A DNA stretch of 64,000 nucleotides from Candidatus Latescibacterota bacterium (GCA_965217585.1 OZ244561.1:6816001-6880000); one strand, 5' to 3'; positions 1-64,000 are shown, counted from the first letter of the stretch. The notes: generated by a model from the sequence alone, not told the origin. Numbers and translations: made by a program.

Positions 1-1332
1 GGCTTCAAAGAGGGGGTCGCCCTCCCCAGGCGCGGCTTCTAAGTCCGTCACTATCCACGTGTTGTCCTCGCCGGATAACGGCTCCCACAGTACCTCCAAC
101 CCCCCATCGCCGGTAAAGTCGCCTATCCGATAGGGCGCATGGTTTTCGGCCACCGCCAACCGGGTAGCCGTCCACTCCCCATGCTCGACCTCCCAGACCT
201 CTAACGCTCTTCCTCCGACCACTATATGGTCTGAAAATAACTCGACATCGCCGTCCCCATCCCAATCCATCAAGCCTACGGGTCGGCGGTCAAGTAGCTG
301 CGTGAGCACCTCAATCTGAAGATCCGGCTCGATGGACCAAACCGCTATGTCTGAGGTAGCGAACACGATCTCGTCGGTGCCATCGCCGGTCAGATCGCCA
401 CTCCGCACACTCAAGTAAGTCCCCGATCCGAGCGCCTCAGTGCGCACCGTTTCAAAGGTCCCTCGGCCGTCATTGAGCGCCATGACCCAGCCGCTTATGA
501 AAGGATTCGGGCCGGTTCCTATAACATCCCAAGTGGAGAACAGGTCGAGATCGCCGTCGCCATCCAAGTCCGTCAAGACACCAGAGCCCCCTAAACCCGG
601 CGCAATCGGAGAGAAGACCGGCGGGGCGAAAAGCCCGACCCCCTCAAAACGAAAATACGCTACCAACGGCGGGGCTAATTCCCCCAATAACAGCTCTTCC
701 ACGCCGGTCAACTCGATCCAGTCGATCTCCAACCAACCAACCACCTCCGCCGCTGACCGGGGCACATCTCGCTCACCCCAATCCAAGCTAAAACTCAGCC
801 GAATATCCCGTAAAAGACCCTCCCACACCTCCCGGTCGTCCGGGGCGACCTCCCCGTCCGATTCGGGCAGTGTTACCTCTACTTCCTGCCACTCGGTGGT
901 ATAGACAATGCCGGCTTGTCCGATCAGCGAAAACCGGTTGCTAAACAGACTAGCTGGATCTCGACCTGGAGCCGTGCGGTTGTGCTCATTGGTCCAAGAC
1001 AGCCGAAAGGCACCAACCGTAGGACGGTGATGGACCGTGCGAAGCCGAACCCGGACCCGGTCGAACAGACCCGAATCGTAGCCTATGGTCGAAGAAATCA
1101 CTTGGACAAGCGGATTGGGATACTTCTTGCCGGCCACTGACGGCGACACATCAATCGTCCACACGCCGTCTGTGACCTGCCCTGGAAACAGGTTAAACTC
1201 AGCCGGACCACCCGCTGCAGCACCTTGTTTGGCGGCCCATCCTTGGGTCGTCCCATCGTCGAAATCCCACGTGAGCGCCTCGGCGAGGCCGCTCCATGAC
1301 ACAACGAACACAACAACGGCGAGCTTCAACAT
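1..1332 (-). CDS. FG-GAP repeat secreted protein, paralog of the array family (3' end runs off the window)
   Basis: Absent from the ORF track because there is no stop in the window. ATG at 1332 follows GGAGG; it reads MLKLAVVVFVVSWSGLAEALTWDFDDGTTQGW, contains LTDLDGDGDLDLF, and is still in frame at base 1 (PLFEA). Confidence 0.85.
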   Translation of the reverse strand, partial: MLKLAVVVFVVSWSGLAEALTWDFDDGTTQGWAAKQGAAAGGPAEFNLFPGQVTDGVWTIDVSPSVAGKKYPNPLVQVISSTIGYDSGLFDRVRVRLRTVHHRPTVGAFRLSWTNEHNRTAPGRDPASLFSNRFSLIGQAGIVYTTEWQEVEVTLPESDGEVAPDDREVWEGLLRDIRLSFSLDWGERDVPRSAAEVVGWLEIDWIELTGVEELLLGELAPPLVAYFRFEGVGLFAPPVFSPIAPGLGGSGVLTDLDGDGDLDLFSTWDVIGTGPNPFISGWVMALNDGRGTFETVRTEALGSGTYLSVRSGDLTGDGTDEIVFATSDIAVWSIEPDLQIEVLTQLLDRRPVGLMDWDGDGDVELFSDHIVVGGRALEVWEVEHGEWTATRLAVAENHAPYRIGDFTGDGGLEVLWEPLSGEDNTWIVTDLEAAPGEGDPLFEA

Positions 1333-1387
1333 GATATCCCCTCCATAGAGAACGTCCCGGCAAGACCGCATACTTGGCTCCATCTCC

Positions 1388-3520
1388 TCACGGCAGCTTC
1401 GTCGTCTTCTTGGCCTCCGCCCGTCCGTCCACCTCGACTTGATAGATATACACCCCAGCGGCCACCGCTTTGCCCACCTCGTCGCGACCATCCCAAGTAA
1501 AACGATGCGTACCCGCTCCCAGCGGCCCTTGCCACACCTGCCGCACCCGACGACCCAACACATCGTACACCGTCAACGACACCCTCGCCGCGTCCGTCGC
1601 TAAATCAAGGGGAATCACTACAGCCGGATTGAACGGATTGGGATAACTGTCGCCCAGCCGATGCTGTGCCGGCCGCGCTACTGCTGGCGTCAGCACCGCC
1701 GTCATCTGCTCGCCCACCGAACTCTTCAACACCTGCACCCCGCCCAAGAGGTGATTTAACACCACCAAGTCCACATCGCCGTCGCCATCGACATCCCCCG
1801 GCAGCACCTGTACCCCATCGCCGGCCAAACGATGCCACTCCACCTCCTTGGCCGGATTCAAGCCCCCACCCCATTCGACAAACACCCCCAAACCCGAGGC
1901 GCGATCCCCGCCGAAAAACACCCAATCATCCACCCCGTCCCCGTTCAAATCGCGCATCACTACTGGCGAGCGCAGAAGCAGCCGATCATCATACAGCACC
2001 CTCTCCTCTACACCGCCCCCTAATCGGCTACTCCGGATGACAAGGCCCTTGCGAAGTTCCCACGTGTTGTGTTCGAGCGGCGTGAGCAAGTCCACCTGCC
2101 CATCGCCATCAAAATCACCCACTTGTAAGAGGTAAGAAAGAATACCCGCCGTATCGGCTGCGGCTTCAAAGACGGCTTCGCCCGCCTCCGGCGCGTCGCC
2201 CAAGCGCGAGACCATCCACCTGCCCACCCAGCTTCTCGGTGACCACAGCACATCCAACTGCCCATCGCCGGTAAAGTCGCCCAGCCGCAAGGGAAAATAG
2301 GTTTCGGCCACCGCCAACTGGGTAGTCGTCCACCCCCCCTGCTCAACCTCCCAGACCTCTAACGCTCTTGCTTCCTTCACCCTCAGGTCGGCTGTAAACA
2401 GTTCGACCCGACCGTCGCCATCCCCATCCACCAGATCTACCAGCCCGCGATCCTGGATCTGCGTGAGCACCTCCATTTGCAGATCCGGCTCAATAGACCA
2501 GACCGTTATTTCCCAATCTTCTCCTGTCACGATCTCGTCTTGGCCATCGCCGGTCAAATCGCCGACGTGCAGATAATCGAACCCCTCTCCGATTTCCTTT
2601 TCGGAGCGCGCCGTTTCAAAGGCCCCGCTCCCATCATTGAGGGCCATGACCCAGCCGTTTACGAAAGGATTCGGGCCGGTTCCTCTATCACGCCACGTGG
2701 AAAACAGGTCGAGATCGCCGTCTGCATCCAAGTCCGTCAAGACGCCAACCTTCCTTCCTCTAAAGACGAGGGAGCGCCCTAACCTCGGCCTAATGGGCGA
2801 GAAGACCGGCGGGGCGAAGAGCTTGGCCCCCTCAAAGCGGAAATACTCTACCGACGGCGGGGCTAATTCCCCCCCTAACAGCTCTTCCACGCCAGTCAAC
2901 TCGATCCAGTCAATCTCAAACCACCCGACTAGCCCGTCCGCCGACCGAGACACCCCTATCTCGCCCCAATCCAAGTGAAAACTCAGCCGAATATCCCGTA
3001 AAAGACCCTCCCACACCTTCGCGTCGTTCGGGGCGACCTCCCCGTCCGATTCGGGCAGGGCGAACGCCACTTCCTGCCATTCGGTGGTATAGGCGAAGCT
3101 GCCTTGTCCAAAAAGGAAAAACCGGCTGCTACTCCGCTTCTCTGGATCTCGACCTGGAGCCGTGCGGTTATGCTCATTGGTCCAAGTCAGCGAAAAGGAA
3201 CCGACCGTAGGACTATGATGGACAGTGCGGACCCGGGCCCGAACCCGGTCGAACAGGCCCGAATCATAGTCTATGGTCGGCGAAATCACTTGGACACTCG
3301 GACTAGGAGACTCATCTCTGGCCATCGAGGGCGACACATCTATCGTCCACACGCCGTCTGTGACGTGCCCTGGAAACAGGTTAACTTCAAACGTGCCGCC
3401 CCATCCATTGCCTGTTTTGGCGGCCCATCCTTGGGTCGTCCCATCGTCGAAATCCCACGTCATCGCCTCGGCGAAACTGCTCCATAGCACAACGCATACA
3501 ACAACGGCGAACTTCAACAT
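1388..3520 (-). CDS. Secreted FG-GAP/VCBS repeat protein with N-terminal jelly-roll-like domain and FlgD-Ig/T9SS type A-like C-terminal domain
   Basis: Signal peptide MLKFAVVV...AEA; repeated DxDGDGxxD motifs; YPNPFNP...WDGRD...GVYIY...KKTTKLP tail. Start moved from 3562 to the ATG after GGAGG. Confidence 0.88.
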   Translation of the reverse strand: MLKFAVVVCVVLWSSFAEAMTWDFDDGTTQGWAAKTGNGWGGTFEVNLFPGHVTDGVWTIDVSPSMARDESPSPSVQVISPTIDYDSGLFDRVRARVRTVHHSPTVGSFSLTWTNEHNRTAPGRDPEKRSSSRFFLFGQGSFAYTTEWQEVAFALPESDGEVAPNDAKVWEGLLRDIRLSFHLDWGEIGVSRSADGLVGWFEIDWIELTGVEELLGGELAPPSVEYFRFEGAKLFAPPVFSPIRPRLGRSLVFRGRKVGVLTDLDADGDLDLFSTWRDRGTGPNPFVNGWVMALNDGSGAFETARSEKEIGEGFDYLHVGDLTGDGQDEIVTGEDWEITVWSIEPDLQMEVLTQIQDRGLVDLVDGDGDGRVELFTADLRVKEARALEVWEVEQGGWTTTQLAVAETYFPLRLGDFTGDGQLDVLWSPRSWVGRWMVSRLGDAPEAGEAVFEAAADTAGILSYLLQVGDFDGDGQVDLLTPLEHNTWELRKGLVIRSSRLGGGVEERVLYDDRLLLRSPVVMRDLNGDGVDDWVFFGGDRASGLGVFVEWGGGLNPAKEVEWHRLAGDGVQVLPGDVDGDGDVDLVVLNHLLGGVQVLKSSVGEQMTAVLTPAVARPAQHRLGDSYPNPFNPAVVIPLDLATDAARVSLTVYDVLGRRVRQVWQGPLGAGTHRFTWDGRDEVGKAVAAGVYIYQVEVDGRAEAKKTTKLP

Positions 3521-3558
3521 GACAGCACCTCCATACCGAACTCCGCAGGACGGCTTCC

Positions 3559-4535
3559 TCACAGATTTTCCTCGATTTTCGCCACAACCTCATCAACGTT
3601 CCATACCCCCAAACGATCCTCCACAATCAGCCCTTGTGGATCCACCAGATAATACCGAGGAATGTCGAACACATTATAGGCTTGCGTTACCGCGCCGTCC
3701 GAGCGCACGTGGACGCCTTTGATTTGGTGTTTGGCAATGGCTTGCTTCCAAGCTCCTTCATTCGCGTCCAACGAGACGTTGAGGAAGACGACCGGCTGAG
3801 TGGCCTGCTATTGAAGGGTGTTTTTCTATTAAAGGGTTTGATGCTTAATATGCGCCCCAAGACGCCGTTTATAGACGAAAACCGCGTATAGGAAATCTTC
3901 TGATTGGCCCACTTGTAGTTGAAGAAGGCCGTCATATAGTCGATGAATCCCGGAGAAAGCGCGTATTGCTCGCGTCCATCGGCTAGCAGCGCAAATTCAT
4001 CCCGACGCCGCTGTTCTGCTTGGCGTGCAAACTCTTCGGACTCCAGCGCATAGTCGGGTTCGAAGGCACTATGTTGAGGCCAGAACTCCGCTAAGAAGCG
4101 ATTGTTGTCCGCACCCCGGCCGTTAAAAGTCAGGGAGTAGGAGGGAGGCGCTTCATCGGCGGCACTGTGCAAACTGTCGGGTTCCACCGCCGCGGAAGAG
4201 TCGGTCTCCGTCACCTCGGCGAAGGTTACGACCGCGTACAGGCTGTCACCGGGTTCGACAAAGAAAGGGAAGTGGATGTGTTGCTCGCCTTTGTAAGACC
4301 CAGTGACGAAAATTCCTCTGGGAATGTTCAAGAGCAGGGCAAAGCGGTTTTGCTCGTCCAAGACGATGGGGTGTTGGGACGGCCCGGGAGCGAGTAGCGG
4401 TTCGTGGCCGAACTCGACTTCCCGCGACGGAGCGTTGTGTACCTCACCGGTGACAATCGCGGCGTGGGGGGCTTGGGCTAGCCCCACACTCGCTGTACTG
4501 AACAGGGCGACGAGGATGTAAAGGCATAGATGCAT
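3559..4535 (-). pseudogene. TlpA-like redoxin paralog with internal deletion and frameshift
   Basis: The N-terminal ~240 aa match 10460 and 12501. Near 3808 the sequence jumps out of frame to QPVVFLNVSLDANEGAWKQ...KIEENL. The helical repeats and the WCGPC motif are absent. Confidence 0.8.
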
Positions 4536-4572
4536 GGTCTTTCCCTTCTTAATGGTCTGTAAAAGCTCCCCC

Positions 4573-4614
4573 TTATGGGAGCTTAGTCGTCTTCTTGGCT
4601 TCTATCTGTCCATC
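4573..4614 (-). repeat. Orphan 3' stub of the C-terminal domain (DGQIEAKKTTKLP-stop)
   Basis: Intergenic 42 bp that translate to the conserved tail of the FG-GAP genes. Confidence 0.85.
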
Positions 4615-4644
4615 GCTGCCAAGCCGAGCAAATGACACATCGCA

Positions 4645-4938
4645 CTAATCATCTACCCACGCCTCCAAGCCCCAACACTCCAGCGACCTCTGGATGGAGG
4701 GAGGGAGTTGCTGAAAACGCAACGTCAGACCCAATTGCCCCAAACGGATCGCGTCTCGCTCAAGCAATGGACTAATGCTCCGCACTTCGTTAGCCACGAT
4801 GCAGACCTCCCTTACCCCCTCCTCGACATGCGATTTTAGGCAATCATACAGGATGTCGAACTCCGTCTTATTGATATACCCCATGAGTTCGATGGTTAAG
4901 GTCCGGCCGCAGCGATTTAATGTGTTAATGCGCACCAT
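4645..4938 (-). CDS. Small STAS-like domain protein
   Basis: 97 aa with a beta-alpha STAS-like pattern (LTIELMGYI...VRSIS...IQRSLECWGL) and an RBS GGAGG upstream. Confidence 0.55.
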   Translation of the reverse strand: MVRINTLNRCGRTLTIELMGYINKTEFDILYDCLKSHVEEGVREVCIVANEVRSISPLLERDAIRLGQLGLTLRFQQLPPSIQRSLECWGLEAWVDD

Positions 4939-4981
4939 GCTGATGTCCTCCGTGACCGTCTCATCTGCCCATGTCCCTCCC

Positions 4982-7102
4982 TCAAGGTAGCTTGGTCATC
5001 TTCTTAGCTTCTACCTGTCCATCCACCTCGACCCGATAGAGATACACCCCAGCGGCCACCCCCTTCCCCGCCTCGTCGCGGCCATCCCAAGAAAAACGAT
5101 GGCTGCCCGCCCCCAGCGGCCCTTGCCACACCCGCTGCACCCGCCGCCCCAACACGTCGTACACCGTCAGCGACATCTGCGCCGCGTCTGTCGCCAAATC
5201 AAGGGGGATCACTACAGCCGGATTGAACGGATTGGGATAGCTGTCGCCCAGCCGATACTGCGCCGGCCGCGCTACTGCTGGCGTCATCACCGCGGTCGCT
5301 GACGCTCCCACCGAACTCTTCAACACTTGCACGCCACCCAAGACGCTATTTAACACCACCAAATCCACATCGCCGTCCCCATCCACATCCCCCGGCAGCA
5401 CCTGTACCCCTTCGCCGACCAAACGATGCCGCTCCACCTCCTTAGTCGGATTCGCGCCCCCACCCCATTCGATGAACACGCCAAAGCCCGATCCGCGGTC
5501 CCCGCCGACAAATGCCCAATCCTCTACGCCGTCGGCGTTCAGGTCGCGCGCTACCACCGGTGAGCGCATAAACAGCCCATCATACAGCACCCTCTCCTCT
5601 ACACCGCCCCCTAATCGGCTGCTCCGCACGACAAGGCCCTTGGGCCCTTCCCACCTGTTGCGTTCGAGCGGCGTGAGCAGGTCCACCTGCCCATCGCCAT
5701 CAAAATCACCCACTTGTAGAAGGGAAGAAAGAATACCCGCCATATCGGCTGCGGCTTCAAAGACGACCTCGCCCGCCTCCGGCGCGTCGCCCAAGCCCGC
5801 TACTACCCACCTGCCCACCCGGCCTCTCGGCGACCACAGCATGTCCACCTGCCCATCGCCGGTAAAGTCGCCCATCCGCGAGGGAAAATAGTTTTCGGTG
5901 ACCGCCAACTGGGCGGTCGTCCACACCCCCTGCTCGACCTCCCAGACCTCTAACGCTCTTGTTTCCTCCACCGTAAAGTCGGTTGTAAATAGTTCGACCC
6001 GGCCGTCGCCATCCCAATCCACCATATCCACCAGCCCACGACCCTCGATCTGCGTGAGCACCTCCATTTGCAGATCTGGCCCAATAGACCAGACCGTTAT
6101 TTCCCAATCTTTTCTCGTCGCGATCTCGTCTTGGCCATCGCCGGTCAAATCGCCGACGTGCAGATAATCGATCCCTTCTCCGATCCTCTTTTCAATGTGC
6201 ACCGTTTCAAAGGTCCCCCTCCCATCATTGAGGGCCATGATCCAGACGTTTACGAAAGGAGGCGAGTGGAAATTCTCCCAAGTAGAGAACAAGTCGAGAT
6301 CGCCGTCCCCATCTAAGTCCGTCAAGGCGGCAGCGCTCCATCCTTTTAAGAAGGAGCGCTCTGACTCCGATATAATGGGAGAGAAGACCGGCGGGGCAAA
6401 AAGTCCGGCCTCCTCAAAGCGGAAATACTCTACCGACGGCGGGGCTAATTCCCCTGCTAACAGCTCTTCCTCGCCGGTCAACTCGATCCAGTCGATCTCC
6501 AACCACCCGACTAGCTCGTCCACCGGCCGGGACACCCCCATCTCGCCCCAATCCAAGTGAAAACTCAGCCGAATATCTTGTAAAAGCCCCTCCCAGACCT
6601 CCCGGTCGTCCGGTGCGATCTCCCCGTCCGCTTCGGGCAATGTGAACTCCACTTCCTGCCATTCGGTCGTATAGGCGAAGCCGCTTTGTCCAATAAGAAA
6701 AAACCGGCTTCTACCTCGTCTATCTGGATCGAGACCTGGATCTGTGCGATTGTGCTCATTGGTCCAAGTCAGCGAAAAAGAACCGACCGTAGGACCGTGA
6801 TGGATAGTGCGGACCCGAGCCCGGACCCGGTCGAACAGGCCCGAATCATGTCCTATGATAGGCGAAATTACTTGGACACTCGGGCTAGGAAGCGGATCTC
6901 CGGCCATCGAGGGCGACACATCAATCGTCCACACGCCGTCTTCTACTACCCCCGGAAACAGGTTAAATTCAAACGTGCCACCCCATCCATTGCCTGTTTT
7001 GGCAGCCCATCCTTGGGTCGTCCCATCGTCGAAATCCCACGTCATCGCCTCGGCGAAACTGCTCCACAGCACAGCGCATGCAATGATAGCGAACCTCAAC
7101 AT
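4982..7102 (-). CDS. Secreted FG-GAP repeat protein with FlgD/T9SS-like CTD
   Basis: Close paralog of 1388..3520; ends KKMTKLP; start at MLRFAII after GGAGG. Confidence 0.88.
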   Translation of the reverse strand: MLRFAIIACAVLWSSFAEAMTWDFDDGTTQGWAAKTGNGWGGTFEFNLFPGVVEDGVWTIDVSPSMAGDPLPSPSVQVISPIIGHDSGLFDRVRARVRTIHHGPTVGSFSLTWTNEHNRTDPGLDPDRRGRSRFFLIGQSGFAYTTEWQEVEFTLPEADGEIAPDDREVWEGLLQDIRLSFHLDWGEMGVSRPVDELVGWLEIDWIELTGEEELLAGELAPPSVEYFRFEEAGLFAPPVFSPIISESERSFLKGWSAAALTDLDGDGDLDLFSTWENFHSPPFVNVWIMALNDGRGTFETVHIEKRIGEGIDYLHVGDLTGDGQDEIATRKDWEITVWSIGPDLQMEVLTQIEGRGLVDMVDWDGDGRVELFTTDFTVEETRALEVWEVEQGVWTTAQLAVTENYFPSRMGDFTGDGQVDMLWSPRGRVGRWVVAGLGDAPEAGEVVFEAAADMAGILSSLLQVGDFDGDGQVDLLTPLERNRWEGPKGLVVRSSRLGGGVEERVLYDGLFMRSPVVARDLNADGVEDWAFVGGDRGSGFGVFIEWGGGANPTKEVERHRLVGEGVQVLPGDVDGDGDVDLVVLNSVLGGVQVLKSSVGASATAVMTPAVARPAQYRLGDSYPNPFNPAVVIPLDLATDAAQMSLTVYDVLGRRVQRVWQGPLGAGSHRFSWDGRDEAGKGVAAGVYLYRVEVDGQVEAKKMTKLP

Positions 7103-7125
7103 GATATTACCTCCATATTCTCCGC

Positions 7126-7209
7126 GATGGTCGCGGCGTGTGGTGATTGGGTCAGCCCTATACTCGCGGTACTGAGCAGGGCGACGAGGATGCAAAGGTA
7201 TGAATTCAT
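7126..7209 (-). pseudogene. Orphan 5' stub (signal peptide) of a TlpA-like paralog
   Basis: MNSYLCILVALLSTASIGLTQSPHAATI matches the TlpA leaders, carries the same AAAGGAAAAG upstream sequence, and joins directly to the RBS of the next FG-GAP gene. Confidence 0.8.
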
Positions 7210-7231
7210 CGTCTTTTCCTTTCTAATTGCG

Positions 7232-8218
7232 CTATGGACAATCCGCGCCTCGCGCGCTATCAATGCCGTCAAGCCAGCTTTGAAAGTCCGCGTCCACCGG
7301 CGCACAAAGCCCTGGGTCGTCGAACCAAAAAGTCTCCAGCCGCAACAGCTTCGTCAGGCTCTGCGGAAGCGGGCCAGTCAATGAGCGATTAGAGGTAAAC
7401 CTCAGGTTTGTAAGGTTGGACAAATTGCCCAACGACGACGGAATCCCGCCCGACAAAGCATTGAAAAAAAGACCCAGTGTCTCAAGGTTGGACAGATTGC
7501 CCAAGGACGACGGAATCTCACCCGACAGAGCATTGAAAAAAAGACCTAGATACTCAAGGTTAGATAAATTGCCCAAAGCGTCTGGAATCCCACCCGATAG
7601 ATTATTTGTCCCAAGATGCAGGTACTCGAGGTTGGACAAATTGCCCAAGGCGTCTGGTAGCTCACCCGACAGACCGTTTGAACGAAGATCTAATTCCGTG
7701 ACATGACCGTCGATAACCCTGACGCCGTGCCAAGCAAGACCATGGTCGGTCAACCAATTTGTATTCATCGTCCAGTTGGGACCATCGGTCGCCTCGTAGA
7801 GCGCGACTAAAGCCTCGCGTTCGTGCGCGACTGTCGGTGCCACCGGCTTGACGACGGTGACCTCAAAGGTCACTTCGTTGCTCTGCTGACCGCTGGCATC
7901 CGTGGCGGAGACCGTGATCGTCGTAGTACCCACCGCAACCCCTGTGAGAGTAAGGATGGCTCCGTTCAGGGAGGCGAGGGCGACCCCGGTATGGTCAGAC
8001 GAGACCCGTAGCGCATAAATGTCCTCGGAATCGGCATCGATAAGAATGACCTCTACCTTCACTTGGCCACCTACATCGACGATCTGATCGGCGATAGCCT
8101 CAATAGAGGGCGCGTTCACGGGATTGTCACCGCCACAGCCGACGAGGCAAAGCGCAAGGCCCAAAAGGGAGAGTACGGTAACACAGAAAAATCGCGTAGC
8201 GCGCTCCTGGAGTCGCAT
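7232..8218 (-). CDS. Lipoprotein with Ig/cadherin-like domain and plant-type leucine-rich repeats
   Basis: Lipobox LVGC; NAPSIEAIADQ...ITVSATD Ig-like domain; ALVALYEATDGPNW cap; 24-aa repeats LSGxIPxxLGNLSNLxxLxL. Confidence 0.85.
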   Translation of the reverse strand: MRLQERATRFFCVTVLSLLGLALCLVGCGGDNPVNAPSIEAIADQIVDVGGQVKVEVILIDADSEDIYALRVSSDHTGVALASLNGAILTLTGVAVGTTTITVSATDASGQQSNEVTFEVTVVKPVAPTVAHEREALVALYEATDGPNWTMNTNWLTDHGLAWHGVRVIDGHVTELDLRSNGLSGELPDALGNLSNLEYLHLGTNNLSGGIPDALGNLSNLEYLGLFFNALSGEIPSSLGNLSNLETLGLFFNALSGGIPSSLGNLSNLTNLRFTSNRSLTGPLPQSLTKLLRLETFWFDDPGLCAPVDADFQSWLDGIDSARGADCP

Positions 8219-8324
8219 GGGATTTCTCCTTTTGCTGGCTGCACAACGCCGCCTACTCGTCCTCGTTCGGCTCGTGCATGTTCCCTAGTGGGGGGTGTCC
8301 AGATGAACGGCTAGCCCCATCCCC

Positions 8325-10421
8325 TCATGGGAGCTTGGTCGTCTTCTTAGCTTCTATCTGTCCATCCACCTCGACCTTATAGATATACATCCCGGCGGCT
8401 ACCCCCTTGCCCGCCTCGTCGCGGCCATCCCAAGTAAAACGATGCGTACCCGCGCCGAGCGGCCCGTCCCACAACTGCCGCACCCGACGACCCAACACAT
8501 CGTACAGGATCAGCGACACCTGCGCCGCGTCCGTCGCCAAATCAAGGGGGATCACTACAGCGGGATTGAATGGATTGGGATAGCTGTCGCCGAGCCGATA
8601 CTGTGCCGGTCGAATTATCGTCGGCGTCTGTACTGCCGTCGGTTGCTCGCCCAGCGAACTTTTGAGCACATGTACCCCACCCAACAGCGGATCTAACACA
8701 ACCAAGTCGAGAGCGCCGTCGCTATCGACATCTCCAGAGAGTACTTCTACCCCATGCCCCTGCAGGCGATGCCTTTCCACTGCTCGGGTTGGATTTACGC
8801 CTCCGCCCCATTCGACAAACACCCCAAGGCCCGAGGCGCGATTCCCGCCGATAAATACCCAATCCTCGACCCCGTCGGCGTCCAAGTCGCGCACCATCAC
8901 CGGCGAGCGCAGAAACAGCCGATCGTCGTATAGTACCTCCTCTTCTACTACGCCCCCGGCTCCCCCTCTCTGTACGACCAAGCCCTTGAGACCTTCGTAT
9001 CGGACGCGGACGAGCGACGTCAGCAGATCTACTTGCCCATCGCCATCAAAATCGCCCACTCCTAACGTCCTCGCCTCGGCATCGAATTCAAACATCTCGC
9101 CGCTCTGAAGCTCATCGCCCAAGGCCCCCACGATCCGCGTGTTCGCCTGCCCGTGGATCGGTTGCCACAGCACCTCCAGCATTCCATCGCCCGTAAAGTT
9201 GCCGATCTGAGCGGCCACATGGTTTTCAGCGGCAGCCACCTCGGAAGAGATCCACATCCCATTCTCTATATCCCAGACATCTAACGTGCTTCCTTCTAAC
9301 GTAGCATGCCCTACAAACAACTCGACATCGCCGTCGCCATCCCAATCCGCCATATCCCTCAACCAACGATCATCTATCTCGATAAGCATCTCCAGTTGGA
9401 GGTCCGACTCGATGGACCAAACTTCGGTCACGGCACTGATACGCCTATTCCCGCGTTCATCCTGCGTCACCTTGGCGAGTCGATACGTCACTATTTCGTC
9501 CTTGCCATCACCGGTCAAATCGCCGGCAAGCATCTCTATCGTCCCAAGAGAGACGACCTCCTCTGTGAGCACGGCCTCAAAGGTACCCTCGCCGTCATTG
9601 AGGGCCATGGTCCAGCCACTTTCTTCTATGACCCTATCCCAAACACTATCCCAAGAGGCAAAAAGGTCTGCGTCGCCATCGCCATCCAAGTCCGTCAAGA
9701 TGCCGGCCCTCTCTCCATAAGCTCCTACTCCCGGCGTAATCGGATAGAAAACCGGCGGCGCAAAAAATCCATCCCCATCAAAACGAAAGTACTCTACGTG
9801 CGGCGGCGGGAGTTCACCCTGTAGGGATTCTTCAAAGCCGCTCAACTCGATCCAGTCAATCTCAATCTCCCCAACCACATCGTCCTCGTTCCGATCTAGG
9901 ATAAAATTCAGCCGAATATCCCTTAATAAATCCTCCCACATGACCTCGTCTTGGCCGACAAAGGAAAACTCTACTTCCTGCCACTCGGTGGTGTAAACGA
10001 AGTCTGTTTGTCCTAAAAGCTCAAATCGACTTTTGGACCGATTATCTGGGTCCTCACCCGGAGATATAAAGTTGTGCTCATTGGTCCAGGTGAGCCAAAA
10101 GGAACCGACCGTAGGGCTGTGATGTACGGTGCGGAATCGGACCCAGATCTGGTCGAACAGATGCGAATCGTGCCCTATGGTGGGGGAAATCAATTCGGCA
10201 CTCGGCCTAGACCAATCCCCAGTAATAGAGGGTGAGACATCGATCTTCCACACGCCGTCTTCGACTATACCGGGAAAAACGTCAAATTCACGCGGCCCAC
10301 CCAATGTAAGAGGATCTTTAGCGACCCATCCTTGCGTCGTCCCATCGTCGAACTCCCAAATGATCGCCTCGGCGAGGCCAGGCCACAGCGCAATCCACAC
10401 AACAACGGCGAGCTTCAACAT
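8325..10421 (-). CDS. Secreted FG-GAP repeat protein with FlgD/T9SS-like CTD (second subfamily)
   Basis: Same architecture; ends KKTTKLP; close paralog of 14609. Confidence 0.88.
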   Translation of the reverse strand: MLKLAVVVWIALWPGLAEAIIWEFDDGTTQGWVAKDPLTLGGPREFDVFPGIVEDGVWKIDVSPSITGDWSRPSAELISPTIGHDSHLFDQIWVRFRTVHHSPTVGSFWLTWTNEHNFISPGEDPDNRSKSRFELLGQTDFVYTTEWQEVEFSFVGQDEVMWEDLLRDIRLNFILDRNEDDVVGEIEIDWIELSGFEESLQGELPPPHVEYFRFDGDGFFAPPVFYPITPGVGAYGERAGILTDLDGDGDADLFASWDSVWDRVIEESGWTMALNDGEGTFEAVLTEEVVSLGTIEMLAGDLTGDGKDEIVTYRLAKVTQDERGNRRISAVTEVWSIESDLQLEMLIEIDDRWLRDMADWDGDGDVELFVGHATLEGSTLDVWDIENGMWISSEVAAAENHVAAQIGNFTGDGMLEVLWQPIHGQANTRIVGALGDELQSGEMFEFDAEARTLGVGDFDGDGQVDLLTSLVRVRYEGLKGLVVQRGGAGGVVEEEVLYDDRLFLRSPVMVRDLDADGVEDWVFIGGNRASGLGVFVEWGGGVNPTRAVERHRLQGHGVEVLSGDVDSDGALDLVVLDPLLGGVHVLKSSLGEQPTAVQTPTIIRPAQYRLGDSYPNPFNPAVVIPLDLATDAAQVSLILYDVLGRRVRQLWDGPLGAGTHRFTWDGRDEAGKGVAAGMYIYKVEVDGQIEAKKTTKLP

Positions 10422-10459
10422 GACGGAACCTCCATACCGAACTCCGCAGGACGGGTTCA

Positions 10460-12430
10460 TCACAAATGTTCCTCGATTTTTGTCACAATCTCATCAACGT
10501 CCCATACCCGCAAAAACTTTTCCACAATCAGCCCTTGTGGATCCACCAGATAATACCGGGGGATGCCGCTCACATTATAGGCTTGCGCTACTTGCTCCGA
10601 GCGCACGTGGACGCCTTTGATCTCGTGTTTGGCAATGGCCCTCTTCCAAGCTCCCCCGTCCACGTCCTTCGAGATATTAAGGAAGACGACCGGCTGAGCG
10701 GCCATTTGTTGCTTGATCTTGCGGAGGGACCGAAAGTCGGCGATACAAGGTCCGCACCAACTCGCCCAGAAATCCAGCAAGACCACCTTGCCCTTGAACT
10801 GGCTCAGCGATACGGGCTGGCCGTCGAGGTCATTCAGGGTAAAATCGGGAGCCGGTTGCCCCGGTTGCAGCGTCAAGAGCTTGTTCATTTCTGCTTGGAG
10901 CGCCTCGGTGTATTCTGGGAAGGGATTGCTCGCCTCAAAGGATTGCCAGCGGGCATCCACATAGGCTTCATAGCTGCGCCTAATTCCATGCATCAACTCT
11001 CCAGCCAAAAACCAGTAGAGCACCCGCCCTTGCAGTTTTTGCTTGGCGAGGTCGTATCGTTCTGCACCTTCTCGGGAGGCATGAAAACTTGGTCCGGCAA
11101 GGACGGAGTCGAGTTGGGCGTGGACAGCCGGCGATAGACCCAAGGCCGCTAAATCAATCCCATGGGACGGCTTGAGCGGTTGACGGTTTTGGTACATGGA
11201 GTCGAGTTGGGCTTGGGCGGCTGGTGATAACTCCAAACTCGACAAGTCAACCTCTGCCGATAGCGGGCGATTGTGTGTGTATTCAAACCACTCGTTGAGT
11301 TTGGCCCGTAGTATATGGAAGGTCAAACTCCCGCCCGTCGTATCGATCCTCGTGGTATCACTGATGTGAATACTATGCTTCTCATAAGAGTCGAGTTGGG
11401 CTTGGGCGGCTGGCGATAACTCCAAACCCAACCAAGCGGCCTTTTCGGACGCACTGATCTCTTTGGGATCTTCGTACATGGAGTCGAGTTGGGATTGGAC
11501 GGACTCTGACAGACCCAATCCCGCCATATCGATCATTTGTGATAGCTTGGGCGGATTGTTCGCGTCGTACATAGAGTCGAGTAGGGCGTGGACGGCCGGC
11601 GACAGATCCAACCCCGACAACTTGTACCTATCGGCAAGTCTAGGTGGCCTGTCCGACTTCTTCGCCAACTCTAGGATGTTCACCAGAAACCGGCGATACT
11701 CCTGCACGCCAATAGCCTTTTCATCCATCAAGGCGATTTCTTGCAGGAAGTCGTAGTAATCCGAGGGAACCGCTCTTCTGTCGGAGGGCTTGACGTTGAC
11801 CCTGCCCACTACGCCGTTTTTAAACGAATACAGCGGATATTGGGTCATCTGCCTAGCCCACTTGTAGTTGATGAAGGCCGTCATATAGTCGATGAACCCC
11901 TGAGAAAGGGCGTGTTTTTCGCGGCCCTCGGCTAGCAAGGCAAATTCATCCCGACGCTGCTGTTCCACTTCGCGTGAAAATTCTTCCGGCTCCAGTGCAG
12001 GATCTGAGCCGTAACGATATTGGGGTCGATCGGCTAAGAAGCGATTGTTGTCCGCGCCCCGGCCGCTAAAAGTCAGGGTGTCGGTTTCCACCCACATCGA
12101 CGAGTCGGTCTCCGGCACCTCAAAGGTTACGACCGCATGCAGGCTGTCGCCGGGTTCGACAAATAAGGGGAAGTATTCCCCGTCTTTGTAATACCCACTG
12201 ACCAAAACTCCCTTGGGAATGTTCAAGAGCAGGGCAAAGCGGTTTTGCTCGTCCAAGACGATGTAGTGTTCGGACGGCCCGGGAGCGAGTAGTGGTTCGT
12301 GGCGGAACTCGATGTCCCGCGATGGAGCGTTGTGGACTTCGCCGGTGATGATCGCGGTGTGTGGTGCTTGGGCTAGCCCCACACTCGCTGTACTGAGCAG
12401 GGCGACGAGGACGCAACGGTATGGATTCAT
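10460..12430 (-). CDS. Exported TlpA-family disulfide reductase with long N-terminal region and internal helical repeats
   Basis: Signal peptide; GQPAPDFTL...VVLLDFWASWCGPC...GIPRYYLVD thioredoxin fold. Confidence 0.9.
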   Translation of the reverse strand: MNPYRCVLVALLSTASVGLAQAPHTAIITGEVHNAPSRDIEFRHEPLLAPGPSEHYIVLDEQNRFALLLNIPKGVLVSGYYKDGEYFPLFVEPGDSLHAVVTFEVPETDSSMWVETDTLTFSGRGADNNRFLADRPQYRYGSDPALEPEEFSREVEQQRRDEFALLAEGREKHALSQGFIDYMTAFINYKWARQMTQYPLYSFKNGVVGRVNVKPSDRRAVPSDYYDFLQEIALMDEKAIGVQEYRRFLVNILELAKKSDRPPRLADRYKLSGLDLSPAVHALLDSMYDANNPPKLSQMIDMAGLGLSESVQSQLDSMYEDPKEISASEKAAWLGLELSPAAQAQLDSYEKHSIHISDTTRIDTTGGSLTFHILRAKLNEWFEYTHNRPLSAEVDLSSLELSPAAQAQLDSMYQNRQPLKPSHGIDLAALGLSPAVHAQLDSVLAGPSFHASREGAERYDLAKQKLQGRVLYWFLAGELMHGIRRSYEAYVDARWQSFEASNPFPEYTEALQAEMNKLLTLQPGQPAPDFTLNDLDGQPVSLSQFKGKVVLLDFWASWCGPCIADFRSLRKIKQQMAAQPVVFLNISKDVDGGAWKRAIAKHEIKGVHVRSEQVAQAYNVSGIPRYYLVDPQGLIVEKFLRVWDVDEIVTKIEEHL

Positions 12431-12469
12431 CAGGCTTTTCCTTTTTAATGGTCTGTAAAAGACCTCCCT

Positions 12470-12499
12470 TTATGGCAGCTTGGTCGTCTTCTTGGCTTC
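12470..12499 (-). repeat. Orphan 3' stub EAKKTTKLP-stop (scar of a deleted FG-GAP gene)
   Basis: Lies immediately after the TlpA stop: TGAGGAAGCCAAGAAGACGACCAAGCTGCCATAA. Confidence 0.85.
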
Positions 12500-12500
12500 C

Positions 12501-14567
12501 TCACAGATTCTCCTCGATTTTTGCCACAACCTCATCAACGTCCCATACCCTCAAACGATCCTCCACAATCATCCCTTGTGGATTGACCAGATAATACCGA
12601 GGGATGCCGCTTACATTATAGGATTGCGCTACTTGGTTCGAGCGCACGTGGACGCCTTTGATCTCGTGTTTGGCAATGGCCTGCTTCCAAGCTTCGGCGT
12701 TCGCATCCAACGAGACGTTGAGGAAGACGACCGGCTGAGCGGCCACTTGTTCCTTGATCTGGCGGAGGAGGCCCAAGTCGCCGATGCACGGTCCACACCA
12801 ACTCGCCCAGAAATCCAGCAAGACCACTTTGCCCTTGAACTGGCTCAGCGATACGGGTTGGCCGTCGAGATCATTGAGGGTAAAATCGGGAGCGGGTTGC
12901 CCCGGTTGCAGCGTCGAGAGCTTATTCAGTTCCGCTTGGAGGGCCTCGGTGTATTCGGGGAAGGGATTGCTCTCCGCAAAGGATTGCCAGCGGGCATCTA
13001 CAAAGGCTTCGCAGCCGAAGCTAATTCCAAGCATCAACTCCCTAGCCAGAGACCAATAGAGCACTCGCCCTTGCAGTTTTTGCGGGGTGAGGTCGTATCG
13101 TTCTGGAGTCCCTGGATAGATTCGAAAACTCGGTCCGGCAAAGATGGAGTCGAGTTGGGCTTGGACAGCCGGCGACAGACCCAAGGCCGCTAAGTCAATC
13201 CTCTGGGACAGCTTGAGCGGTGGACTGTCTTGGTACATGGAGAACATGGAGTCGAGTTGGACTTGGGCTGCGGGCGCTAACTCCAAACTCGACAAGTCAA
13301 TCCGTGCAGACAGCGGGCGATTGCGTGTGTATTCGTACCACTCTTTGATTTTTGCCGATGGTATATTGAGGGTCAACTCTCCACCCGTCGTATCGATCCT
13401 AACAGTATCCTCCCTACTGTGGGCCGTAATATACTCCTCATAGGAGTCGAGTTCGGCTTGGGCAGCAGGTGATAACTCCAACCCCAACCAAGCGGCCTTT
13501 TCAGAGGCACTGATCTTTTTGCGGTCTTCGTACATGGAGTCGAGTCGAGCCTGGACGCTCTCTGCTAGCCCTACCCCCGCCAGATCGATCCTCTGCGATA
13601 GTTTGCGGTGGATGTGGATGTCCGCGTTGTACATGGAGTCGAGCCGGGCGTGGACGGCCGGCGACAGACCCAACCCCGACAACTTGTACCTATCGGCAAG
13701 TCTAGATGGCCTGTGCTCCTCCGCCTCCAACGCTAGCGCGTTATCCACCTCCAAGTCTAGCGCGTTCACCACAAACCAGCGGTACTCTTGGACGCCAATC
13801 GCCTTTTCATCCATCAAGGGGATTTCTTGCAGGAAGTCGTAGTAGTCCGGGGGAACCGCTCTTCTCTCGGAGGGTTTGACGTTGAATCGGCGCATCCAAT
13901 GGCCGTCTCTAAACGCAAACATCGGATAGGAAATCATCTGATCGGCCCACTTGTAGTTGAAGAAGGCCGTCATATAGTCGATGAACCCCGGAGAAAGGGC
14001 CTGTTTTTCGCGCCCCTCGGCCAACAAGGCAAACTCATCCCGACGCCGCTGTTCTATTTGGCGTGAAAACTCTTCGGGCTCCAGCGCATTGTCTGGATCG
14101 AAGGCACTATGTCGAGGCCAGAACTCCGCTAAAAAGCGATTGTTGTCCGCACCCCGGCCGCTAAAAGTCAGGGAGTAGGGGGCCTCATCTGCGGCACTGG
14201 GCAAACTGTCGGGTTCCACCGCCGCCGAAGAATCGGCCTCCGTCACCTCGGCGAAGGTAACAACAGCGTGCAGGCTGTCGCCGGGTTCGACAAAGAATGG
14301 GATGAGGAAGTATCGCTCGCCTTTGTAATACCCGGTGACGAAAATTCCTTTGGAAGTGTTCAAGAGCAGGGCAAAGCGGTTTTGCTCGTCCAAGACGATG
14401 GGGTGCTCGGACGGCCCAAGAGCGAGTAGCGGTTCGTGGCGGAACTCGACTTCCCGCGACGGGGCGTTGTGGACTTCACCGGTGACAATCGCGGCGTGTG
14501 GTGATTGGGCTAGCCCCACGCTTGCTGTACTAAGCAGGGCGACGAGGATGCTAAGGTATGGGTTCAT
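12501..14567 (-). CDS. Exported TlpA-family disulfide reductase, paralog
   Basis: FWASWCGPC motif; same leader and repeats as 10460. Confidence 0.9.
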   Translation of the reverse strand: MNPYLSILVALLSTASVGLAQSPHAAIVTGEVHNAPSREVEFRHEPLLALGPSEHPIVLDEQNRFALLLNTSKGIFVTGYYKGERYFLIPFFVEPGDSLHAVVTFAEVTEADSSAAVEPDSLPSAADEAPYSLTFSGRGADNNRFLAEFWPRHSAFDPDNALEPEEFSRQIEQRRRDEFALLAEGREKQALSPGFIDYMTAFFNYKWADQMISYPMFAFRDGHWMRRFNVKPSERRAVPPDYYDFLQEIPLMDEKAIGVQEYRWFVVNALDLEVDNALALEAEEHRPSRLADRYKLSGLGLSPAVHARLDSMYNADIHIHRKLSQRIDLAGVGLAESVQARLDSMYEDRKKISASEKAAWLGLELSPAAQAELDSYEEYITAHSREDTVRIDTTGGELTLNIPSAKIKEWYEYTRNRPLSARIDLSSLELAPAAQVQLDSMFSMYQDSPPLKLSQRIDLAALGLSPAVQAQLDSIFAGPSFRIYPGTPERYDLTPQKLQGRVLYWSLARELMLGISFGCEAFVDARWQSFAESNPFPEYTEALQAELNKLSTLQPGQPAPDFTLNDLDGQPVSLSQFKGKVVLLDFWASWCGPCIGDLGLLRQIKEQVAAQPVVFLNVSLDANAEAWKQAIAKHEIKGVHVRSNQVAQSYNVSGIPRYYLVNPQGMIVEDRLRVWDVDEVVAKIEENL

Positions 14568-14608
14568 CAGGCTTTTCCTTTCTAATGGTCTGTAAAAGAC
14601 CTCCTCCC

Positions 14609-16720
14609 TTATGGGAGCTTGGTCGTCTTCTTGGCTTCTATCTGTCCGTCCACCTCGACCTTATAGATATACACTCCAGCGGCCACCCCCTTGCCGACCT
14701 CGTCGCGGCCATCCCAAGTAAAACGATGGCTCCCCGCCCGCAGCGGCCCGTCCCACAACTGCCGCACTCTACGACCCAACACGTCGTAGAGTGCCAAGTG
14801 GACTTGCTTTTGGTCCGTCGCCAAATTGAGGGGAATCACCATTGTGGGATTGAACGGATTGGGATAGCTGTCGCCGAGCCGATACTGTGCTGGTCGAATT
14901 ATCGTCGGCGTCTGTACTGCCGTCGGCTGCCCGCCCAGCGAACTTTTGAGCACATGCACCCCACCCAACAGCGGATCTAACACGACCAAGTCGAGAGCGC
15001 CGTCGCTATCGACATCCCCGGAGAGCACTTCTACCCCATGCCCCTGCAGGCGATGCCTTTCCACTGCTCGGGTTGGATTCACGCCTCCGCCCCATTCGAC
15101 AAACACCCCAAGGCCCGAGGCGCGGTCTCCGCCGATAAACACCCAATCCTCTACCCCGTCGGCGTCCAAGTCGCGCACCATCACCGGCGAGTTCAGAAAC
15201 AGCCGCTCGTCGTATAGAACCGCCTCTTCTACTATGCCTCCGGTTCCCCCTTTCCGTACGACCAAGCCCTTGAGACCTTCGTTTCGCGTGCGGATGAACG
15301 ACGTGAGCAGATCTACTTGCCCATCGTTATCAAAATCGCCCACCCTTAACGCCTTTGCCTCGGCATCGAATTCAAATATCTCGCCGCTCTGAAGCTCGTC
15401 TCCCAAGGCTCTCACGATCTGCGTGTTCGCCTGCCCGTGGAACGGTACCCACAGCACCTCCAGCATTCCATCGCCCGTAAAGTCGCCGATCTGAGCGGGC
15501 AAATGGTTTTCAGCGGCAGCTACCTCGGAAGAGGTCCACATCCCGTTCTCTATATCCCAGACCTCTAACATGCTTCCTTCTAACGTATCCTTCATTACAA
15601 ACAATTCGACATCGCCGTCGCCATCCCAATCCGCCACATCCCTGAGCCAACGATCATCTATCTCGGTAAGCATTTCCAGTTGGAGGTCCGGCCCGATAGA
15701 CCAAACCTCGGTCGCGGGTCCACTGACACGCATGTGCCCGCTTTCTTCATCCTCCGTCGCCTCAGTAAGTCGATGCGTCACTATTTCGTCCTTGCCATCG
15801 CCGGTCAAATCGCCGCCAAGCACCTCTATCTGCCCATAGCCGACCTCCTCTGTACGCACGGTCGCAAAGGTGCCATCGCCGTCATTGAGGGCCATGGTCC
15901 AGCCGCTTTTTTCTTCAATAGACAGCATAGGAAACTCACTATCCCAAGAGGCGAAAAGGTCTGCATCGCCATCGCCATCCAAGTCCGTCAAGATGCCGGT
16001 CCTCTGTCGTCCATAACCCTTCCCTATACCCGGCGCAATCGGATAGAAAACTGGCGGGGCAAAAAATCCAGCCCCATCAAAGCGAAAGTACTCTACGTGC
16101 GGCGGAGGGAGTTCACCCTGTAGGAGTTCTTCAACGCCGCTCAACTCAATCCAGTCAATCTCAATCTCCCCAACCACGTCGTCCTCGTTCCGATCTAGGA
16201 CAAAATTCAGCCGAATATCCCTTAATAGACCCTCCCATACGACCTCGTCACGGCCGAGGAAGGAAAACTCCACTTCCTGCCACTCGGTGGTGTAAACGAA
16301 GTCCCTTTGTCCTGAAAGCATAAATCGACTTTTGGACCGATTATCTGGGTCCTTACCCGGAGATATAAGGTTGTGGTCATTGGTCCAAACAAGCCAAAAG
16401 AAACCGACTGTAGGGCTGTGATGTACGGTGCGGAATCGGACCCAGATCTGGTCGAACAGACGCGAATCGTACCCTATGGTGGGAGAAATTAATTCGACAT
16501 TCGGACTAGACCAATCCCCGGTGACAGAGGGCGAGACATCGATCTTCCACACGCCGTCTTCGACCGCCCCCGGAAACAGGTTAAATTCAGGCGGCCCACC
16601 CGATGTATGAATTTCTTTAGCGACCCATCCTTGCGTCGTCCCGTCGTCGAACTCCCAAATGATCGCCTCGGCGAGGCCGGGCCACAGCGCAATCCACACA
16701 ACAACGGCGAGCTTTAACAT
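14609..16720 (-). CDS. Secreted FG-GAP repeat protein with FlgD/T9SS-like CTD
   Basis: Paralog of 8325; ends KKTTKLP. Confidence 0.88.
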   Translation of the reverse strand: MLKLAVVVWIALWPGLAEAIIWEFDDGTTQGWVAKEIHTSGGPPEFNLFPGAVEDGVWKIDVSPSVTGDWSSPNVELISPTIGYDSRLFDQIWVRFRTVHHSPTVGFFWLVWTNDHNLISPGKDPDNRSKSRFMLSGQRDFVYTTEWQEVEFSFLGRDEVVWEGLLRDIRLNFVLDRNEDDVVGEIEIDWIELSGVEELLQGELPPPHVEYFRFDGAGFFAPPVFYPIAPGIGKGYGRQRTGILTDLDGDGDADLFASWDSEFPMLSIEEKSGWTMALNDGDGTFATVRTEEVGYGQIEVLGGDLTGDGKDEIVTHRLTEATEDEESGHMRVSGPATEVWSIGPDLQLEMLTEIDDRWLRDVADWDGDGDVELFVMKDTLEGSMLEVWDIENGMWTSSEVAAAENHLPAQIGDFTGDGMLEVLWVPFHGQANTQIVRALGDELQSGEIFEFDAEAKALRVGDFDNDGQVDLLTSFIRTRNEGLKGLVVRKGGTGGIVEEAVLYDERLFLNSPVMVRDLDADGVEDWVFIGGDRASGLGVFVEWGGGVNPTRAVERHRLQGHGVEVLSGDVDSDGALDLVVLDPLLGGVHVLKSSLGGQPTAVQTPTIIRPAQYRLGDSYPNPFNPTMVIPLNLATDQKQVHLALYDVLGRRVRQLWDGPLRAGSHRFTWDGRDEVGKGVAAGVYIYKVEVDGQIEAKKTTKLP

Positions 16721-16759
16721 GACATCACCTCCATACCTAAAGTCCAAAGGACGACTTCC

Positions 16760-17701
16760 TCACAGATGTTCCTCGATTTTTGCCACAACTTTATCAATGT
16801 TCGATACCCCCAATAGACCCAACCCCGACAGCTTGTACCAATCGGCAAGTCTAATTGGCCTGTCCAACTTCACATCCAAGTCTAGGGTGTACTCCAGAAA
16901 CCCGCGATACTCCTGCACGCCAATAGCCTTTTCATCTATCAAGGGGATTTCTTGCAGGAAGTCGTAGTAGTCCGGAGGAACCGCTCTTCTGTCGGAGGGG
17001 TCGGAACTGAAGCGGCGTACTAGTGCGCCGTTTTCAAACAAAAACTGCGGATAGAGAGCCATCTGTTCGGCCCACGTATAGTTGATGCAGGCCGTCATAT
17101 AGTCGATGAATCCCGGTGAAAGCGCGTATTGCTCGCGTCCCTCATCTAGCAAGGCAAATTCATCCCGACGTCGCTGTTCTATTTGGCGTGAAAACTCCTC
17201 GGGCTCCAGCGCATGATCTGGTTTGAAGGAAAGATATTGAGGCCAGAACTCCGCTAAAAAGCGATTGTTCTCCGCGCCCCGGCCGCTAAAAGTCAAGGTG
17301 TAGGAGGGAGGGGCTTCATCGGCTGCACTGTGCAGACTGTCAGGTTCCACCGCCGCTGCAGAGTCGGCTTCCGTCACCTCGGCGAAGGTTACAACAGCGT
17401 GCAGGCTATCGCCGGGTTCAAAAAAGAAGGGGAAGTGGATGTGTTGCTCGCCTTCGTAATCACCGGTGACGAAAATTCCTTTGGGAATGTTCAAGAGAAG
17501 GGCAAAGCGGTTTTGGTCGTCCAAAACGATGTGGTGTTGGGACGGTCCGGGAGCGAGTAGGGGTTTGTAGTAGAACTCGATTTCCCGCGATGGAGGGTTG
17601 TGGAATTCGCCGGTGACGATTGCGGCGCGGGGCTGACTTTGAGCGCTTGTTGCATATAGACAGAGGATCAGGGCCATTAGGGCTGCGGAATATACGCTCA
17701 T
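16760..17701 (-). CDS. TlpA-paralog N-terminal domain lacking the redoxin domain (in-frame internal deletion; possibly a pseudogene)
   Basis: Has its own signal peptide MSVYSAALM; after YKLSGLGL it jumps to LGVSNIDKVVAKIEEHL; no CxxC. Confidence 0.7.
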   Translation of the reverse strand: MSVYSAALMALILCLYATSAQSQPRAAIVTGEFHNPPSREIEFYYKPLLAPGPSQHHIVLDDQNRFALLLNIPKGIFVTGDYEGEQHIHFPFFFEPGDSLHAVVTFAEVTEADSAAAVEPDSLHSAADEAPPSYTLTFSGRGAENNRFLAEFWPQYLSFKPDHALEPEEFSRQIEQRRRDEFALLDEGREQYALSPGFIDYMTACINYTWAEQMALYPQFLFENGALVRRFSSDPSDRRAVPPDYYDFLQEIPLIDEKAIGVQEYRGFLEYTLDLDVKLDRPIRLADWYKLSGLGLLGVSNIDKVVAKIEEHL

Positions 17702-17764
17702 CAGATTTCCTCTTCCGTTGGGGTTTGAGGAGGACCACGCGGTGCGCGGCTGATGAGATATAAG

Positions 17765-17779
17765 GCACATTCCGTGCCA
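17765..17779 (-). promoter_or_regulatory. sigma54 (-24/-12) promoter, copy 1
   Basis: TGGCACGGAATGTGC has GG and GC at canonical spacing, lies 64 bp upstream of the first block gene and is adjacent to a bEBP gene. Confidence 0.85.
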
Positions 17780-17801
17780 AAGATTGGGCCGCCGACAAAA
17801 A

Positions 17802-17828
17802 AATCCTTTAGGAAGACCCTAAAGGATT
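17802..17828 (-). terminator. 11-bp perfect inverted repeat followed by a T-run on the minus strand (probable intrinsic terminator)
   Basis: AATCCTTTAGG-N5-CCTAAAGGATT then TTTTT; four copies in the window. Confidence 0.6.
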
Positions 17829-17902
17829 GAAAAACATGATACTTAAAATAATGTAGTGGAGCGTCCTACGATGCGTGGCCCCAGCCGTCACACAAGACTT
17901 TC

Positions 17903-17957
17903 CACGGCTTTCCGTGGATAGTCCACGATTTTTCGTGTCTTTCCACGACTTTCCGTG
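17903..17957. promoter_or_regulatory. Three tandem CACG-N6-CGTG palindromes, putative enhancer (UAS) of the bEBP
   Basis: Sites start at 17903, 17924 and 17944 (20-21 bp period), about 150-205 bp upstream of the predicted transcription start. Confidence 0.7.
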
Positions 17958-17965
17958 TTCGCCAC

Positions 17966-20900
17966 CTACGACTTCTTCGGTCGGCGCAACCCGTACTTCT
18001 GCATGCGGTAGCGCAGCTTCTCCGGGTTCATGTCCAACAAGCGCGCCGCACCCCGTTCGCCATAGATCATCCAGTTAGTCGCTTGCAGCGCTTCCACAAG
18101 CTGCTGCTTTTCGTCCAAGCCTTCGCCAGCCGCTGGCGCGGGTGGCACCACATCCCTGCGCCGTGCAGCCGACAGCAGCGGCAAATCGCCCGCGCGTATC
18201 ACCCCGCCCTCGCACAGCAAAACCGCTCGATTGATCAGATGCTCCAGCTCGCGCACATTCCCCGGCCAAGAGTACGCTTGCAAGTGTGCGACCACCCCCT
18301 CGTCTAGCGTCGGCACCGGCCGCCGCAGATGCTGGGCATACCGCTCCGCAAAATGCGCCGCCAAGGCTGGTATATCCTCTTGCCGCTGCCGCAGCGGCGG
18401 AAGCTCTAGCGTGAAAACGCTCAGGCGGTAGAACAGGTCTTCGCGGAACGTGCCCTCTTGGATGGCCTGCCGCAGGTCGCGGTTGGTCGCCGCGATAACC
18501 CGCACATCCACGCTCACAGGCTGTTGGCCGCCGACGCGGGTCAGGGCATTCTCCTCTAAGATGTGCAGCAGCACCCGCTGAGACTCCAACGGCAAATCGC
18601 CGATTTCGTCCAAAAAGAGCGTGCCGCTATCGGCCAGTTCAAAGCGCCCAAGTTGACGGCTAGCTGCGCCGGTAAAGGCCCCTTTCTCATGGCCGAACAA
18701 CTCGCTTTCGACCAATCCGGCGGGCAGCGCCCCGCAATTGACGCGGATAAAGGGCCGCTTGCGGCGGGTGCTTGTTTCGTGGATGGTCTGCGCGAGTAAG
18801 CCCTTACCCGTGCCGGTCTCTCCCAGCACCAGCACGGTCATCGCCGTCTCGGCGACCCGCACAGTCTGCTCCAACACCTGGCGCATGGACCAGCTCTGAC
18901 TATGTACGACGTGGTCGGTCGCTCGCAGTACGTTTTCGAGGGCGTGGATGCGTTCGGTTTTGGCGTCGGGGAGGATCTGAATCTCCACGCCGGCCACCTC
19001 GGACAGCAGGCCATCGCGGTCCATCGTCCGCACCTCAAAGCGGTACTCGCCCACTGGTAAGGCGCTGTATGCAACAGCATTGGCGGCTGCAAACGCGCTC
19101 CACGGTTCCGTCGGGCCGTGGCCTACCAAGCGATGGCTGTAGCGCATCTGTCCAGCACCAGTGCGGAAGCTGATGCCCTGGAAGTGAATGCGGATCTCAG
19201 GCGTGCTCTCTGGGCAGGATACGGCTTCGGGCGCGGCCAAGAGGGTACCGGCCATCACCTCGCGGATCACCAAGCGCGGCGGCGTGTGCCCTGGTTGGTA
19301 GGCGACCAGCCCCGCCCGCGTCCCAAACCAGAGCCGACCGCGACGGTCGCACAGGACGGCTTCGACCTTGTTTTCGAGGGCAGATGGCCCCAAGCGGATG
19401 CTTTGGAAGGTCTCGCCGTCGTAGCGGAGGACGCCGCCGCCGCTGGTGCCCATCCAAATATGGCCCTCCGAGTCGGCGGTCAGCGCCAAGATGCCATTAG
19501 CCGACAACCCGAACTGCTCGGCGGTAAAGTGGCGCACCTGCCGCGACGAGAGATCAAGGGCGAACAGCCCCTTGGCCGTGCCCACCCACAAGGTGTTTTT
19601 GTGTTCCCGCAAGACGTTGACATAGGCGATGGACTCCGCTTCGGCCATATCCGCCGGGCGCAAGTGCCCATCCTCGTAACAGTAGAGTGCCGGTACTACT
19701 CCGTATAAACCGATCCAGAATACTCCGTCTCGGTCTTGCAGCAGCGCTCCGACCCAGAATATCCCGTCTTGGTCTTGCAGCGCGGTGCCGCATTCATCAA
19801 GATGGATAAAGCGATTTTCCTCTATCCAGCCAAAGCGGCCATTGGACGTGCCGACCCAGATACGCCCTTGCTCATCTTCGCATAGCCCGGCGATTTCTTC
19901 GAGATGGGTCTCTTCGGGCACTGCGATCACTTGTGGTGTTTGGCCCTCCCACTTATATACTTTGCCCGCCCCCCCGCCGCTCCAGACCTGCCCCTGGCCA
20001 TCCACCACCATCGCCGAGATGGTTTCCCCCGTCTTGACCGGGCGGATTTGGCCCTCTTCCATACAGGCCATGCCCCCCATCGTGCCAATCCACATCCGAC
20101 CCTTATGGTCCTCTCCTAAGTGGCAAATCTCGCGGTCGGGCAAACCGTCGGCTTCCGTGTAGTGCCGGATACTAGTCGGGTCACAAAAAATCAATCCGCC
20201 GCCCCAAAGCCCGATCCAGATATTGCCCTCGCGGTCCTCGTATGTCAGACGCGTAGCCGAAAAGTCAATATCCGACAAAGAAGCAGAAAAGGGATGCCAC
20301 TCCTGCCCGTCGTGTACCATCACGCCCCGATGGGTCAGCCAGAGCCAGCCCCTCTCGTCAGCCCGCACATGCCGCGTCCCGTTCTGCGCCACTCCTTCGT
20401 CGCCCTTGCCCACGTTAATGCACGCAAGATGTTGGTCCCGTGGATCGTAGCGACCAATCAAGACCTCGCTACTAGTGAAATGGAAGGCGATCCACAGATG
20501 GCCGGAGGAGTCTTGGGCGAATTTCCAGGGCCATTGACTCACCCGGTTGCCAATACCCATGTGCTGCCCATCCAAGCTGATGACGCCTCGCCACGCCGCC
20601 AGCCAGGTAGTACCGCTCGCGTCGGTAGCCATATCGTACACTCGCCCCAACGGTTGGCCGCCAATATCGGTTATGCACTTTATGCAGCGGCCCTCGGCAA
20701 ACCACGCCACGCCCGCGCCGGTCAACGCCAAAATCGAGCCATCCGGCTGAGCTTGCAGACCCACGATCTCGTTGGAAGGCAGGCCGTGCTCGGTGGTGTA
20801 CACCTGAAAGCTGCGCCCATCGTAGGCGGCAATCCCCCCGCCGAACGTGCCGAACAAAAGCCGCCCGTCGGCTTCCTCGGCAATGGCCATGACCGTCAGA

Positions 20901-21091
20901 TTGGGCAGACCATCCTTGATGCCAAACGTATCAAACCGGGCACTGTCGAACCGGCTGACGCCGCCATCGGCCGTGGCGATCCAGAGAAAGCCGCGACGGT
21001 CTTGGTAGATGTCTTCCACATGCATCCCAGCCAGCCCATCAAAAACCGTGTACTGGCTGCTCAACACGTGCTCAAAGGAGATGTCGCTCAT
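17966..21091 (-). CDS. sigma54 enhancer-binding protein with N-terminal Reg_prop beta-propellers and Y_Y_Y domain
   Basis: DGLP...EDxxGxxWIGT repeats; YSALPVGEYRFEVR; Walker A GETGTGK; ESELFGHEKGAFTGA; LFLDEIG; WPGNVREL; Fis-type HTH. Confidence 0.93.
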   Translation of the reverse strand: MSDISFEHVLSSQYTVFDGLAGMHVEDIYQDRRGFLWIATADGGVSRFDSARFDTFGIKDGLPNLTVMAIAEEADGRLLFGTFGGGIAAYDGRSFQVYTTEHGLPSNEIVGLQAQPDGSILALTGAGVAWFAEGRCIKCITDIGGQPLGRVYDMATDASGTTWLAAWRGVISLDGQHMGIGNRVSQWPWKFAQDSSGHLWIAFHFTSSEVLIGRYDPRDQHLACINVGKGDEGVAQNGTRHVRADERGWLWLTHRGVMVHDGQEWHPFSASLSDIDFSATRLTYEDREGNIWIGLWGGGLIFCDPTSIRHYTEADGLPDREICHLGEDHKGRMWIGTMGGMACMEEGQIRPVKTGETISAMVVDGQGQVWSGGGAGKVYKWEGQTPQVIAVPEETHLEEIAGLCEDEQGRIWVGTSNGRFGWIEENRFIHLDECGTALQDQDGIFWVGALLQDRDGVFWIGLYGVVPALYCYEDGHLRPADMAEAESIAYVNVLREHKNTLWVGTAKGLFALDLSSRQVRHFTAEQFGLSANGILALTADSEGHIWMGTSGGGVLRYDGETFQSIRLGPSALENKVEAVLCDRRGRLWFGTRAGLVAYQPGHTPPRLVIREVMAGTLLAAPEAVSCPESTPEIRIHFQGISFRTGAGQMRYSHRLVGHGPTEPWSAFAAANAVAYSALPVGEYRFEVRTMDRDGLLSEVAGVEIQILPDAKTERIHALENVLRATDHVVHSQSWSMRQVLEQTVRVAETAMTVLVLGETGTGKGLLAQTIHETSTRRKRPFIRVNCGALPAGLVESELFGHEKGAFTGAASRQLGRFELADSGTLFLDEIGDLPLESQRVLLHILEENALTRVGGQQPVSVDVRVIAATNRDLRQAIQEGTFREDLFYRLSVFTLELPPLRQRQEDIPALAAHFAERYAQHLRRPVPTLDEGVVAHLQAYSWPGNVRELEHLINRAVLLCEGGVIRAGDLPLLSAARRRDVVPPAPAAGEGLDEKQQLVEALQATNWMIYGERGAARLLDMNPEKLRYRMQKYGLRRPKKS

Positions 21092-21362
21092 ACGCGTCCT
21101 TCCGACGATTGGGAGATCCCGGCCTTTAATACAGGACCCATCCCTAAGATACGACTGCCGACGTCCTAAATCTGATCCTAAGCTAGGATTGCCTCAAGTT
21201 GAATTTCACCAGCAGCGCACGAGGGGACGGTACGATGCGCAGCTTCAGCCGTCAGCGCAAGGCTTTCCACGACTGTGCTGTGACCTACGACTTTTTCGGG
21301 TAGTGATTACTTTTGGATTTTGCGCTTGTGGACCGATAAGGCAGGATTGGTGCGGAAGGGCG

Positions 21363-21392
21363 CGTAGGAGCGGCTTGAGGACCGCCCCTACG
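21363..21392. repeat. GTAG-type REP-like hairpin
   Basis: CGTAGGAGCGG-N8-CCGCCCCTACG; related copies at 30124 and 32919. Confidence 0.6.
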
Positions 21393-22389
21393 GACGAGGC
21401 GAGATTAATGATTTGATCCGTCCCCACGACTGGGACTCGACGCTCGTCGCAGTAGTAGAAGGGACGACAGGTTGCCAAACGGGATACTCTCCGCCCAAAC
21501 CGTTGGTCAGATTGACCAAATTGCTCCCGTCTATATCGACAGCCCAAATCTCCCCCGTGTCGGGGTAATAGGAGTAAGAAGTGCCAGAACTGTTGAAAAT
21601 GGTGTATGAGGTGAAGGCTACCCTCGTGCTGTTGGGTGCCCAAGTAATGGGAAAAGCAGTAGAGGCCCAAGAATAGCCGACATCCACATCCCTAAAAAAG
21701 GAATCAACAGGTTGGCCGGACGGGAGCATGACCGTGACCTCGTCTGAACCGATCATAGCAGGTTCTTCACGGATCAGGATGAATAGATCCCGGCTCTCTT
21801 CGTCATCAGCTTGGCCCTCTTCGTCACCATGCAGCACGCCGACGTATGCCCGTTTGGTTTCGTCTGGAGAAAGATAGCGATGGTCCCAGAAGCGGCGGAT
21901 TATCAAAGCCGCCTCCCTCCATTCCACACCTCTCCATTCCACAAGTGAAGATCCGCTGCCGTCCGGTGCCACGGCGAACAGCTCAGAGCGATCCCACACA
22001 AAGTAGAAAATGCTTTGGCCGTCTTCAGACCAAAACAAGTCTTCTCCGCTATTAAGACCTATTTTTTTAATATGGTCTGTTAGCTGCTTTCGATTGCCGC
22101 CGTCGGCGTCCATCACCCAGATGTCCCTACCGGAATAATTCCTACGGGAATAATCGGCACCAACGTCGAGATAGGCGATCTTCGTGCCATCCGGAGACCA
22201 AATCGGGCTAGCGCAATACTGTCCTTGGGTTAGGTTCACGGGGTTGCTCCCGTCCGCATTCATAATCCACACGTCATTGTACCCCTCGCGATAGGAGAGA
22301 AATGCTATTTTACCGTCGGCTTGCCCCCAGCCTGAGACGGCCAGCCCCAGTGTTGCCAAGCAGACTATCAGTATGGATCGATAGTTCAT
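21388..22389 (-). CDS. Secreted TolB-like PD40 propeller protein with C-terminal SWGRIK tag
   Basis: Signal peptide; WSPDGTKIAY repeats; tail TATSVESQSWGRIK. Confidence 0.85.
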   Translation of the reverse strand: MNYRSILIVCLATLGLAVSGWGQADGKIAFLSYREGYNDVWIMNADGSNPVNLTQGQYCASPIWSPDGTKIAYLDVGADYSRRNYSGRDIWVMDADGGNRKQLTDHIKKIGLNSGEDLFWSEDGQSIFYFVWDRSELFAVAPDGSGSSLVEWRGVEWREAALIIRRFWDHRYLSPDETKRAYVGVLHGDEEGQADDEESRDLFILIREEPAMIGSDEVTVMLPSGQPVDSFFRDVDVGYSWASTAFPITWAPNSTRVAFTSYTIFNSSGTSYSYYPDTGEIWAVDIDGSNLVNLTNGLGGEYPVWQPVVPSTTATSVESQSWGRIKSLISPRP

Positions 22390-22437
22390 AACATGCCTCC
22401 TTGCATAAAGGCTATGAATAAGATGGTTAAAGGTATG

Positions 22438-23370
22438 TCATGGGACTGAAAGCAGCGATTTGATATGTCCCCACGACTGGGTTTCGACGCTCGTCGCAGC
22501 CGGGGTCGTCGGCTGCCAAGAGGGTTCGCGTCCACCTAAGCCGTTGGTCAATTCGACCAAGTTGCTCCCGTCTATATCAACAACCCAAACCTCCTTGTCC
22601 CCTTGCTCGCTAGCGGCAGAGAAGGCGATTCTCATGCTGTCAGGCGACCAAGTAGTTGGGTCAGCTATTCTCTCCCAGCCGGGTTCAAGTTCAGCTTGTT
22701 GATAGGGTAGATCGGGAAGGAGAATCTCCGAGAAATCTTCTATCTGTTTAGAAGGCTGCGGCCCCTTACTGGGAGCGAAGCTAACTAGGCGTAGGTAGGC
22801 ATTGCCCTCGTCGTCCTGCAACACGACTTCTGCTCGTTTGGTTCCGTCTGGAGAACGACCGCGATTATCGAGGAAACGGCGGACTATCCCAGCCCCTTCC
22901 TTCCAATCCACGGGTGAGGAGCCACTGCCGTCCAACTCCACCACGAACAGTTGTTCATTGCGGGACCTCCTATAGTAGTAAATGCGACTCCCGTCTTCAG
23001 CCCAAAAGAACTCCCCATGTCCGGGATCTACTAGATATCCCACTTGTTGCGGATTGCCGCCGTCGGCGTCCATCACCCAGATGGCACCTTGGGAATAATC
23101 GACCCAGATGACACCATCGGAATCGAAATAATCGTCAAAGGCGAGATAGGCGATCTTCGTGCCATCCGGTGACCAAGCCAAGTTAACGCAATGCCGATGC
23201 CGGCCTTGGGTTAAGTTGACGGGGGCGCTCCCATCCGCATTCATAATCCAAACGTCGGAAGGTCTCTCACGATAGGAGAGAAATGCTATTTTACCGTCGG
23301 CTTGCCCCCAGCCAGCGACGGCTAGCCCCAGCGTTGCCAAGTAGGCGATCAGTAGGGATCGATAGCTCAT
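22438..23370 (-). CDS. Secreted PD40 propeller protein with SWGHIK tag
   Basis: Start MSYRSLL after GAAAGGAG; PD40 repeats. Confidence 0.85.
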   Translation of the reverse strand: MSYRSLLIAYLATLGLAVAGWGQADGKIAFLSYRERPSDVWIMNADGSAPVNLTQGRHRHCVNLAWSPDGTKIAYLAFDDYFDSDGVIWVDYSQGAIWVMDADGGNPQQVGYLVDPGHGEFFWAEDGSRIYYYRRSRNEQLFVVELDGSGSSPVDWKEGAGIVRRFLDNRGRSPDGTKRAEVVLQDDEGNAYLRLVSFAPSKGPQPSKQIEDFSEILLPDLPYQQAELEPGWERIADPTTWSPDSMRIAFSAASEQGDKEVWVVDIDGSNLVELTNGLGGREPSWQPTTPAATSVETQSWGHIKSLLSVP

Positions 23371-23435
23371 AACGTAGCTCCTTTCATATATGGATTCATC
23401 GGTCTTTCCTTTTAACAACTAAAAAACCTCTCTCC

Positions 23436-25417
23436 TTATGGGAGCCTGGTCGTCTTTTTCGCTTCCACCTGTCCGGCCACCTCGACCCGATAGATATACA
23501 CTCCGGCGGCTACTGCCTTCCCCGCCGCGTCGCGGCCATTCCACACAAACCGATGGCTACCCGCCTGAAGCGGCCCCTGCCACAACTGCCGCACCCGACG
23601 ACCCAACACGTCGTAGAGTGTCAAGGAGACCTGCTTTTGGTCTGTCGCCAAATCGAGGGGAATCACCATTGTGGGATTGAACGGATTGGGATAGCTGTCG
23701 CCGAGCCGATACTGGGCCGGTCGAACTGTCGTCGGCGTCTGCACTGCCGTCGGCTGCTCGCTCAGCGAACTCTTGAGCACATACACCCCGCCCAAGATCG
23801 GATCTAACACGACCAAGTCGAGATCGCCGTCGCTATCCATATCCCCGGAGAGTACATGTGTACCACTTCCTGGCAGACGATGCCGCTCCCCTTGTTGGGT
23901 AGGATGGACACCCCCACCCCACTCGACGAACACCCCAAAGCCCGAAGCGCGATCTCCGCCAATAAACACCCAGTCCTCAACCCCATCGGCGTTTAGATCA
24001 CGCACCATCACCGACGAGCGGAGGAACAGCCGATCATCATATAATACCTCCGCGACTTCTAGGCCGCCTCCGGCGCTCTTCTTCAAGACCAGCCCCCTGC
24101 GATCTTCAAATGGATCGCGTGTGAACTCTGTGACGAAATCCATCTGCCCATCGCCGTCAAAATCTACCATTTCTTCGCCTCCCACAATCAGCGTGTTCGG
24201 CCACAATATGTCTAGTAATGACCCTTCGCCGATAAGGTCGTCGATCTCCACCTCCTCGTAAGTCCATACGCCCTGTTCTATATACCATACTTCGCCTTCT
24301 CCAGAAGCAATATCTTCTACATATAATTCACCCCGGCCGTCGTCATTCCAATCAACCACAGCCACGAGCCAGCTATCCTCGATCTGTACCAACACCTCGA
24401 CTTGGAGTTCCGGCCCGATAGACCAAACTTCTATCATCTCCTCCTCCTCCCCATCCCAGCGGGGATATCTCACGATTTCGTCTCGGCCATCGCCGGTCAA
24501 ATCAGCACCTACCACACCTAAGTATGACCTATGGACCACTGTTAAGAAGTCGCCTGTGGCCTCTACCTCTATAGGCCCCAGTTCCAAGGCACCTTGTCCG
24601 TCATTGAGTGCCATCAGCCATCCAGCTTTATGCTCAGACGTCCCCCGGGTATAATCTGTGTGATAAAAGAAGGCGAAAAGGTCTAGGTCGCCATCTCCAT
24701 CCAAATCCATCAAGGCACCAGCCACATCACTCGCCAATTCTCCCCCGATACCCCGCGCAATCGGATAGAAAACCGGCGGGGCAAAAAGTCCGGCCCGATC
24801 AAAGCGAAAATACTCTACGGGTGGCGGAGGCAGTTCTCCCTGTGCGAGCTCTTCCTCACCGGTCACTCAATCCAGTCGATCTCAAGCCATTCGACCATCT
24901 CTGCCGACGGGCCTCTTGAAAAACTGAGCTGAATATCTTTTAACCAGCCCTCCCAATTGTCTTGACCCGCCAACGAGAACATTACTTCCTGCCACTCGGG
25001 GGAGATATCGACTGTTTCTCCGGAGGAGATTGACCGGTCGCTAGGTAGCTGTTCCGAATCCCCCATGTTGTGCTCGTTAGTCCACTCCATCCAAAAACCA
25101 CCATGAACGACCGTAGAGACGATGCGGAACCGGATGCGGACTTGGTCGAACAGACCCGAATCGTACCCAATGGTAGGAGAAACCAATTCGACACTCGGCC
25201 AAGGGTAGAAACTCTTGGTGACGGAGGGCGCGACCGCAATCCTCCACACGCCCGCTTCGACCTCCCCTGGAAACAGGTGGGTTTCACGCGTACCACCCGA
25301 CAAAAAAGCTTCTCTGGCAGACCACCCTTGCGTCGTCCCGTCGTCGAACTCCCAAGTGATCGCCGCGACAGGACCGCTCCATAGTATCACGCATACAACA
25401 ACGGAGAACTTCGACAT
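23436..25417 (-). pseudogene. FG-GAP/CTD paralog split by a 1-bp deletion at about 24865
   Basis: Paralogs read GAG TTG ACC (E-L-T); this copy reads GAG TGA CC. It gives ORFs 24863..25417 and 23436..24866, and the propeller is shorter than in paralogs. Confidence 0.75.
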
Positions 25418-25471
25418 GACATCCCCTCCATAGAGAACATTCCGGTAAGACTGCGTAGTTGGCCCCACCCC

Positions 25472-25574
25472 TCAAGGCAACTTGGTCGTCTTCTTGGTTT
25501 CCGCTCGCCCATCTACCTCAAAGCGATAGAGATATACTCCGGCTACCACCCCCTTGCCGACCTCGTCGCAGCCA
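25472..25574 (-). pseudogene. Orphan last ~33 codons of a CTD (GCDEVGKGVVAGVYLYRFEVDGRAETKKTTKLP-stop)
   Basis: Begins directly after the stop codon of the PD40 gene at 25575. Confidence 0.85.
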
Positions 25575-26534
25575 TTAACGAGTACCTGTTGAAAGCAGCG
25601 CTTTGATCTGTCCCCACGACTGAACCTCGACGCTCGTCGCAGTAGCAGAAGGGGAAACTGGTTGCCAAGCGGGATTAGCTCCGTCCAAACCGTTGGTCAG
25701 ATTGACCAAGTTGCTCCCGTCTATATCAACAACCCAAACTCCCATGTACCCTTGCTCGTTATTGGCAGTGAAGGCGATTCTCATGCTGTCAGGCGACCAA
25801 GTAGGGTGGAGATCCACTTTAGACCAGCCGGGTTCAAGTTCAGCTTGTTGATAGGGTAGATCGGGAAGGGGAACATCCCATAAATCTTCTATCTGGTCAG
25901 AAGGCTGTGGCCCCTCAGTGGGAGCGAAGATAACTAGGCGTAGGTAGGCATTGCCCTCGTCGTCCTGCAACACGACACTTGCTCGTTTGGTTCCGTCTGG
26001 AGAGCGACCGCGATCGAGGAAACGGCGGACTATCCCAGCCGCCTCCCTCCAGTCCACGGGTGAAGAGCCACTGCCGTCCAGTGCCACAACGAACAGTTCA
26101 TAGCGGGGATACTGCACGTAGTAGTAAATGCTACTTCCGTCTTCAGCCCAAAAAAGCTCCTCAGATCTGGGCGGTGTTAGAGATGCCACAGATCTGGGCG
26201 GTGTTAGAGATGCCACTGGTTGCGGATTGCCGCCATCGGCGTCCATCACCCAGATATCGGCAACGGAATAATCGACCCAGGCGGAATCGAGATCGACACT
26301 AAAGGCGAAATAGGCGATCTTCGTGCCATCCGGAGACCAAACCAAGTCAACGCAATAAGCATGCCGGCCTTGGGTTAAGTTGACGGGGTCGCCCCCATCC
26401 GCATTCATAATCCACACGTCATTGTTCCCCTCGCGCCACGAGGTAAATGCGATTTTACCGTCGGTTTGCCCCCAGCTAGCGATGGCTAGCCCCAGCGTTG
26501 CCAAGCAGACGAGCAGTAGGGAGCGATAGTTCAT
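25575..26534 (-). CDS. Secreted PD40 propeller protein with SWGQIK tag
   Basis: Paralog of 22438; contains a 27-bp tandem duplication. Confidence 0.85.
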   Translation of the reverse strand: MNYRSLLLVCLATLGLAIASWGQTDGKIAFTSWREGNNDVWIMNADGGDPVNLTQGRHAYCVDLVWSPDGTKIAYFAFSVDLDSAWVDYSVADIWVMDADGGNPQPVASLTPPRSVASLTPPRSEELFWAEDGSSIYYYVQYPRYELFVVALDGSGSSPVDWREAAGIVRRFLDRGRSPDGTKRASVVLQDDEGNAYLRLVIFAPTEGPQPSDQIEDLWDVPLPDLPYQQAELEPGWSKVDLHPTWSPDSMRIAFTANNEQGYMGVWVVDIDGSNLVNLTNGLDGANPAWQPVSPSATATSVEVQSWGQIKALLSTGTR

Positions 26535-26578
26535 AACGTGCCTCCTTGCATAAGAGATCTATTCTATAATTATGATAT

Positions 26579-26593
26579 GCACATTTCGTGCCA
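26579..26593 (-). promoter_or_regulatory. sigma54 promoter, copy 2
   Basis: TGGCACGAAATGTGC, 45 bp upstream of the ATG at 26534. Confidence 0.85.
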
Positions 26594-26614
26594 AAAACTC
26601 GAGCACCGACAAAA

Positions 26615-26641
26615 AATCCTTTAGGAATACCCTAAAGGATT
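26615..26641 (-). terminator. 11-bp inverted repeat plus T-run, copy 2
   Basis: AATCCTTTAGG-aatac-CCTAAAGGATT. Confidence 0.6.
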
Positions 26642-26715
26642 GAAAAATATAATACTTGAAATATGAAACGAGTCTTTTTACGAAGTGCAGCCTCAGCCGT
26701 CGGCGCAAGGTTTTA

Positions 26716-26750
26716 CACGATTTTTCGTGCAATCTGAACGATTTTTCGTG
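26716..26750. promoter_or_regulatory. Two tandem enhancer-like palindromes
   Basis: CACGATTTTTCGTG and AACGATTTTTCGTG, 21-bp period. Confidence 0.65.
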
Positions 26751-26758
26751 TTGGCCGC

Positions 26759-29700
26759 CTACGACTTCTTCGGTCGGCGCAACCCGTACTTCCTCATGCG
26801 ATAGCGCAGCTTCTCCGGGTTCATGCCCAACAAATGCGCCGCACCCCGCTCGCCATAGATCATCCAGTTGGTCGCCTGCAGCGCCTCCACAAGCTGCTGC
26901 TTTTCGTCCAAGCCTGCGCCGACCACTACCGCTGGTGCCACCCCAGCCCCAGCCCGCCGACCAACCGACGGCAGCAGCAAATCACCAACGCGTATTACCC
27001 CGTCCTCACACAACAAAACCGCCCTATTGATCAGGTGCTCCAACTCGCGCACATTCCCCGGCCAAGCATACGCCTGCAAGTGCCCGATCACCCCCTCGTC
27101 TATCGTCGGCACCGGCCGCCGCAGGTGCTGAGCATATCGCTCCGCAAAATGCGCCGCCAAAGCCGGGATATCCTCTTGCCGCTGCCGCAGCGGCGGAAGC
27201 TCTAACGTAAAAACGCTCAGGCGGTAGAATAAGTCTTCGCGGAACGTGCCTTCCTCGATGGCCTGCCGCAAGTCGCGGTTAGTCGCCGCAATGACCCGCA
27301 CATCCACGCTTACAGAATGCTCGCCGCCGACGCGGGTCAGGGCATTCTCCTCTAAGATGTGCAGCAGCACCCGCTGAGACTCCAACGGCAAATCGCCGAT
27401 TTCGTCCAAAAAGAGCGTGCCGCCATCGGCCAGTTCAAAGCGCCCAAGCTGACGGCCCGCCGCCCCGGTAAAGGCCCCTTTCTCATGGCCGAATAACTCG
27501 CTTTCGACCAACCCGGCCGGCAGCGCCCCGCAATTGACGCGGATAAAGGGCCGCTTGCGGCGAGTGCTTGTTTCGTGGATGGTCTGCGCCAGTAAGCCCT
27601 TGCCCGTGCCGGTCTCGCCCAGCACGAGCACGGTCATCGCGGTCTCGGCGACGCGCACGGTCTGTTCCAGCACTTGGCGCATAGCCCAGCTCTCGCTATG
27701 CACGACGTGGTCAGTGGCTCGCAGTGCGTTTTCAAGGGCGTGGATGCGTTCGGTTTTGGCATCAGGTAAAACATGGACCTCCAAACAGGATACCTCGGAC
27801 AGCAGACCATCGCGGTCCATCGTCCGCACCTCAAAGCGGTACTCGCCTACTGGCAAGGCGCTGTACGCGACCGCATCGGCGACCGTAAACGAACTCCACT
27901 GTTCCGTGGGATCGTGGCCTAAAAGGCGATGACTGTAGCGCATTTGCCTCGCGCCAGTGCGAAAGCTGATGCCTTGAAAGTGAATGCGGATTTCAGGCGT
28001 GCTCTCTGGGCAGGATACCGCTTCGGGCGCGGCCAAGCGGGTACCGGCCATAACCTCGCGGATGACCAAGCGCGGCGGGGTGTGTCCCGGCTGGTAGGCG
28101 ACCAGCCCCGCCCGCGTCCCAAACCACATCCGACCGCGACGGTCGCACAGGACGGCTTCGACCTTATTTTCGAGGGCAGATGGCCCCAAGCGGATGCTTT
28201 GGAAGGTCTCGCCGTCGTAGCGGAGGATCCCGCCGCCGCTGGTGCCTATCCAGATATTGCCCTGCGGGTCGGAGGTCAGCGCCAAGATGCCATTAGCCGA
28301 CAGCCCAAACTGTTCAGCGGTAAAGTGGCGCACCTCCCGCGACGAGAGATCAAGGGCGAACAGCCCCTTGGCCGTACCCACCCATAGGGTGTTTTGGTGC
28401 TCCCACAAAACGTTGACATAGGCGATAGACTCTGCTTCGGCCATATCCGCCGGGTGGAAACGACCATTCTCGTAACAGTAGAGTGCCGGCACTCTTCCGT
28501 AGAAACCAACCCAGAATACTCCGTTTTGGTCTTGCAGCAGGGCATGGCACTCGTCGATTAACCATTCGTCGAAGGGGGTGAAGCAATTTTCCTCTATCCA
28601 GCCAAAGCCAAAGCAGCCCCGGAAAATGCCGACCCATATACGCCCTTGCCCATCCTCGCACAGCCCGGAGACTTCTCCGAAGTGGGCCTCTTCGGCCACA
28701 GAGATCGCTTGCGGCGTTTGGCCCTCCCACCTATACACTTGGCCAGTGTCTCCACCGCTCCAAACCTGTCCCTGACCATCCACCACCATCGCCGAGACGA
28801 CTTCACGAGTTCCTACCGGGAGAATTTGGCCCTCTTCCATGCAGGCCATGCCCCCCATCGTGCCAATCCACATCCGACCCTCATGGTCTTCTCCCAAACG
28901 ACGAATCTCGTGGTCGGGTAGGCCGTCGGCTTCGGTGTAGCGGCGGATGCTGGCTAGGTCGCAAAAAATCAGCCCGCCGCCCCAAAGCCCGATCCAGATA
29001 TTGCCCTCGCGGTCCTCGTAGCTCAGGCGCGTATCCGAAAAGTCAATGTCCGGCAAGGAGGCGGAAAGGTGGTACCACTCCTGCCCGTCGTAGCAGATCA
29101 CGCCCCGGTGGGTCAGCCAGAGCCAACCCCTCCCGTCAACTCGAATGTGCCGCGTCCCATTTTGTGCAGCCCTCTCAGCTCTATTGCCCACGTTAATGAG
29201 TGCGAACTGCTCGTTATGTGGATTGTAGCGGCCGATCAAGGCTTCGCTACCCGTATAATGGAAGGCGGTCCACAGATGGCCGGAGGGATCTTGAGCAAAT
29301 TTCCAAGGATCTTGGATTGCTCGGTCGCTGACACCCATGCGCCGTCCATCCAAGCTGAGGACACCTTGGTCCCAAGTCGCCAGCCAAGTGGTACCAGCCG
29401 CGTCGGTGACCATATCGTACACTCGCCCCAACCGTTGGCCACCAACGTCGGTTATGCACTTCATGCAGCGGCCCTCGGCAAACCACGCCACGCCTGCGCC
29501 GGTCAACGCCAAAATCGAGCCATCCGGCTGAGCTTGCAGACCCACAATCTCATTGGAAGGCAAGCCGTGCTCGGTGGTGTACACCTGAAAGCCGCGTCCG
29601 TCGTACGCGGCGATCCCACCGCCGAACGTGCCGAACAAAAGCCGCCCGTCTGCTTCCTCGGCAATGGCCATGACCGTCAGATTGGGCAGACCGTCCTTGA

Positions 29701-29872
29701 GCCCAAACGTATCAAACCGGGCGCTGTCGAACCGGCTGACGCCGCCGTCGGCCGTGGCAATCCAGAGAAAGCCCTGGCGATCTTGGTAGATGTCCTCCAC
29801 GTGCATCCCAGCCAGCCCATCAAAAACCGTGTACTGGCTGCTCAACACATGCTCAAAGGAGATGTCGCTCAT
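26759..29872 (-). CDS. Second propeller-Y_Y_Y sigma54 enhancer-binding protein
   Basis: Paralog of 17966; GAFTGA and HTH intact. Confidence 0.93.
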   Translation of the reverse strand: MSDISFEHVLSSQYTVFDGLAGMHVEDIYQDRQGFLWIATADGGVSRFDSARFDTFGLKDGLPNLTVMAIAEEADGRLLFGTFGGGIAAYDGRGFQVYTTEHGLPSNEIVGLQAQPDGSILALTGAGVAWFAEGRCMKCITDVGGQRLGRVYDMVTDAAGTTWLATWDQGVLSLDGRRMGVSDRAIQDPWKFAQDPSGHLWTAFHYTGSEALIGRYNPHNEQFALINVGNRAERAAQNGTRHIRVDGRGWLWLTHRGVICYDGQEWYHLSASLPDIDFSDTRLSYEDREGNIWIGLWGGGLIFCDLASIRRYTEADGLPDHEIRRLGEDHEGRMWIGTMGGMACMEEGQILPVGTREVVSAMVVDGQGQVWSGGDTGQVYRWEGQTPQAISVAEEAHFGEVSGLCEDGQGRIWVGIFRGCFGFGWIEENCFTPFDEWLIDECHALLQDQNGVFWVGFYGRVPALYCYENGRFHPADMAEAESIAYVNVLWEHQNTLWVGTAKGLFALDLSSREVRHFTAEQFGLSANGILALTSDPQGNIWIGTSGGGILRYDGETFQSIRLGPSALENKVEAVLCDRRGRMWFGTRAGLVAYQPGHTPPRLVIREVMAGTRLAAPEAVSCPESTPEIRIHFQGISFRTGARQMRYSHRLLGHDPTEQWSSFTVADAVAYSALPVGEYRFEVRTMDRDGLLSEVSCLEVHVLPDAKTERIHALENALRATDHVVHSESWAMRQVLEQTVRVAETAMTVLVLGETGTGKGLLAQTIHETSTRRKRPFIRVNCGALPAGLVESELFGHEKGAFTGAAGRQLGRFELADGGTLFLDEIGDLPLESQRVLLHILEENALTRVGGEHSVSVDVRVIAATNRDLRQAIEEGTFREDLFYRLSVFTLELPPLRQRQEDIPALAAHFAERYAQHLRRPVPTIDEGVIGHLQAYAWPGNVRELEHLINRAVLLCEDGVIRVGDLLLPSVGRRAGAGVAPAVVVGAGLDEKQQLVEALQATNWMIYGERGAAHLLGMNPEKLRYRMRKYGLRRPKKS

Positions 29873-29946
29873 ACGCGTCCTTCCGACGATTGGGAGGTCC
29901 CGGCCTTTAACACATGACCTACCCTAAGATACAACCGCCAATAAAA

Positions 29947-29973
29947 AATCCTTTAGGAGGACCCTAAAGGATT
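29947..29973 (-). terminator. 11-bp inverted repeat plus T-run, copy 3 (no sigma54 motif downstream)
   Basis: AATCCTTTAGG-aggac-CCTAAAGGATT. Confidence 0.55.
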
Positions 29974-30047
29974 GAAAAACATAACACTCAAAATATGAGA
30001 TGATTCTTTTTACGATGCGCAGCTTCAGCCGCCAGCGCAAGGCTTGC

Positions 30048-30061
30048 CACGACTTTCCGTG
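30048..30061. promoter_or_regulatory. Single enhancer-like palindrome upstream of bEBP 2
   Basis: CACGACTTTCCGTG, identical to the sites at 17944 and 38183. Confidence 0.5.
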
Positions 30062-30123
30062 TTGGCCGCCTACGACTTTTTCGGGGCTTGTGGACCGACA
30101 AGGCAGGATTGGTGCGGAAGGGC

Positions 30124-30160
30124 GCGTAGGGACGGCTTGCGCTCCGCACCGCCCCTACGC
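30124..30160. repeat. GTAG-type REP-like hairpin
   Basis: GCGTAGGGACGG-N13-CCGCCCCTACGC. Confidence 0.6.
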
Positions 30161-30171
30161 ACGAGACACGA

Positions 30172-31155
30172 TTAACGGGCACCCGTTGAAAGCAGCGCTT
30201 TGATCCGTCCCCACGACTGGGACTCGACGCTCGTAGCAGTAGCTGAAGGGGAAACCGATTGCCAAACGGGATACTCTCCGCCCAAACCGTTGGTCAGATT
30301 GACCAAGTTGCTCCCGTCTATATCAACAGCCCAAATCTCCCCAGTGCCGGGGTAAAAGGAGAGAGAAGTGCCAGAACTGTTGAAAATGGTGTATGAAGTG
30401 AAAGCTACCTTCATGCTGTTGGGTGCCCAAGTAAGGGGAAAACCAGTAGAGGCCCAAGAATCGCCGACATCCCGATAAAAGAGATCGACGGGTTGGCCAG
30501 ACAGGAAAATGGCCGGGACCCTGTCTTCACCGATCACAGGGGGTTCTTCACTGATCATAATGAAGAGGGGTTGGCCATCTTCGTCACCAGCTTGACCATC
30601 TTCGTCACCATGTAGAAAGCCGACGTATGCTCGTTTGGTTCCGTCTGGAGAAAGATGGCGGTGGTCCCAGAAGCGGCGGAGTATCAAAGCCGCCTCCCTC
30701 CATTCCATACCTCTCCATTCCACAAGTGAGGATCCGCTGCCGTCCGGTGCCACGGCAAACATCTCAGAGCGATCCCACACAAAGTAGTAAATGCTTTGGC
30801 CGTCTTCAGACCAAAACAGGTCATCTGCGCTGTTAGGGCCTATTTTTTCAATATGGTCTGTTAGCTGCTTTCGATTGCGACCGTCGGCGTCTAGCACCCA
30901 GATATCCCTACCGGAATAATCGGCACCAACGTCGAGATAGGCTATCTTCGTGCCATCCGGGGACCAAACCGGGCTAGCGCAATGCTGTCCTTGGGTTAGG
31001 TTCACGGGGTCGCTCCCATCCGCATTCATAATCCACACGTCATTGTACCCCTCGCGATAGGAGAGAAATGCTATTTTACCATCGGCTTGCCCCCAGCCTG
31101 CAGCGGCCAACCCCAGCGTTGCCAAGCAGACGATCAGTAGGGATCGATAGTTCAT
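30172..31155 (-). CDS. Secreted PD40 propeller protein with SWGRIK tag
   Basis: Close paralog of 21388. Confidence 0.85.
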   Translation of the reverse strand: MNYRSLLIVCLATLGLAAAGWGQADGKIAFLSYREGYNDVWIMNADGSDPVNLTQGQHCASPVWSPDGTKIAYLDVGADYSGRDIWVLDADGRNRKQLTDHIEKIGPNSADDLFWSEDGQSIYYFVWDRSEMFAVAPDGSGSSLVEWRGMEWREAALILRRFWDHRHLSPDGTKRAYVGFLHGDEDGQAGDEDGQPLFIMISEEPPVIGEDRVPAIFLSGQPVDLFYRDVGDSWASTGFPLTWAPNSMKVAFTSYTIFNSSGTSLSFYPGTGEIWAVDIDGSNLVNLTNGLGGEYPVWQSVSPSATATSVESQSWGRIKALLSTGAR

Positions 31156-31288
31156 AACGTGGCTCCTTTCAGAAGGTTAGGAATGGGATAAAGCGTTGTA
31201 ATAACGCACTGTACAAAACAGACGAAATCGCGACCCACCTACAGCAATTTGATATCGCTCTTTTCCTTCTTTTTTACGGTCGGATCGG

Positions 31289-32875
31289 CTATTCGAGCTT
31301 GACCATTTTTCGGGTGCGTAGCTGCTCGCCCACGCGTAGCTGATACAAATAGGCTCCAGAAGCGACGGGTCGGCCCTGCCCGTCTCGGCCATCCCAAGTC
31401 AGCCGGTGTTCGCCCGCCGCCAACGGCCCCGACCACACTTGGCGCACAAGCTGTCCCAAGAGGTTGTAGATGGCTACATCCACAGCCTCGGCACCGTCAG
31501 GCACCGATAGGGGGATGGTCGTGGCCGGATTAAACGGATTGGGATAGTTCGCACCCAAGACAAAGTCCGACGGCGTAGCCTGCTCAATGGCGACGGCTGT
31601 GGGCGGACTGCTCTGGTTGATAAAGACGAAAGCCCCACCAGGACCGCCTTCCACATTCTGCCCCAACACGACCAGCTCGGCGGCCCCATCGCCGTTGAGG
31701 TCACCGGCGAGCACCTCGCTGCCTGTGCCCGGCAGCCGGTAGCGGCCTTCGAGGACGGGCACGCCATCGCGCTGGCCGATCAAGACGACCAAGGCCGGAC
31801 CCGTTTCCAAGTTGCCATCGACCAAGGCCACGTCCGGCAGACCATCGCCGTTGAGGTCGCTGACAAGAGGGCGACCTTGCACGTGTACCTGCGAGCCGAG
31901 CAGCGTGTGGCGTGCCACCGCGCCCGAGGGGTCCAGACGCCACAACGCCAAGCCGTGGTAGGTGTGTGCGGTTAGCTCGGTGATCCCAACTAAATCCACC
32001 TGTCCATCGCGACCGACCTGTAGCAGGGTGGAGTAACAGGGGTTGACCATGAACTCAAAAAAAAGCGGCGGCTCCGCGCTGACCGCCCACGGCTGGGTTA
32101 GCCAAACCCCCATCGGTCCAGCCTCTTCGAACTCCCAGCACGATCGGATCCATAACAGGCGCACGGCCCCTCTCGCTCCCAATGATTGCTCGGCGGACCA
32201 AAGCCTAGGCCAGAGCCTGTCCTCGCTGTCAAGGGTGAACCGATCGCTGCGGACAAACTCTGCGTCGCCGTCGTTGAACCACACGGTCGCTTGGGATGTC
32301 CCCTCGTGGTTTTCCAATGACTCGTCGTCATACTCCATGACCAACAGGTCCACATCGCCGTCGCCTTCACCATCGGCTAGGCCAACGAAACCGGTATTGG
32401 GCAGTTGCAGGATGGTGGCAAAGCCGTCCTCGCCCCGGTTGTGCCACAGTTCGAGGTTCAATCCCTCCTCAAAGGCTAGATCCAAGAGTCCATCCCCGTC
32501 GAAGTCGTCCCCCCAGATACTAATGATGGGCGCGCTTCCTTCTCCTGCTTCTCTTTTTCCGTGCATGACGTCGTGGGTGGGGACCAAGCCACCCAGGCCG
32601 TCGTTGGACGCCACGGTCCAGCCCCAGTGTGGAAAATGTTCTCCCGAGGCTCCGTCGTCTGCATATACGTGTGGCGACCAACGATTCCAAACTGTCACGA
32701 GATCCAAATCCCCATCGCCATCTACATCGCCCAAAGCGCCGGTATCATCATGGAACCCCATGCCGATGCCCGGGCCAAGGGTAAAAAAGTCGGGTTCTAC
32801 AAACAACGCGCCGGGCGAGGCAAAAGCCCCGTATGGAGCCGCCAACAGCAAAATAGCTACGATAAAGCGGTGCAT
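31289..32875 (-). CDS. Divergent secreted FG-GAP protein with FlgD/T9SS-like CTD
   Basis: Signal peptide; GDVDGDGDLD repeats; ANYPNPFNP...WDGRD...RKMVKLE; lacks the N-terminal jelly-roll-like domain. Confidence 0.85.
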   Translation of the reverse strand: MHRFIVAILLLAAPYGAFASPGALFVEPDFFTLGPGIGMGFHDDTGALGDVDGDGDLDLVTVWNRWSPHVYADDGASGEHFPHWGWTVASNDGLGGLVPTHDVMHGKREAGEGSAPIISIWGDDFDGDGLLDLAFEEGLNLELWHNRGEDGFATILQLPNTGFVGLADGEGDGDVDLLVMEYDDESLENHEGTSQATVWFNDGDAEFVRSDRFTLDSEDRLWPRLWSAEQSLGARGAVRLLWIRSCWEFEEAGPMGVWLTQPWAVSAEPPLFFEFMVNPCYSTLLQVGRDGQVDLVGITELTAHTYHGLALWRLDPSGAVARHTLLGSQVHVQGRPLVSDLNGDGLPDVALVDGNLETGPALVVLIGQRDGVPVLEGRYRLPGTGSEVLAGDLNGDGAAELVVLGQNVEGGPGGAFVFINQSSPPTAVAIEQATPSDFVLGANYPNPFNPATTIPLSVPDGAEAVDVAIYNLLGQLVRQVWSGPLAAGEHRLTWDGRDGQGRPVASGAYLYQLRVGEQLRTRKMVKLE

Positions 32876-32918
32876 AGTTACCTCCTAAGTCGAAGGGTGG
32901 GGTTGGTGCAGAAGGGCA

Positions 32919-32953
32919 CGTAGGGACGGCTTGCGCTCCGCACCGCCCCTACG
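32919..32953. repeat. GTAG-type REP-like hairpin
   Basis: Core identical to the copy at 30124. Confidence 0.6.
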
Positions 32954-32965
32954 CACGAGGTGCGA

Positions 32966-33853
32966 CTAACGAGTACCTGTTGAAAGCAGCGATTTGATCC
33001 GTCCCCACGACTGGGACTCGACGCTCGTAGCAGTAGCTGAAGGGGAAACCGATTGCCAAACGGGATTGCGTCCACCTAAGCCATTGGTCAATTCGACCAA
33101 GTTGCCCCCGTCTAGATCAACGGCCCAAATGAGCGGAGGGTGAGTGAGAGAAGCGAAGGCCATTCTCATGCCATCGGGTGCCCAAGTAGGGCGAGTTCTC
33201 CATGTGGCGTCGGACACGGTCGCGTTCCGGGGTAAGCTAGGCAGGGGAATAACCGAGTGCTCATCTTCACCAGCATCGCTGATGTAGAGGCGGGCGGGTT
33301 TCCCTGCGTCCCCTTTGTCGCGTAGCACGATGAAAGCTTCTTTGGTCCCGTCCGGGGAAAGGCTAGAGCGGCGGAAGTGGGGTGCCTCTCTCCAGTCCAC
33401 GGACAAGGAGCCACTACCGTCCAGCACCATAACGAACGTATCAGGACCGTCCCTCCGATTGTCCGTATCCGGCGGGGTATAGACGGTATAGTAAATGCTA
33501 CGCCCGTCTGCAGACCACGAAAGCAATAGTCCATCGACGGAATCGTCTGTTAGCTGCTGTGGATTGCCGCCGTCGGCATCCATCACCCAAATCTCCCCAC
33601 CGTACCGATCATCGTCAAAAACGTCGCCGATATAGGCGATTTTCGTGCCGTCTGGAGACCAAGCCGGGCTAGCGCAATCCCGCCCTTTGGTCAGATTTAC
33701 GGGGTCGCTCCCATCCGCATTCATGATCCACACGTCAAAGCGGTGCCCCTCGCGGTCGGAGATAAATGCTATCTTACCATCTGCTTGCCCCCACCCAGCG
33801 ACGGCCAATCCCAGCGTTGCCAAGCAGACGATCAGTAGGGATCGATAGTTCAT
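32966..33853 (-). CDS. Secreted PD40 propeller protein with SWGRIK tag
   Basis: Shared leader MNYRSLLIVCLATLG; PD40 repeats. Confidence 0.85.
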   Translation of the reverse strand: MNYRSLLIVCLATLGLAVAGWGQADGKIAFISDREGHRFDVWIMNADGSDPVNLTKGRDCASPAWSPDGTKIAYIGDVFDDDRYGGEIWVMDADGGNPQQLTDDSVDGLLLSWSADGRSIYYTVYTPPDTDNRRDGPDTFVMVLDGSGSLSVDWREAPHFRRSSLSPDGTKEAFIVLRDKGDAGKPARLYISDAGEDEHSVIPLPSLPRNATVSDATWRTRPTWAPDGMRMAFASLTHPPLIWAVDLDGGNLVELTNGLGGRNPVWQSVSPSATATSVESQSWGRIKSLLSTGTR

Positions 33854-33898
33854 AACGTGGCTCCTTTCAGAAGGATGAATGAGAAGGTTAGATGTATG

Positions 33899-34915
33899 TC
33901 ATGGGGCTGAAAGCAGCGATTTGACCCGTCCCCACGAGGTCTCGGCCACAGCCGTCGGCTCCCCATCGGTATAAGACGCGATGTCCATCACGTAAATCCC
34001 CCAGTCGCCGTCGCGGTTGGATTCAAAGGCGATGTACCGACCATCGGGAGACCAAGACGGAGACCTGTAGTTGGCCGAGTGGTCTATCAGGCGGCGGGGA
34101 TTGCTCCCATCCGATCCCATCACGTAAATCTCGGCCCTGTCGTAGCGCTCGGACTCAAAGGCGATGTACCGACCATCGGGAGACCAAGACGGAGCCCTAT
34201 CGTCGGCCGAGTGGTCCGTCAGGCGGCGGGGATTGCTCCCATCCGATCCCATCACGTAAATCCCAGCCCTGCCGCCGTGCTCGGACACGAAGGCGATGTG
34301 CCGACCATCCGGAGACCAAGACGGAGACTCGACCTGCTCCGGGTGGTCGGTCAGGCGGCGGGAGTTGCTCCCATCCGATCCTATCGCGTAAATCTCAGCC
34401 TTGCCGTAGCTACCGCGCCGGGACACGAAGGCGATGTGTCGGCCATCCGGAGACCAAGACGGAGACCAGTCCCAATGCGAGTCGTTGGTCAGGTTGCGGC
34501 GGTCGCTCCCATCCGAGCCTATCACGTAAATATCGCTGACGCCGCGCTCGGACACGAAGGCGATGTGCTGGCCATCGGGAGACCAAGTGGGAAGCGCGGC
34601 CCAAGCTGGGTGGTCGGTCAGGCGGCGGAAGTTGCTCCCATCCGAACCTATTACGTAAATCTTAGCCCTGCCGTCGCGCTCAAACCCGAAGGCAATGTGC
34701 TGACCATCGGGAGACCAAGTGGGAGAACTGTAGCTGGACGAGTAGTCAGTCAGGCGGCGTATGGCCCCGACGACCCAAGCCCCCTCACCACTGCTCGTCA
34801 CCGCTTGTTCAATCCCCGCCGACAGTTCAACATCCTCAGCGTCGGCTTGCCCCCAGCCAGCGACGGCCAGCCCCAAGGTTGCCAAGCAGACGATCAATAG
34901 AAATCGATAGTTCAT
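33899..34915 (-). CDS. Secreted TolB-like protein with six regular PD40 repeats and SWGRVK tag
   Basis: P(S/T)WSPDGxHIAF repeats of about 43 aa. Confidence 0.88.
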   Translation of the reverse strand: MNYRFLLIVCLATLGLAVAGWGQADAEDVELSAGIEQAVTSSGEGAWVVGAIRRLTDYSSSYSSPTWSPDGQHIAFGFERDGRAKIYVIGSDGSNFRRLTDHPAWAALPTWSPDGQHIAFVSERGVSDIYVIGSDGSDRRNLTNDSHWDWSPSWSPDGRHIAFVSRRGSYGKAEIYAIGSDGSNSRRLTDHPEQVESPSWSPDGRHIAFVSEHGGRAGIYVMGSDGSNPRRLTDHSADDRAPSWSPDGRYIAFESERYDRAEIYVMGSDGSNPRRLIDHSANYRSPSWSPDGRYIAFESNRDGDWGIYVMDIASYTDGEPTAVAETSWGRVKSLLSAP

Positions 34916-34950
34916 AATGCATCTCCTTTCAGAAGGTTAGACTTCATCCC

Positions 34951-35847
34951 TTATGGCAGCTTGGTCGTTTTTTTCGCTTCCACCTGTCCGTCCACCTCGA
35001 CCTTATAGATATACACTCCGGCCGCCACGGCCTTGCCCTGCTCGTCGCGGCCATCCCACACAAACCGATGGCTACCCGCCCCAAGCGGCCCGTGCCACAA
35101 CTGCCGCACCCGATGACCCAACACGTTGTAGAGTGCCAAGTGGACCCGTTCCTCGTCGGTGGCCAGATCGAGGGGAATGACTATCGCGGGATTGAACGGA
35201 TTGGGATAGGCAGTGCCGAGTCGATGCTGCACTGGTTGGCCCGCTGACGGTGTCAGCACGGCGGTCGGCATCGCCTGCTTGACCTCCGAACAGAGGGTGG
35301 AGGAGCAGAGACAACTTCGCCACCACATGTCGTCGTTGAAGTGGTACGTAGTGCAGTGCCGGTACGGCTCGGTCGAGTTAAACTCTGCGCACTCGTCGGA
35401 GTACCAGCAACCAGTATCTTGACTGGTCGCGGCCGTCAGCACCCACTCTGGCACGGCCTCCGAACAGGGCGTGGACGAGTACCAACAGTTTTTTATGTAG
35501 AAGGAGCAGTCCGCGTCCAAGGCATAGATGCAGTAGAGGTATTTCGCCTCCGGCTCCACTGGATCTGTATCTGCCCGCGCGCAAATTGGATGCTCGGAGT
35601 TGGCGCTACAGTCGAAACACTGAATCCAAGTGTTCGGGCACGGTATGCAAGTAGGCGTCGGCGTCGGGCACAACCTGTTGGCTTCGGCTTTATTGATCCC
35701 AATCAGGCAAGTAGGCGTCAAGCACACCGGGTCGGCTTCGGCTTTGTTGATCTCGATCAGGACCGCAAGCCCCGCGAGGACACTCAGCCCCAGCCGAATC
35801 GGAGCCAAGCCGCTGGACGAGCCGATAAATTCACGCAGCCTGTTCAT
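34951..35847 (-). CDS. Secreted cysteine-rich protein with FlgD/T9SS-like CTD
   Basis: Hydrophobic leader; many Cys; SSTPCSE repeats; KKTTKLP tail. Confidence 0.8.
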   Translation of the reverse strand: MNRLREFIGSSSGLAPIRLGLSVLAGLAVLIEINKAEADPVCLTPTCLIGINKAEANRLCPTPTPTCIPCPNTWIQCFDCSANSEHPICARADTDPVEPEAKYLYCIYALDADCSFYIKNCWYSSTPCSEAVPEWVLTAATSQDTGCWYSDECAEFNSTEPYRHCTTYHFNDDMWWRSCLCSSTLCSEVKQAMPTAVLTPSAGQPVQHRLGTAYPNPFNPAIVIPLDLATDEERVHLALYNVLGHRVRQLWHGPLGAGSHRFVWDGRDEQGKAVAAGVYIYKVEVDGQVEAKKTTKLP

Positions 35848-35859
35848 CGCTTCGTCTCC

Positions 35860-36909
35860 TTAGTTGCCGGTACGGTCTCGCAAATGCCTCTTGATCTGCC
35901 CCCACGAGGTCTCCGCCGTAGCCGTCGGCTTCCCGTCGACATAAGACGCTATGTCCCAGAAACGCACCAAGTAGGATTGACCCGTGGCGCTGGCCAACGT
36001 GCGACCATCCGGTGAATACGCCACGAAGTCCGCACGCCCTTCGAGCGTATTGAGGAGTTCGCCTGTCGCCGCATCCCAAAGATGGATCGTGTGGTCATTA
36101 GTACTGACCAACATGCCTCCATCCGGTGAATACGCCAAACCATCACCACATTTACCGAAATGACCTAGCCCTTCGAGCGTATTGAGGAGTTCACCCGTCG
36201 TCGCATCCCAAAGACGTATCGTTCGATCTCGACTCCCACTGACCAGCCTGCGCCCATTCGGCGAGTATGAAACACTCACGACACCATGCGTGTGCCCTCT
36301 AAGCGTGTTGAGGAGTTCACCCGTCTTTACGTCCCAAAGACGAACCGTTTCGTCGGAACTCCCACTGACCAGCCTACTCCCATCCGGCGAGTATGAAACA
36401 CTCAGGACACTCTCTTTATGCCCTGTAAGCGTATTGAGAAGTTCACCTGTTGTCGTGTCCCAAAGACGTATCGTTTTGTCGAGACTCCCACTAGCCACTG
36501 CGTCCCCTCCCGGCGAATACGATACGCTAAAGACGTTATCCCTATGCCCTCTAAGCGTGTTGAGAAGTTCACCCGTCTTTGAGTCCCAAAGACGAACCGT
36601 TTCGTCGAAACTCCCACTGACCAGCCTGCTCCCATCCGGTGAATACGCCACATCCCAGACCAAATACGTATGCCCTGTAAGTGTGTTGAGGAGTTTACCC
36701 GTCGCCACATCCCAAAGACGAACCCTTTCGTCGAAATTCCCAGTGGCTACTACGTCCCCGTCTGGTGAATACGCCACACTAGTAACCCAGCTTGGTAGCC
36801 CTTTGGAATAGCTGCTACCCCCTTGGGAATAGCTGCTACCCGGCAGGCCAAAAGCTATCAAGCAGGCGATTAACACGAGACGGGTTTGATGTACAACTCG
36901 CGTTTTCAT
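35860..36909 (-). CDS. Secreted WD40 repeat protein with SWGQIK tag
   Basis: 42-aa GH...YSPDG...WD repeats; start MKTRVV. Confidence 0.9.
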   Translation of the reverse strand: MKTRVVHQTRLVLIACLIAFGLPGSSYSQGGSSYSKGLPSWVTSVAYSPDGDVVATGNFDERVRLWDVATGKLLNTLTGHTYLVWDVAYSPDGSRLVSGSFDETVRLWDSKTGELLNTLRGHRDNVFSVSYSPGGDAVASGSLDKTIRLWDTTTGELLNTLTGHKESVLSVSYSPDGSRLVSGSSDETVRLWDVKTGELLNTLRGHTHGVVSVSYSPNGRRLVSGSRDRTIRLWDATTGELLNTLEGLGHFGKCGDGLAYSPDGGMLVSTNDHTIHLWDAATGELLNTLEGRADFVAYSPDGRTLASATGQSYLVRFWDIASYVDGKPTATAETSWGQIKRHLRDRTGN

Positions 36910-36967
36910 GGGAAATTCCTTTCGGTGAGTTTTGAGGACTCTTCCACACGCCATTTTCAATCATTCC

Positions 36968-37951
36968 TTATGGCAGCTTGGTCGTCTTTTTCGCTTCCAC
37001 CTGTCCGTCCACCTCGACCTTATAGATATACACTCCGGCAGCCACGGCCTTGTCCTGCTCGTCGCGGCCATCCCACACAAACCGATGGCTACCCGCCCCA
37101 AGCGGCCCGTGCCACAACTGCCGCACCCGATGACCCAACACGTTGTAGAGTGCCAAGTGGACCCGTTCCTCGTCCGTCGCCAAATCAAGAGGAATCACCA
37201 TCGCGGGATTGAACGGATTGGGATAGGCATCGCACAGCCGATGCTGCGCCGGCCGCGCTTCCACCAATGTCTGCACGGCGGTCATCTGATCCTGCTCGGC
37301 CTCCGAACAAGAGGTGGAAGAGCACTCGCATTGTCGCCAAAAAATGTTGCCTTCTGCGTTATAGTAATTAGTGCAATATCGGTACGGCTTGGTCGAGTCC
37401 CTCCCCTCGCACCAGCGGTTATCGCACTCAGTCTCTTGATTGAAGCAAGCATTGGTCGGCCCTGTGAACGCGGTCGCGGTCTCCGGCTCGGCCTCTGAAC
37501 AGGGGGTGGAGGAACACTCGCATGCTTCTGTCCCAAAAACGTCGCCGTTTGCTTTGTAGTAGTTGATACAGTATCGGTACGGCTTGGTCGAGTCCCTTCC
37601 TGCGCCGCACCACCGGTTATCGTTATCGCAATCAACCTTTCGGGTCAGCACAGCGGGTGCGATCCCTTGGTCGGCCTCCGAACAGGGAGTGGAGGAGTTC
37701 CAGCAATCCACTGTGTAGAAGTTGCAGTCCGCGTCCAAACCATAGGTGCAATAGCGATACATCCCCTCTGCCGACGCACAATCGGAGCCGGCACTGCACA
37801 CGGTCCAAGTGTACGGGCACTCTGTGTCGGCTGCGGAGCCCCTTGCGCCGAAGAGAATCACAAGCCCCGCGAGGGCACTTACGACCCATCCTTGCCCCTG
37901 TCGTATCCCCAACGTTGCCAAGCAGGCGATCAGTAGAGATCGATAGTTCAT
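36968..37951 (-). CDS. Secreted cysteine-rich repeat protein with FlgD/T9SS-like CTD
   Basis: Three YRYC...C...SSTxCSEA repeats; CTD nearly identical to that of 34951. Confidence 0.8.
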   Translation of the reverse strand: MNYRSLLIACLATLGIRQGQGWVVSALAGLVILFGARGSAADTECPYTWTVCSAGSDCASAEGMYRYCTYGLDADCNFYTVDCWNSSTPCSEADQGIAPAVLTRKVDCDNDNRWCGAGRDSTKPYRYCINYYKANGDVFGTEACECSSTPCSEAEPETATAFTGPTNACFNQETECDNRWCEGRDSTKPYRYCTNYYNAEGNIFWRQCECSSTSCSEAEQDQMTAVQTLVEARPAQHRLCDAYPNPFNPAMVIPLDLATDEERVHLALYNVLGHRVRQLWHGPLGAGSHRFVWDGRDEQDKAVAAGVYIYKVEVDGQVEAKKTTKLP

Positions 37952-38003
37952 AACGTGGCTCGTTTCAGAAGGTTAGGAATGGGGTGCCTACGGAGGAATA
38001 TAT

Positions 38004-38018
38004 GCACATTCCGTGCCA
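38004..38018 (-). promoter_or_regulatory. sigma54 promoter, copy 3
   Basis: TGGCACGGAATGTGC, identical to copy 1. Confidence 0.85.
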
Positions 38019-38039
38019 AAAACACGGCCGCCGACAAAA

Positions 38040-38066
38040 AAGCCTTTAGGAATACCCTAAAGGCTT
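38040..38066 (-). terminator. 11-bp inverted repeat plus T-run, copy 4, with a compensatory base-pair change
   Basis: AAGCCTTTAGG-aatac-CCTAAAGGCTT. Confidence 0.6.
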
Positions 38067-38140
38067 GAAAAACATAACACTTAAAACATGAGACGAGCCT
38101 TTCTACGATGCGCAGTCTCAGCCGTCGGTGCAAGGTTTCC

Positions 38141-38196
38141 CACGTTTTTTCGTGGAATCTTCACGGTATTTCGTGGATTTTCCACGACTTTCCGTG
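38141..38196. promoter_or_regulatory. Three tandem CACG-N6-CGTG palindromes
   Basis: Sites start at 38141, 38162 and 38183 (exact 21-bp period). Confidence 0.7.
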
Positions 38197-38204
38197 TTGG
38201 TCGC

Positions 38205-38612
38205 CTACGACTTCTTCGGTCGGCGCAACCCGTACTTCCTCATGCGATAGCGCAGCTTCTCTGGGCTCATGCCCAACAAATGCGCCGCGCCCCGCTCGCC
38301 ATAGATCATCCAGGTACTCGCCCACCGGTAAGGCATTGTACGCGACCGTATCGGCGGCCGTAAACGCGCTCCATTGTTCCGCTGGACCGTGGCCTAACAG
38401 CCGATGGCTGTAGCGCATCTGCCCCGCGCCGGTGCGGAAGCTAATGCCCTGGAAGTGAATGCGGATCTCAGGCGTGCTCTCTGGGCAGGATACGGCTTCG
38501 GGCGCGGCCAAGAGGGTGCCAGCCATCACTTCGCGGATGACCAAGCGCGGCGGCGTGCGTCCCGATTGGCCGACAGCCCAACTGTTCGGCAGTAAAGTGG
38601 CGTACCTCCCGA
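38205..38612 (-). pseudogene. Remnant of a third enhancer-binding protein gene
   Basis: Three joined fragments: propeller (REVRHFTAEQ), Y_Y_Y (TPPRLVIREVMAG...LPVGEY) and HTH (MIYGERGAA...RRPKKS-stop). The AAA+ domain is missing. Confidence 0.88.
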
Positions 38613-38696
38613 GACCGCGGTGCTGCATTCATCAAGATAAGCTAGGGCTGCCTCAAGTTGAATTTTACCAGACAAATATGCTTCTTCATATATCCT

Positions 38697-39623
38697 ATGC
38701 AGCCCATTTCTTCTCCATCCTCGCCCCTCTTCCCCGGCTTTGCCGAATACCGCCTCGCCCTCGCCGACCAAGTCGAAATGGCGTATCTCGACAATGGCGG
38801 CGGGGACCACCCCCCGTTGGTGCTGCTACACGGCGTCTTTGACAACAAAGCCACGTGGTTCCGCTTGGTTGCCCGCCTTCCCGACCGCCGCATCATCGCA
38901 CCCGACTTGATCGGCCACGGGCACAGCAGCAAGCCGACCTTTGCCGCCCGCCCGGCGCACGAGCGCTACTCACCCGACATGCAGGCTGGCTACCTCGCGG
39001 CCTTTATCGCCGCACTGGACTTGGACGACGTAATCCTCTTGGGCAATTCGCTCGGCGGAGGCTTGGCCCTGCGCCTGTACCTCGACTTTCCCGCGCTCGC
39101 GGCCAAAGTGCGCGGACTAGTGCTCATCGACGCGGCCGGCTACCCGCACCAACTCCCCGTGCACGTGCGCACCCTCGGCAGCTATCCGGGCAAGCTGCTG
39201 ACCCATGCCCCGCTCCACGCCTTGGCCCGCGCATCCGGCCTGTTGGGTTTGGCTACTTGGCGCACCTTCCGGCGCTGCTTCCACGACCGCCGCAAAATCC
39301 CCCCCGAACTCGCAACGGTCGCCCGCGCCGCACTCGAGACGCCCAACGCCGCGTATGCCTACCACTACTCAGCGCGGAACCTCGTCCCCCCCGACATAGC
39401 AACGTTCCACCGGCGCTTTGGCGACATCACCTGCCCGACCTTGGTCTTGTGGGGACAGCAGGACCGCGTCCTACCGGTGCGCTCGGCCCAGCGCTTCGTC
39501 GCCGCACTTCCCCGCGCCGACCTGCACGTCTTCCCCAATTGCGGACACGCGCCCCACCTCGAATACCCCGATGAGACGGCCGCCTACATTGAGCGGTGGA
39601 TGAAAGGACACACGATGCTCTAA
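38697..39623 (+). CDS. Alpha/beta fold hydrolase
   Basis: LVLLHG, PDLIGHGHS, GNSLGG nucleophile elbow, WGQQD, CGHAPH. Start position uncertain. Confidence 0.9.
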   Translation: MQPISSPSSPLFPGFAEYRLALADQVEMAYLDNGGGDHPPLVLLHGVFDNKATWFRLVARLPDRRIIAPDLIGHGHSSKPTFAARPAHERYSPDMQAGYLAAFIAALDLDDVILLGNSLGGGLALRLYLDFPALAAKVRGLVLIDAAGYPHQLPVHVRTLGSYPGKLLTHAPLHALARASGLLGLATWRTFRRCFHDRRKIPPELATVARAALETPNAAYAYHYSARNLVPPDIATFHRRFGDITCPTLVLWGQQDRVLPVRSAQRFVAALPRADLHVFPNCGHAPHLEYPDETAAYIERWMKGHTML

Positions 39624-39737
39624 GTATTTGTTTTAATGGATTAAAGAAAATTTATCCGCGCCCCATAAACATAACTGCAACTATTCTCCACCACCGGCGT
39701 CTAAGCTACAGAAAATCTGTTGACAAGGAGCGACAAC

Positions 39738-39947
39738 ATGCCACTGTATCGCCACGTAGAAGCCTCGGGTGCCCCAGACGAGATCATCGTGATCGAGGAT
39801 CGGGGAATGCTCGGGCGTGGCCAGCCCAGTTTCGAGTTTATCGACTCGCGTACCATCAAGGCTCATCCCCTCATCGTCGAAGCCCTAATCGCTGACGCCG
39901 AGCGTTTGTGGACCCTTGAAGAAGTGCTTGCCGACGTAGAGGAGTGA
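39738..39947 (+). CDS. Small hypothetical protein
   Basis: RBS AAGGAG before MPLYRH; acidic, 69 aa. Confidence 0.55.
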   Translation: MPLYRHVEASGAPDEIIVIEDRGMLGRGQPSFEFIDSRTIKAHPLIVEALIADAERLWTLEEVLADVEE

Positions 39948-40083
39948 CGCGCTGTTCGCCCCCACAGCGCGCCACTGAGTAACACAAAAACACCTGTAGA
40001 CTATCCCCCTCCTCTTCCTCTCCCCGGCAAAAATCCAGTCCATCCCCTAGCGCGGTCGCGCCTTGGCCACATCTTCGACCTCT

Positions 40084-41481
40084 TCACGGGCTAGCGTAAT
40101 CCGGCCCGCCGACCGGCCCCAGCAGCGCGCGATTTTCCTCGGGCGTCTCCACCTCGTCGAGAAAGTCCACCAGCGCCTTTTGCATCCGCTGTGCCACCGC
40201 CGGATGCTCACCGATCACATTCTGCTGCTGCTGAGGGTCGGCCTGCATGTCGTACAGCTCGGGCGCGCCGCCGTGCTCCCCATACGCCAGGTAGGTCCAG
40301 CGCTCGTCGGTCACGGTCGGCCCGCCATTGCGGATAAAGGTCGAGCTGAAGGCGTACTGCCGCGGCCACGCTGCCGATCCGGTCAACAGCGGCACGAGCG
40401 AGTGCCCGTGCATCGCTAGGTCGCTCTTTTCCACGCCAGCTAAAGCCATCAGCGTCGGCAGCAAATCCACGGATTGCGTCAATGCGCTCACCCGCCGTCC
40501 GCCCGCGACCTCGGGGGCGGCGATCATCAGCGGGATGTGGCTGATCTCTTCGTACAGGGGCCAGACGCGCTCGTCCTCAGCGTGGATGTTGGACTTGCCC
40601 GTGCGGTTGTGCTCGCCGACGAACATGCCGTGATCCGAGGTAAAGACCACCACACTGTTGTCGAATAGCCCGAGCTCTTCAATTTTGTCCAACACGTAGC
40701 CGATCCACTTGTTGACCAAGTAAATCTCAGCCGCGTAGTGAGCTTGGAGATTGGCCAGCTCTTCTTGGGTATAGGCGGTCGCCGGGCCGTAGTTCGGGTG
40801 GATCATCGGCGGGCCGTCGTATCCCGATGAGTCGTAGCGGCCCACGAGATGTTCCGGTGGGTCCCACGGCTCGTGCGCGTCGAAAAAATCCACCCACAGC
40901 AAGAACGGCTCGCAGCCGCGATTTTCCTCCAGCCAGCGGCTCGCTGTCTGCGCCGTGCGCACGCAGAAGCGGTCCTCCTCCCAAGCCCAGTCGCGGTTGG
41001 TCCACGCATGCAGGGTCGCCAAGTTGCCAAAGCGCGTGTTCGCCAGATGCGGATCGACGCGCGTCTTCGCCCCGTCCACCTCCATGCGCGGCGGCAGATC
41101 GCCCTTCAACAGCGGCTTGTCCCCTTCCTGGCCGCGAATCCAATACGCCCCGTCAAACCCCCGGTCAAAATGGTGGACGCCCTTCATCAGATGCGGCGTG
41201 TCGCAGATAAGCTGGCTCTGATAGCTGTCCGCACCAAAAATCGTACTCAGCACCGGGATACCTGTGTCGAGGGCTTTCCAGCCGTGGAACGGAAAGCTGT
41301 AGCGGCCAGTAAAGAGGTCGGTGCGGTTGGGGATGGTCGGAAAGCTCGACAGATAGTGCCGGTCGCAGCACACCGCCCGCTCGGCAAAGCGATCGAGCGC
41401 CGCCGTGCCGATCCACGCATTGCCGTTGCACCCCAGATAGTCGTAGCGAAAGGTGTCGCTGACCAAGACGATGATGTTCAT
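40084..41481 (-). CDS. Sulfatase-like alkaline phosphatase superfamily hydrolase (Thr at the nucleophile position)
   Basis: NIIVLVSDT; FPTIPNRTDLFTGRY; DAHEPW; FTSDHG; ELYD..ADP. Confidence 0.85.
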   Translation of the reverse strand: MNIIVLVSDTFRYDYLGCNGNAWIGTAALDRFAERAVCCDRHYLSSFPTIPNRTDLFTGRYSFPFHGWKALDTGIPVLSTIFGADSYQSQLICDTPHLMKGVHHFDRGFDGAYWIRGQEGDKPLLKGDLPPRMEVDGAKTRVDPHLANTRFGNLATLHAWTNRDWAWEEDRFCVRTAQTASRWLEENRGCEPFLLWVDFFDAHEPWDPPEHLVGRYDSSGYDGPPMIHPNYGPATAYTQEELANLQAHYAAEIYLVNKWIGYVLDKIEELGLFDNSVVVFTSDHGMFVGEHNRTGKSNIHAEDERVWPLYEEISHIPLMIAAPEVAGGRRVSALTQSVDLLPTLMALAGVEKSDLAMHGHSLVPLLTGSAAWPRQYAFSSTFIRNGGPTVTDERWTYLAYGEHGGAPELYDMQADPQQQQNVIGEHPAVAQRMQKALVDFLDEVETPEENRALLGPVGGPDYASP

Positions 41482-41510
41482 AAGAAATCTGCTCCTTGTA
41501 TTTTTGCGCC

Positions 41511-42404
41511 TCACTGCGTCAGCGTGTGGCGCAACGCGCCCTCCAATTCAGGGTGCGCGAACTCGAAGCCCGCCTCCAACAGCCGCGTCGGCCGCACCCG
41601 CTGGCTGGCCAGCAACCCCTCCTCGGCCAACTCGCCCAAGAGCAGCTTGGCCGCAAACGCCGGCAGCGGCAACAGCGTCGGCCGCCGCAACACGCGCCCC
41701 AGCGTCCGCGTCAGCTCGGCATTGGTCACCGGCTGCGGCGCGGTCAGGTTCACCGGCCCGCGCAAGGCGTCGTTTTCCACGGCGTAGATCAGCGCCGCCA
41801 CTGCGTCCTCCAAGCTAATCCAGCTAACGTACTGCCGGCCATCGCCGATCTTGCCACCCACCCCTAGGCGGAAGGGCAACAGCATCTTGGCCAGCGCCCC
41901 GCCCCGACGACTCATGACGATCCCCAAGCGGGCCTGCACGACGCGGATACCAGCCTCGGCGGCCCCGGCGCTCGCCCCTTCCCACGCTCGGCCCAACTCG
42001 GCCAAAAATCCCTCACCAGTGTCGCTTTCCTCGTCCAACTCCTCGTCGCGCCGATTACCGTAAATACCGACGGCCGACGCGCAGATCAGCACCTGCGGCG
42101 GCGCGGCCAATTCCGCCAAGCGCGTAGCGAGTAGCTGCGTCGTCTGCACCCGGCTCTGGCGCAACTGCGCCTTGACAGTTGCAGTCCAGCGCCCGGCGGC
42201 GATGTTCCGCCCCCCTAAATGCACCGCCGCCTCTACCCCCTCCAAGCCCTCTTGCTCCAGCTCGCCGGCTTCTGGATCCCAGCGCAACTCTCCTTGCGCC
42301 GCCTGCCGCCGCACCAAGCGCACCACCTCGTGCCCTTCGCGCTCCAACTGGCTACAGAGCGCCGTACCGATCAAGCCGCTACTGCCCGCTACCAATATCT
42401 TCAC
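41511..42404 (-). CDS. TIGR01777-family (YfcH-like) NAD-dependent epimerase/oxidoreductase
   Basis: GSSGLIG; SRVQTT; ASAVGIYG; GDGRQYVSWI; GFEFAHPEL. Confidence 0.9.
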   Translation of the reverse strand: MKILVAGSSGLIGTALCSQLEREGHEVVRLVRRQAAQGELRWDPEAGELEQEGLEGVEAAVHLGGRNIAAGRWTATVKAQLRQSRVQTTQLLATRLAELAAPPQVLICASAVGIYGNRRDEELDEESDTGEGFLAELGRAWEGASAGAAEAGIRVVQARLGIVMSRRGGALAKMLLPFRLGVGGKIGDGRQYVSWISLEDAVAALIYAVENDALRGPVNLTAPQPVTNAELTRTLGRVLRRPTLLPLPAFAAKLLLGELAEEGLLASQRVRPTRLLEAGFEFAHPELEGALRHTLTQ

Positions 42405-42433
42405 TAGCTCCTCCTCTTGGAATCACTGCTACT

Positions 42434-42461
42434 AAAACGCATCCTTGCGCCCGATACAAGG
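42434..42461 (+). repeat. 28-bp direct repeat, left copy
   Basis: AAAACGCATCCTTGCGCCCGATACAAGG; 26/28 identical to 55232..55259. Confidence 0.8.
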
Positions 42462-42487
42462 GTTGCAGGGCTAGGGGAGTCGCAGCA

Positions 42488-44182
42488 TCACCATGCCCCT
42501 ACACCGCGGCCTTCAGTCCGGCTGTCGCCAATGGCTTCGAGTACGCCGCTGGCGGGGTAGATGCGGATTAGGCTGAAATTGCCTGCCCAGCCGCCGACCT
42601 GCACTGGCTGTCCCCGGGCCGCTAAGCCGCGCGCGACCTCTGCGGGCGTGCCCTCCTCAATGGCCAGCCGCGCTTCCTTTGACCTGAGCTTGGGCCCGTG
42701 ATAACGCCAGCGGGGCTCGGCCACGGCTGCGGCCGCGGGCATGTTGCCGTCAATCATGTTGGTGATGACCTGCAAGTTCCACTGCACCTGCCCGTAATCG
42801 CCCGGGGTGCCGCCCACCAAGATGGGCTCGCCGTCCTCGACCAAGATGAAGCTGTTGAGGGTAAACAGGGGTCTCTTGCCGCCGGCCAGCACATTCGGGC
42901 TGTGCGGATCCAAGCTGAAATCAGTCATCCGGTTGTTCATGAATATCCCCGTACCTTCGGGTATGACCGCGGCCCCGAAGCCGTTCCACAAACTCTGCAC
43001 AACCGAGACCAAATTGCCCTCTCCGTCCGCCACCGCGTAGGTCGTGGTATCGCCGCCGCGTTTTTTAGGCTGCCCCGCGGGAATTCCGCCCAAGGTGCTG
43101 CGCATGGATATATCCGCACGCCGTTCTTGGGCGTACTCCTTGGACAGCAGACGCTCCATGGGCACATCGACGAAATCCGGGTCGCCGGCAAAGGCGTAGC
43201 GGTCGGCAAAGGCCAACTTCATGGATTCCACCAAGGCGTGTATCCCATCGACCGAACGCGGTCCCATTTGCGGCAGATCGTAGCCCTCGGCGATGTTGAG
43301 GGCTTCGAGGAGCAGAAACCCCTGGGATACCAGCGGCTGCTCGTACACAGTGTAACCGCGGTACGTGGTCGCGATCGGTTCCATGAGGCGGGCCGGGTAC
43401 TCCCGGAAGTCTTCTTCGGTGAAGTAGCCGTCACCTCGCTGCGATTGGGCCAAGATCGCCGCGGCGATTTCCCCACGATAAAAGCTATCTCTCCCCCCTT
43501 CGGCTACGTGGCGCAAGGTTCGCGCCAAGTCGGGTTGGCTGAAGGAAGCGCCGATCCCCGGTGGCTGGCCCCCAGCGCCGGCCAAAAAGCGCGCTACTGA
43601 TCTGGGGAAGATCGACTCGAACCCAGCATAGCTCTTCACTCTCCGGGCAAACCAGGGCGCCACCGGCATCCGCTCAGCCAACTCAATGGCCGGCTGCAGC
43701 ACTTGGCGCAGCGACATGGTGCCGTATTCCTCGAGCATCAATGCATAGGCATCGATTTCTCCCGGCACCAAGGCCGCCGCCATCCCGCGCTGTGGCACGC
43801 CCTCCGGCACAAAGTCCTCCAACTTGGCCTTGCTGGGGGCCGGACCGGTTCCGTTGATGGCCATCACTTTGCCGCTTGCAGCGTGGTAGAGCATGATGAG
43901 GGCATGGCCGCCCAGATGGCTGTTGTCCGGTTCTACCACGTTCATGGCCGCGCCCACCGCCACCGCCGCATCAAAGGCATTGCCGCCCTCCTGGAGCACC
44001 CTCATGCCAGCATTCACGGCGAGCGGATCATTGGCTACCACGGCTCCCCTAGTGCCAAAGGCCACGTGGGGATCACTGCCTTCACAGACCTGAGGTGCGA
44101 CGGACAGGCCGGCGCACAGCCAGAGCAGGGCCAGCAAGTCCGGTCTTGCATTGCGCAGGTTCCACTCCCGGTTCATTCCCAA
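42488..44182 (-). CDS. ggt: Gamma-glutamyltransferase family protein (signal peptide)
   Basis: GGNAFDAAVA; VPG; FYRGEIA; KLAFADR; DTTTYAVAD autocleavage Thr; MNNRM; GKRP. Confidence 0.9.
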   Translation of the reverse strand: MGMNREWNLRNARPDLLALLWLCAGLSVAPQVCEGSDPHVAFGTRGAVVANDPLAVNAGMRVLQEGGNAFDAAVAVGAAMNVVEPDNSHLGGHALIMLYHAASGKVMAINGTGPAPSKAKLEDFVPEGVPQRGMAAALVPGEIDAYALMLEEYGTMSLRQVLQPAIELAERMPVAPWFARRVKSYAGFESIFPRSVARFLAGAGGQPPGIGASFSQPDLARTLRHVAEGGRDSFYRGEIAAAILAQSQRGDGYFTEEDFREYPARLMEPIATTYRGYTVYEQPLVSQGFLLLEALNIAEGYDLPQMGPRSVDGIHALVESMKLAFADRYAFAGDPDFVDVPMERLLSKEYAQERRADISMRSTLGGIPAGQPKKRGGDTTTYAVADGEGNLVSVVQSLWNGFGAAVIPEGTGIFMNNRMTDFSLDPHSPNVLAGGKRPLFTLNSFILVEDGEPILVGGTPGDYGQVQWNLQVITNMIDGNMPAAAAVAEPRWRYHGPKLRSKEARLAIEEGTPAEVARGLAARGQPVQVGGWAGNFSLIRIYPASGVLEAIGDSRTEGRGVGAW

Positions 44183-44185
44183 CTC

Positions 44186-45850
44186 CTAATTTTCAGTTTT
44201 TTCCAGCCAGCTCATGGCCTTCAACACTTGGTCGAATACCTGGACATTGGCGCTGTACTTCTCCCTGAGCGCGTGGACGAATGCCACCCGTATACTGTCC
44301 TTCTGCGCGCTCTCCAGCATCAGCTTGGCACGGAGCTTTTGCTTTTTGTCCCAAGCCAGTTGCTTTCTCTCCCTAGAGAGAACCTTGAACACAGAATAGC
44401 CTTCCTCGACCTGTACCGGTCCCACCAGTTCCCCAATCGGGGCCTCCCTGGCGCGGCGAGCCAGTTCACCAAACCTGATGCTTTCGATGCTGTGGAAGTG
44501 GAACACGCCACCCTTTCCCTCGCTTGTCTGGCGCTTTGTGTACTGGTCCGCCAGTTCGCTCATTTTCTCTCCGGCATGGATTCGCGCTTTCAACTCCAGT
44601 GCCAGTTCCGCCTCGGCGACGAGAATTTCCTGTACTGTGATTTCCGCCGCCGTCCGGAACCACTCCGGGTGCGTTTCGTAGAATCGCCGCGCCTTCTCGT
44701 CATCTATGGGACGCGCTCGCGATAACTCTTTGGCCAGCATGATTTCGACCAGTTTCTCTTCGCTGCGTCCCCGCAACTCGGCTGCGATCGCACTTACCAT
44801 CCCCTTGGTCTCGGCCTCCTGCAGGATCAATAGCTGGGGGACGACATGGCTCTCCAGCAATTGTGCGACTCTAGCGCTGTCCGCGGGCCCTCCGAGATTG
44901 CCCTTGGCCGCTCCTAGCTCAACACAGGCCTGTCTCACGGTCAGGGTATCTTTTCTTATCCTCAACACCCCCGCATCGCCCTCCGCGCCTCCATCCTTGG
45001 AGCTTCTACAACTGCCGGCAGCGTCGTAGCACAGAGCATTCCAGCCCTCTGTAATAGGCTCTACATCGCATTTTTCGCGCAAACTGTCCGCCAGGGTGTG
45101 GAAGACCTCCCTCATCCTTCTGGCGTAGAGTTCCGCGTAGACATCATCCCGCACCGCGGAAAAGCCTGCTCGCCTAGTATCGACTGCCTGGTACACCCCG
45201 TACTTGCCACCCAGTTCAAATACATCGGAGACCTCGAGTTTGTCCAGTTCGCCGGCCAACCACCTCACCTCAGGGCGCATCCTGTACTGGACGATGTAGT
45301 CCCTATTGTAGTGGCACTCTCCACCCTCCAGTTTACCCGCGACTAGCTCATTTCCGCCGGTGCAATCCTCCCACTTAAATTCGCCTTTGAACAACGCCTC
45401 CCGGTAGCTTTGCGCCGCGCTTCGCGCAGTGAAGAGGAGCACGCCCAACTGCACTGCCCTGTCGCACTGAGTGCTCTCGCAGTAGCGACGCAACTCCGCG
45501 TCGCCAATTTCCAGCGCCGGCCCCGCACTGGCCTCCACCACCTTCCAAATCGCCGGATTGTGCACGGTCTGTCGGTGCCACCTCAGGTAGTCCAGATCGT
45601 CCTCTAGGTTTCTGGCGCGGGCCTCGTGCACCAGTAACTTCCGGTCGATCAGAGGCTGGAGGTATTCGCGCGGCCGATCCCCGGCCGCTCCGGAGACCCT
45701 CAGCTCCTCCGGCAGGTTGTGCACGTAGCGCCGCACCTGCTCCGCAGTAATCGGCTCCTCGAAAACCCTCGCCGCCACATTCTCCTGTGGCATATTGCGG
45801 CTGCAGGCGACCGTGCTGAAGAGCAGCAACATGAGCCTGGACAAGACCAT
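44186..45850 (-). CDS. Parvulin/PpiC-type peptidylprolyl isomerase lipoprotein (SurA/PrsA-like chaperone)
   Basis: Lipobox TVAC; ITVQEILV...MSELADQYT...KGG...GELVGPV...GYSVFKV. Confidence 0.8.
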   Translation of the reverse strand: MVLSRLMLLLFSTVACSRNMPQENVAARVFEEPITAEQVRRYVHNLPEELRVSGAAGDRPREYLQPLIDRKLLVHEARARNLEDDLDYLRWHRQTVHNPAIWKVVEASAGPALEIGDAELRRYCESTQCDRAVQLGVLLFTARSAAQSYREALFKGEFKWEDCTGGNELVAGKLEGGECHYNRDYIVQYRMRPEVRWLAGELDKLEVSDVFELGGKYGVYQAVDTRRAGFSAVRDDVYAELYARRMREVFHTLADSLREKCDVEPITEGWNALCYDAAGSCRSSKDGGAEGDAGVLRIRKDTLTVRQACVELGAAKGNLGGPADSARVAQLLESHVVPQLLILQEAETKGMVSAIAAELRGRSEEKLVEIMLAKELSRARPIDDEKARRFYETHPEWFRTAAEITVQEILVAEAELALELKARIHAGEKMSELADQYTKRQTSEGKGGVFHFHSIESIRFGELARRAREAPIGELVGPVQVEEGYSVFKVLSRERKQLAWDKKQKLRAKLMLESAQKDSIRVAFVHALREKYSANVQVFDQVLKAMSWLEKTEN

Positions 45851-48472
45851 TTACTCCAAACCGGCAAAGATGCGCACGAACGCCAGTGCATTGGCCTTGC
45901 GCCGGCCGTCTTTGAACTCCACGCCCTGCCTCATACCCACTTCGGAGATCAGGCGGTAGCCTTGATAGTCGGATGCGGAGGTGAATTGCACCACGTAATT
46001 GAAGGCGCTCAGATCATCATCCTCTTTGCCAAAGTCCTGAAATATCAGGTACTCCATGCCGGCTTCAAGGCGGCTATTATCCAGCGCGGGCACCCTTGCG
46101 AGCATGGATACAATTTCCTGTAGCTCATGCCGTTCTCGCGCGCCTTTTTTGAAGCCGGTATCATACAAATACATGCTCTTGATCCTCGGCTCGACGGCCA
46201 GACCGGCGCCGATAGGTAGGGTGTAATTCGCCCGGTTGACCACTCCGAGAAAGGTCGAACGATCCTGCAGATCTGCGAATTCTCTCCTCTGGTTGTAGAC
46301 CTCGTACTTAAGCCGATTCTGCAGACGGAATCCCGGAATCACATTGTAGTCGTTTTCCAGGTACAGGGTATTGACAAAGGTATCCCTCGCTGCCAACGGG
46401 TCATCAAACGGAACCAGTGATTCCTGGGCATTCGGCTCCTGGACCCACTGCAGCAGGTCGTCCCGGATATCGTCTTCGACCCACCTGGCCATGTCGAATA
46501 CGCGCACCTCGCCCCATTGGGGCAGGTCTTTTTGGTAGATAAACATGGCATAGGAACTGACGGCATTTCTGGCGGACGAGATGGTGTTGATATCGGCGCG
46601 TCCCAGCCACAACCTGCCCGAAGGCAGAATCTCGATGGACCAATTTACATTGAAGCCCTGGCGATCCACCTTGTAGGGATAATCGGGCAATTCGTCGTCT
46701 TCAAAGCGGTCGACTACGGTATTGTTGTTCATATCCATGCCAAAGAGAAAACCCGGCGGGTCTACCCCGTGTCGCAAAAAAGGCTCCACGTAATCCGGCT
46801 GGAAATTTCGATTCTGATTGAAATCCGAGACGAAATCGTTGTTCTCGTCGAGGCCCGGGAAAATGCCACGCCCCAAATCCCGGTCATTGCCCGCTCTCTG
46901 ATTCACGGACCTTCGGCGCCAGTCGGGGAACCGGTCCTGGTCGTCGTTGTCGTCGACGAACTCAAAGACTGCTGTACTGGCGTCATCGAAGAACAGCTCC
47001 CCCCGGTCATTTACCAGAAAGGCGCTCGTCGAATAGCGATCACCGAGGCTGTAGACCTCACCGTAGGCCGACCAGGGAAAGGTATTGTACTCGGCGATCA
47101 GGAAGAAGGCTTCTGATTTGTCCGTTGCCAGCTCGTGCTCTGTGGGCCCGATCTCGGGGTCGGGATTCGGAAATCTCCTGTGTCGCCGGTTGAAGGCGAT
47201 TTCTCCCTGCAATCTGACCCCCCCCAGATCCACCAAGTCCAGGGTTGCGCCGAACACTTCGTTGCCTGTCGGAAGTCCGTATTCAAAGGCCACGACCCGC
47301 ATATTGGTGCCATCGCGCACATTCCCCTTGGCCCGTGCCACCTGGAGAAAGATCGGATCTCCTCTTCGATTCAACTGCACATTGGAACTGACCGCGACCC
47401 TGTAGTCGTTGGCCAGCACCAGCTCAAATTCGACCTTCCTGAACGAGATGATGTCCACGACCTGATCCTCGTCGTCGAAATAGGTGAATTGACTCAAGTC
47501 GTATATGAGCAGGATCTGCTCTCCGCCGCTGGCCTCTAGCCTTCCAGACCGCCTAGTCCCACCGCGGATGAGCGGCGCAATTTCCGCCCTGCGGCCATCG
47601 ACGATGATCTGCTCTGAAATCAGCACGCCGCCGCCGCTGCCGTCCTCCGGCGAGTCGTCCGCTATCCTGACGGTGATTTCACTGGCCCGGGTGCTGTTCT
47701 GGGCTTGACTCAGAATGCCCGCAAGAGAGTTGTTCGACAGGTCCGCCACCGAGTTTGCCGTGAAGCCCGATACATAGGTGGCACCGAGCTTGAGAAAGTC
47801 GCCGACCTGAGTCGTCCCACGCAGACCGAGCAGATTGCCGAAATCCGAGGCGGTTTCGGGGGGTGCGAAGTCATCGAAACGTATGAGACCCGGATCACTG
47901 GTTCGGGAAAGCAGCAGGGTGAGTTCGTATTTATCGGCAAGGAAGTCCCACTGGACCCCGTTGAAGGTGGGCTTGGAAAACGTCAGGGGTGTGAGCGTAG
48001 TGCGAATCTCGTCACCGATCGTAATGGCAGTATGGTACTGCCCTTTCGAGGTCGCCGCGACCACCAGACTGTTGAACCACGCATTGAACCTCGGATTCTT
48101 GAAGACCCGGCTGCCGAATTCGCCTGCGTGCTCCTGTTCCCAGTCGTAGATCTTCCATCCCCGGGTTATGTAATTGCCATAGGTATCGTAGAATTGAAAC
48201 CCTTCCAGATTGATGTCTACGTACCTCATGTACTGTTCTTTGGCGTAGTTGCTGTACTCCCATTGCCGCCAGCCGAATTCGTAGAACAACTCCTGCGGCC
48301 GGTACCACTTCCTATGGTAGGGCTGCACGGCCCCGAATTCTACGGTAGGGCCGATCAATTCAAAGCTGCCTTTCGGGCTTCGGGGTTGAGCCCAACTCGG
48401 GGTTGATAGCAGCGCCAATGCCAGCGCGGGGAGCATACTTGTCCTAAGAGGGCTTCTAAAGGCGAGTACCAT
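45851..48472 (-). CDS. Large exported protein, probable outer-membrane beta-barrel with Ca-binding-like loops
   Basis: Signal peptide; amphipathic beta strands; DDNDDQD, DENND and DMNNN motifs; C-terminus FVRIFAGLE. Confidence 0.65.
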   Translation of the reverse strand: MVLAFRSPLRTSMLPALALALLSTPSWAQPRSPKGSFELIGPTVEFGAVQPYHRKWYRPQELFYEFGWRQWEYSNYAKEQYMRYVDINLEGFQFYDTYGNYITRGWKIYDWEQEHAGEFGSRVFKNPRFNAWFNSLVVAATSKGQYHTAITIGDEIRTTLTPLTFSKPTFNGVQWDFLADKYELTLLLSRTSDPGLIRFDDFAPPETASDFGNLLGLRGTTQVGDFLKLGATYVSGFTANSVADLSNNSLAGILSQAQNSTRASEITVRIADDSPEDGSGGGVLISEQIIVDGRRAEIAPLIRGGTRRSGRLEASGGEQILLIYDLSQFTYFDDEDQVVDIISFRKVEFELVLANDYRVAVSSNVQLNRRGDPIFLQVARAKGNVRDGTNMRVVAFEYGLPTGNEVFGATLDLVDLGGVRLQGEIAFNRRHRRFPNPDPEIGPTEHELATDKSEAFFLIAEYNTFPWSAYGEVYSLGDRYSTSAFLVNDRGELFFDDASTAVFEFVDDNDDQDRFPDWRRRSVNQRAGNDRDLGRGIFPGLDENNDFVSDFNQNRNFQPDYVEPFLRHGVDPPGFLFGMDMNNNTVVDRFEDDELPDYPYKVDRQGFNVNWSIEILPSGRLWLGRADINTISSARNAVSSYAMFIYQKDLPQWGEVRVFDMARWVEDDIRDDLLQWVQEPNAQESLVPFDDPLAARDTFVNTLYLENDYNVIPGFRLQNRLKYEVYNQRREFADLQDRSTFLGVVNRANYTLPIGAGLAVEPRIKSMYLYDTGFKKGARERHELQEIVSMLARVPALDNSRLEAGMEYLIFQDFGKEDDDLSAFNYVVQFTSASDYQGYRLISEVGMRQGVEFKDGRRKANALAFVRIFAGLE

Positions 48473-48523
48473 GAATCCACACCTTTCTCATTTGGGCCGG
48501 CCAAACCTCTGCCGTCGCAACAC

Positions 48524-50905
48524 TTAGTACGCGACCCCGACGGTTCGCACCACCCTGTCGTCCCCTTCATCTCCCTGTACATGGACCTCGCACACGTACA
48601 AGCCCGGACTGACCAGCCTGCCGCTGTCGTCTCTCCCATCCCACACCACCCCTCGGTACTCACCGGCTAGGCCTCCCTCGCTGAATACCTCTCGCACCAC
48701 AGCGCCCGAAAGCCGGTACACTCTGACCCTGATCTGGCGGGGAATCATCACCTTTACAATGGTGAAGCTCAACTCGAGATCGTCGTCCACTCCATCGCCA
48801 TTGGGGGTCAATATCCGGCGCGAGAACGCCACATCCCTTATGAGATCATGGCCTTCGGCCACTCCCTCCAGGCGGATTGCGAGGGCATCTTTCAACGCTT
48901 CGTCCTCCAGCACCCGTTGCCGCACCCCACTACCCAAGGTGCTGTTCTCGGCCCAGACCTGGATTCGGGAGCCGTTCGCGAACACCTTGCCCGACAATAC
49001 CACACGCACGGATTCCCTGCGCACGACCCGGTCGAAGCGCACCCACAGGGAGTCTCCAGCTCCACTGAATTGTAAGGCCGCAATTGCTCCGCGGTCCCGG
49101 TTGACCTCGACGAATTCTGGTTGCCAGACCCCCCGTATCAACACGCCATCGAGTCCGCGCGCGGCCCCTCCTGTCGCCTGCTTCAAGGTGACGAAAAAGG
49201 TATCTCGCTTTCCGGGCACGACGGCTCTGGGCTCAATCTGTCCTTCGATCTTCTGCGCCAGGGCGGCCACCGTGTTTAGTTCGATGAAATCGAGTGCCGG
49301 ACTCACGGCCGGATCGGTGGAACTCAACTGAGCTTCGATCTGGACGAAACGGCGAGGACTCGGCGACAGGAACTCGCCCCCGGAGTACTCGTAGGGTTCG
49401 CTCCAGCCGCTCCAGTCGGGTCCCGGAGAGATTTCTTCCACTATATCGCCCCGGCGAAACTTTGGGGTTTGCTCATAGACGGCCTGCGATACTTCCTCTC
49501 CGTTCTTTTTGAAATAGTGCGACGTTTTCTCTACGCTGCTTCCCGATCGAGTCCGCAGGCGGAAAGAGGTTCCTGCGGGCTCGGTCCCGCCCCAAGTTAG
49601 GGAGGATATGCTTTCCTGCGTGCCCAGATCGATGATCGGCGAGGTCAAAGTCACGCCCGGACTCCTGCCCTCGCCAAAGATCTGCATCTCGAAAATCAGA
49701 CCTCCATTACCGCCGCGCACAAAGTGCTGGTCCTGCGAGGTAAAGCCGTAGAAGTGATGGAGGAGGAGGTAGCGCACCCGCCGGCGCGCAAAGCCGATGT
49801 CGAATTTGAGCAAGCGCGGATTGTTGGCGTTGTTGTTCACATCGGCGACCTGCTCCCATTGCAGATCCCGACCATTCAGGCGCCACACCGAATCTGCGGA
49901 GCGGGTCGTGGTGGTGCCGTCCGAGACGTAGAGGCGGAAGCCGTCCATATCCGTCCTCACGGCCTCCTTGGTACGTCCCAGAACTCTGATCGAATCGACC
50001 CAGAACTGGCTGCCGAGATCCCACTGCAGGAACGAACCAACCCAACCACCCACACCCAAGGGACCGGGCTCGGCCCATGGATCGCCCCTGAGCGGTGTCT
50101 CCCAGCTCGTCCAGAACAGGCCGTCGAATAGATGACTCCCCGGCTGTGCCTTCTCGCCCGATATGGTGAAACCACCCCGTTCCTTGGTGGCGAGGGCGAT
50201 ATTGTCGCCGATCGCATCGACCTCTATCTCGGCCAGCGCCGCGTTTTCCGCCTTTTTGAGGAAGGCGATGCGGATGTACTGGACGACCTTCCCCATTAGT
50301 GGATCACCCGCCCGGTCGCGCTCTTCTAGGTCTATCTGAAACAGGTTCTCTCGATGGTCCTTTTTCGTCTCGTATATCAGCTCAAAGAAGAGATTCTCGA
50401 GCTGGCTGAACTCAAAGCGCTTGCGTCCATCGGAAACAAATATCTTGAACTGCGGGAAAGGAACCCGGTCTGCGGGAAAGATCAGCCTCAGCGCTGTGGC
50501 CGTGACAGCCCGACCCAAGTCCAGTTCCAGCCACCACTTCTCCACATCGTCGTCTGGGTCGGGTGCCCAGTAGGTGGAGCGTTGTCCATCGATGAGGTTG
50601 CCGGCGTCTCTCGGGTTGCTCCCCACCTCGCGAATACCGCCCTCCTGCGGACGGCCGCCGCGCTCGTACGAGAACTGGGTTGCGTTCAGCGCCGCGTTGA
50701 TCCCTTTGCGGATTCCATCGACCTCGATCCGGCCGTCGGGGGTTATCCTGGAAACACCTGCGGGGATGTCCCAGGTCTTCCACTCCGCGGCCGTGTCCCA
50801 ACGCAGTTCCGCGGCACCGGCATATCCCGCCCACAGGACGCCTCCCACCCAGGCGTAGAGGCAGAGCATGAATAGATACAGAGGTTGATTCGCGTTGCCG
50901 ACCAT
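48524..50905 (-). CDS. Secreted discoidin-like protein with FlgD/CHU_C-type C-terminal domain
   Basis: NLIDG...TYW...LELDLGR; TPNGDGVDD...WDGRD...PGLY. Confidence 0.75.
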   Translation of the reverse strand: MVGNANQPLYLFMLCLYAWVGGVLWAGYAGAAELRWDTAAEWKTWDIPAGVSRITPDGRIEVDGIRKGINAALNATQFSYERGGRPQEGGIREVGSNPRDAGNLIDGQRSTYWAPDPDDDVEKWWLELDLGRAVTATALRLIFPADRVPFPQFKIFVSDGRKRFEFSQLENLFFELIYETKKDHRENLFQIDLEERDRAGDPLMGKVVQYIRIAFLKKAENAALAEIEVDAIGDNIALATKERGGFTISGEKAQPGSHLFDGLFWTSWETPLRGDPWAEPGPLGVGGWVGSFLQWDLGSQFWVDSIRVLGRTKEAVRTDMDGFRLYVSDGTTTTRSADSVWRLNGRDLQWEQVADVNNNANNPRLLKFDIGFARRRVRYLLLHHFYGFTSQDQHFVRGGNGGLIFEMQIFGEGRSPGVTLTSPIIDLGTQESISSLTWGGTEPAGTSFRLRTRSGSSVEKTSHYFKKNGEEVSQAVYEQTPKFRRGDIVEEISPGPDWSGWSEPYEYSGGEFLSPSPRRFVQIEAQLSSTDPAVSPALDFIELNTVAALAQKIEGQIEPRAVVPGKRDTFFVTLKQATGGAARGLDGVLIRGVWQPEFVEVNRDRGAIAALQFSGAGDSLWVRFDRVVRRESVRVVLSGKVFANGSRIQVWAENSTLGSGVRQRVLEDEALKDALAIRLEGVAEGHDLIRDVAFSRRILTPNGDGVDDDLELSFTIVKVMIPRQIRVRVYRLSGAVVREVFSEGGLAGEYRGVVWDGRDDSGRLVSPGLYVCEVHVQGDEGDDRVVRTVGVAY

Positions 50906-50919
50906 TTTGCCACCACCTC

Positions 50920-52809
50920 TCAGTACACAAGCGCAACCGACACTACCTCCACAAAGGTGTCCGTCTGGCTATCCACGCGGACAGAGCAGAGGTACAGGCC
51001 CGGGGGCACTAGGCGGCCGGTGTTGTTCCGCCCATCCCATTCCACCCGGTGACTTCCCCTGGGCATGGCTTGGTTTAGCAGTTCGCGCACTTTTTCGCCG
51101 CTGAGGTCGTAGATCGCCAGCCGCACCGGAATCGCCTCAAAGGCTTGAAATATCGCGAAGGAAATATCCGCGCTATCATTGACTCCATCCCCGTTGGGTG
51201 TGAACGGGTTGGAGCCGATCCCGACATTGCCGAGAATGGTGCCGAGGGAACTCTTCTTGGCCTCTACCAGCAACTCACCGCTCCTCGCCTCCTGTACCTT
51301 TTGGCCGAACGCGGCTTGCTCCTCCGAGGCAAATACCTCGCTGGAAAAGGTGTGGCCGAATTCCAAGAGCGCACTGGTGAAGATCACCTCCACCGAATCG
51401 CTCTCCTCCGACACCCTTGAAGCGGGATCGAGGAGCTGAATACTGATAACCCCGTCTTCTTGTTCTATTTTCAATTCCCCCACAGGTACCTCGGTCTGTC
51501 CCACCCGCACTGTTGTCACCTCGGTGCCTGCCGAGGTGGCAATTTGCACCATGTCGAATCCCACATCCCCATCCGCAAATGTGGGGCTGATGGTGTAGCG
51601 GAACTCTGTTTCGGCGCCGAGTTCCACATCCTGGCGCGGCGCAATACGGCCCATCAGTTGCTGCGCGAGGAGGGGATACTGAAACTGGATCCCCAAGGAA
51701 TCCATGGCTGCTCCATAGTCGGGTGACAGGGTTGTCATGGACGCCCGCACCTGGAGGAATCTACGCGGCCCGAGGGTCGCAATCCGCCCGCCGCTGTGGG
51801 CGTATGGGAGCGACCACGTGGTCCAGTTTTCCAGATCTCCGCGCACGCTTCCCCGCGCATCGGTGGGCAGCTCTTCCCATTCATCCTGGGCCTGTGCGTC
51901 GGTGGCGGCCTGGATCGGCACCTCCACACCAAACTCATTGATGCGATTGTACACCCGGGTCGTCCTGTCTTCGCCGACCCGGGTCTGTATGCTCAACGCC
52001 GATCCCGGTTCCAGATTGCTTCCCCAAATTATGTCGCCGAGATTCGCCACGGCACCCAGATCCAGCACCTTGGAGAGGAAAGATCCCCGCTTCACGAACC
52101 CGCTACCCCTGACCTCAATCTGGTCGATTTCAAAGGGCTGGGCAGACGAACTCCTCAGTTTCAGGAAGCGCACATGCTGGGCTGCGAATTGCACGGTGGT
52201 CTCTTGATTGACGTTGCGCGGTACAGCGCGCACCAGACTGTAGATCGGCAGCCCCTCCTCGTTCAGGGTTTCCGGCGACCCATCGTTTACGGACAGCTCG
52301 AAACCCTTCATATACAGATCGCGGTGGGCGCCAAAGCTCAGGGGATAGAACTTGAACTCGTCGACTGGAAACGCGCTTCCGAGGTCGATGAAAATTATGA
52401 CCCCGTTGTTGTTGCGCTCCCGGTTGAAGGCATTGAAGGAGGTTGAGTCGCGTTTTCCATCGGCGACCCTCAGCAGATCAAAATTCTCACCAAAACTACC
52501 GTTGGGTGTCCAGATTCGGGCATCGCCCGGCTGGAAATCCGCACTGGTGGGATCTCTTCCGGCAAATAAACGGCTGTCATTAAACAGCCGGTTCAGGATG
52601 TTCTGCTCCTGTTTCGTCCTTTCCAGCTGAATCCACCCCGGAGTCGTCGCGTCGTCCAGGCCCCTTAGCTCTCCGTCTTCGATCCAGGCCCGCCCGCCCC
52701 CGCCGACCACGAGGGTATCCACGACGGCGACGGCGGGCCGGACCGCCAGGAAGCCAACGCCAATCAGGATGGTCCCCGATTTTATGAATTGCCGCCAATG
52801 AGCGACCAT
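50920..52809 (-). CDS. Secreted discoidin-like protein with FlgD/CHU_C-type C-terminal domain, distant paralog
   Basis: IFIDLG; NPFTPNGDGVND...WDGRN...PPGLY. Confidence 0.75.
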   Translation of the reverse strand: MVAHWRQFIKSGTILIGVGFLAVRPAVAVVDTLVVGGGGRAWIEDGELRGLDDATTPGWIQLERTKQEQNILNRLFNDSRLFAGRDPTSADFQPGDARIWTPNGSFGENFDLLRVADGKRDSTSFNAFNRERNNNGVIIFIDLGSAFPVDEFKFYPLSFGAHRDLYMKGFELSVNDGSPETLNEEGLPIYSLVRAVPRNVNQETTVQFAAQHVRFLKLRSSSAQPFEIDQIEVRGSGFVKRGSFLSKVLDLGAVANLGDIIWGSNLEPGSALSIQTRVGEDRTTRVYNRINEFGVEVPIQAATDAQAQDEWEELPTDARGSVRGDLENWTTWSLPYAHSGGRIATLGPRRFLQVRASMTTLSPDYGAAMDSLGIQFQYPLLAQQLMGRIAPRQDVELGAETEFRYTISPTFADGDVGFDMVQIATSAGTEVTTVRVGQTEVPVGELKIEQEDGVISIQLLDPASRVSEESDSVEVIFTSALLEFGHTFSSEVFASEEQAAFGQKVQEARSGELLVEAKKSSLGTILGNVGIGSNPFTPNGDGVNDSADISFAIFQAFEAIPVRLAIYDLSGEKVRELLNQAMPRGSHRVEWDGRNNTGRLVPPGLYLCSVRVDSQTDTFVEVVSVALVY

Positions 52810-53519
52810 TCTTTAACTTTCTCCACCTCGCGCTCAAACCTGTACACGGCATTCAGGGTACGGGTCGGCCGGCCCGCATAATCGAAGCGGACGACGATAT
52901 CATTTACGAAGACGGTTATCTGCTGGACCTCTTCGTGCAGCCGGGGGAATACCACAAAACCGCTGTCTTCCTGCCCGCTGAATACCGGCTCCTTCTTGTA
53001 CAGGGTCCGCCGTAGGAGATCCACCCGCCGCTGGAACAGACGGTGGAAGGCATTCCCCGCATAGCCCTGGGCGAGCGGATAGTAATACTGCTCGAGCAGC
53101 GCCAGCGAAAACGGCTCGTACATACGGCCACTTGCCGATCTGACTCCGATATTCAGCGGATCCACGATGACTTTTGGAAATTCGTAGTTCTTTACGCTCA
53201 GCAGCAGTACGGTGAAAAGACCGGGGGGTTCCTCCCGGTCCGGTGGTTTGAAGTCCCCCAGGGTGTACGGATTGGAGGACTTGTTGCCGCTCCTGGAGTA
53301 CTGCTCAAACTGCCTGTTCAATTCCCGATCGGTGAACACCCGGACCCCCACCTCCAGCCTGCCCTCTGTGAAGATCACCGTTCCGTTGTCGAGGACATTG
53401 ACATCCGCGCTCTGGTGCTTCGAATCCACCGGTTGCAGAGCGCCGAAGGAAAGCTGGTACGAGCAGCCCGACAGCAGAGCGGGGACGAGTCCACAGTAGA
53501 GAAGTTTTTTGAGTTCCAT
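52782..53519 (-). CDS. Hypothetical lipoprotein
   Basis: Lipobox LLSGC; overlaps the next gene. Confidence 0.75.
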   Translation of the reverse strand: MELKKLLYCGLVPALLSGCSYQLSFGALQPVDSKHQSADVNVLDNGTVIFTEGRLEVGVRVFTDRELNRQFEQYSRSGNKSSNPYTLGDFKPPDREEPPGLFTVLLLSVKNYEFPKVIVDPLNIGVRSASGRMYEPFSLALLEQYYYPLAQGYAGNAFHRLFQRRVDLLRRTLYKKEPVFSGQEDSGFVVFPRLHEEVQQITVFVNDIVVRFDYAGRPTRTLNAVYRFEREVEKVKEWSLIGGNS

Positions 53520-53545
53520 CCACCGTACTCGCGGTCCAAAATAGA

Positions 53546-53596
53546 AAACGGCAGGCGGGAATAGCGACGTAAAACCCCGTGTCCCACCTGCCGTTT
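53546..53596 (-). terminator. 15-bp stem-loop within the operon
   Basis: On the minus strand AAACGGCAGGTGGGA...TCCCGCCTGCCGTTT (one G-U pair), followed by TCTATTTT. Confidence 0.6.
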
Positions 53597-53614
53597 ATTG
53601 GTTGTGCGGCTTAT

Positions 53615-54493
53615 TTATTCAGAGCCGAAAGCCGCCTTGATCCGTCCCCAGGTCCGCGCTTCGGTCGCGGTGGGGATCTCGGCCTCGGTGTCGGCTACGG
53701 ACACTAGGAGCACGTCGCTGGCATTTTCTCCCTGGGTGGCCAGATCCCCGAGCCGCCAGGCCACCTCGTCCTTGGGATCCTCGGTGTCCTGGTCCTCAAT
53801 GGTCATGCCGAGACCAATCACCTCGCCGGCAGTCAAGGTGTGCACTGCGGAGGCGTCCGGGCCGTCGAAGGACAACTCGTCGTAGGTGATCTGGGCGATC
53901 TCAAAGGTCCAGTCGTTGTCTATGGTTTCCCCCGCCTGGAACATCTGCGGCTCATCCGTCACCCACTTCAGCGGACCTGGTTCGACGCCAGACCCCTCGA
54001 TCTGCCAGAACACGACGATTTTCTCGTCCGGGGTCCAGCCAAACTGCTGGGCCCTCCGGGAATCGTTACCCTCCTGGCCAAAGTCGGGGTCGGCGCTGTG
54101 GTCGGCGTCCAAGAGCCACATGTAGTTGTCTTCGGCGAAGGACACCGAGTAGTCCTCTGCCCGCGAAAACTGCAGGTCGTCTATGATGCGACCTACGTGG
54201 TAGAGCATGTTGGTTTCGGGGCTCCAAGCCAAGAAGAACAGCACATCGAAGTCGTCTCGCGGGGTACTGCCGCTGGAGACACCGTCCGATACTACGCCCG
54301 GCCATGGACTGCTCATGGTCCAGGTGAAGGTGTCGGGCATCCAGGCCCAGTCCGAGATGTCGCCGTCGAACTGGATCTGCGCGAGCTTGTCCGACGGAAT
54401 CCCAGCCGCAAAGGCCTCGAATCCAGCGGGAGTGTGCGCCGCACTATGGGTGACCCATCCCGTCAGGATGAGCATGGCGATACTGAGTCTCAT
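53615..54493 (-). CDS. Secreted acidic CBM9/DOMON-like protein with TWGRIK tag
   Basis: Signal peptide; FDGDISDW; LLDADHS; WTFEIA; tail PTATEARTWGRIK. Confidence 0.7.
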   Translation of the reverse strand: MRLSIAMLILTGWVTHSAAHTPAGFEAFAAGIPSDKLAQIQFDGDISDWAWMPDTFTWTMSSPWPGVVSDGVSSGSTPRDDFDVLFFLAWSPETNMLYHVGRIIDDLQFSRAEDYSVSFAEDNYMWLLDADHSADPDFGQEGNDSRRAQQFGWTPDEKIVVFWQIEGSGVEPGPLKWVTDEPQMFQAGETIDNDWTFEIAQITYDELSFDGPDASAVHTLTAGEVIGLGMTIEDQDTEDPKDEVAWRLGDLATQGENASDVLLVSVADTEAEIPTATEARTWGRIKAAFGSE

Positions 54494-54625
54494 GATGGCC
54501 TCCTGTGTCGTTGAGTGCTGCGTATAGTTCCAACCTTATCCACTGCCACTTATTTTCATTTTTTTTCGGCTTTCACCCCCTTTCTATCATACATGAGATG
54601 GCGCTTGTACATGGCTCCCTGTTGT

Positions 54626-55108
54626 CTACAGGACTCGCTCCATGATGTATCTATCGACCGCTCCCTCAGGGGTATCGTTGCGCACCCGCACAATCACGTT
54701 TCCGTCCACCCGCACAATTATGGTTTCGTCTAGCGTCGGATACACGCTCAGTCTTATGCTGATCTCCATGCCGCCCGGGAGCACTCTGCCCAGCAGGTCG
54801 TGCCGGGCACCGGGGGCCGGCACCCTCTCGTACACCAGTCTCTCGGGGGGATTGCCTTCCACCTGAGTGCTTATCACAATGCCTCCCAGTCCCCCCAGTC
54901 CCTCCGCACTCTGGTCAAAAATCAGAAAAACGCTCCCGTCCTCAAAACCGGCACCGGCGCTACTCGAGAAACACCCGTAGCTCATGCCCAGCAGAACGAC
55001 GGCGACAGCGCCGACCCAGGTCTGCCGTGGCCCCGATCTTAGGATGCCCTCATTTTGCGCTCTGTTTCGACCTGCCAAAGGACCACGGCCCGTGACCTTT
55101 CGACGCAT
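54626..55108 (-). CDS. Hypothetical (possible lipoprotein)
   Basis: Hydrophobic stretch then SYGC; start uncertain. Confidence 0.5.
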   Translation of the reverse strand: MRRKVTGRGPLAGRNRAQNEGILRSGPRQTWVGAVAVVLLGMSYGCFSSSAGAGFEDGSVFLIFDQSAEGLGGLGGIVISTQVEGNPPERLVYERVPAPGARHDLLGRVLPGGMEISIRLSVYPTLDETIIVRVDGNVIVRVRNDTPEGAVDRYIMERVL

Positions 55109-55231
55109 CTACTGACTCCAGTGCATGTACCGCGGTTCACGTTTTCTTAGATATTATACTGTCCTCCCCAAGTCGCAACAAGGCCAATATTCTATATATG
55201 ATATGGTGTTAGAGTTGTCGCGTTATAGGCC

Positions 55232-55259
55232 AAAACGCATCCTCGCGCCCGACACAAGG
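55232..55259 (+). repeat. 28-bp direct repeat, right copy
   Basis: AAAACGCATCCTCGCGCCCGACACAAGG. Confidence 0.8.
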
Positions 55260-55494
55260 TCGGCAGTCCGTGCCTATCCTTTGAGGGTGGTATCGGCTCC
55301 ACGCTCGTGCGCTTGACCCGGTCTTTTTCCCTTGTTTTTCTCTTATAGAAGCGAGTAAGCGATCCCACCTGCTGGAGTGGCATCGAACCCCACTACTCAG
55401 AAAGTACGCATCATGCCTGATGATTATGGAATCACCACTGCAACCTGGGACAACTCCAAGGGGCACGTTTTTATCCGACATGGTAAGCAAGCTA

Positions 55495-56925
55495 ATGACA
55501 CAGCCTTTTGACGCAGCGAATTGGCTCGGCCGGCTAGCAGCAGCGCTTGAGGATGTTGCGGCAAACGCGAGACCCTCTTTCCCCTTTTCGCCAGAGACCC
55601 CACACTATGGCCCGCTAGACGAATACTGGTCGAGTATCCGCCGACAATACCGGGATCTCGCCGCTCGCGCAAAACACGATCCCGCCGCCGCGAAGATCTT
55701 CGCAGAATCCCACCTCTGGCTCAAGTCCGATCCTGCAGCAGCAAGGGCAATCCTACGGGAGCATCCCTTGCTACGACCGGGACTGATAGGTTTTGGAAAA
55801 CGCGAAGGGGTCGGCTTCACGCTTTCCACGCACGACTGGTTCTACGTCGATCTGAAGTCCCTCGTATCCCATCTGGCCAAACGCGCTATGAAGGATAGCG
55901 GGGAGCAGACAGCGAAACTGCTGCACCGCTACCTGACGGCCGGAGAGGACACAAATCTCCCGGCATCCGAGATCACGCTCTTGCACGGCTTGAAACTCGA
56001 CCGGCGCTTCGATCTTGGCAGCGAAGCCTATCTGGCACCCTACGAGGACGCCAAGGCGACGTACGGCCTGCCCGACGAACCCGAGAAGCGGCTTAACGAC
56101 GCTGGCCGAAACCCAAGTCGGTCGAACCGTCCCGTGAGCACTACTGTGCTCGTGCGTGGTCTAAGTTGGGGGCCAGGCGTCGCACCCCCTCCGGACGATG
56201 ACGATTCTTCCAATAAGTCCCGCCGATCTTGCGCCCCGAAAGTCAAGTACCGCTTTCCCGGCGACTACGAGATCGACCTTGCGGATCGATTTCCCGACGA
56301 CAACAAAGTCCTAGTGGATCTGCTGTCGATCGCAACGAGGAGTCCGCTGATCTCCCACACGAGCTTTGTCCGCGTCGCCAAGTGGGTAGAGGAGCTTGAT
56401 CCCAACTTCGCGTTCAGTTCTCGTAGCGCCTCCGCCTCCTTGCCCGACGCATCGCCCAAGGAACACCAACTCTGCCAGCATGACGCGGCAGCTTTCGTTA
56501 CATTGGCCAGCCGCTGGTGCGCTTATCGAGGCAGGCGCGATGTTATCGACATTGCGATCCGTCGGCTCGCCGCCTCTTTCGCCCGGGTCGGCGGGCCATT
56601 TAGTACGGAGGACCGAATCCTCGACGTCTCCATCGCCTTGGAGATCATGTACGGTCCAATCAAACAAAAACTGACCCACCAACTGGCGACCCGGGCAGAA
56701 CGACTGCTCGGCCCAAGCACCGACCAACGCGGCTGGATATCCAACAGAGTAAAGTCCTTCTATGGAGTCCGTTCGGCCATCGTGCATGGGCAAAAGAAGA
56801 TCAAAGGCGGCCGACGCGCTATCGACGAGGTGCTGGAGGACGGTCGCGATCTAGCTTGCCTCACGCTCTCAGAATTGCTATCCCGAGGGCCAGTAAGGGA
56901 TTGGGACAAGCTCGCGGACGCGTGA
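55495..56925 (+). CDS. Protein with C-terminal Apea-like HEPN domain
   Basis: RILDVSIALEIMY...FYGVRSAIVHG (R-X4-H). Start uncertain (55420-55495). Confidence 0.75.
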   Translation: MTQPFDAANWLGRLAAALEDVAANARPSFPFSPETPHYGPLDEYWSSIRRQYRDLAARAKHDPAAAKIFAESHLWLKSDPAAARAILREHPLLRPGLIGFGKREGVGFTLSTHDWFYVDLKSLVSHLAKRAMKDSGEQTAKLLHRYLTAGEDTNLPASEITLLHGLKLDRRFDLGSEAYLAPYEDAKATYGLPDEPEKRLNDAGRNPSRSNRPVSTTVLVRGLSWGPGVAPPPDDDDSSNKSRRSCAPKVKYRFPGDYEIDLADRFPDDNKVLVDLLSIATRSPLISHTSFVRVAKWVEELDPNFAFSSRSASASLPDASPKEHQLCQHDAAAFVTLASRWCAYRGRRDVIDIAIRRLAASFARVGGPFSTEDRILDVSIALEIMYGPIKQKLTHQLATRAERLLGPSTDQRGWISNRVKSFYGVRSAIVHGQKKIKGGRRAIDEVLEDGRDLACLTLSELLSRGPVRDWDKLADA

Positions 56926-56994
56926 GAATAACTCTCGCCAAGCAGGTAGCAATTAACTTCTGCCCGCTATCAATACCTTCAATGGAGATACGAG

Positions 56995-59217
56995 ATGGGA
57001 ACTAGCAGACTTTTTTCTTTATCGTTCCTAATCCTATTTTTTATCGCAACCAACTCACCTGCACAAGACGCAAAGGTCGATTTTTCCGGGGTTTGGTATC
57101 TACAGAAGGACAGGAGTGAACCCTCCGATATCGGCGGCCGGATGGCTTCTCTTAAGCTCGTCGTTATCCAAGAGCAAGACGATATAGCGATCGACCGAAT
57201 GTATAATAGCTTCACCGTCTATGAAAACTTCCCCCTCGATGGCACAGAAATCCCATCCGAATTCAGAAACTCCCCGCGCCTATCCAAAGCCAACTGGAGC
57301 GCAGACGGACAAAGCCTCCTCATCGCAGCCAAAACCACCTTTCGTCGCCGAGGCAATGAATTCGAAGTCGCTACGAGCGAAACGTGGAGTCTGCAAGAAG
57401 ACGGGCAAGTATTAGCCATCGAGTATGCATCCACTTCCCCCCGGCGCGAGACCAAAGCAACACTGATCTACACCCAAGACGAACCCGTGGGTCCGCGAGA
57501 ATTCATACCGCCAAATTTCAACTTTTATTCGATCAACCCAAGCCGCAAAGCAAAATCATTGGGCTGGGCCCAAGAACGCGTCGCGGAGGATCTCGGACGC
57601 GGCATGGTGGCCATCACCAGCGGCGAGGGCCAGATCTACTTGGGCTGGCGGTTGCGCCAACAAGACCCCGAGGACATCGCCTTCAACGTCTATCGCGCGA
57701 CCAACGGCGGCAAAGCCATAAAACTCAATACTGCACCTCTAAAAGAAACTACGGATTTCGCAGACGCTACGGCTCCCCTAGATCGGCAGAACACTTGGTG
57801 GGTACGGCCGATTATAGCAGGGCAGGAACAACAGCAGGAGGCGACCGCGTCCGCCACGTTGCTGGCCAATGCTCCCGCGCGACAATACATCTCAATCAAG
57901 CTGCGCGACGACTTGCCCGAAGACGGAATCCACAAAATCGGCATCGGCGACCTCGATGGCGACGGCGAATACGATTTCGTCGTCAAGCGCCCCAGGGGCC
58001 GGGTGGATCCGGGCATTCCGCGCCCCAGCCCGGACACCTTCAAAGTTGAAGCGTATAAACGCGACGGGACCTATCTATGGCGCAACGACTTGGGCTGGTC
58101 CATCGAGCTGGGTACCTGGACCTCGCCGATGATCGTGTACGATTTCAACGGCGACGGCAAAGCCGAGGTTGCCCTGAAGACCGGCGAGGGGGATCCGCGC
58201 GGAGCCAGCGAGCGCATCCTCACCGGACCAGAATACTGCTCCGTCTGGAATGGCGAGACCGGTGCGGAAATCGCCAAAGTAGCTTGGATCGCACGGGGCA
58301 AACCCAGCGATTGGGGCGACGACGTGGGCAACCGCATGAACCGCAATATGCTGGGCGTGGCCTACCTCGACGGCAAAACCCCCAGCCTGCTCGTACTGCG
58401 CGGGATCTACGGCCTGATGAAAGTAGAAGCCTGGCTTTTACAAGACGCACAACTCGATAAAGCCTGGAGCTGGACCAACGAAAGCGCCGGCTGGAAGTAC
58501 CAGGGTCAGGGGCAGCACAGTATTCACGTCGCCGATATTGACAATGACGGTCGCGACGAAATCCTCAACGGCTCGCTGGCCATCGACAACGACGGCCGCA
58601 CTATGTGGAGCACCGGCTTGGGCCACGGGGACCGGTTCTACGTAACGGATATAGATCCCGAGCGCCCCGGCCTCGAAGTGTGGTACAGCTATGAGGACCC
58701 CCACCCGCAGAACGGGGTCAGTCTCTGGGACGCTCACACCGGCAACCTCATTTTCGGCACCGACAGCGAAACGATCGACAACGAGATCGACCGCGCCCTC
58801 GTCGGCGACATTGACCCCGCCTATCCGGGTATGGAAGTCTGGGCGGACCGCTTTTTTTATACGGCCAAGGGCGAAACCATCCCAGGGAACATCCCGCCGC
58901 TGGATGGTCTAGTCTGGTGGGATGCCGACCCGCTGCGCGAACTACAAACCCGAGGCCGCGTCTCCAAGTGGCAGGGTCCAGTTCTGACCAGCGATATCGA
59001 GGGTAGTGTGATGGCCTGGGCCGATATCCTCGGCGACTGGCGCGAAGAGATTATAACCTATACCTCTGGAGAACTGCGCATCTACACCACGATCATACCA
59101 GCCATCGACCGCCGCGTCTGTCTTATGCAAGATCCACTCTATCGGATCGACGTGGCTTTAAAGGCGATGGGGTACGACCAAGTACCGATGACTAGTTATT
59201 ATCTCGGCAGCGACTGA
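56995..59217 (+). CDS. Rhamnogalacturonan lyase family PL11 (YesW/YesX-like) with an extra N-terminal beta domain
   Basis: LGWRL...FNVYR; GDLDGDGEYD; GQGQH; GHGD; ADILGDWREE; LMQDPLYR. Confidence 0.85.
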   Translation: MGTSRLFSLSFLILFFIATNSPAQDAKVDFSGVWYLQKDRSEPSDIGGRMASLKLVVIQEQDDIAIDRMYNSFTVYENFPLDGTEIPSEFRNSPRLSKANWSADGQSLLIAAKTTFRRRGNEFEVATSETWSLQEDGQVLAIEYASTSPRRETKATLIYTQDEPVGPREFIPPNFNFYSINPSRKAKSLGWAQERVAEDLGRGMVAITSGEGQIYLGWRLRQQDPEDIAFNVYRATNGGKAIKLNTAPLKETTDFADATAPLDRQNTWWVRPIIAGQEQQQEATASATLLANAPARQYISIKLRDDLPEDGIHKIGIGDLDGDGEYDFVVKRPRGRVDPGIPRPSPDTFKVEAYKRDGTYLWRNDLGWSIELGTWTSPMIVYDFNGDGKAEVALKTGEGDPRGASERILTGPEYCSVWNGETGAEIAKVAWIARGKPSDWGDDVGNRMNRNMLGVAYLDGKTPSLLVLRGIYGLMKVEAWLLQDAQLDKAWSWTNESAGWKYQGQGQHSIHVADIDNDGRDEILNGSLAIDNDGRTMWSTGLGHGDRFYVTDIDPERPGLEVWYSYEDPHPQNGVSLWDAHTGNLIFGTDSETIDNEIDRALVGDIDPAYPGMEVWADRFFYTAKGETIPGNIPPLDGLVWWDADPLRELQTRGRVSKWQGPVLTSDIEGSVMAWADILGDWREEIITYTSGELRIYTTIIPAIDRRVCLMQDPLYRIDVALKAMGYDQVPMTSYYLGSD

Positions 59218-59243
59218 TTGATCCCCGAAGTGGAGATAAGTAG

Positions 59244-60740
59244 ATGACTGAATCGAAACAAAGCGCCATGGATCCACGCCGTCTGCAACTGGCGTCGGAC
59301 CCGTACCGTCCAGCGTACCATTTTCTAGCCCCGATCAACTGGATGAACGATCCAAACGGAACCATTTTCTGGCAAGGCAGATATCACATCTTTTACCAGT
59401 ACAATCCCAACGGGGCTTTCCACGGCACGATCCATTGGGGTCACGCCTCCAGTGCGGATTTGGTTCACTGGACGGACCACCCCATTGCGCTACCGCCCGG
59501 TCCAGAGGGGGCAGACCGAGACCAGTGCTACAGCGGTGCCGCGTTTCTCAACAAAGAGGGGATTCCCACATTTATCTATCACGGCTTGCCGGATGGCATC
59601 TGTCTGGCCACCAGCGACGATGATCTGCTCATCCATTGGGAGAAGCACCCGGCGAACCCGATTATACCCAATCCGCAGGCGGGCGATGAATATCGAATCG
59701 CTGGTGCTCCATGCGCTTGGGTCGAAGGAGATACCTACTACGCCCTGACCGGCAACAGCGGTGCCGCTCCTCCAGACGCGGCCTATCTATTTACCTCCAA
59801 AGACCTCGCGCATTGGGAGTATTTGCATCCCTTCTACGAGGGAGGCCGTTTCACAGAGTGGGGCGAGGATTGCGGCTGTCCCGACTTTTTCCGTTTGGGC
59901 AACAAACACATACTGTCCTTCACCAGCCACCCGCGTGGGGCGCAATTCTACATCGGCACGTACGCCAACCACAGGTTCATCCCCGAACGTCATAAACGAT
60001 TGGCACTCGGCGAGACAGGTCGTCCCGGTGTGTACAATGAGGGCTTGACGCTGCTGGATGACCAGGGCCGACGCATTCTATTCGGCCGCCTCCACGAAGG
60101 GCGCTATAGTTACGTCCAACGCGCCTCTAACTGGGCGGGAATCTTTGCCCTGCCGATGGTGCTGTCGTTGTCTGATGACGGCGATCTGCTCGTGGAACCC
60201 GTTCCAGAATTAGAGGCGTTGCGAGGTGAGCACGCGCACTTTTCCGACATCCAGTTGGTCGCGGACGAAGAGTGTCAGCTCGACGTAATCAAAGGGAACC
60301 GGCTGGAAATCCGCGCGGTGTTTGAATGGGAGAGCGCCGAAGAATTCGGTCTGCAAGTTCGCTGTTCTCCGAACGGCGAAGAGCAAACCCTCATTCGCTT
60401 CAACCTCAATCCATGGTCGGCCAACCGCGCGCCGCAAGAGATTGGATCGCTCCGGGAGTTGATTTTGGACGTAACTCGGTCCAGCATCAGCCCAGAGGTG
60501 AGCAATCGCGAATCGCAACGGTGTGCGTTTGACCTGCCTTACGGCAAGCCGATAGAATTGCGGGTATTCGTGGATCGAAGCGTGGTGGAGGTTTTCGCCA
60601 ATGGCCGCCACTATTTGGCCAAGCGCATCTATCCCGCTCGGCCGGATAGTCTCGGCGTACAGCTATTTACCCGAGACGGCAAGGCGACGGTGCGATCACT
60701 GGACGTATGGCAGATGGGGGCAATCTGGCCCGTTGAATAG
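59244..60740 (+). CDS. Glycoside hydrolase family 32-like protein
   Basis: WMNDPNG; YHIFYQYNP; HWGHA; C-terminal LRVFVDRSVVEVF. Confidence 0.88.
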   Translation: MTESKQSAMDPRRLQLASDPYRPAYHFLAPINWMNDPNGTIFWQGRYHIFYQYNPNGAFHGTIHWGHASSADLVHWTDHPIALPPGPEGADRDQCYSGAAFLNKEGIPTFIYHGLPDGICLATSDDDLLIHWEKHPANPIIPNPQAGDEYRIAGAPCAWVEGDTYYALTGNSGAAPPDAAYLFTSKDLAHWEYLHPFYEGGRFTEWGEDCGCPDFFRLGNKHILSFTSHPRGAQFYIGTYANHRFIPERHKRLALGETGRPGVYNEGLTLLDDQGRRILFGRLHEGRYSYVQRASNWAGIFALPMVLSLSDDGDLLVEPVPELEALRGEHAHFSDIQLVADEECQLDVIKGNRLEIRAVFEWESAEEFGLQVRCSPNGEEQTLIRFNLNPWSANRAPQEIGSLRELILDVTRSSISPEVSNRESQRCAFDLPYGKPIELRVFVDRSVVEVFANGRHYLAKRIYPARPDSLGVQLFTRDGKATVRSLDVWQMGAIWPVE

Positions 60741-60785
60741 GGTCTTCGGGATAAGTCGGTGCTGTTGACGACTTGGAAGGAGGTT

Positions 60786-61565
60786 ATGATGAACGATCCC
60801 CATGTAGTCGCACTGCTCTACCGCGTCTGCCACAACGAGTCCGTAGACTACAGTAAAGCGAAGCCGCTTGTCTTGGACCAGCCTGACTTCCGCGTGGAAA
60901 TCAAGGACAGAAAGGCACGGTTCGAACTGAAGCAACACTACCCGACCGAAGAGGAAGCGCGAAAGTTGGTTGACCCTTTCGTGCGGAACTGGGAATTCGA
61001 CGCAAGTCTCAGACAAGCGCCCGGATTCTTCAGGCTCGAATTCAACCAAGCCGAGATCATCGACCGGAGGCCAACTAAAGGGGTCGTAGAACTTTCCGCT
61101 TCACTTAGGGCAGGATCGCCAACTCTATCCGTGAAGAATCTCACGGTTCTGCCTCAGACGTACCTACCACCATCGTCGGGAATCGACAGTGACCACCCGG
61201 ACGTTCAGACCCTTTACCAACGGTACGAGAGCTTCTGCCAAGGCAAGGAATTGCTAACGGCCTTCGCGTACTTCTGCTTGACCATAGTGGAGCACTCGGT
61301 TGGGCCGGGGAAAAAACTCCGTCGAAAGGCAGCAGATGTGTACGGGATCGAAATGCCGGTGCTTGACGAGATCGGGAAGCTCTCTTCCTGCAAAGGCGGC
61401 AGCGAGGCGAGGAAGGCTTCTGGTACCAATGATCCACTTACCCAAGACGAGCGCCGGTTTTTGAAACGCGCAGTCGTGAGACTGATTCGGCGAGTTGCCG
61501 AGTATCACGGCAGAATAGGCGGCTTGTCGAAGATCTCGATTAAGGATATCAACCGCGAACCATGA
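60786..61565 (+). CDS. Hypothetical protein
   Basis: RBS GGAGG before MMNDPH; about 259 aa; no motif I can confidently name. Confidence 0.7.
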   Translation: MMNDPHVVALLYRVCHNESVDYSKAKPLVLDQPDFRVEIKDRKARFELKQHYPTEEEARKLVDPFVRNWEFDASLRQAPGFFRLEFNQAEIIDRRPTKGVVELSASLRAGSPTLSVKNLTVLPQTYLPPSSGIDSDHPDVQTLYQRYESFCQGKELLTAFAYFCLTIVEHSVGPGKKLRRKAADVYGIEMPVLDEIGKLSSCKGGSEARKASGTNDPLTQDERRFLKRAVVRLIRRVAEYHGRIGGLSKISIKDINREP

Positions 61566-61715
61566 TACACGGAAGAGCGGCTAACGACTAGGGTACAATG
61601 TGAGCGTGCCTTTGTCGGTGCCGTGTTCGATCCGCTCGGGTAAGTGGTGTAGCCTAAGCTCGCACCTGTGCCGCGACTGGGGTATCCAGATCTGGGGCTA
61701 CCACAATTGCCGTCA

Positions 61716-61741
61716 CAGCGAGACCGTGCACGGTCTCGCTG
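61716..61741. repeat. Perfect 26-bp palindrome between convergent genes
   Basis: CAGCGAGACCGTG-CACGGTCTCGCTG. Confidence 0.75.
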
Positions 61742-61786
61742 ACGTCGTAAGGGTTAGAGATCGTGCTCGCCGAGCGGAACGCTGCA

Positions 61787-63142
61787 CTAGGTCGGCACCC
61801 AGCCCTTCTGCCGCAGTTCTTCTTCTAGCAATCCCAAACACTCGTCGATGATGGCCAGAGACTCGTCGAGCTGTTCTTGTGTAATGATCAGCGGCGGATA
61901 AAAGCGCAAATCGTCGCCCTCAATCCAGTCGGCTCCCCCGCTAGTGCCCGAAATGGCCAAGCCCCGTTCCAAGGTGAGTTGAGGCACGCGCCGCGACGCG
62001 CCCCATTCGGGAGGAAAGGGCTTGCGACTGCGGCGATCCTGGACCAGTTCAATGCCCAGCATTAGGCCCTTACCGCGCACTTGGCCGACGCAAGCATAGC
62101 GCGTCAAGCCCTGGGCTTTTTCCTGCAAATAGGCCCCGACCTGAGCGGCGTGTTCCACGATTCCTTCTTCTTCCAGCAGTTCCAGTACGGCCAAGCCGGC
62201 GCGCATAGACACTGGGTTATTGACATAGGTAAAAACGTGCGGCAGAGCTTGGCCGCTGCGAGCGAGGTCCTGCCGCATCTGTTCGCTCAGCAATACCCCT
62301 CCCAAGGGCGCATACCCGCTGCTAGCCCCTTTGCCAAAAACAATCATATCGGGCACCACATCCCAGTGCTCAATGGCAAAGAGCTTGCCGGTGCGGCCAA
62401 AGCCGGTGATGATCTCGTCGGCGATAAAGAGGACGTCGTGCTCGTCGCAGATCTGGCGGATGAGGGGATAGTAATCGGGCGGCGGAGCCCCGGCGGCGAT
62501 CCCGGCCATGACCACCGGCTCGGCGATAAAGGCAGCGATGTTGTCGGCCCCTACCTCGCGGATGGTCTCTTCTAACTGTCGGGCGCAGGCCAAATTGCAG
62601 CGATCTTCGCAACCAGCAAAAGCGCAGCGGTAGGGATAGCACGAGGCAATGTGCGGAAAAGCCGGCAGATACGGCTCAAAGGGCGTCCGCAGCCCCGGCA
62701 TCCCGGTAGCAGCCAAGGCACCCAAGGTAGCGCCGTGATAGCCGCGCCAGCGACCAATGATCTGGTGTTTTTGCGCTTGGCCCCGCTGCAAATGGTACAA
62801 GCGGGCCAGTTTAATAGCCGTCTCCACGCCTTCGGAGCCGCCCGAGACAAAGTAGGCGTGGTTCAAGTCGCCGGGGGCCAGTTCGGCCAAGCGGTGGGCG
62901 TACTCGAGGGCTGGCTTATTGGTAAAAAACGTCGAAAAGCAATACGCCAATTCCCGTCCTTGGGCGGCCATGGCCTCGACGATGGCATGGCGACCGTGGC
63001 CCAAGGTGACGTTGCCAGCCCCGGCCGTGCCGTCGATATAGCGTCTACCAGCTTCGTCGTACAAATAAATCCCTTCGCCTTTGACGAGAACCGGGTAGGT
63101 GTATTGCGGGTCGCGATGGAGGAGCGCTGGGTCGGTAGTCAT
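61787..63142 (-). CDS. Class III PLP-dependent aminotransferase
   Basis: SGGSEGVE; GYHGAT; AFIAEP; FIADEIITGFGRTG; PLP Lys in FGKG. Confidence 0.93.
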   Translation of the reverse strand: MTTDPALLHRDPQYTYPVLVKGEGIYLYDEAGRRYIDGTAGAGNVTLGHGRHAIVEAMAAQGRELAYCFSTFFTNKPALEYAHRLAELAPGDLNHAYFVSGGSEGVETAIKLARLYHLQRGQAQKHQIIGRWRGYHGATLGALAATGMPGLRTPFEPYLPAFPHIASCYPYRCAFAGCEDRCNLACARQLEETIREVGADNIAAFIAEPVVMAGIAAGAPPPDYYPLIRQICDEHDVLFIADEIITGFGRTGKLFAIEHWDVVPDMIVFGKGASSGYAPLGGVLLSEQMRQDLARSGQALPHVFTYVNNPVSMRAGLAVLELLEEEGIVEHAAQVGAYLQEKAQGLTRYACVGQVRGKGLMLGIELVQDRRSRKPFPPEWGASRRVPQLTLERGLAISGTSGGADWIEGDDLRFYPPLIITQEQLDESLAIIDECLGLLEEELRQKGWVPT

Positions 63143-63171
63143 GGGTTTTATCCAAGCAGATAGTCTCGCAT

Positions 63172-63423
63172 TCAGCGGTAAACATCCCGCCGATGTCCAA
63201 TGTGTAAAACCGTCACCGTACTCTGCTGATCGTCAATTTCATAAATCACTCGGTAATCCCCAGCCCGGATGCGCCAGCCTTCACGACCCTTCAGTTTGCG
63301 GCATCCTGCTGGACGGGGTTGGTTGGCTAGCATCCGCACAGCATCGCGCACCTTCTCATAGATTCCAGCCGGCAATTGGGTCAATTCTCTCTGCGCTTGC
63401 CGCCGGATTCTAAGGTCGTACAA
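63172..63423 (-). CDS. relE: Type II toxin, RelE/ParE family
   Basis: PRPAGCRKLKG...WRIRAGDYRVIYEID...IGHRRDVY. Confidence 0.92.
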   Translation of the reverse strand: MYDLRIRRQAQRELTQLPAGIYEKVRDAVRMLANQPRPAGCRKLKGREGWRIRAGDYRVIYEIDDQQSTVTVLHIGHRRDVYR

Positions 63424-63425
63424 TT

Positions 63426-64000
63426 TCAGCGTTCCCTTTCGATTTCTTCCACCGCTTGCTCAAAAGGAATCGCCTCATCGTCTCTTGACTTAGCTTGGTC
63501 GTAGGCCCGAATCGATTCTAGCTCCTCTAGCTCCTCCAGTTCTTCCAGCAGATTCTCGTAGCCACCAATTTCGTCGAGCACTACGCCGATGCGCTGTCGC
63601 AGCCGTTCACGGCGGTCCTGATAGAACTTCTCAAAATCAAAGATGCTCTTAGGCACGACACCAAGTAAGTAATTATCACAATAATGCTGGCGTTCCTCTT
63701 GGGTTGAAAAGTGCCTATCCAACCACTCTGCTGGAAGTTGCATCCTTTTTTCATTGTTGATATCGCCTATAAGGAGTTGGAGATTGCCCAGTCGATTGCT
63801 ATGATCCCGAAACGTCTCGATATCTTCTTCGGCTACTCCCTCTCTACGAAGACGATTTGGCGTGAAACGACCATGTGGAAATATATGGTCAACATGGAAC
63901 TGATTACGCAGGTCAACAAAAGGGAACAACAGAGCTAACAGCGTAAAGATGCGCTGGTCGTTGAACTTCATATCAGCAAGTTCTTCGATTTCCTCTTGCT
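63426..64000 (-). CDS. 3' part of a GmrSD/DUF262-DUF1524-like HNH protein fused to an antitoxin-like tail (5' end outside the window)
   Basis: Frame is open to the window edge; HVDHIFP...NRLGNLQLL...NNEK; then RIGVVLD...YENLLEELEELESIRAYDQAK...IPFEQAVEEIE. Confidence 0.75.
   Translation of the reverse strand, partial: QEEIEELADMKFNDQRIFTLLALLFPFVDLRNQFHVDHIFPHGRFTPNRLRREGVAEEDIETFRDHSNRLGNLQLLIGDINNEKRMQLPAEWLDRHFSTQEERQHYCDNYLLGVVPKSIFDFEKFYQDRRERLRQRIGVVLDEIGGYENLLEELEELEELESIRAYDQAKSRDDEAIPFEQAVEEIERER

Follow-up and report, generated by a model that had tools for sequence, protein, structure and literature searches.

A co-directional array of predicted sigma-54-controlled genes for exported proteins in a Candidatus Latescibacterota genome

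Three blocks headed by activator genes or a relic

The window, a stretch of 64,000 nucleotides from a Candidatus Latescibacterota genome (G000), holds the upstream 60% of a co-directional gene array of ~63 kb, which extends past the window start as far as genome position ~6,791,600 and comprises four full activators and two relics. Within positions 1–38628, all ORFs that match a family or have a paralog lie on the minus strand, as do all array features described below, and 0/8 long plus-strand ORFs tested inside the array yielded a Pfam match; the first plus-strand gene encodes an alpha/beta hydrolase (38658–39623). The single orientation and the 38-kb run described in a first-pass annotation of this DNA are thus borne out, whereas the total size exceeds the one it had claimed. 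Gene order is that of one assembly, the public contigs placed on the locus being at most ~1.2 kb long.

As previously proposed, the window contains three blocks. Each begins with a sigma-54 activator gene, intact or as a relic, and continues with palindromes, a hairpin and a -24/-12 promoter. Activator 1 (1041 aa, 17966–21091) and activator 2 (1037 aa, 26759–29872) share a double Reg_prop propeller, a Y_Y_Y domain, an AAA+ domain with GAFTGA and a Fis-type HTH; PF00158 (231 bits), Reg_prop, Y_Y_Y and HTH_8 were matched in both, and the translations themselves show GAFTGA and Walker A. The relic (38161–38628; identity 91% for bEBP_N and 89% for bEBP_YYY) keeps the Y_Y_Y part and, out of frame, the final ~33 codons of the gene, has lost the AAA+ domain and the greater part of the propellers, and gave no Pfam match. 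Residues 1–720 of activator 1 match solved sensor domains of Bacteroides hybrid two-component systems (3v9f, E 1e-46; 4a2l, E 1.2e-37). Neither activator carries a signal peptide or membrane helix, with a maximum KD of 1.33 over 19-residue windows compared with 1.39–2.53 at cargo N-termini; from this absence the sensor is predicted to be a cytoplasmic homologue of the Bacteroides sensors, and induction by a cytoplasmic ligand would be expected.

Downstream of each activator or relic stop codon lie two to three CACG-N6-CGTG palindromes spaced by 20–21 bp, followed by a 12-pair hairpin with a T-run and by TGGCACG(G/A)AATGTGC. In block 3, three palindromes with starts 21 bp apart (38141–38196) precede a terminator-like hairpin of 12 pairs with its T-run (38040–38066) and a pattern match to the -24/-12 promoter, TGGCACGGAATGTGCA (38003–38018). 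In block 2, a perfect palindrome and a degenerate one are spaced by 21 bp (26716–26750) and followed by a hairpin with T-run (26615–26641) and the promoter match TGGCACGAAATGTGCA (26578–26593); block 1 has three palindromes 20 and 21 bp apart (17903–17957), a hairpin with T-run (17802–17828) and the promoter match TGGCACGGAATGTGCC (17764–17779). Two fossil modules were also identified: the one upstream of activator 2 (29947–30085) consists of an activator 3'-end remnant, one palindrome and a hairpin with T-run, lacking a -24/-12 element, and the one upstream of activator 1 (21245–21300) of an activator 3'-end remnant and a degenerate palindrome.

Matches to the generic pattern TGGCAC-N5-TTGCW (at most one mismatch) are at chance level (4 found vs a shuffle mean of 1.98, with 12/100 shuffles reaching 4), and counts of terminator-like sites do not exceed those of shuffles. 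The combined hairpin-plus-promoter module is above chance, occurring ten times in this genome, always on the reverse strand; a reversed control of the pattern was found in none of 121 genomes. The module pattern is present in 13/22 congeners, at 2–10 copies per genome of this genus where present, in 1/42 genomes of the family's other genera and in 0/56 of other families; among the genomes searched it is confined to this genus, save for that single genome. Alignment of 18 real modules, from G000 and nine loci of relatives, revealed palindromes, an A/T-rich tract, hairpin, T-run and -24/-12 element in common, and a stem base pair of the hairpin covaries as T-A, G-C or C-G. CACG..CGTG palindromes accompany LRYRM-type activators that have perfect downstream palindromes (8/8), TACG..CGTA the LRSRM-type (2/2), and GTCGTTC repeats the single RKHGLQRP-type activator; the putative DNA-reading helix of the activator hence covaries with its palindromes. 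A perfect palindrome or a -24/-12 match within 330 nt downstream was absent for 5/13 LRYRM-type activators examined. Together with rpoN in the genome (433.6 bits, cut-off 277), intact GAFTGA, canonical -24/-12 spacing, the module held in common across species and its covarying stem base, this covariation argues for the sigma-54 and enhancer control suggested earlier, and transcription from these promoters is predicted to be sigma-54-driven.

Cargo genes and their sorting tags

Scaffold domains of the FG-GAP, PD40, WD40, LRR and Cys-rich types had been noted in the cargo, most of it ending in one of two tags, and both statements hold: of 22 cargo genes, nine carry a T9SS type A domain (KKTTKLP) at their end and seven a TAVExxSWGxIK tag, 16 in all. 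The remaining six are four TlpA-like redoxin genes (two of them broken) and the genes for one LRR lipoprotein and one cytoplasmic protein of 97 aa. Downstream of the block 3 promoter lie the genes for Cys-rich protein B with a T9SS CTD ending in KKTTKLP (36968–37951), a WD40 propeller with its own leader and an SWGxIK tag (35860–36960), Cys-rich protein A with a T9SS CTD (34951–35847), a canonical PD40 (TolB-like) propeller with the shared leader and an SWGxVK tag (33899–34915), PD40-family protein c (32966–33853), a diverged FG-GAP protein with a CTD of another subtype ending in KMVKLE (31289–32875) and PD40-family protein a (30172–31155). Block 2 continues with PD40-family protein b (25575–26534), a single FG-GAP/CTD gene (23436–25468) and two further PD40-family proteins (22438–23418 and 21388–22389). 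Proteins a, b, c and that of 21388–22389 combine the shared leader with an SWGxIK tag, the tag regions of b and c being converted to the 30172–31155 type; the gene at 22438–23418, also SWGxIK-tagged, has its leader region converted to the 21388–22389 type. The FG-GAP/CTD gene is read as two ORFs (23436–24866 and 24863–25468) because of a 1-base gap at 24864. It was rejected as a genuine split gene, being only a 1-base frameshift; public-run contigs hold the unbroken form, with the extra base found in run X1 contigs at a depth of 10.6 of 17.4.

Block 1 opens with a TlpA-like gene whose redoxin domain is lost through an internal deletion of ~1.1 kb (16760–17770), followed by an FG-GAP protein with a CBM-like N-domain, propeller and KKTTKLP CTD (14609–16747), two TlpA-like exported thiol:disulfide oxidoreductases of 688 aa (12501–14567) and 656 aa (10460–12430), and an FG-GAP protein whose CTD is converted to the type of 1388–3562 and 4982–7195 (8325–10463). 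Further downstream are an LRR protein, untagged at its C-terminus, whose leader is of lipoprotein type (LVGC) and which contains an Ig-like domain (7232–8218), an FG-GAP protein with CTD (4982–7195), its ortholog in relative G001 (dS 0.11) being the only FG-GAP gene there, the 97-aa cytoplasmic protein, which has a predicted STAS-like fold and is the most conserved gene of the locus (4645–4938), a second TlpA-like gene with a ~1.1 kb internal deletion, now two ORFs (3559–4535), an FG-GAP protein with CTD whose 3' third is of the next downstream gene's type (1388–3562) and the N-terminal part of a further FG-GAP/CTD gene reaching beyond the window edge (1–1563; genome 6815230–6817563).

The FG-GAP N-domain gave 152 PDB matches at E<=1e-3, topped by CBM4, CBM11, CBM22, CBM27, CBM28 and GH16 jelly rolls, and the CBM-like model (mean pLDDT 68.6) reached TM scores of 0.33–0.49 by query length; ligand or glycan binding may be among the cargo functions. 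The CTD passes TIGR04183 in 5/5 proteins tested (24.1–29.7 bits, cut-off 23), all CTDs fall below the PF18962 cut-off, and all ten KKTTKLP-type ends of the genome lie within this array. The genome has the T9SS genes PorU (627 bits) and SprA (483 bits), both above cut-off, and a PorV-like gene that scores below its cut-off (153.8 vs 250). Together with the hydrophobic N-terminal leaders, PorU and SprA support the proposed export of the cargo, which may be displayed at the surface. The previously undescribed TAVExxSWGxIK tail occurs on 71 proteins genome-wide, WGx[IVLM]K lying within the last 22 residues in 71/84 occurrences. To describe the cargo as non-enzymatic binders, as was done earlier, does not cover its full range: the conserved core includes TlpA-like redoxins, and an M10-like metallopeptidase bearing the array-type CTD is encoded in two relatives. 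The redoxins might provide redox support to Cys-rich and FG-GAP cargo; host interaction, adhesion and decoy are putative roles suggested by the domain types.

Conserved ends, mosaic genes and orphan tails

Over 21 PD40 pairs, pS averages 0.26 for leaders and 0.30 for tags compared with 0.53 for middles, the last value possibly being inflated by alignment error in diverged middles, and pN is 0.08, 0.12 and 0.34, respectively; the contrast between conserved ends and diverged middles seen at first pass is therefore real. These low pN values, like those of the CTDs (0.04–0.15), are what purifying selection on export signals would leave if it alone conserved the ends, with zero exchange between copies. 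We regard that explanation as highly improbable: synonymous divergence drops at the ends too, and the nearest relative switches along genes in 10/14 max-descent mosaic tests (p<=4e-4, tracts at 3' or 5' ends; 4/14 not significant, p 0.06–0.27; own implementation, p values per test and uncorrected for multiple testing). Moreover, a 121-nt exact tract inside the CTD is common to 34951–35847 and 36968–37951, whose passengers are only 33–39% identical, and orphan tails are present. Between 8325–10463 and 14609–16747, pS is 0.17 in the body and 0.32 in the CTD.

Three orphan CTD tails were identified: 31 codons up to KKTTKLP-stop in the spacer that follows a PD40 gene (25472–25567), EAKKTTKLP-stop behind a TlpA-like gene, also present in relative G010 (12470–12499), and GSDGQIEAKKTTKLP-stop in frame after the stop codon of the 97-aa gene (4573–4620). 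At 36968–37951, the first 15–16 codons of PD40 type are fused onto a Cys-type N-terminus. These tails and this chimeric leader are putative exchange-point marks; with the mosaic tests and long exact tracts they support the recombination at conserved ends that had been suggested. The stubs mentioned earlier can be specified as the three orphan tails, the two internally deleted TlpA-like genes, activator relics and the two fossil modules. That stubs and mosaics arose as assembly artefacts of a repeat-rich region is the least probable of the readings considered, even if the one split gene is a 1-base indel not common to all public contigs and the placed contigs are too short to confirm order. Copies are easily told apart because they are only 73–93% identical; 226/605 run X1 contig pieces are at least 99% identical to the locus, with all 30 bins covered, and independently assembled relatives display similar stubs and the same CTD tail.

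In 5/5 congeners examined the flanks of the locus are conserved and its content differs, in line with the expected variability of order and content among relatives. The conserved core comprises the TlpA-like redoxin, the CBM-like/FG-GAP propeller with CTD and the small STAS-like protein, to which PD40, WD40, LRR, Cys-rich and, in relatives, metallopeptidase genes are variably added. Such differences, together with cargo dN/dS of 0.37–0.72, which exceeds that of activators (0.16–0.19) two- to fourfold, would fit a dedicated diversification system, in which tag-spacer-leader junctions and promoter modules are maintained by selection as homology arms and passengers are frequently shuffled within populations, varying the surface repertoire for host contact, adhesion or evasion. 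Identical stretches of 121, 74, 60 and 44 nt confined to the ends (CTD, tag, leader), orphan tails and the chimeric leader exactly at module borders, and the use of one leader on three unrelated passengers and of one CTD subfamily on four point in the same direction. Contigs of three runs join 17853–17980 to 21256–21324, an activator-less form; this evidence is weak because the joint sides are short. We nevertheless consider such a system unlikely. As already stated in the first-pass annotation, no recombinase is encoded in the stretch, nor was a reverse transcriptase, inverted repeat (0/151 self-matches inverted) or promoterless silent cassette found there; all copies have their own starts and leaders and differ by 7–27%. 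Activator paralogs are older than the species splits, dS is higher between paralogs (0.22–0.5) than between orthologs (0.06–0.15), overall dN/dS is below 1, and no within-population variant has been demonstrated. The CTDs show no clustering by species (7 changes are required for G000 vs a shuffled mean of 8.2), and conversion is therefore sporadic rather than continuous.

We favor, with a probability of roughly 70%, a ~63-kb run of duplicated sigma-54 cassettes for exported proteins, changed by ordinary homologous processes. Each cassette would consist of a cytoplasmic one-component activator, with double propeller and Y_Y_Y fused directly to sigma-54 AAA+ and a Fis-type HTH, two to four palindromic sites in 21-bp phase just past the activator's own stop codon, a strong hairpin terminator, a -24/-12 promoter and a long operon of Sec-exported proteins, sorted by a locus-specific T9SS type A CTD subfamily, the TAVExxSWGxIK tail or a lipobox. 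Unequal crossing-over would duplicate or delete cassettes and genes, and gene conversion would act via conserved leaders, tags and promoter modules, yielding mosaics, orphan tails, relics and species-specific gene content. The earlier observation is confirmed as a whole and its interpretation as a recombination-diversified repertoire of binders only partly supported, the array being a real, tidy example of known processes and no new kind of machine.

Comparison with known systems

Hybrid two-component systems of Bacteroides control polysaccharide utilisation loci, their sensors acting in glycan sensing. The array sensor resembles these (3v9f, 4a2l/4a2m) in its double Reg_prop propeller with Y_Y_Y and in that its gene adjoins surface-protein genes, including carbohydrate-binding-type modules. 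It differs in its predicted cytoplasmic location, lacking signal peptide and membrane helix, and in its output, a sigma-54 AAA+ domain instead of kinase, receiver and AraC domains. With T9SS type A cargo (TIGR04183/PF18962) the array shares a C-terminal Ig-like domain of ~80 residues on unrelated passengers, with PorU and SprA encoded. Unlike such cargo in general, its CTD forms a subfamily specific to the locus, and its operons interleave CTD genes with genes bearing the second tail.

Treponema tpr, Helicobacter outer-membrane protein paralogs, pilE/pilS and vls are surface-protein families evolving by gene conversion. Conserved ends, variable middles, conversion tracts and pseudogene fragments are common to these families and the array, whereas the array, whose copies are diverged and predicted to be individually expressible, yielded no single expression site supplied by silent donors, and the time scale seen is that between species.

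A further parallel is the PEP-CTERM and PrsK/PrsR regulon. According to Haft et al. 2006 (PMC1569441), exported families with a short C-terminal sorting module are expanded within lineages, and their genes have a conserved activator site and a -24/-12 promoter upstream and a dedicated sigma-54 activator. The array likewise has a shared, lineage-expanded C-terminal sorting module, the combination of activator site and -24/-12 promoter and a dedicated sigma-54 activator. It differs in that a T9SS CTD and a tail lacking a membrane helix replace the tripartite PEP-CTERM, its activator is a one-component propeller sensor and not a response regulator with a kinase, and its genes, in place of single-gene units, are gathered in long operons of one array.

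Layout of the array and its predicted sigma-54 control modules

The source genome is a single contig of 7.32 Mb with 59.5% G+C. ORFs were called mechanically, and all those between 1 and 38628 that have a family match or a paralog lie on the minus strand, as the first-pass annotation had stated; none of the eight long plus-strand ORFs tested inside the array gave a Pfam match. Its division into three blocks, each headed by an activator gene or the relic of one, was likewise borne out. Two full activators (activator 1, 17966-21091, and activator 2, 26759-29872, both minus strand) comprise Reg_prop, Y_Y_Y, PF00158 and AAA lid regions and a candidate HTH_8 region, and a minus-strand relic at 38161-38628 retains only the Y_Y_Y part and the last ~33 codons, the latter out of frame. 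The array exceeds the extent first given to it: the same strand continues below the window start with two additional full activators (genome 6808527-6811664 and 6797631-6800774), an N-terminal activator relic, further FG-GAP/CTD genes, genes for three DUF4159 membrane proteins and another copy of the gene for a 97-aa protein (locus L002:8106-8399, minus strand). The whole array holds five modules within ~63 kb. Related arrays are also found at 0.81 Mb and at 3.64 Mb, and cassettes of activator, module and cargo operon stand alone at 2.76 Mb and 3.79 Mb. Downstream of the array, genome 6779672-6787113 (L002) encodes a discoidin/FlgD_ig protein, an 873-aa protein without a family match and a TPR protein of 1040 aa.

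Palindromes, a hairpin and a sigma-54 promoter had been proposed for every block, and the same order of elements does indeed follow all three activator or relic stop codons. Two or three CACG-N6-CGTG palindromes, with starts 20-21 bp apart, form the putative enhancer element and are separated by an A/T-rich tract from a hairpin of 12 pairs (CCTTTAGG..CCTAAAGG) with a T-run; the predicted promoter TGGCACG(G/A)AATGTGC lies ~25 nt past the hairpin. The -24/-12 elements have the canonical GG/GC spacing (TGGCAC-N5-xTGC) and occupy 17764-17779, 26578-26593 and 38003-38018 on the minus strand. Module hairpins rank top among the terminator-like sites of the region. Total numbers of terminator-like and sigma-70-like sites do not rise above those in shuffled sequence, and a generic sigma-54 pattern is not above chance (4 found vs a mean of 1.98). 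The combined hairpin-plus-promoter pattern occurs in 10 copies in the source genome, all on the reverse strand, in 13 of 22 other genomes of the genus (1-10 copies each), in 1 of 42 genomes from other genera of the family and in 0 of 56 from other families of the class; a reversed control pattern was found in 0/121 genomes. Module alignment started from 19 candidates and, after removal of one false pick, covered 18 modules from the source genome and nine loci of relatives. All 18 keep palindromes, A/T tract, hairpin, T-run and -24/-12 element, the flanks differ, and the stem-closing base pair varies between T-A, G-C and C-G. The genome also encodes rpoN (10142-11575; TIGR02395 433.6 bits vs a cut-off of 277.35). 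From these elements and their conservation we infer that the module is a sigma-54 control region, promoter use being predicted.

A predicted cytoplasmic sensor-activator and its putative sites

Both activators match PF00158 at 231 bits (cut-off 20.2), with the Walker A motif GETGTGKG and GAFTGA intact in both translations. HTH_8, the candidate Fis-type HTH at the C-terminus, reaches 21.8 and 22.0 bits (cut-off 22), and Reg_prop 133-141 bits; Y_Y_Y, at 21.2-24.8 bits, stays under its cut-off of 26.6 in a region covered by PDB matches. Residues 1-720 match structures of Bacteroides hybrid two-component sensors (3v9f, E 1e-46; 4a2l/4a2m, E 1.2e-37), with which the activators have a double propeller and Y_Y_Y in common. 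Hybrid two-component systems are, however, characterized by periplasmic location, a membrane helix and kinase/receiver/AraC output, features that these activators do not share. No hydrophobic segment was detected in them (KD19 maximum 1.21-1.33), unlike in exported cargo, all of which carries an N-terminal hydrophobic segment (KD19 1.39-2.53), and the family search found no kinase or receiver family. This difference from the cargo points to a cytoplasmic one-component sensor-activator, its location being predicted. In such a protein, the glycan-sensor fold of Bacteroides would be placed in the cytoplasm and wired to sigma-54. Papers matching our activator search terms did not contain the term "regulator propeller".

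The activator has matches in each of the 41 class genomes that were searched. Among these genomes, full-length copies (57-90% identity) are seen only within the genus, and matches in other families begin only at about residue 490 (38-48% identity). In a contig search across named genomes, the 80 stretches kept of 602 match only residues ~590-1041, the generic AAA+ part. In a tree of 15 activator copies, each paralog of the source genome clusters with copies from other species (supports 97/97, 95/96 and 100/100); the cassettes are therefore old paralogs and not recent local duplicates.

Across activators, the recognition helix appears to co-vary with putative binding sites 3' of the gene. LRYRM-type activators with perfect palindromes downstream have CACG..CGTG sites in 8/8 cases, LRSRM-type activators have TACG..CGTA sites in 2/2, and the single RKHGLQRP-type activator is followed by GTCGTTC repeats. 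Five further LRYRM-type activators of relatives, which lack a module within 330 nt, count against this pairing. As helix and sites are <100 bp apart, they would be inherited or converted jointly. The LRSRM sites, TACG-N6/7-CGTA, lie at genome 6797324-6797480 and 820661-820800 (loci L001 and L005), one of the two cases having four perfect TACG..CGTA copies at 21-bp spacing. In the tree, the LRSRM activator at genome 6797631 falls within the LRYRM-type activators, which suggests that helix and sites may have been exchanged as one. Since the three blocks of the window all have CACG-type sites, activators 1 and 2 could serve the relic-headed block 3 in trans. The matched helix/site variants (CACG vs TACG) are possible orthogonal expression parts.

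Cargo families and export tags

Most cargo was expected to end in one of two tags, and this agrees with our count: 9/22 proteins carry a T9SS type A C-terminal domain (CTD) and 7/22 the SWGxIK tail, the remaining six being four TlpA-like redoxins, one LRR lipoprotein and the 97-aa protein, which is predicted to be cytoplasmic. TIGR04183 recognized the CTD in 5/5 proteins tested (24.1-29.7 bits vs 23), and PF18962 remained under its cut-off of 27 (17.8-21.6). T9SS machinery is encoded in the genome (PorU, 627.5 vs 420; SprA, 483.5 vs 200), with a PorV-like gene adjoining PorU (153.8, under the cut-off of 250). There are at least 51 CTD-like matches genome-wide, and all ten KKTTKLP-type ends of the genome fall within this array.

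The SWGxIK tail, with the consensus (A/P)TAVExxSWGRIK(A/S)xF and then a few residues, is spread over the whole genome: among 10,067 ORFs of at least 150 aa, WGx[IVLM]K was counted 84 times, with 71 of the occurrences within the last 22 residues. The protein ends 3-14 residues past the K, most often 5, which leaves no space for a membrane helix. The tail therefore differs from tripartite signals such as PEP-CTERM and LPXTG, which combine a motif, a membrane helix and a basic tail. The majority of carriers belong to an exported family of ~300 aa with dozens of paralogs and a histidine-containing motif directly after the leader (for instance L008:362-1324, minus strand; L009:280-1176, minus; L010:283-1230, plus; window 53615-54493, minus), and the three members tested matched neither Pfam nor NCBIfam. 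A literature search for WGxIK, SWGxIK and WGXIKXXF did not find the motif, the sole match to WGRIK being an unrelated virus paper; "Latescibacter" together with T9SS, sigma-54 or FG-GAP was not found either. The predicted co-regulation of T9SS cargo with SWGxIK-tailed proteins offers a handle on the function of the tail.

The description of the cargo as mostly non-enzymatic is too narrow: with TlpA-like redoxins in this array and a metallopeptidase in relatives, the cargo is not purely non-enzymatic. The FG-GAP proteins consist of a signal peptide, an N-domain of ~200 residues, a propeller and the CTD. A model of this N-domain (19-row alignment, pLDDT 68.6) gave 152 PDB matches at E<=1e-3, among them CBM4, CBM11, CBM22, CBM27, CBM28 and GH16 jelly rolls; an atlas look-up returned leads all under 0.9 for it, and unnamed clusters at 0.91-0.93 for the TlpA N-region. 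TlpA-like proteins end in a redoxin domain (76 bits), and two of the four genes carry internal deletions of ~1.1 kb. In the copies at 10460-12430 and 12501-14567 (minus strand), five or six LSPAxQAQLDSMY-like repeats stand between N-domain and redoxin domain; the two deleted copies lack precisely these repeats together with the bulk of the redoxin domain. The LRR lipoprotein (7232-8218, minus strand) contains LxxLxLxxNxLSGxIP-type repeats of 24 residues, and its best NCBIfam matches are to Xanthomonas LRR effectors, with scores that all fall far short of the cut-offs. The metallopeptidase, an M10-like protein of 857 aa that combines YWTD repeats (LDL-receptor class B) with a KKTTKLP CTD, is encoded on the plus strand in the orthologous loci of relatives G010 and G022 (L035:4051-6624 and L031:10340-12913) and is absent from the array of the source genome.

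The 97-aa protein (4645-4938, minus strand) is the most conserved of the locus (84-97% identity), and its gene is the last of the conserved core operon in 4/5 relatives examined. It had no Pfam or NCBIfam match and no PDB sequence match under E 0.09. A STAS-like fold is predicted, the best Foldseek match of its single-sequence model (pLDDT 78.9) being RsbS (6jhk_B, E 8e-4, TM 0.59). Complex prediction with activator residues 621-1041 scored 0.01 against a mark of 0.32, from which we draw no conclusion. The protein may be a regulatory partner.

Probable exchange at conserved ends and tempo of change

Conserved gene ends around diverged middles, a central observation of the first-pass annotation, were confirmed: FG-GAP CTDs are 80-95% identical against 46-77% for the passengers, and synonymous divergence is also lower at the ends of PD40 genes. 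Mean pS over 21 PD40 pairs is 0.26 in the leader, 0.32 in the first blade, 0.53 in the middle, 0.33 in the last blade and 0.30 in the tag. Individual FG-GAP/CTD pairs vary, with pS of 0.17 in the body and 0.32 in the CTD for 8325-10463 and 14609-16747, and of 0.51 and 0.30, respectively, for 4982-7195 and 8325-10463. We applied a max-descent permutation test for mosaicism (20,000 shuffles, 14 triplets; mosaic and divergence statistics come from our own scripts), which yielded p<=4e-4 in 10/14 triplets, with the tracts at gene ends; the other four were not significant (p 0.06-0.27). The CTD of 8325-10463 has 25 informative sites in common with 1388-3562 vs 7 with 14609-16747, the full-length paralog nearest to it, compared with 76 vs 439 over the whole gene. 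The tag of 30172-31155 likewise has 16 sites with 32966-33853 vs 0 with its nearest paralog 21388-22389, and the leader of 22438-23418 has 8 sites with 21388-22389 vs 0 with its nearest paralog 25575-26534. An exact tract of 121 nt lies within the CTD of two Cys-rich genes whose passengers are just 33-39% identical; other exact tracts are found at a tag (74 nt), in a CTD (60 nt) and in a leader (44 nt).

Stubs reported between genes are present as well. Besides the activator relic, there are orphan CTD tails behind CTD-less genes (25472-25567, 4573-4620 and 12470-12499, all minus strand), the last of which also occurs in G010, and fossil activator ends upstream of both window activators. Gene 36968-37951 joins a promoter module and the first 15-16 codons of a PD40 leader to a Cys-type N-terminus. 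Continuous concerted evolution of the CTDs was also considered and rejected, because in a CTD tree the domains do not cluster by species.

Comparison of five congeners showed that the content of the locus differs between relatives. A divergent hydrolase upstream is common to all five, and four (G010, G012, G013 and G022) have the same downstream flanking gene. The locus of G001 reads activator, TlpA, FG-GAP and 97-aa protein; G010, G012 and G022 hold two-activator arrays. Paralog dS (0.22-0.5) exceeds the dS of orthologs between the source genome and G001 (0.06-0.15), and dN/dS is 0.37-0.72 for cargo vs 0.16-0.19 for activators, which indicates relaxed or diversifying pressure on the cargo, yet below 1.

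Public contigs from four runs were aligned to 17001-27000; the longest listed piece, 1134 nt, is too short to resolve gene order or variants within populations. The region is covered in three studies, with run X7 covering only 15/30 bins. An FG-GAP/CTD gene is split by a single missing base at 24864; contigs of run X1 hold the extra base (depth 10.6 of 17.4), and the missing base is either a polymorphism or an assembly consensus error. Contigs of runs X1, X5 and X8 join 17853-17980 to 21256-21324 and omit activator 1, an arrangement matched in G012 and G013. The sides of these joints are short (20-45 nt) and unreliable, so the contigs may derive from co-occurring relatives.

Probable regulon, an alternative generator reading and known systems

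Taken together, the locus is, on its sequence features, best described as a sigma-54 regulon of exported proteins reshaped by known processes. Cassettes would duplicate and some partly decay, and the array would be reshaped by duplications, by deletions and by gene conversion acting sporadically through the leaders, tags and promoter modules that its copies share. A large exported-protein repertoire would in this way be built and rewired from a portable switch-plus-promoter unit, a common leader and two C-terminal address labels. The proposal that conserved ends act as exchange points is supported by mosaic tests, tracts and scars; what is not supported is dedicated machinery, given that no recombinase is among the families found, as already reported for this stretch, and that inverted repeats are absent (0/151 self-matches inverted). 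A dedicated diversification role for the array is unlikely: beyond these two findings, evidence against such a role or a fast process comes from paralogs that differ by 7-27%, from paralog dS above that of orthologs and from the lack of species clustering among CTDs. Similarly improbable, taken as a whole, is a recombinase-free combinatorial generator of surface proteins, an analogue of antigenic variation in an uncultured FCB-group bacterium, in which the activator helix within ~100 bp of its own sites would move with them as a matched unit, and tag-spacer-leader junctions would be selected homology arms that re-pair passengers and export routes within populations. Ordinary recombination without dedicated machinery can yield conserved ends, stubs and mosaics, which calls for caution.

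Programmed antigenic or phase variation relies on silent promoterless donors with one expression site, or on invertible segments with a recombinase. The array differs on both counts, as all of its copies possess their own starts and leaders and no self-match is inverted. The closest analogue of the sigma-54 regulon described here is the PEP-CTERM/PrsR regulon (PMC1569441), in this bacterium combined with a sensor of the hybrid two-component type and with T9SS cargo.
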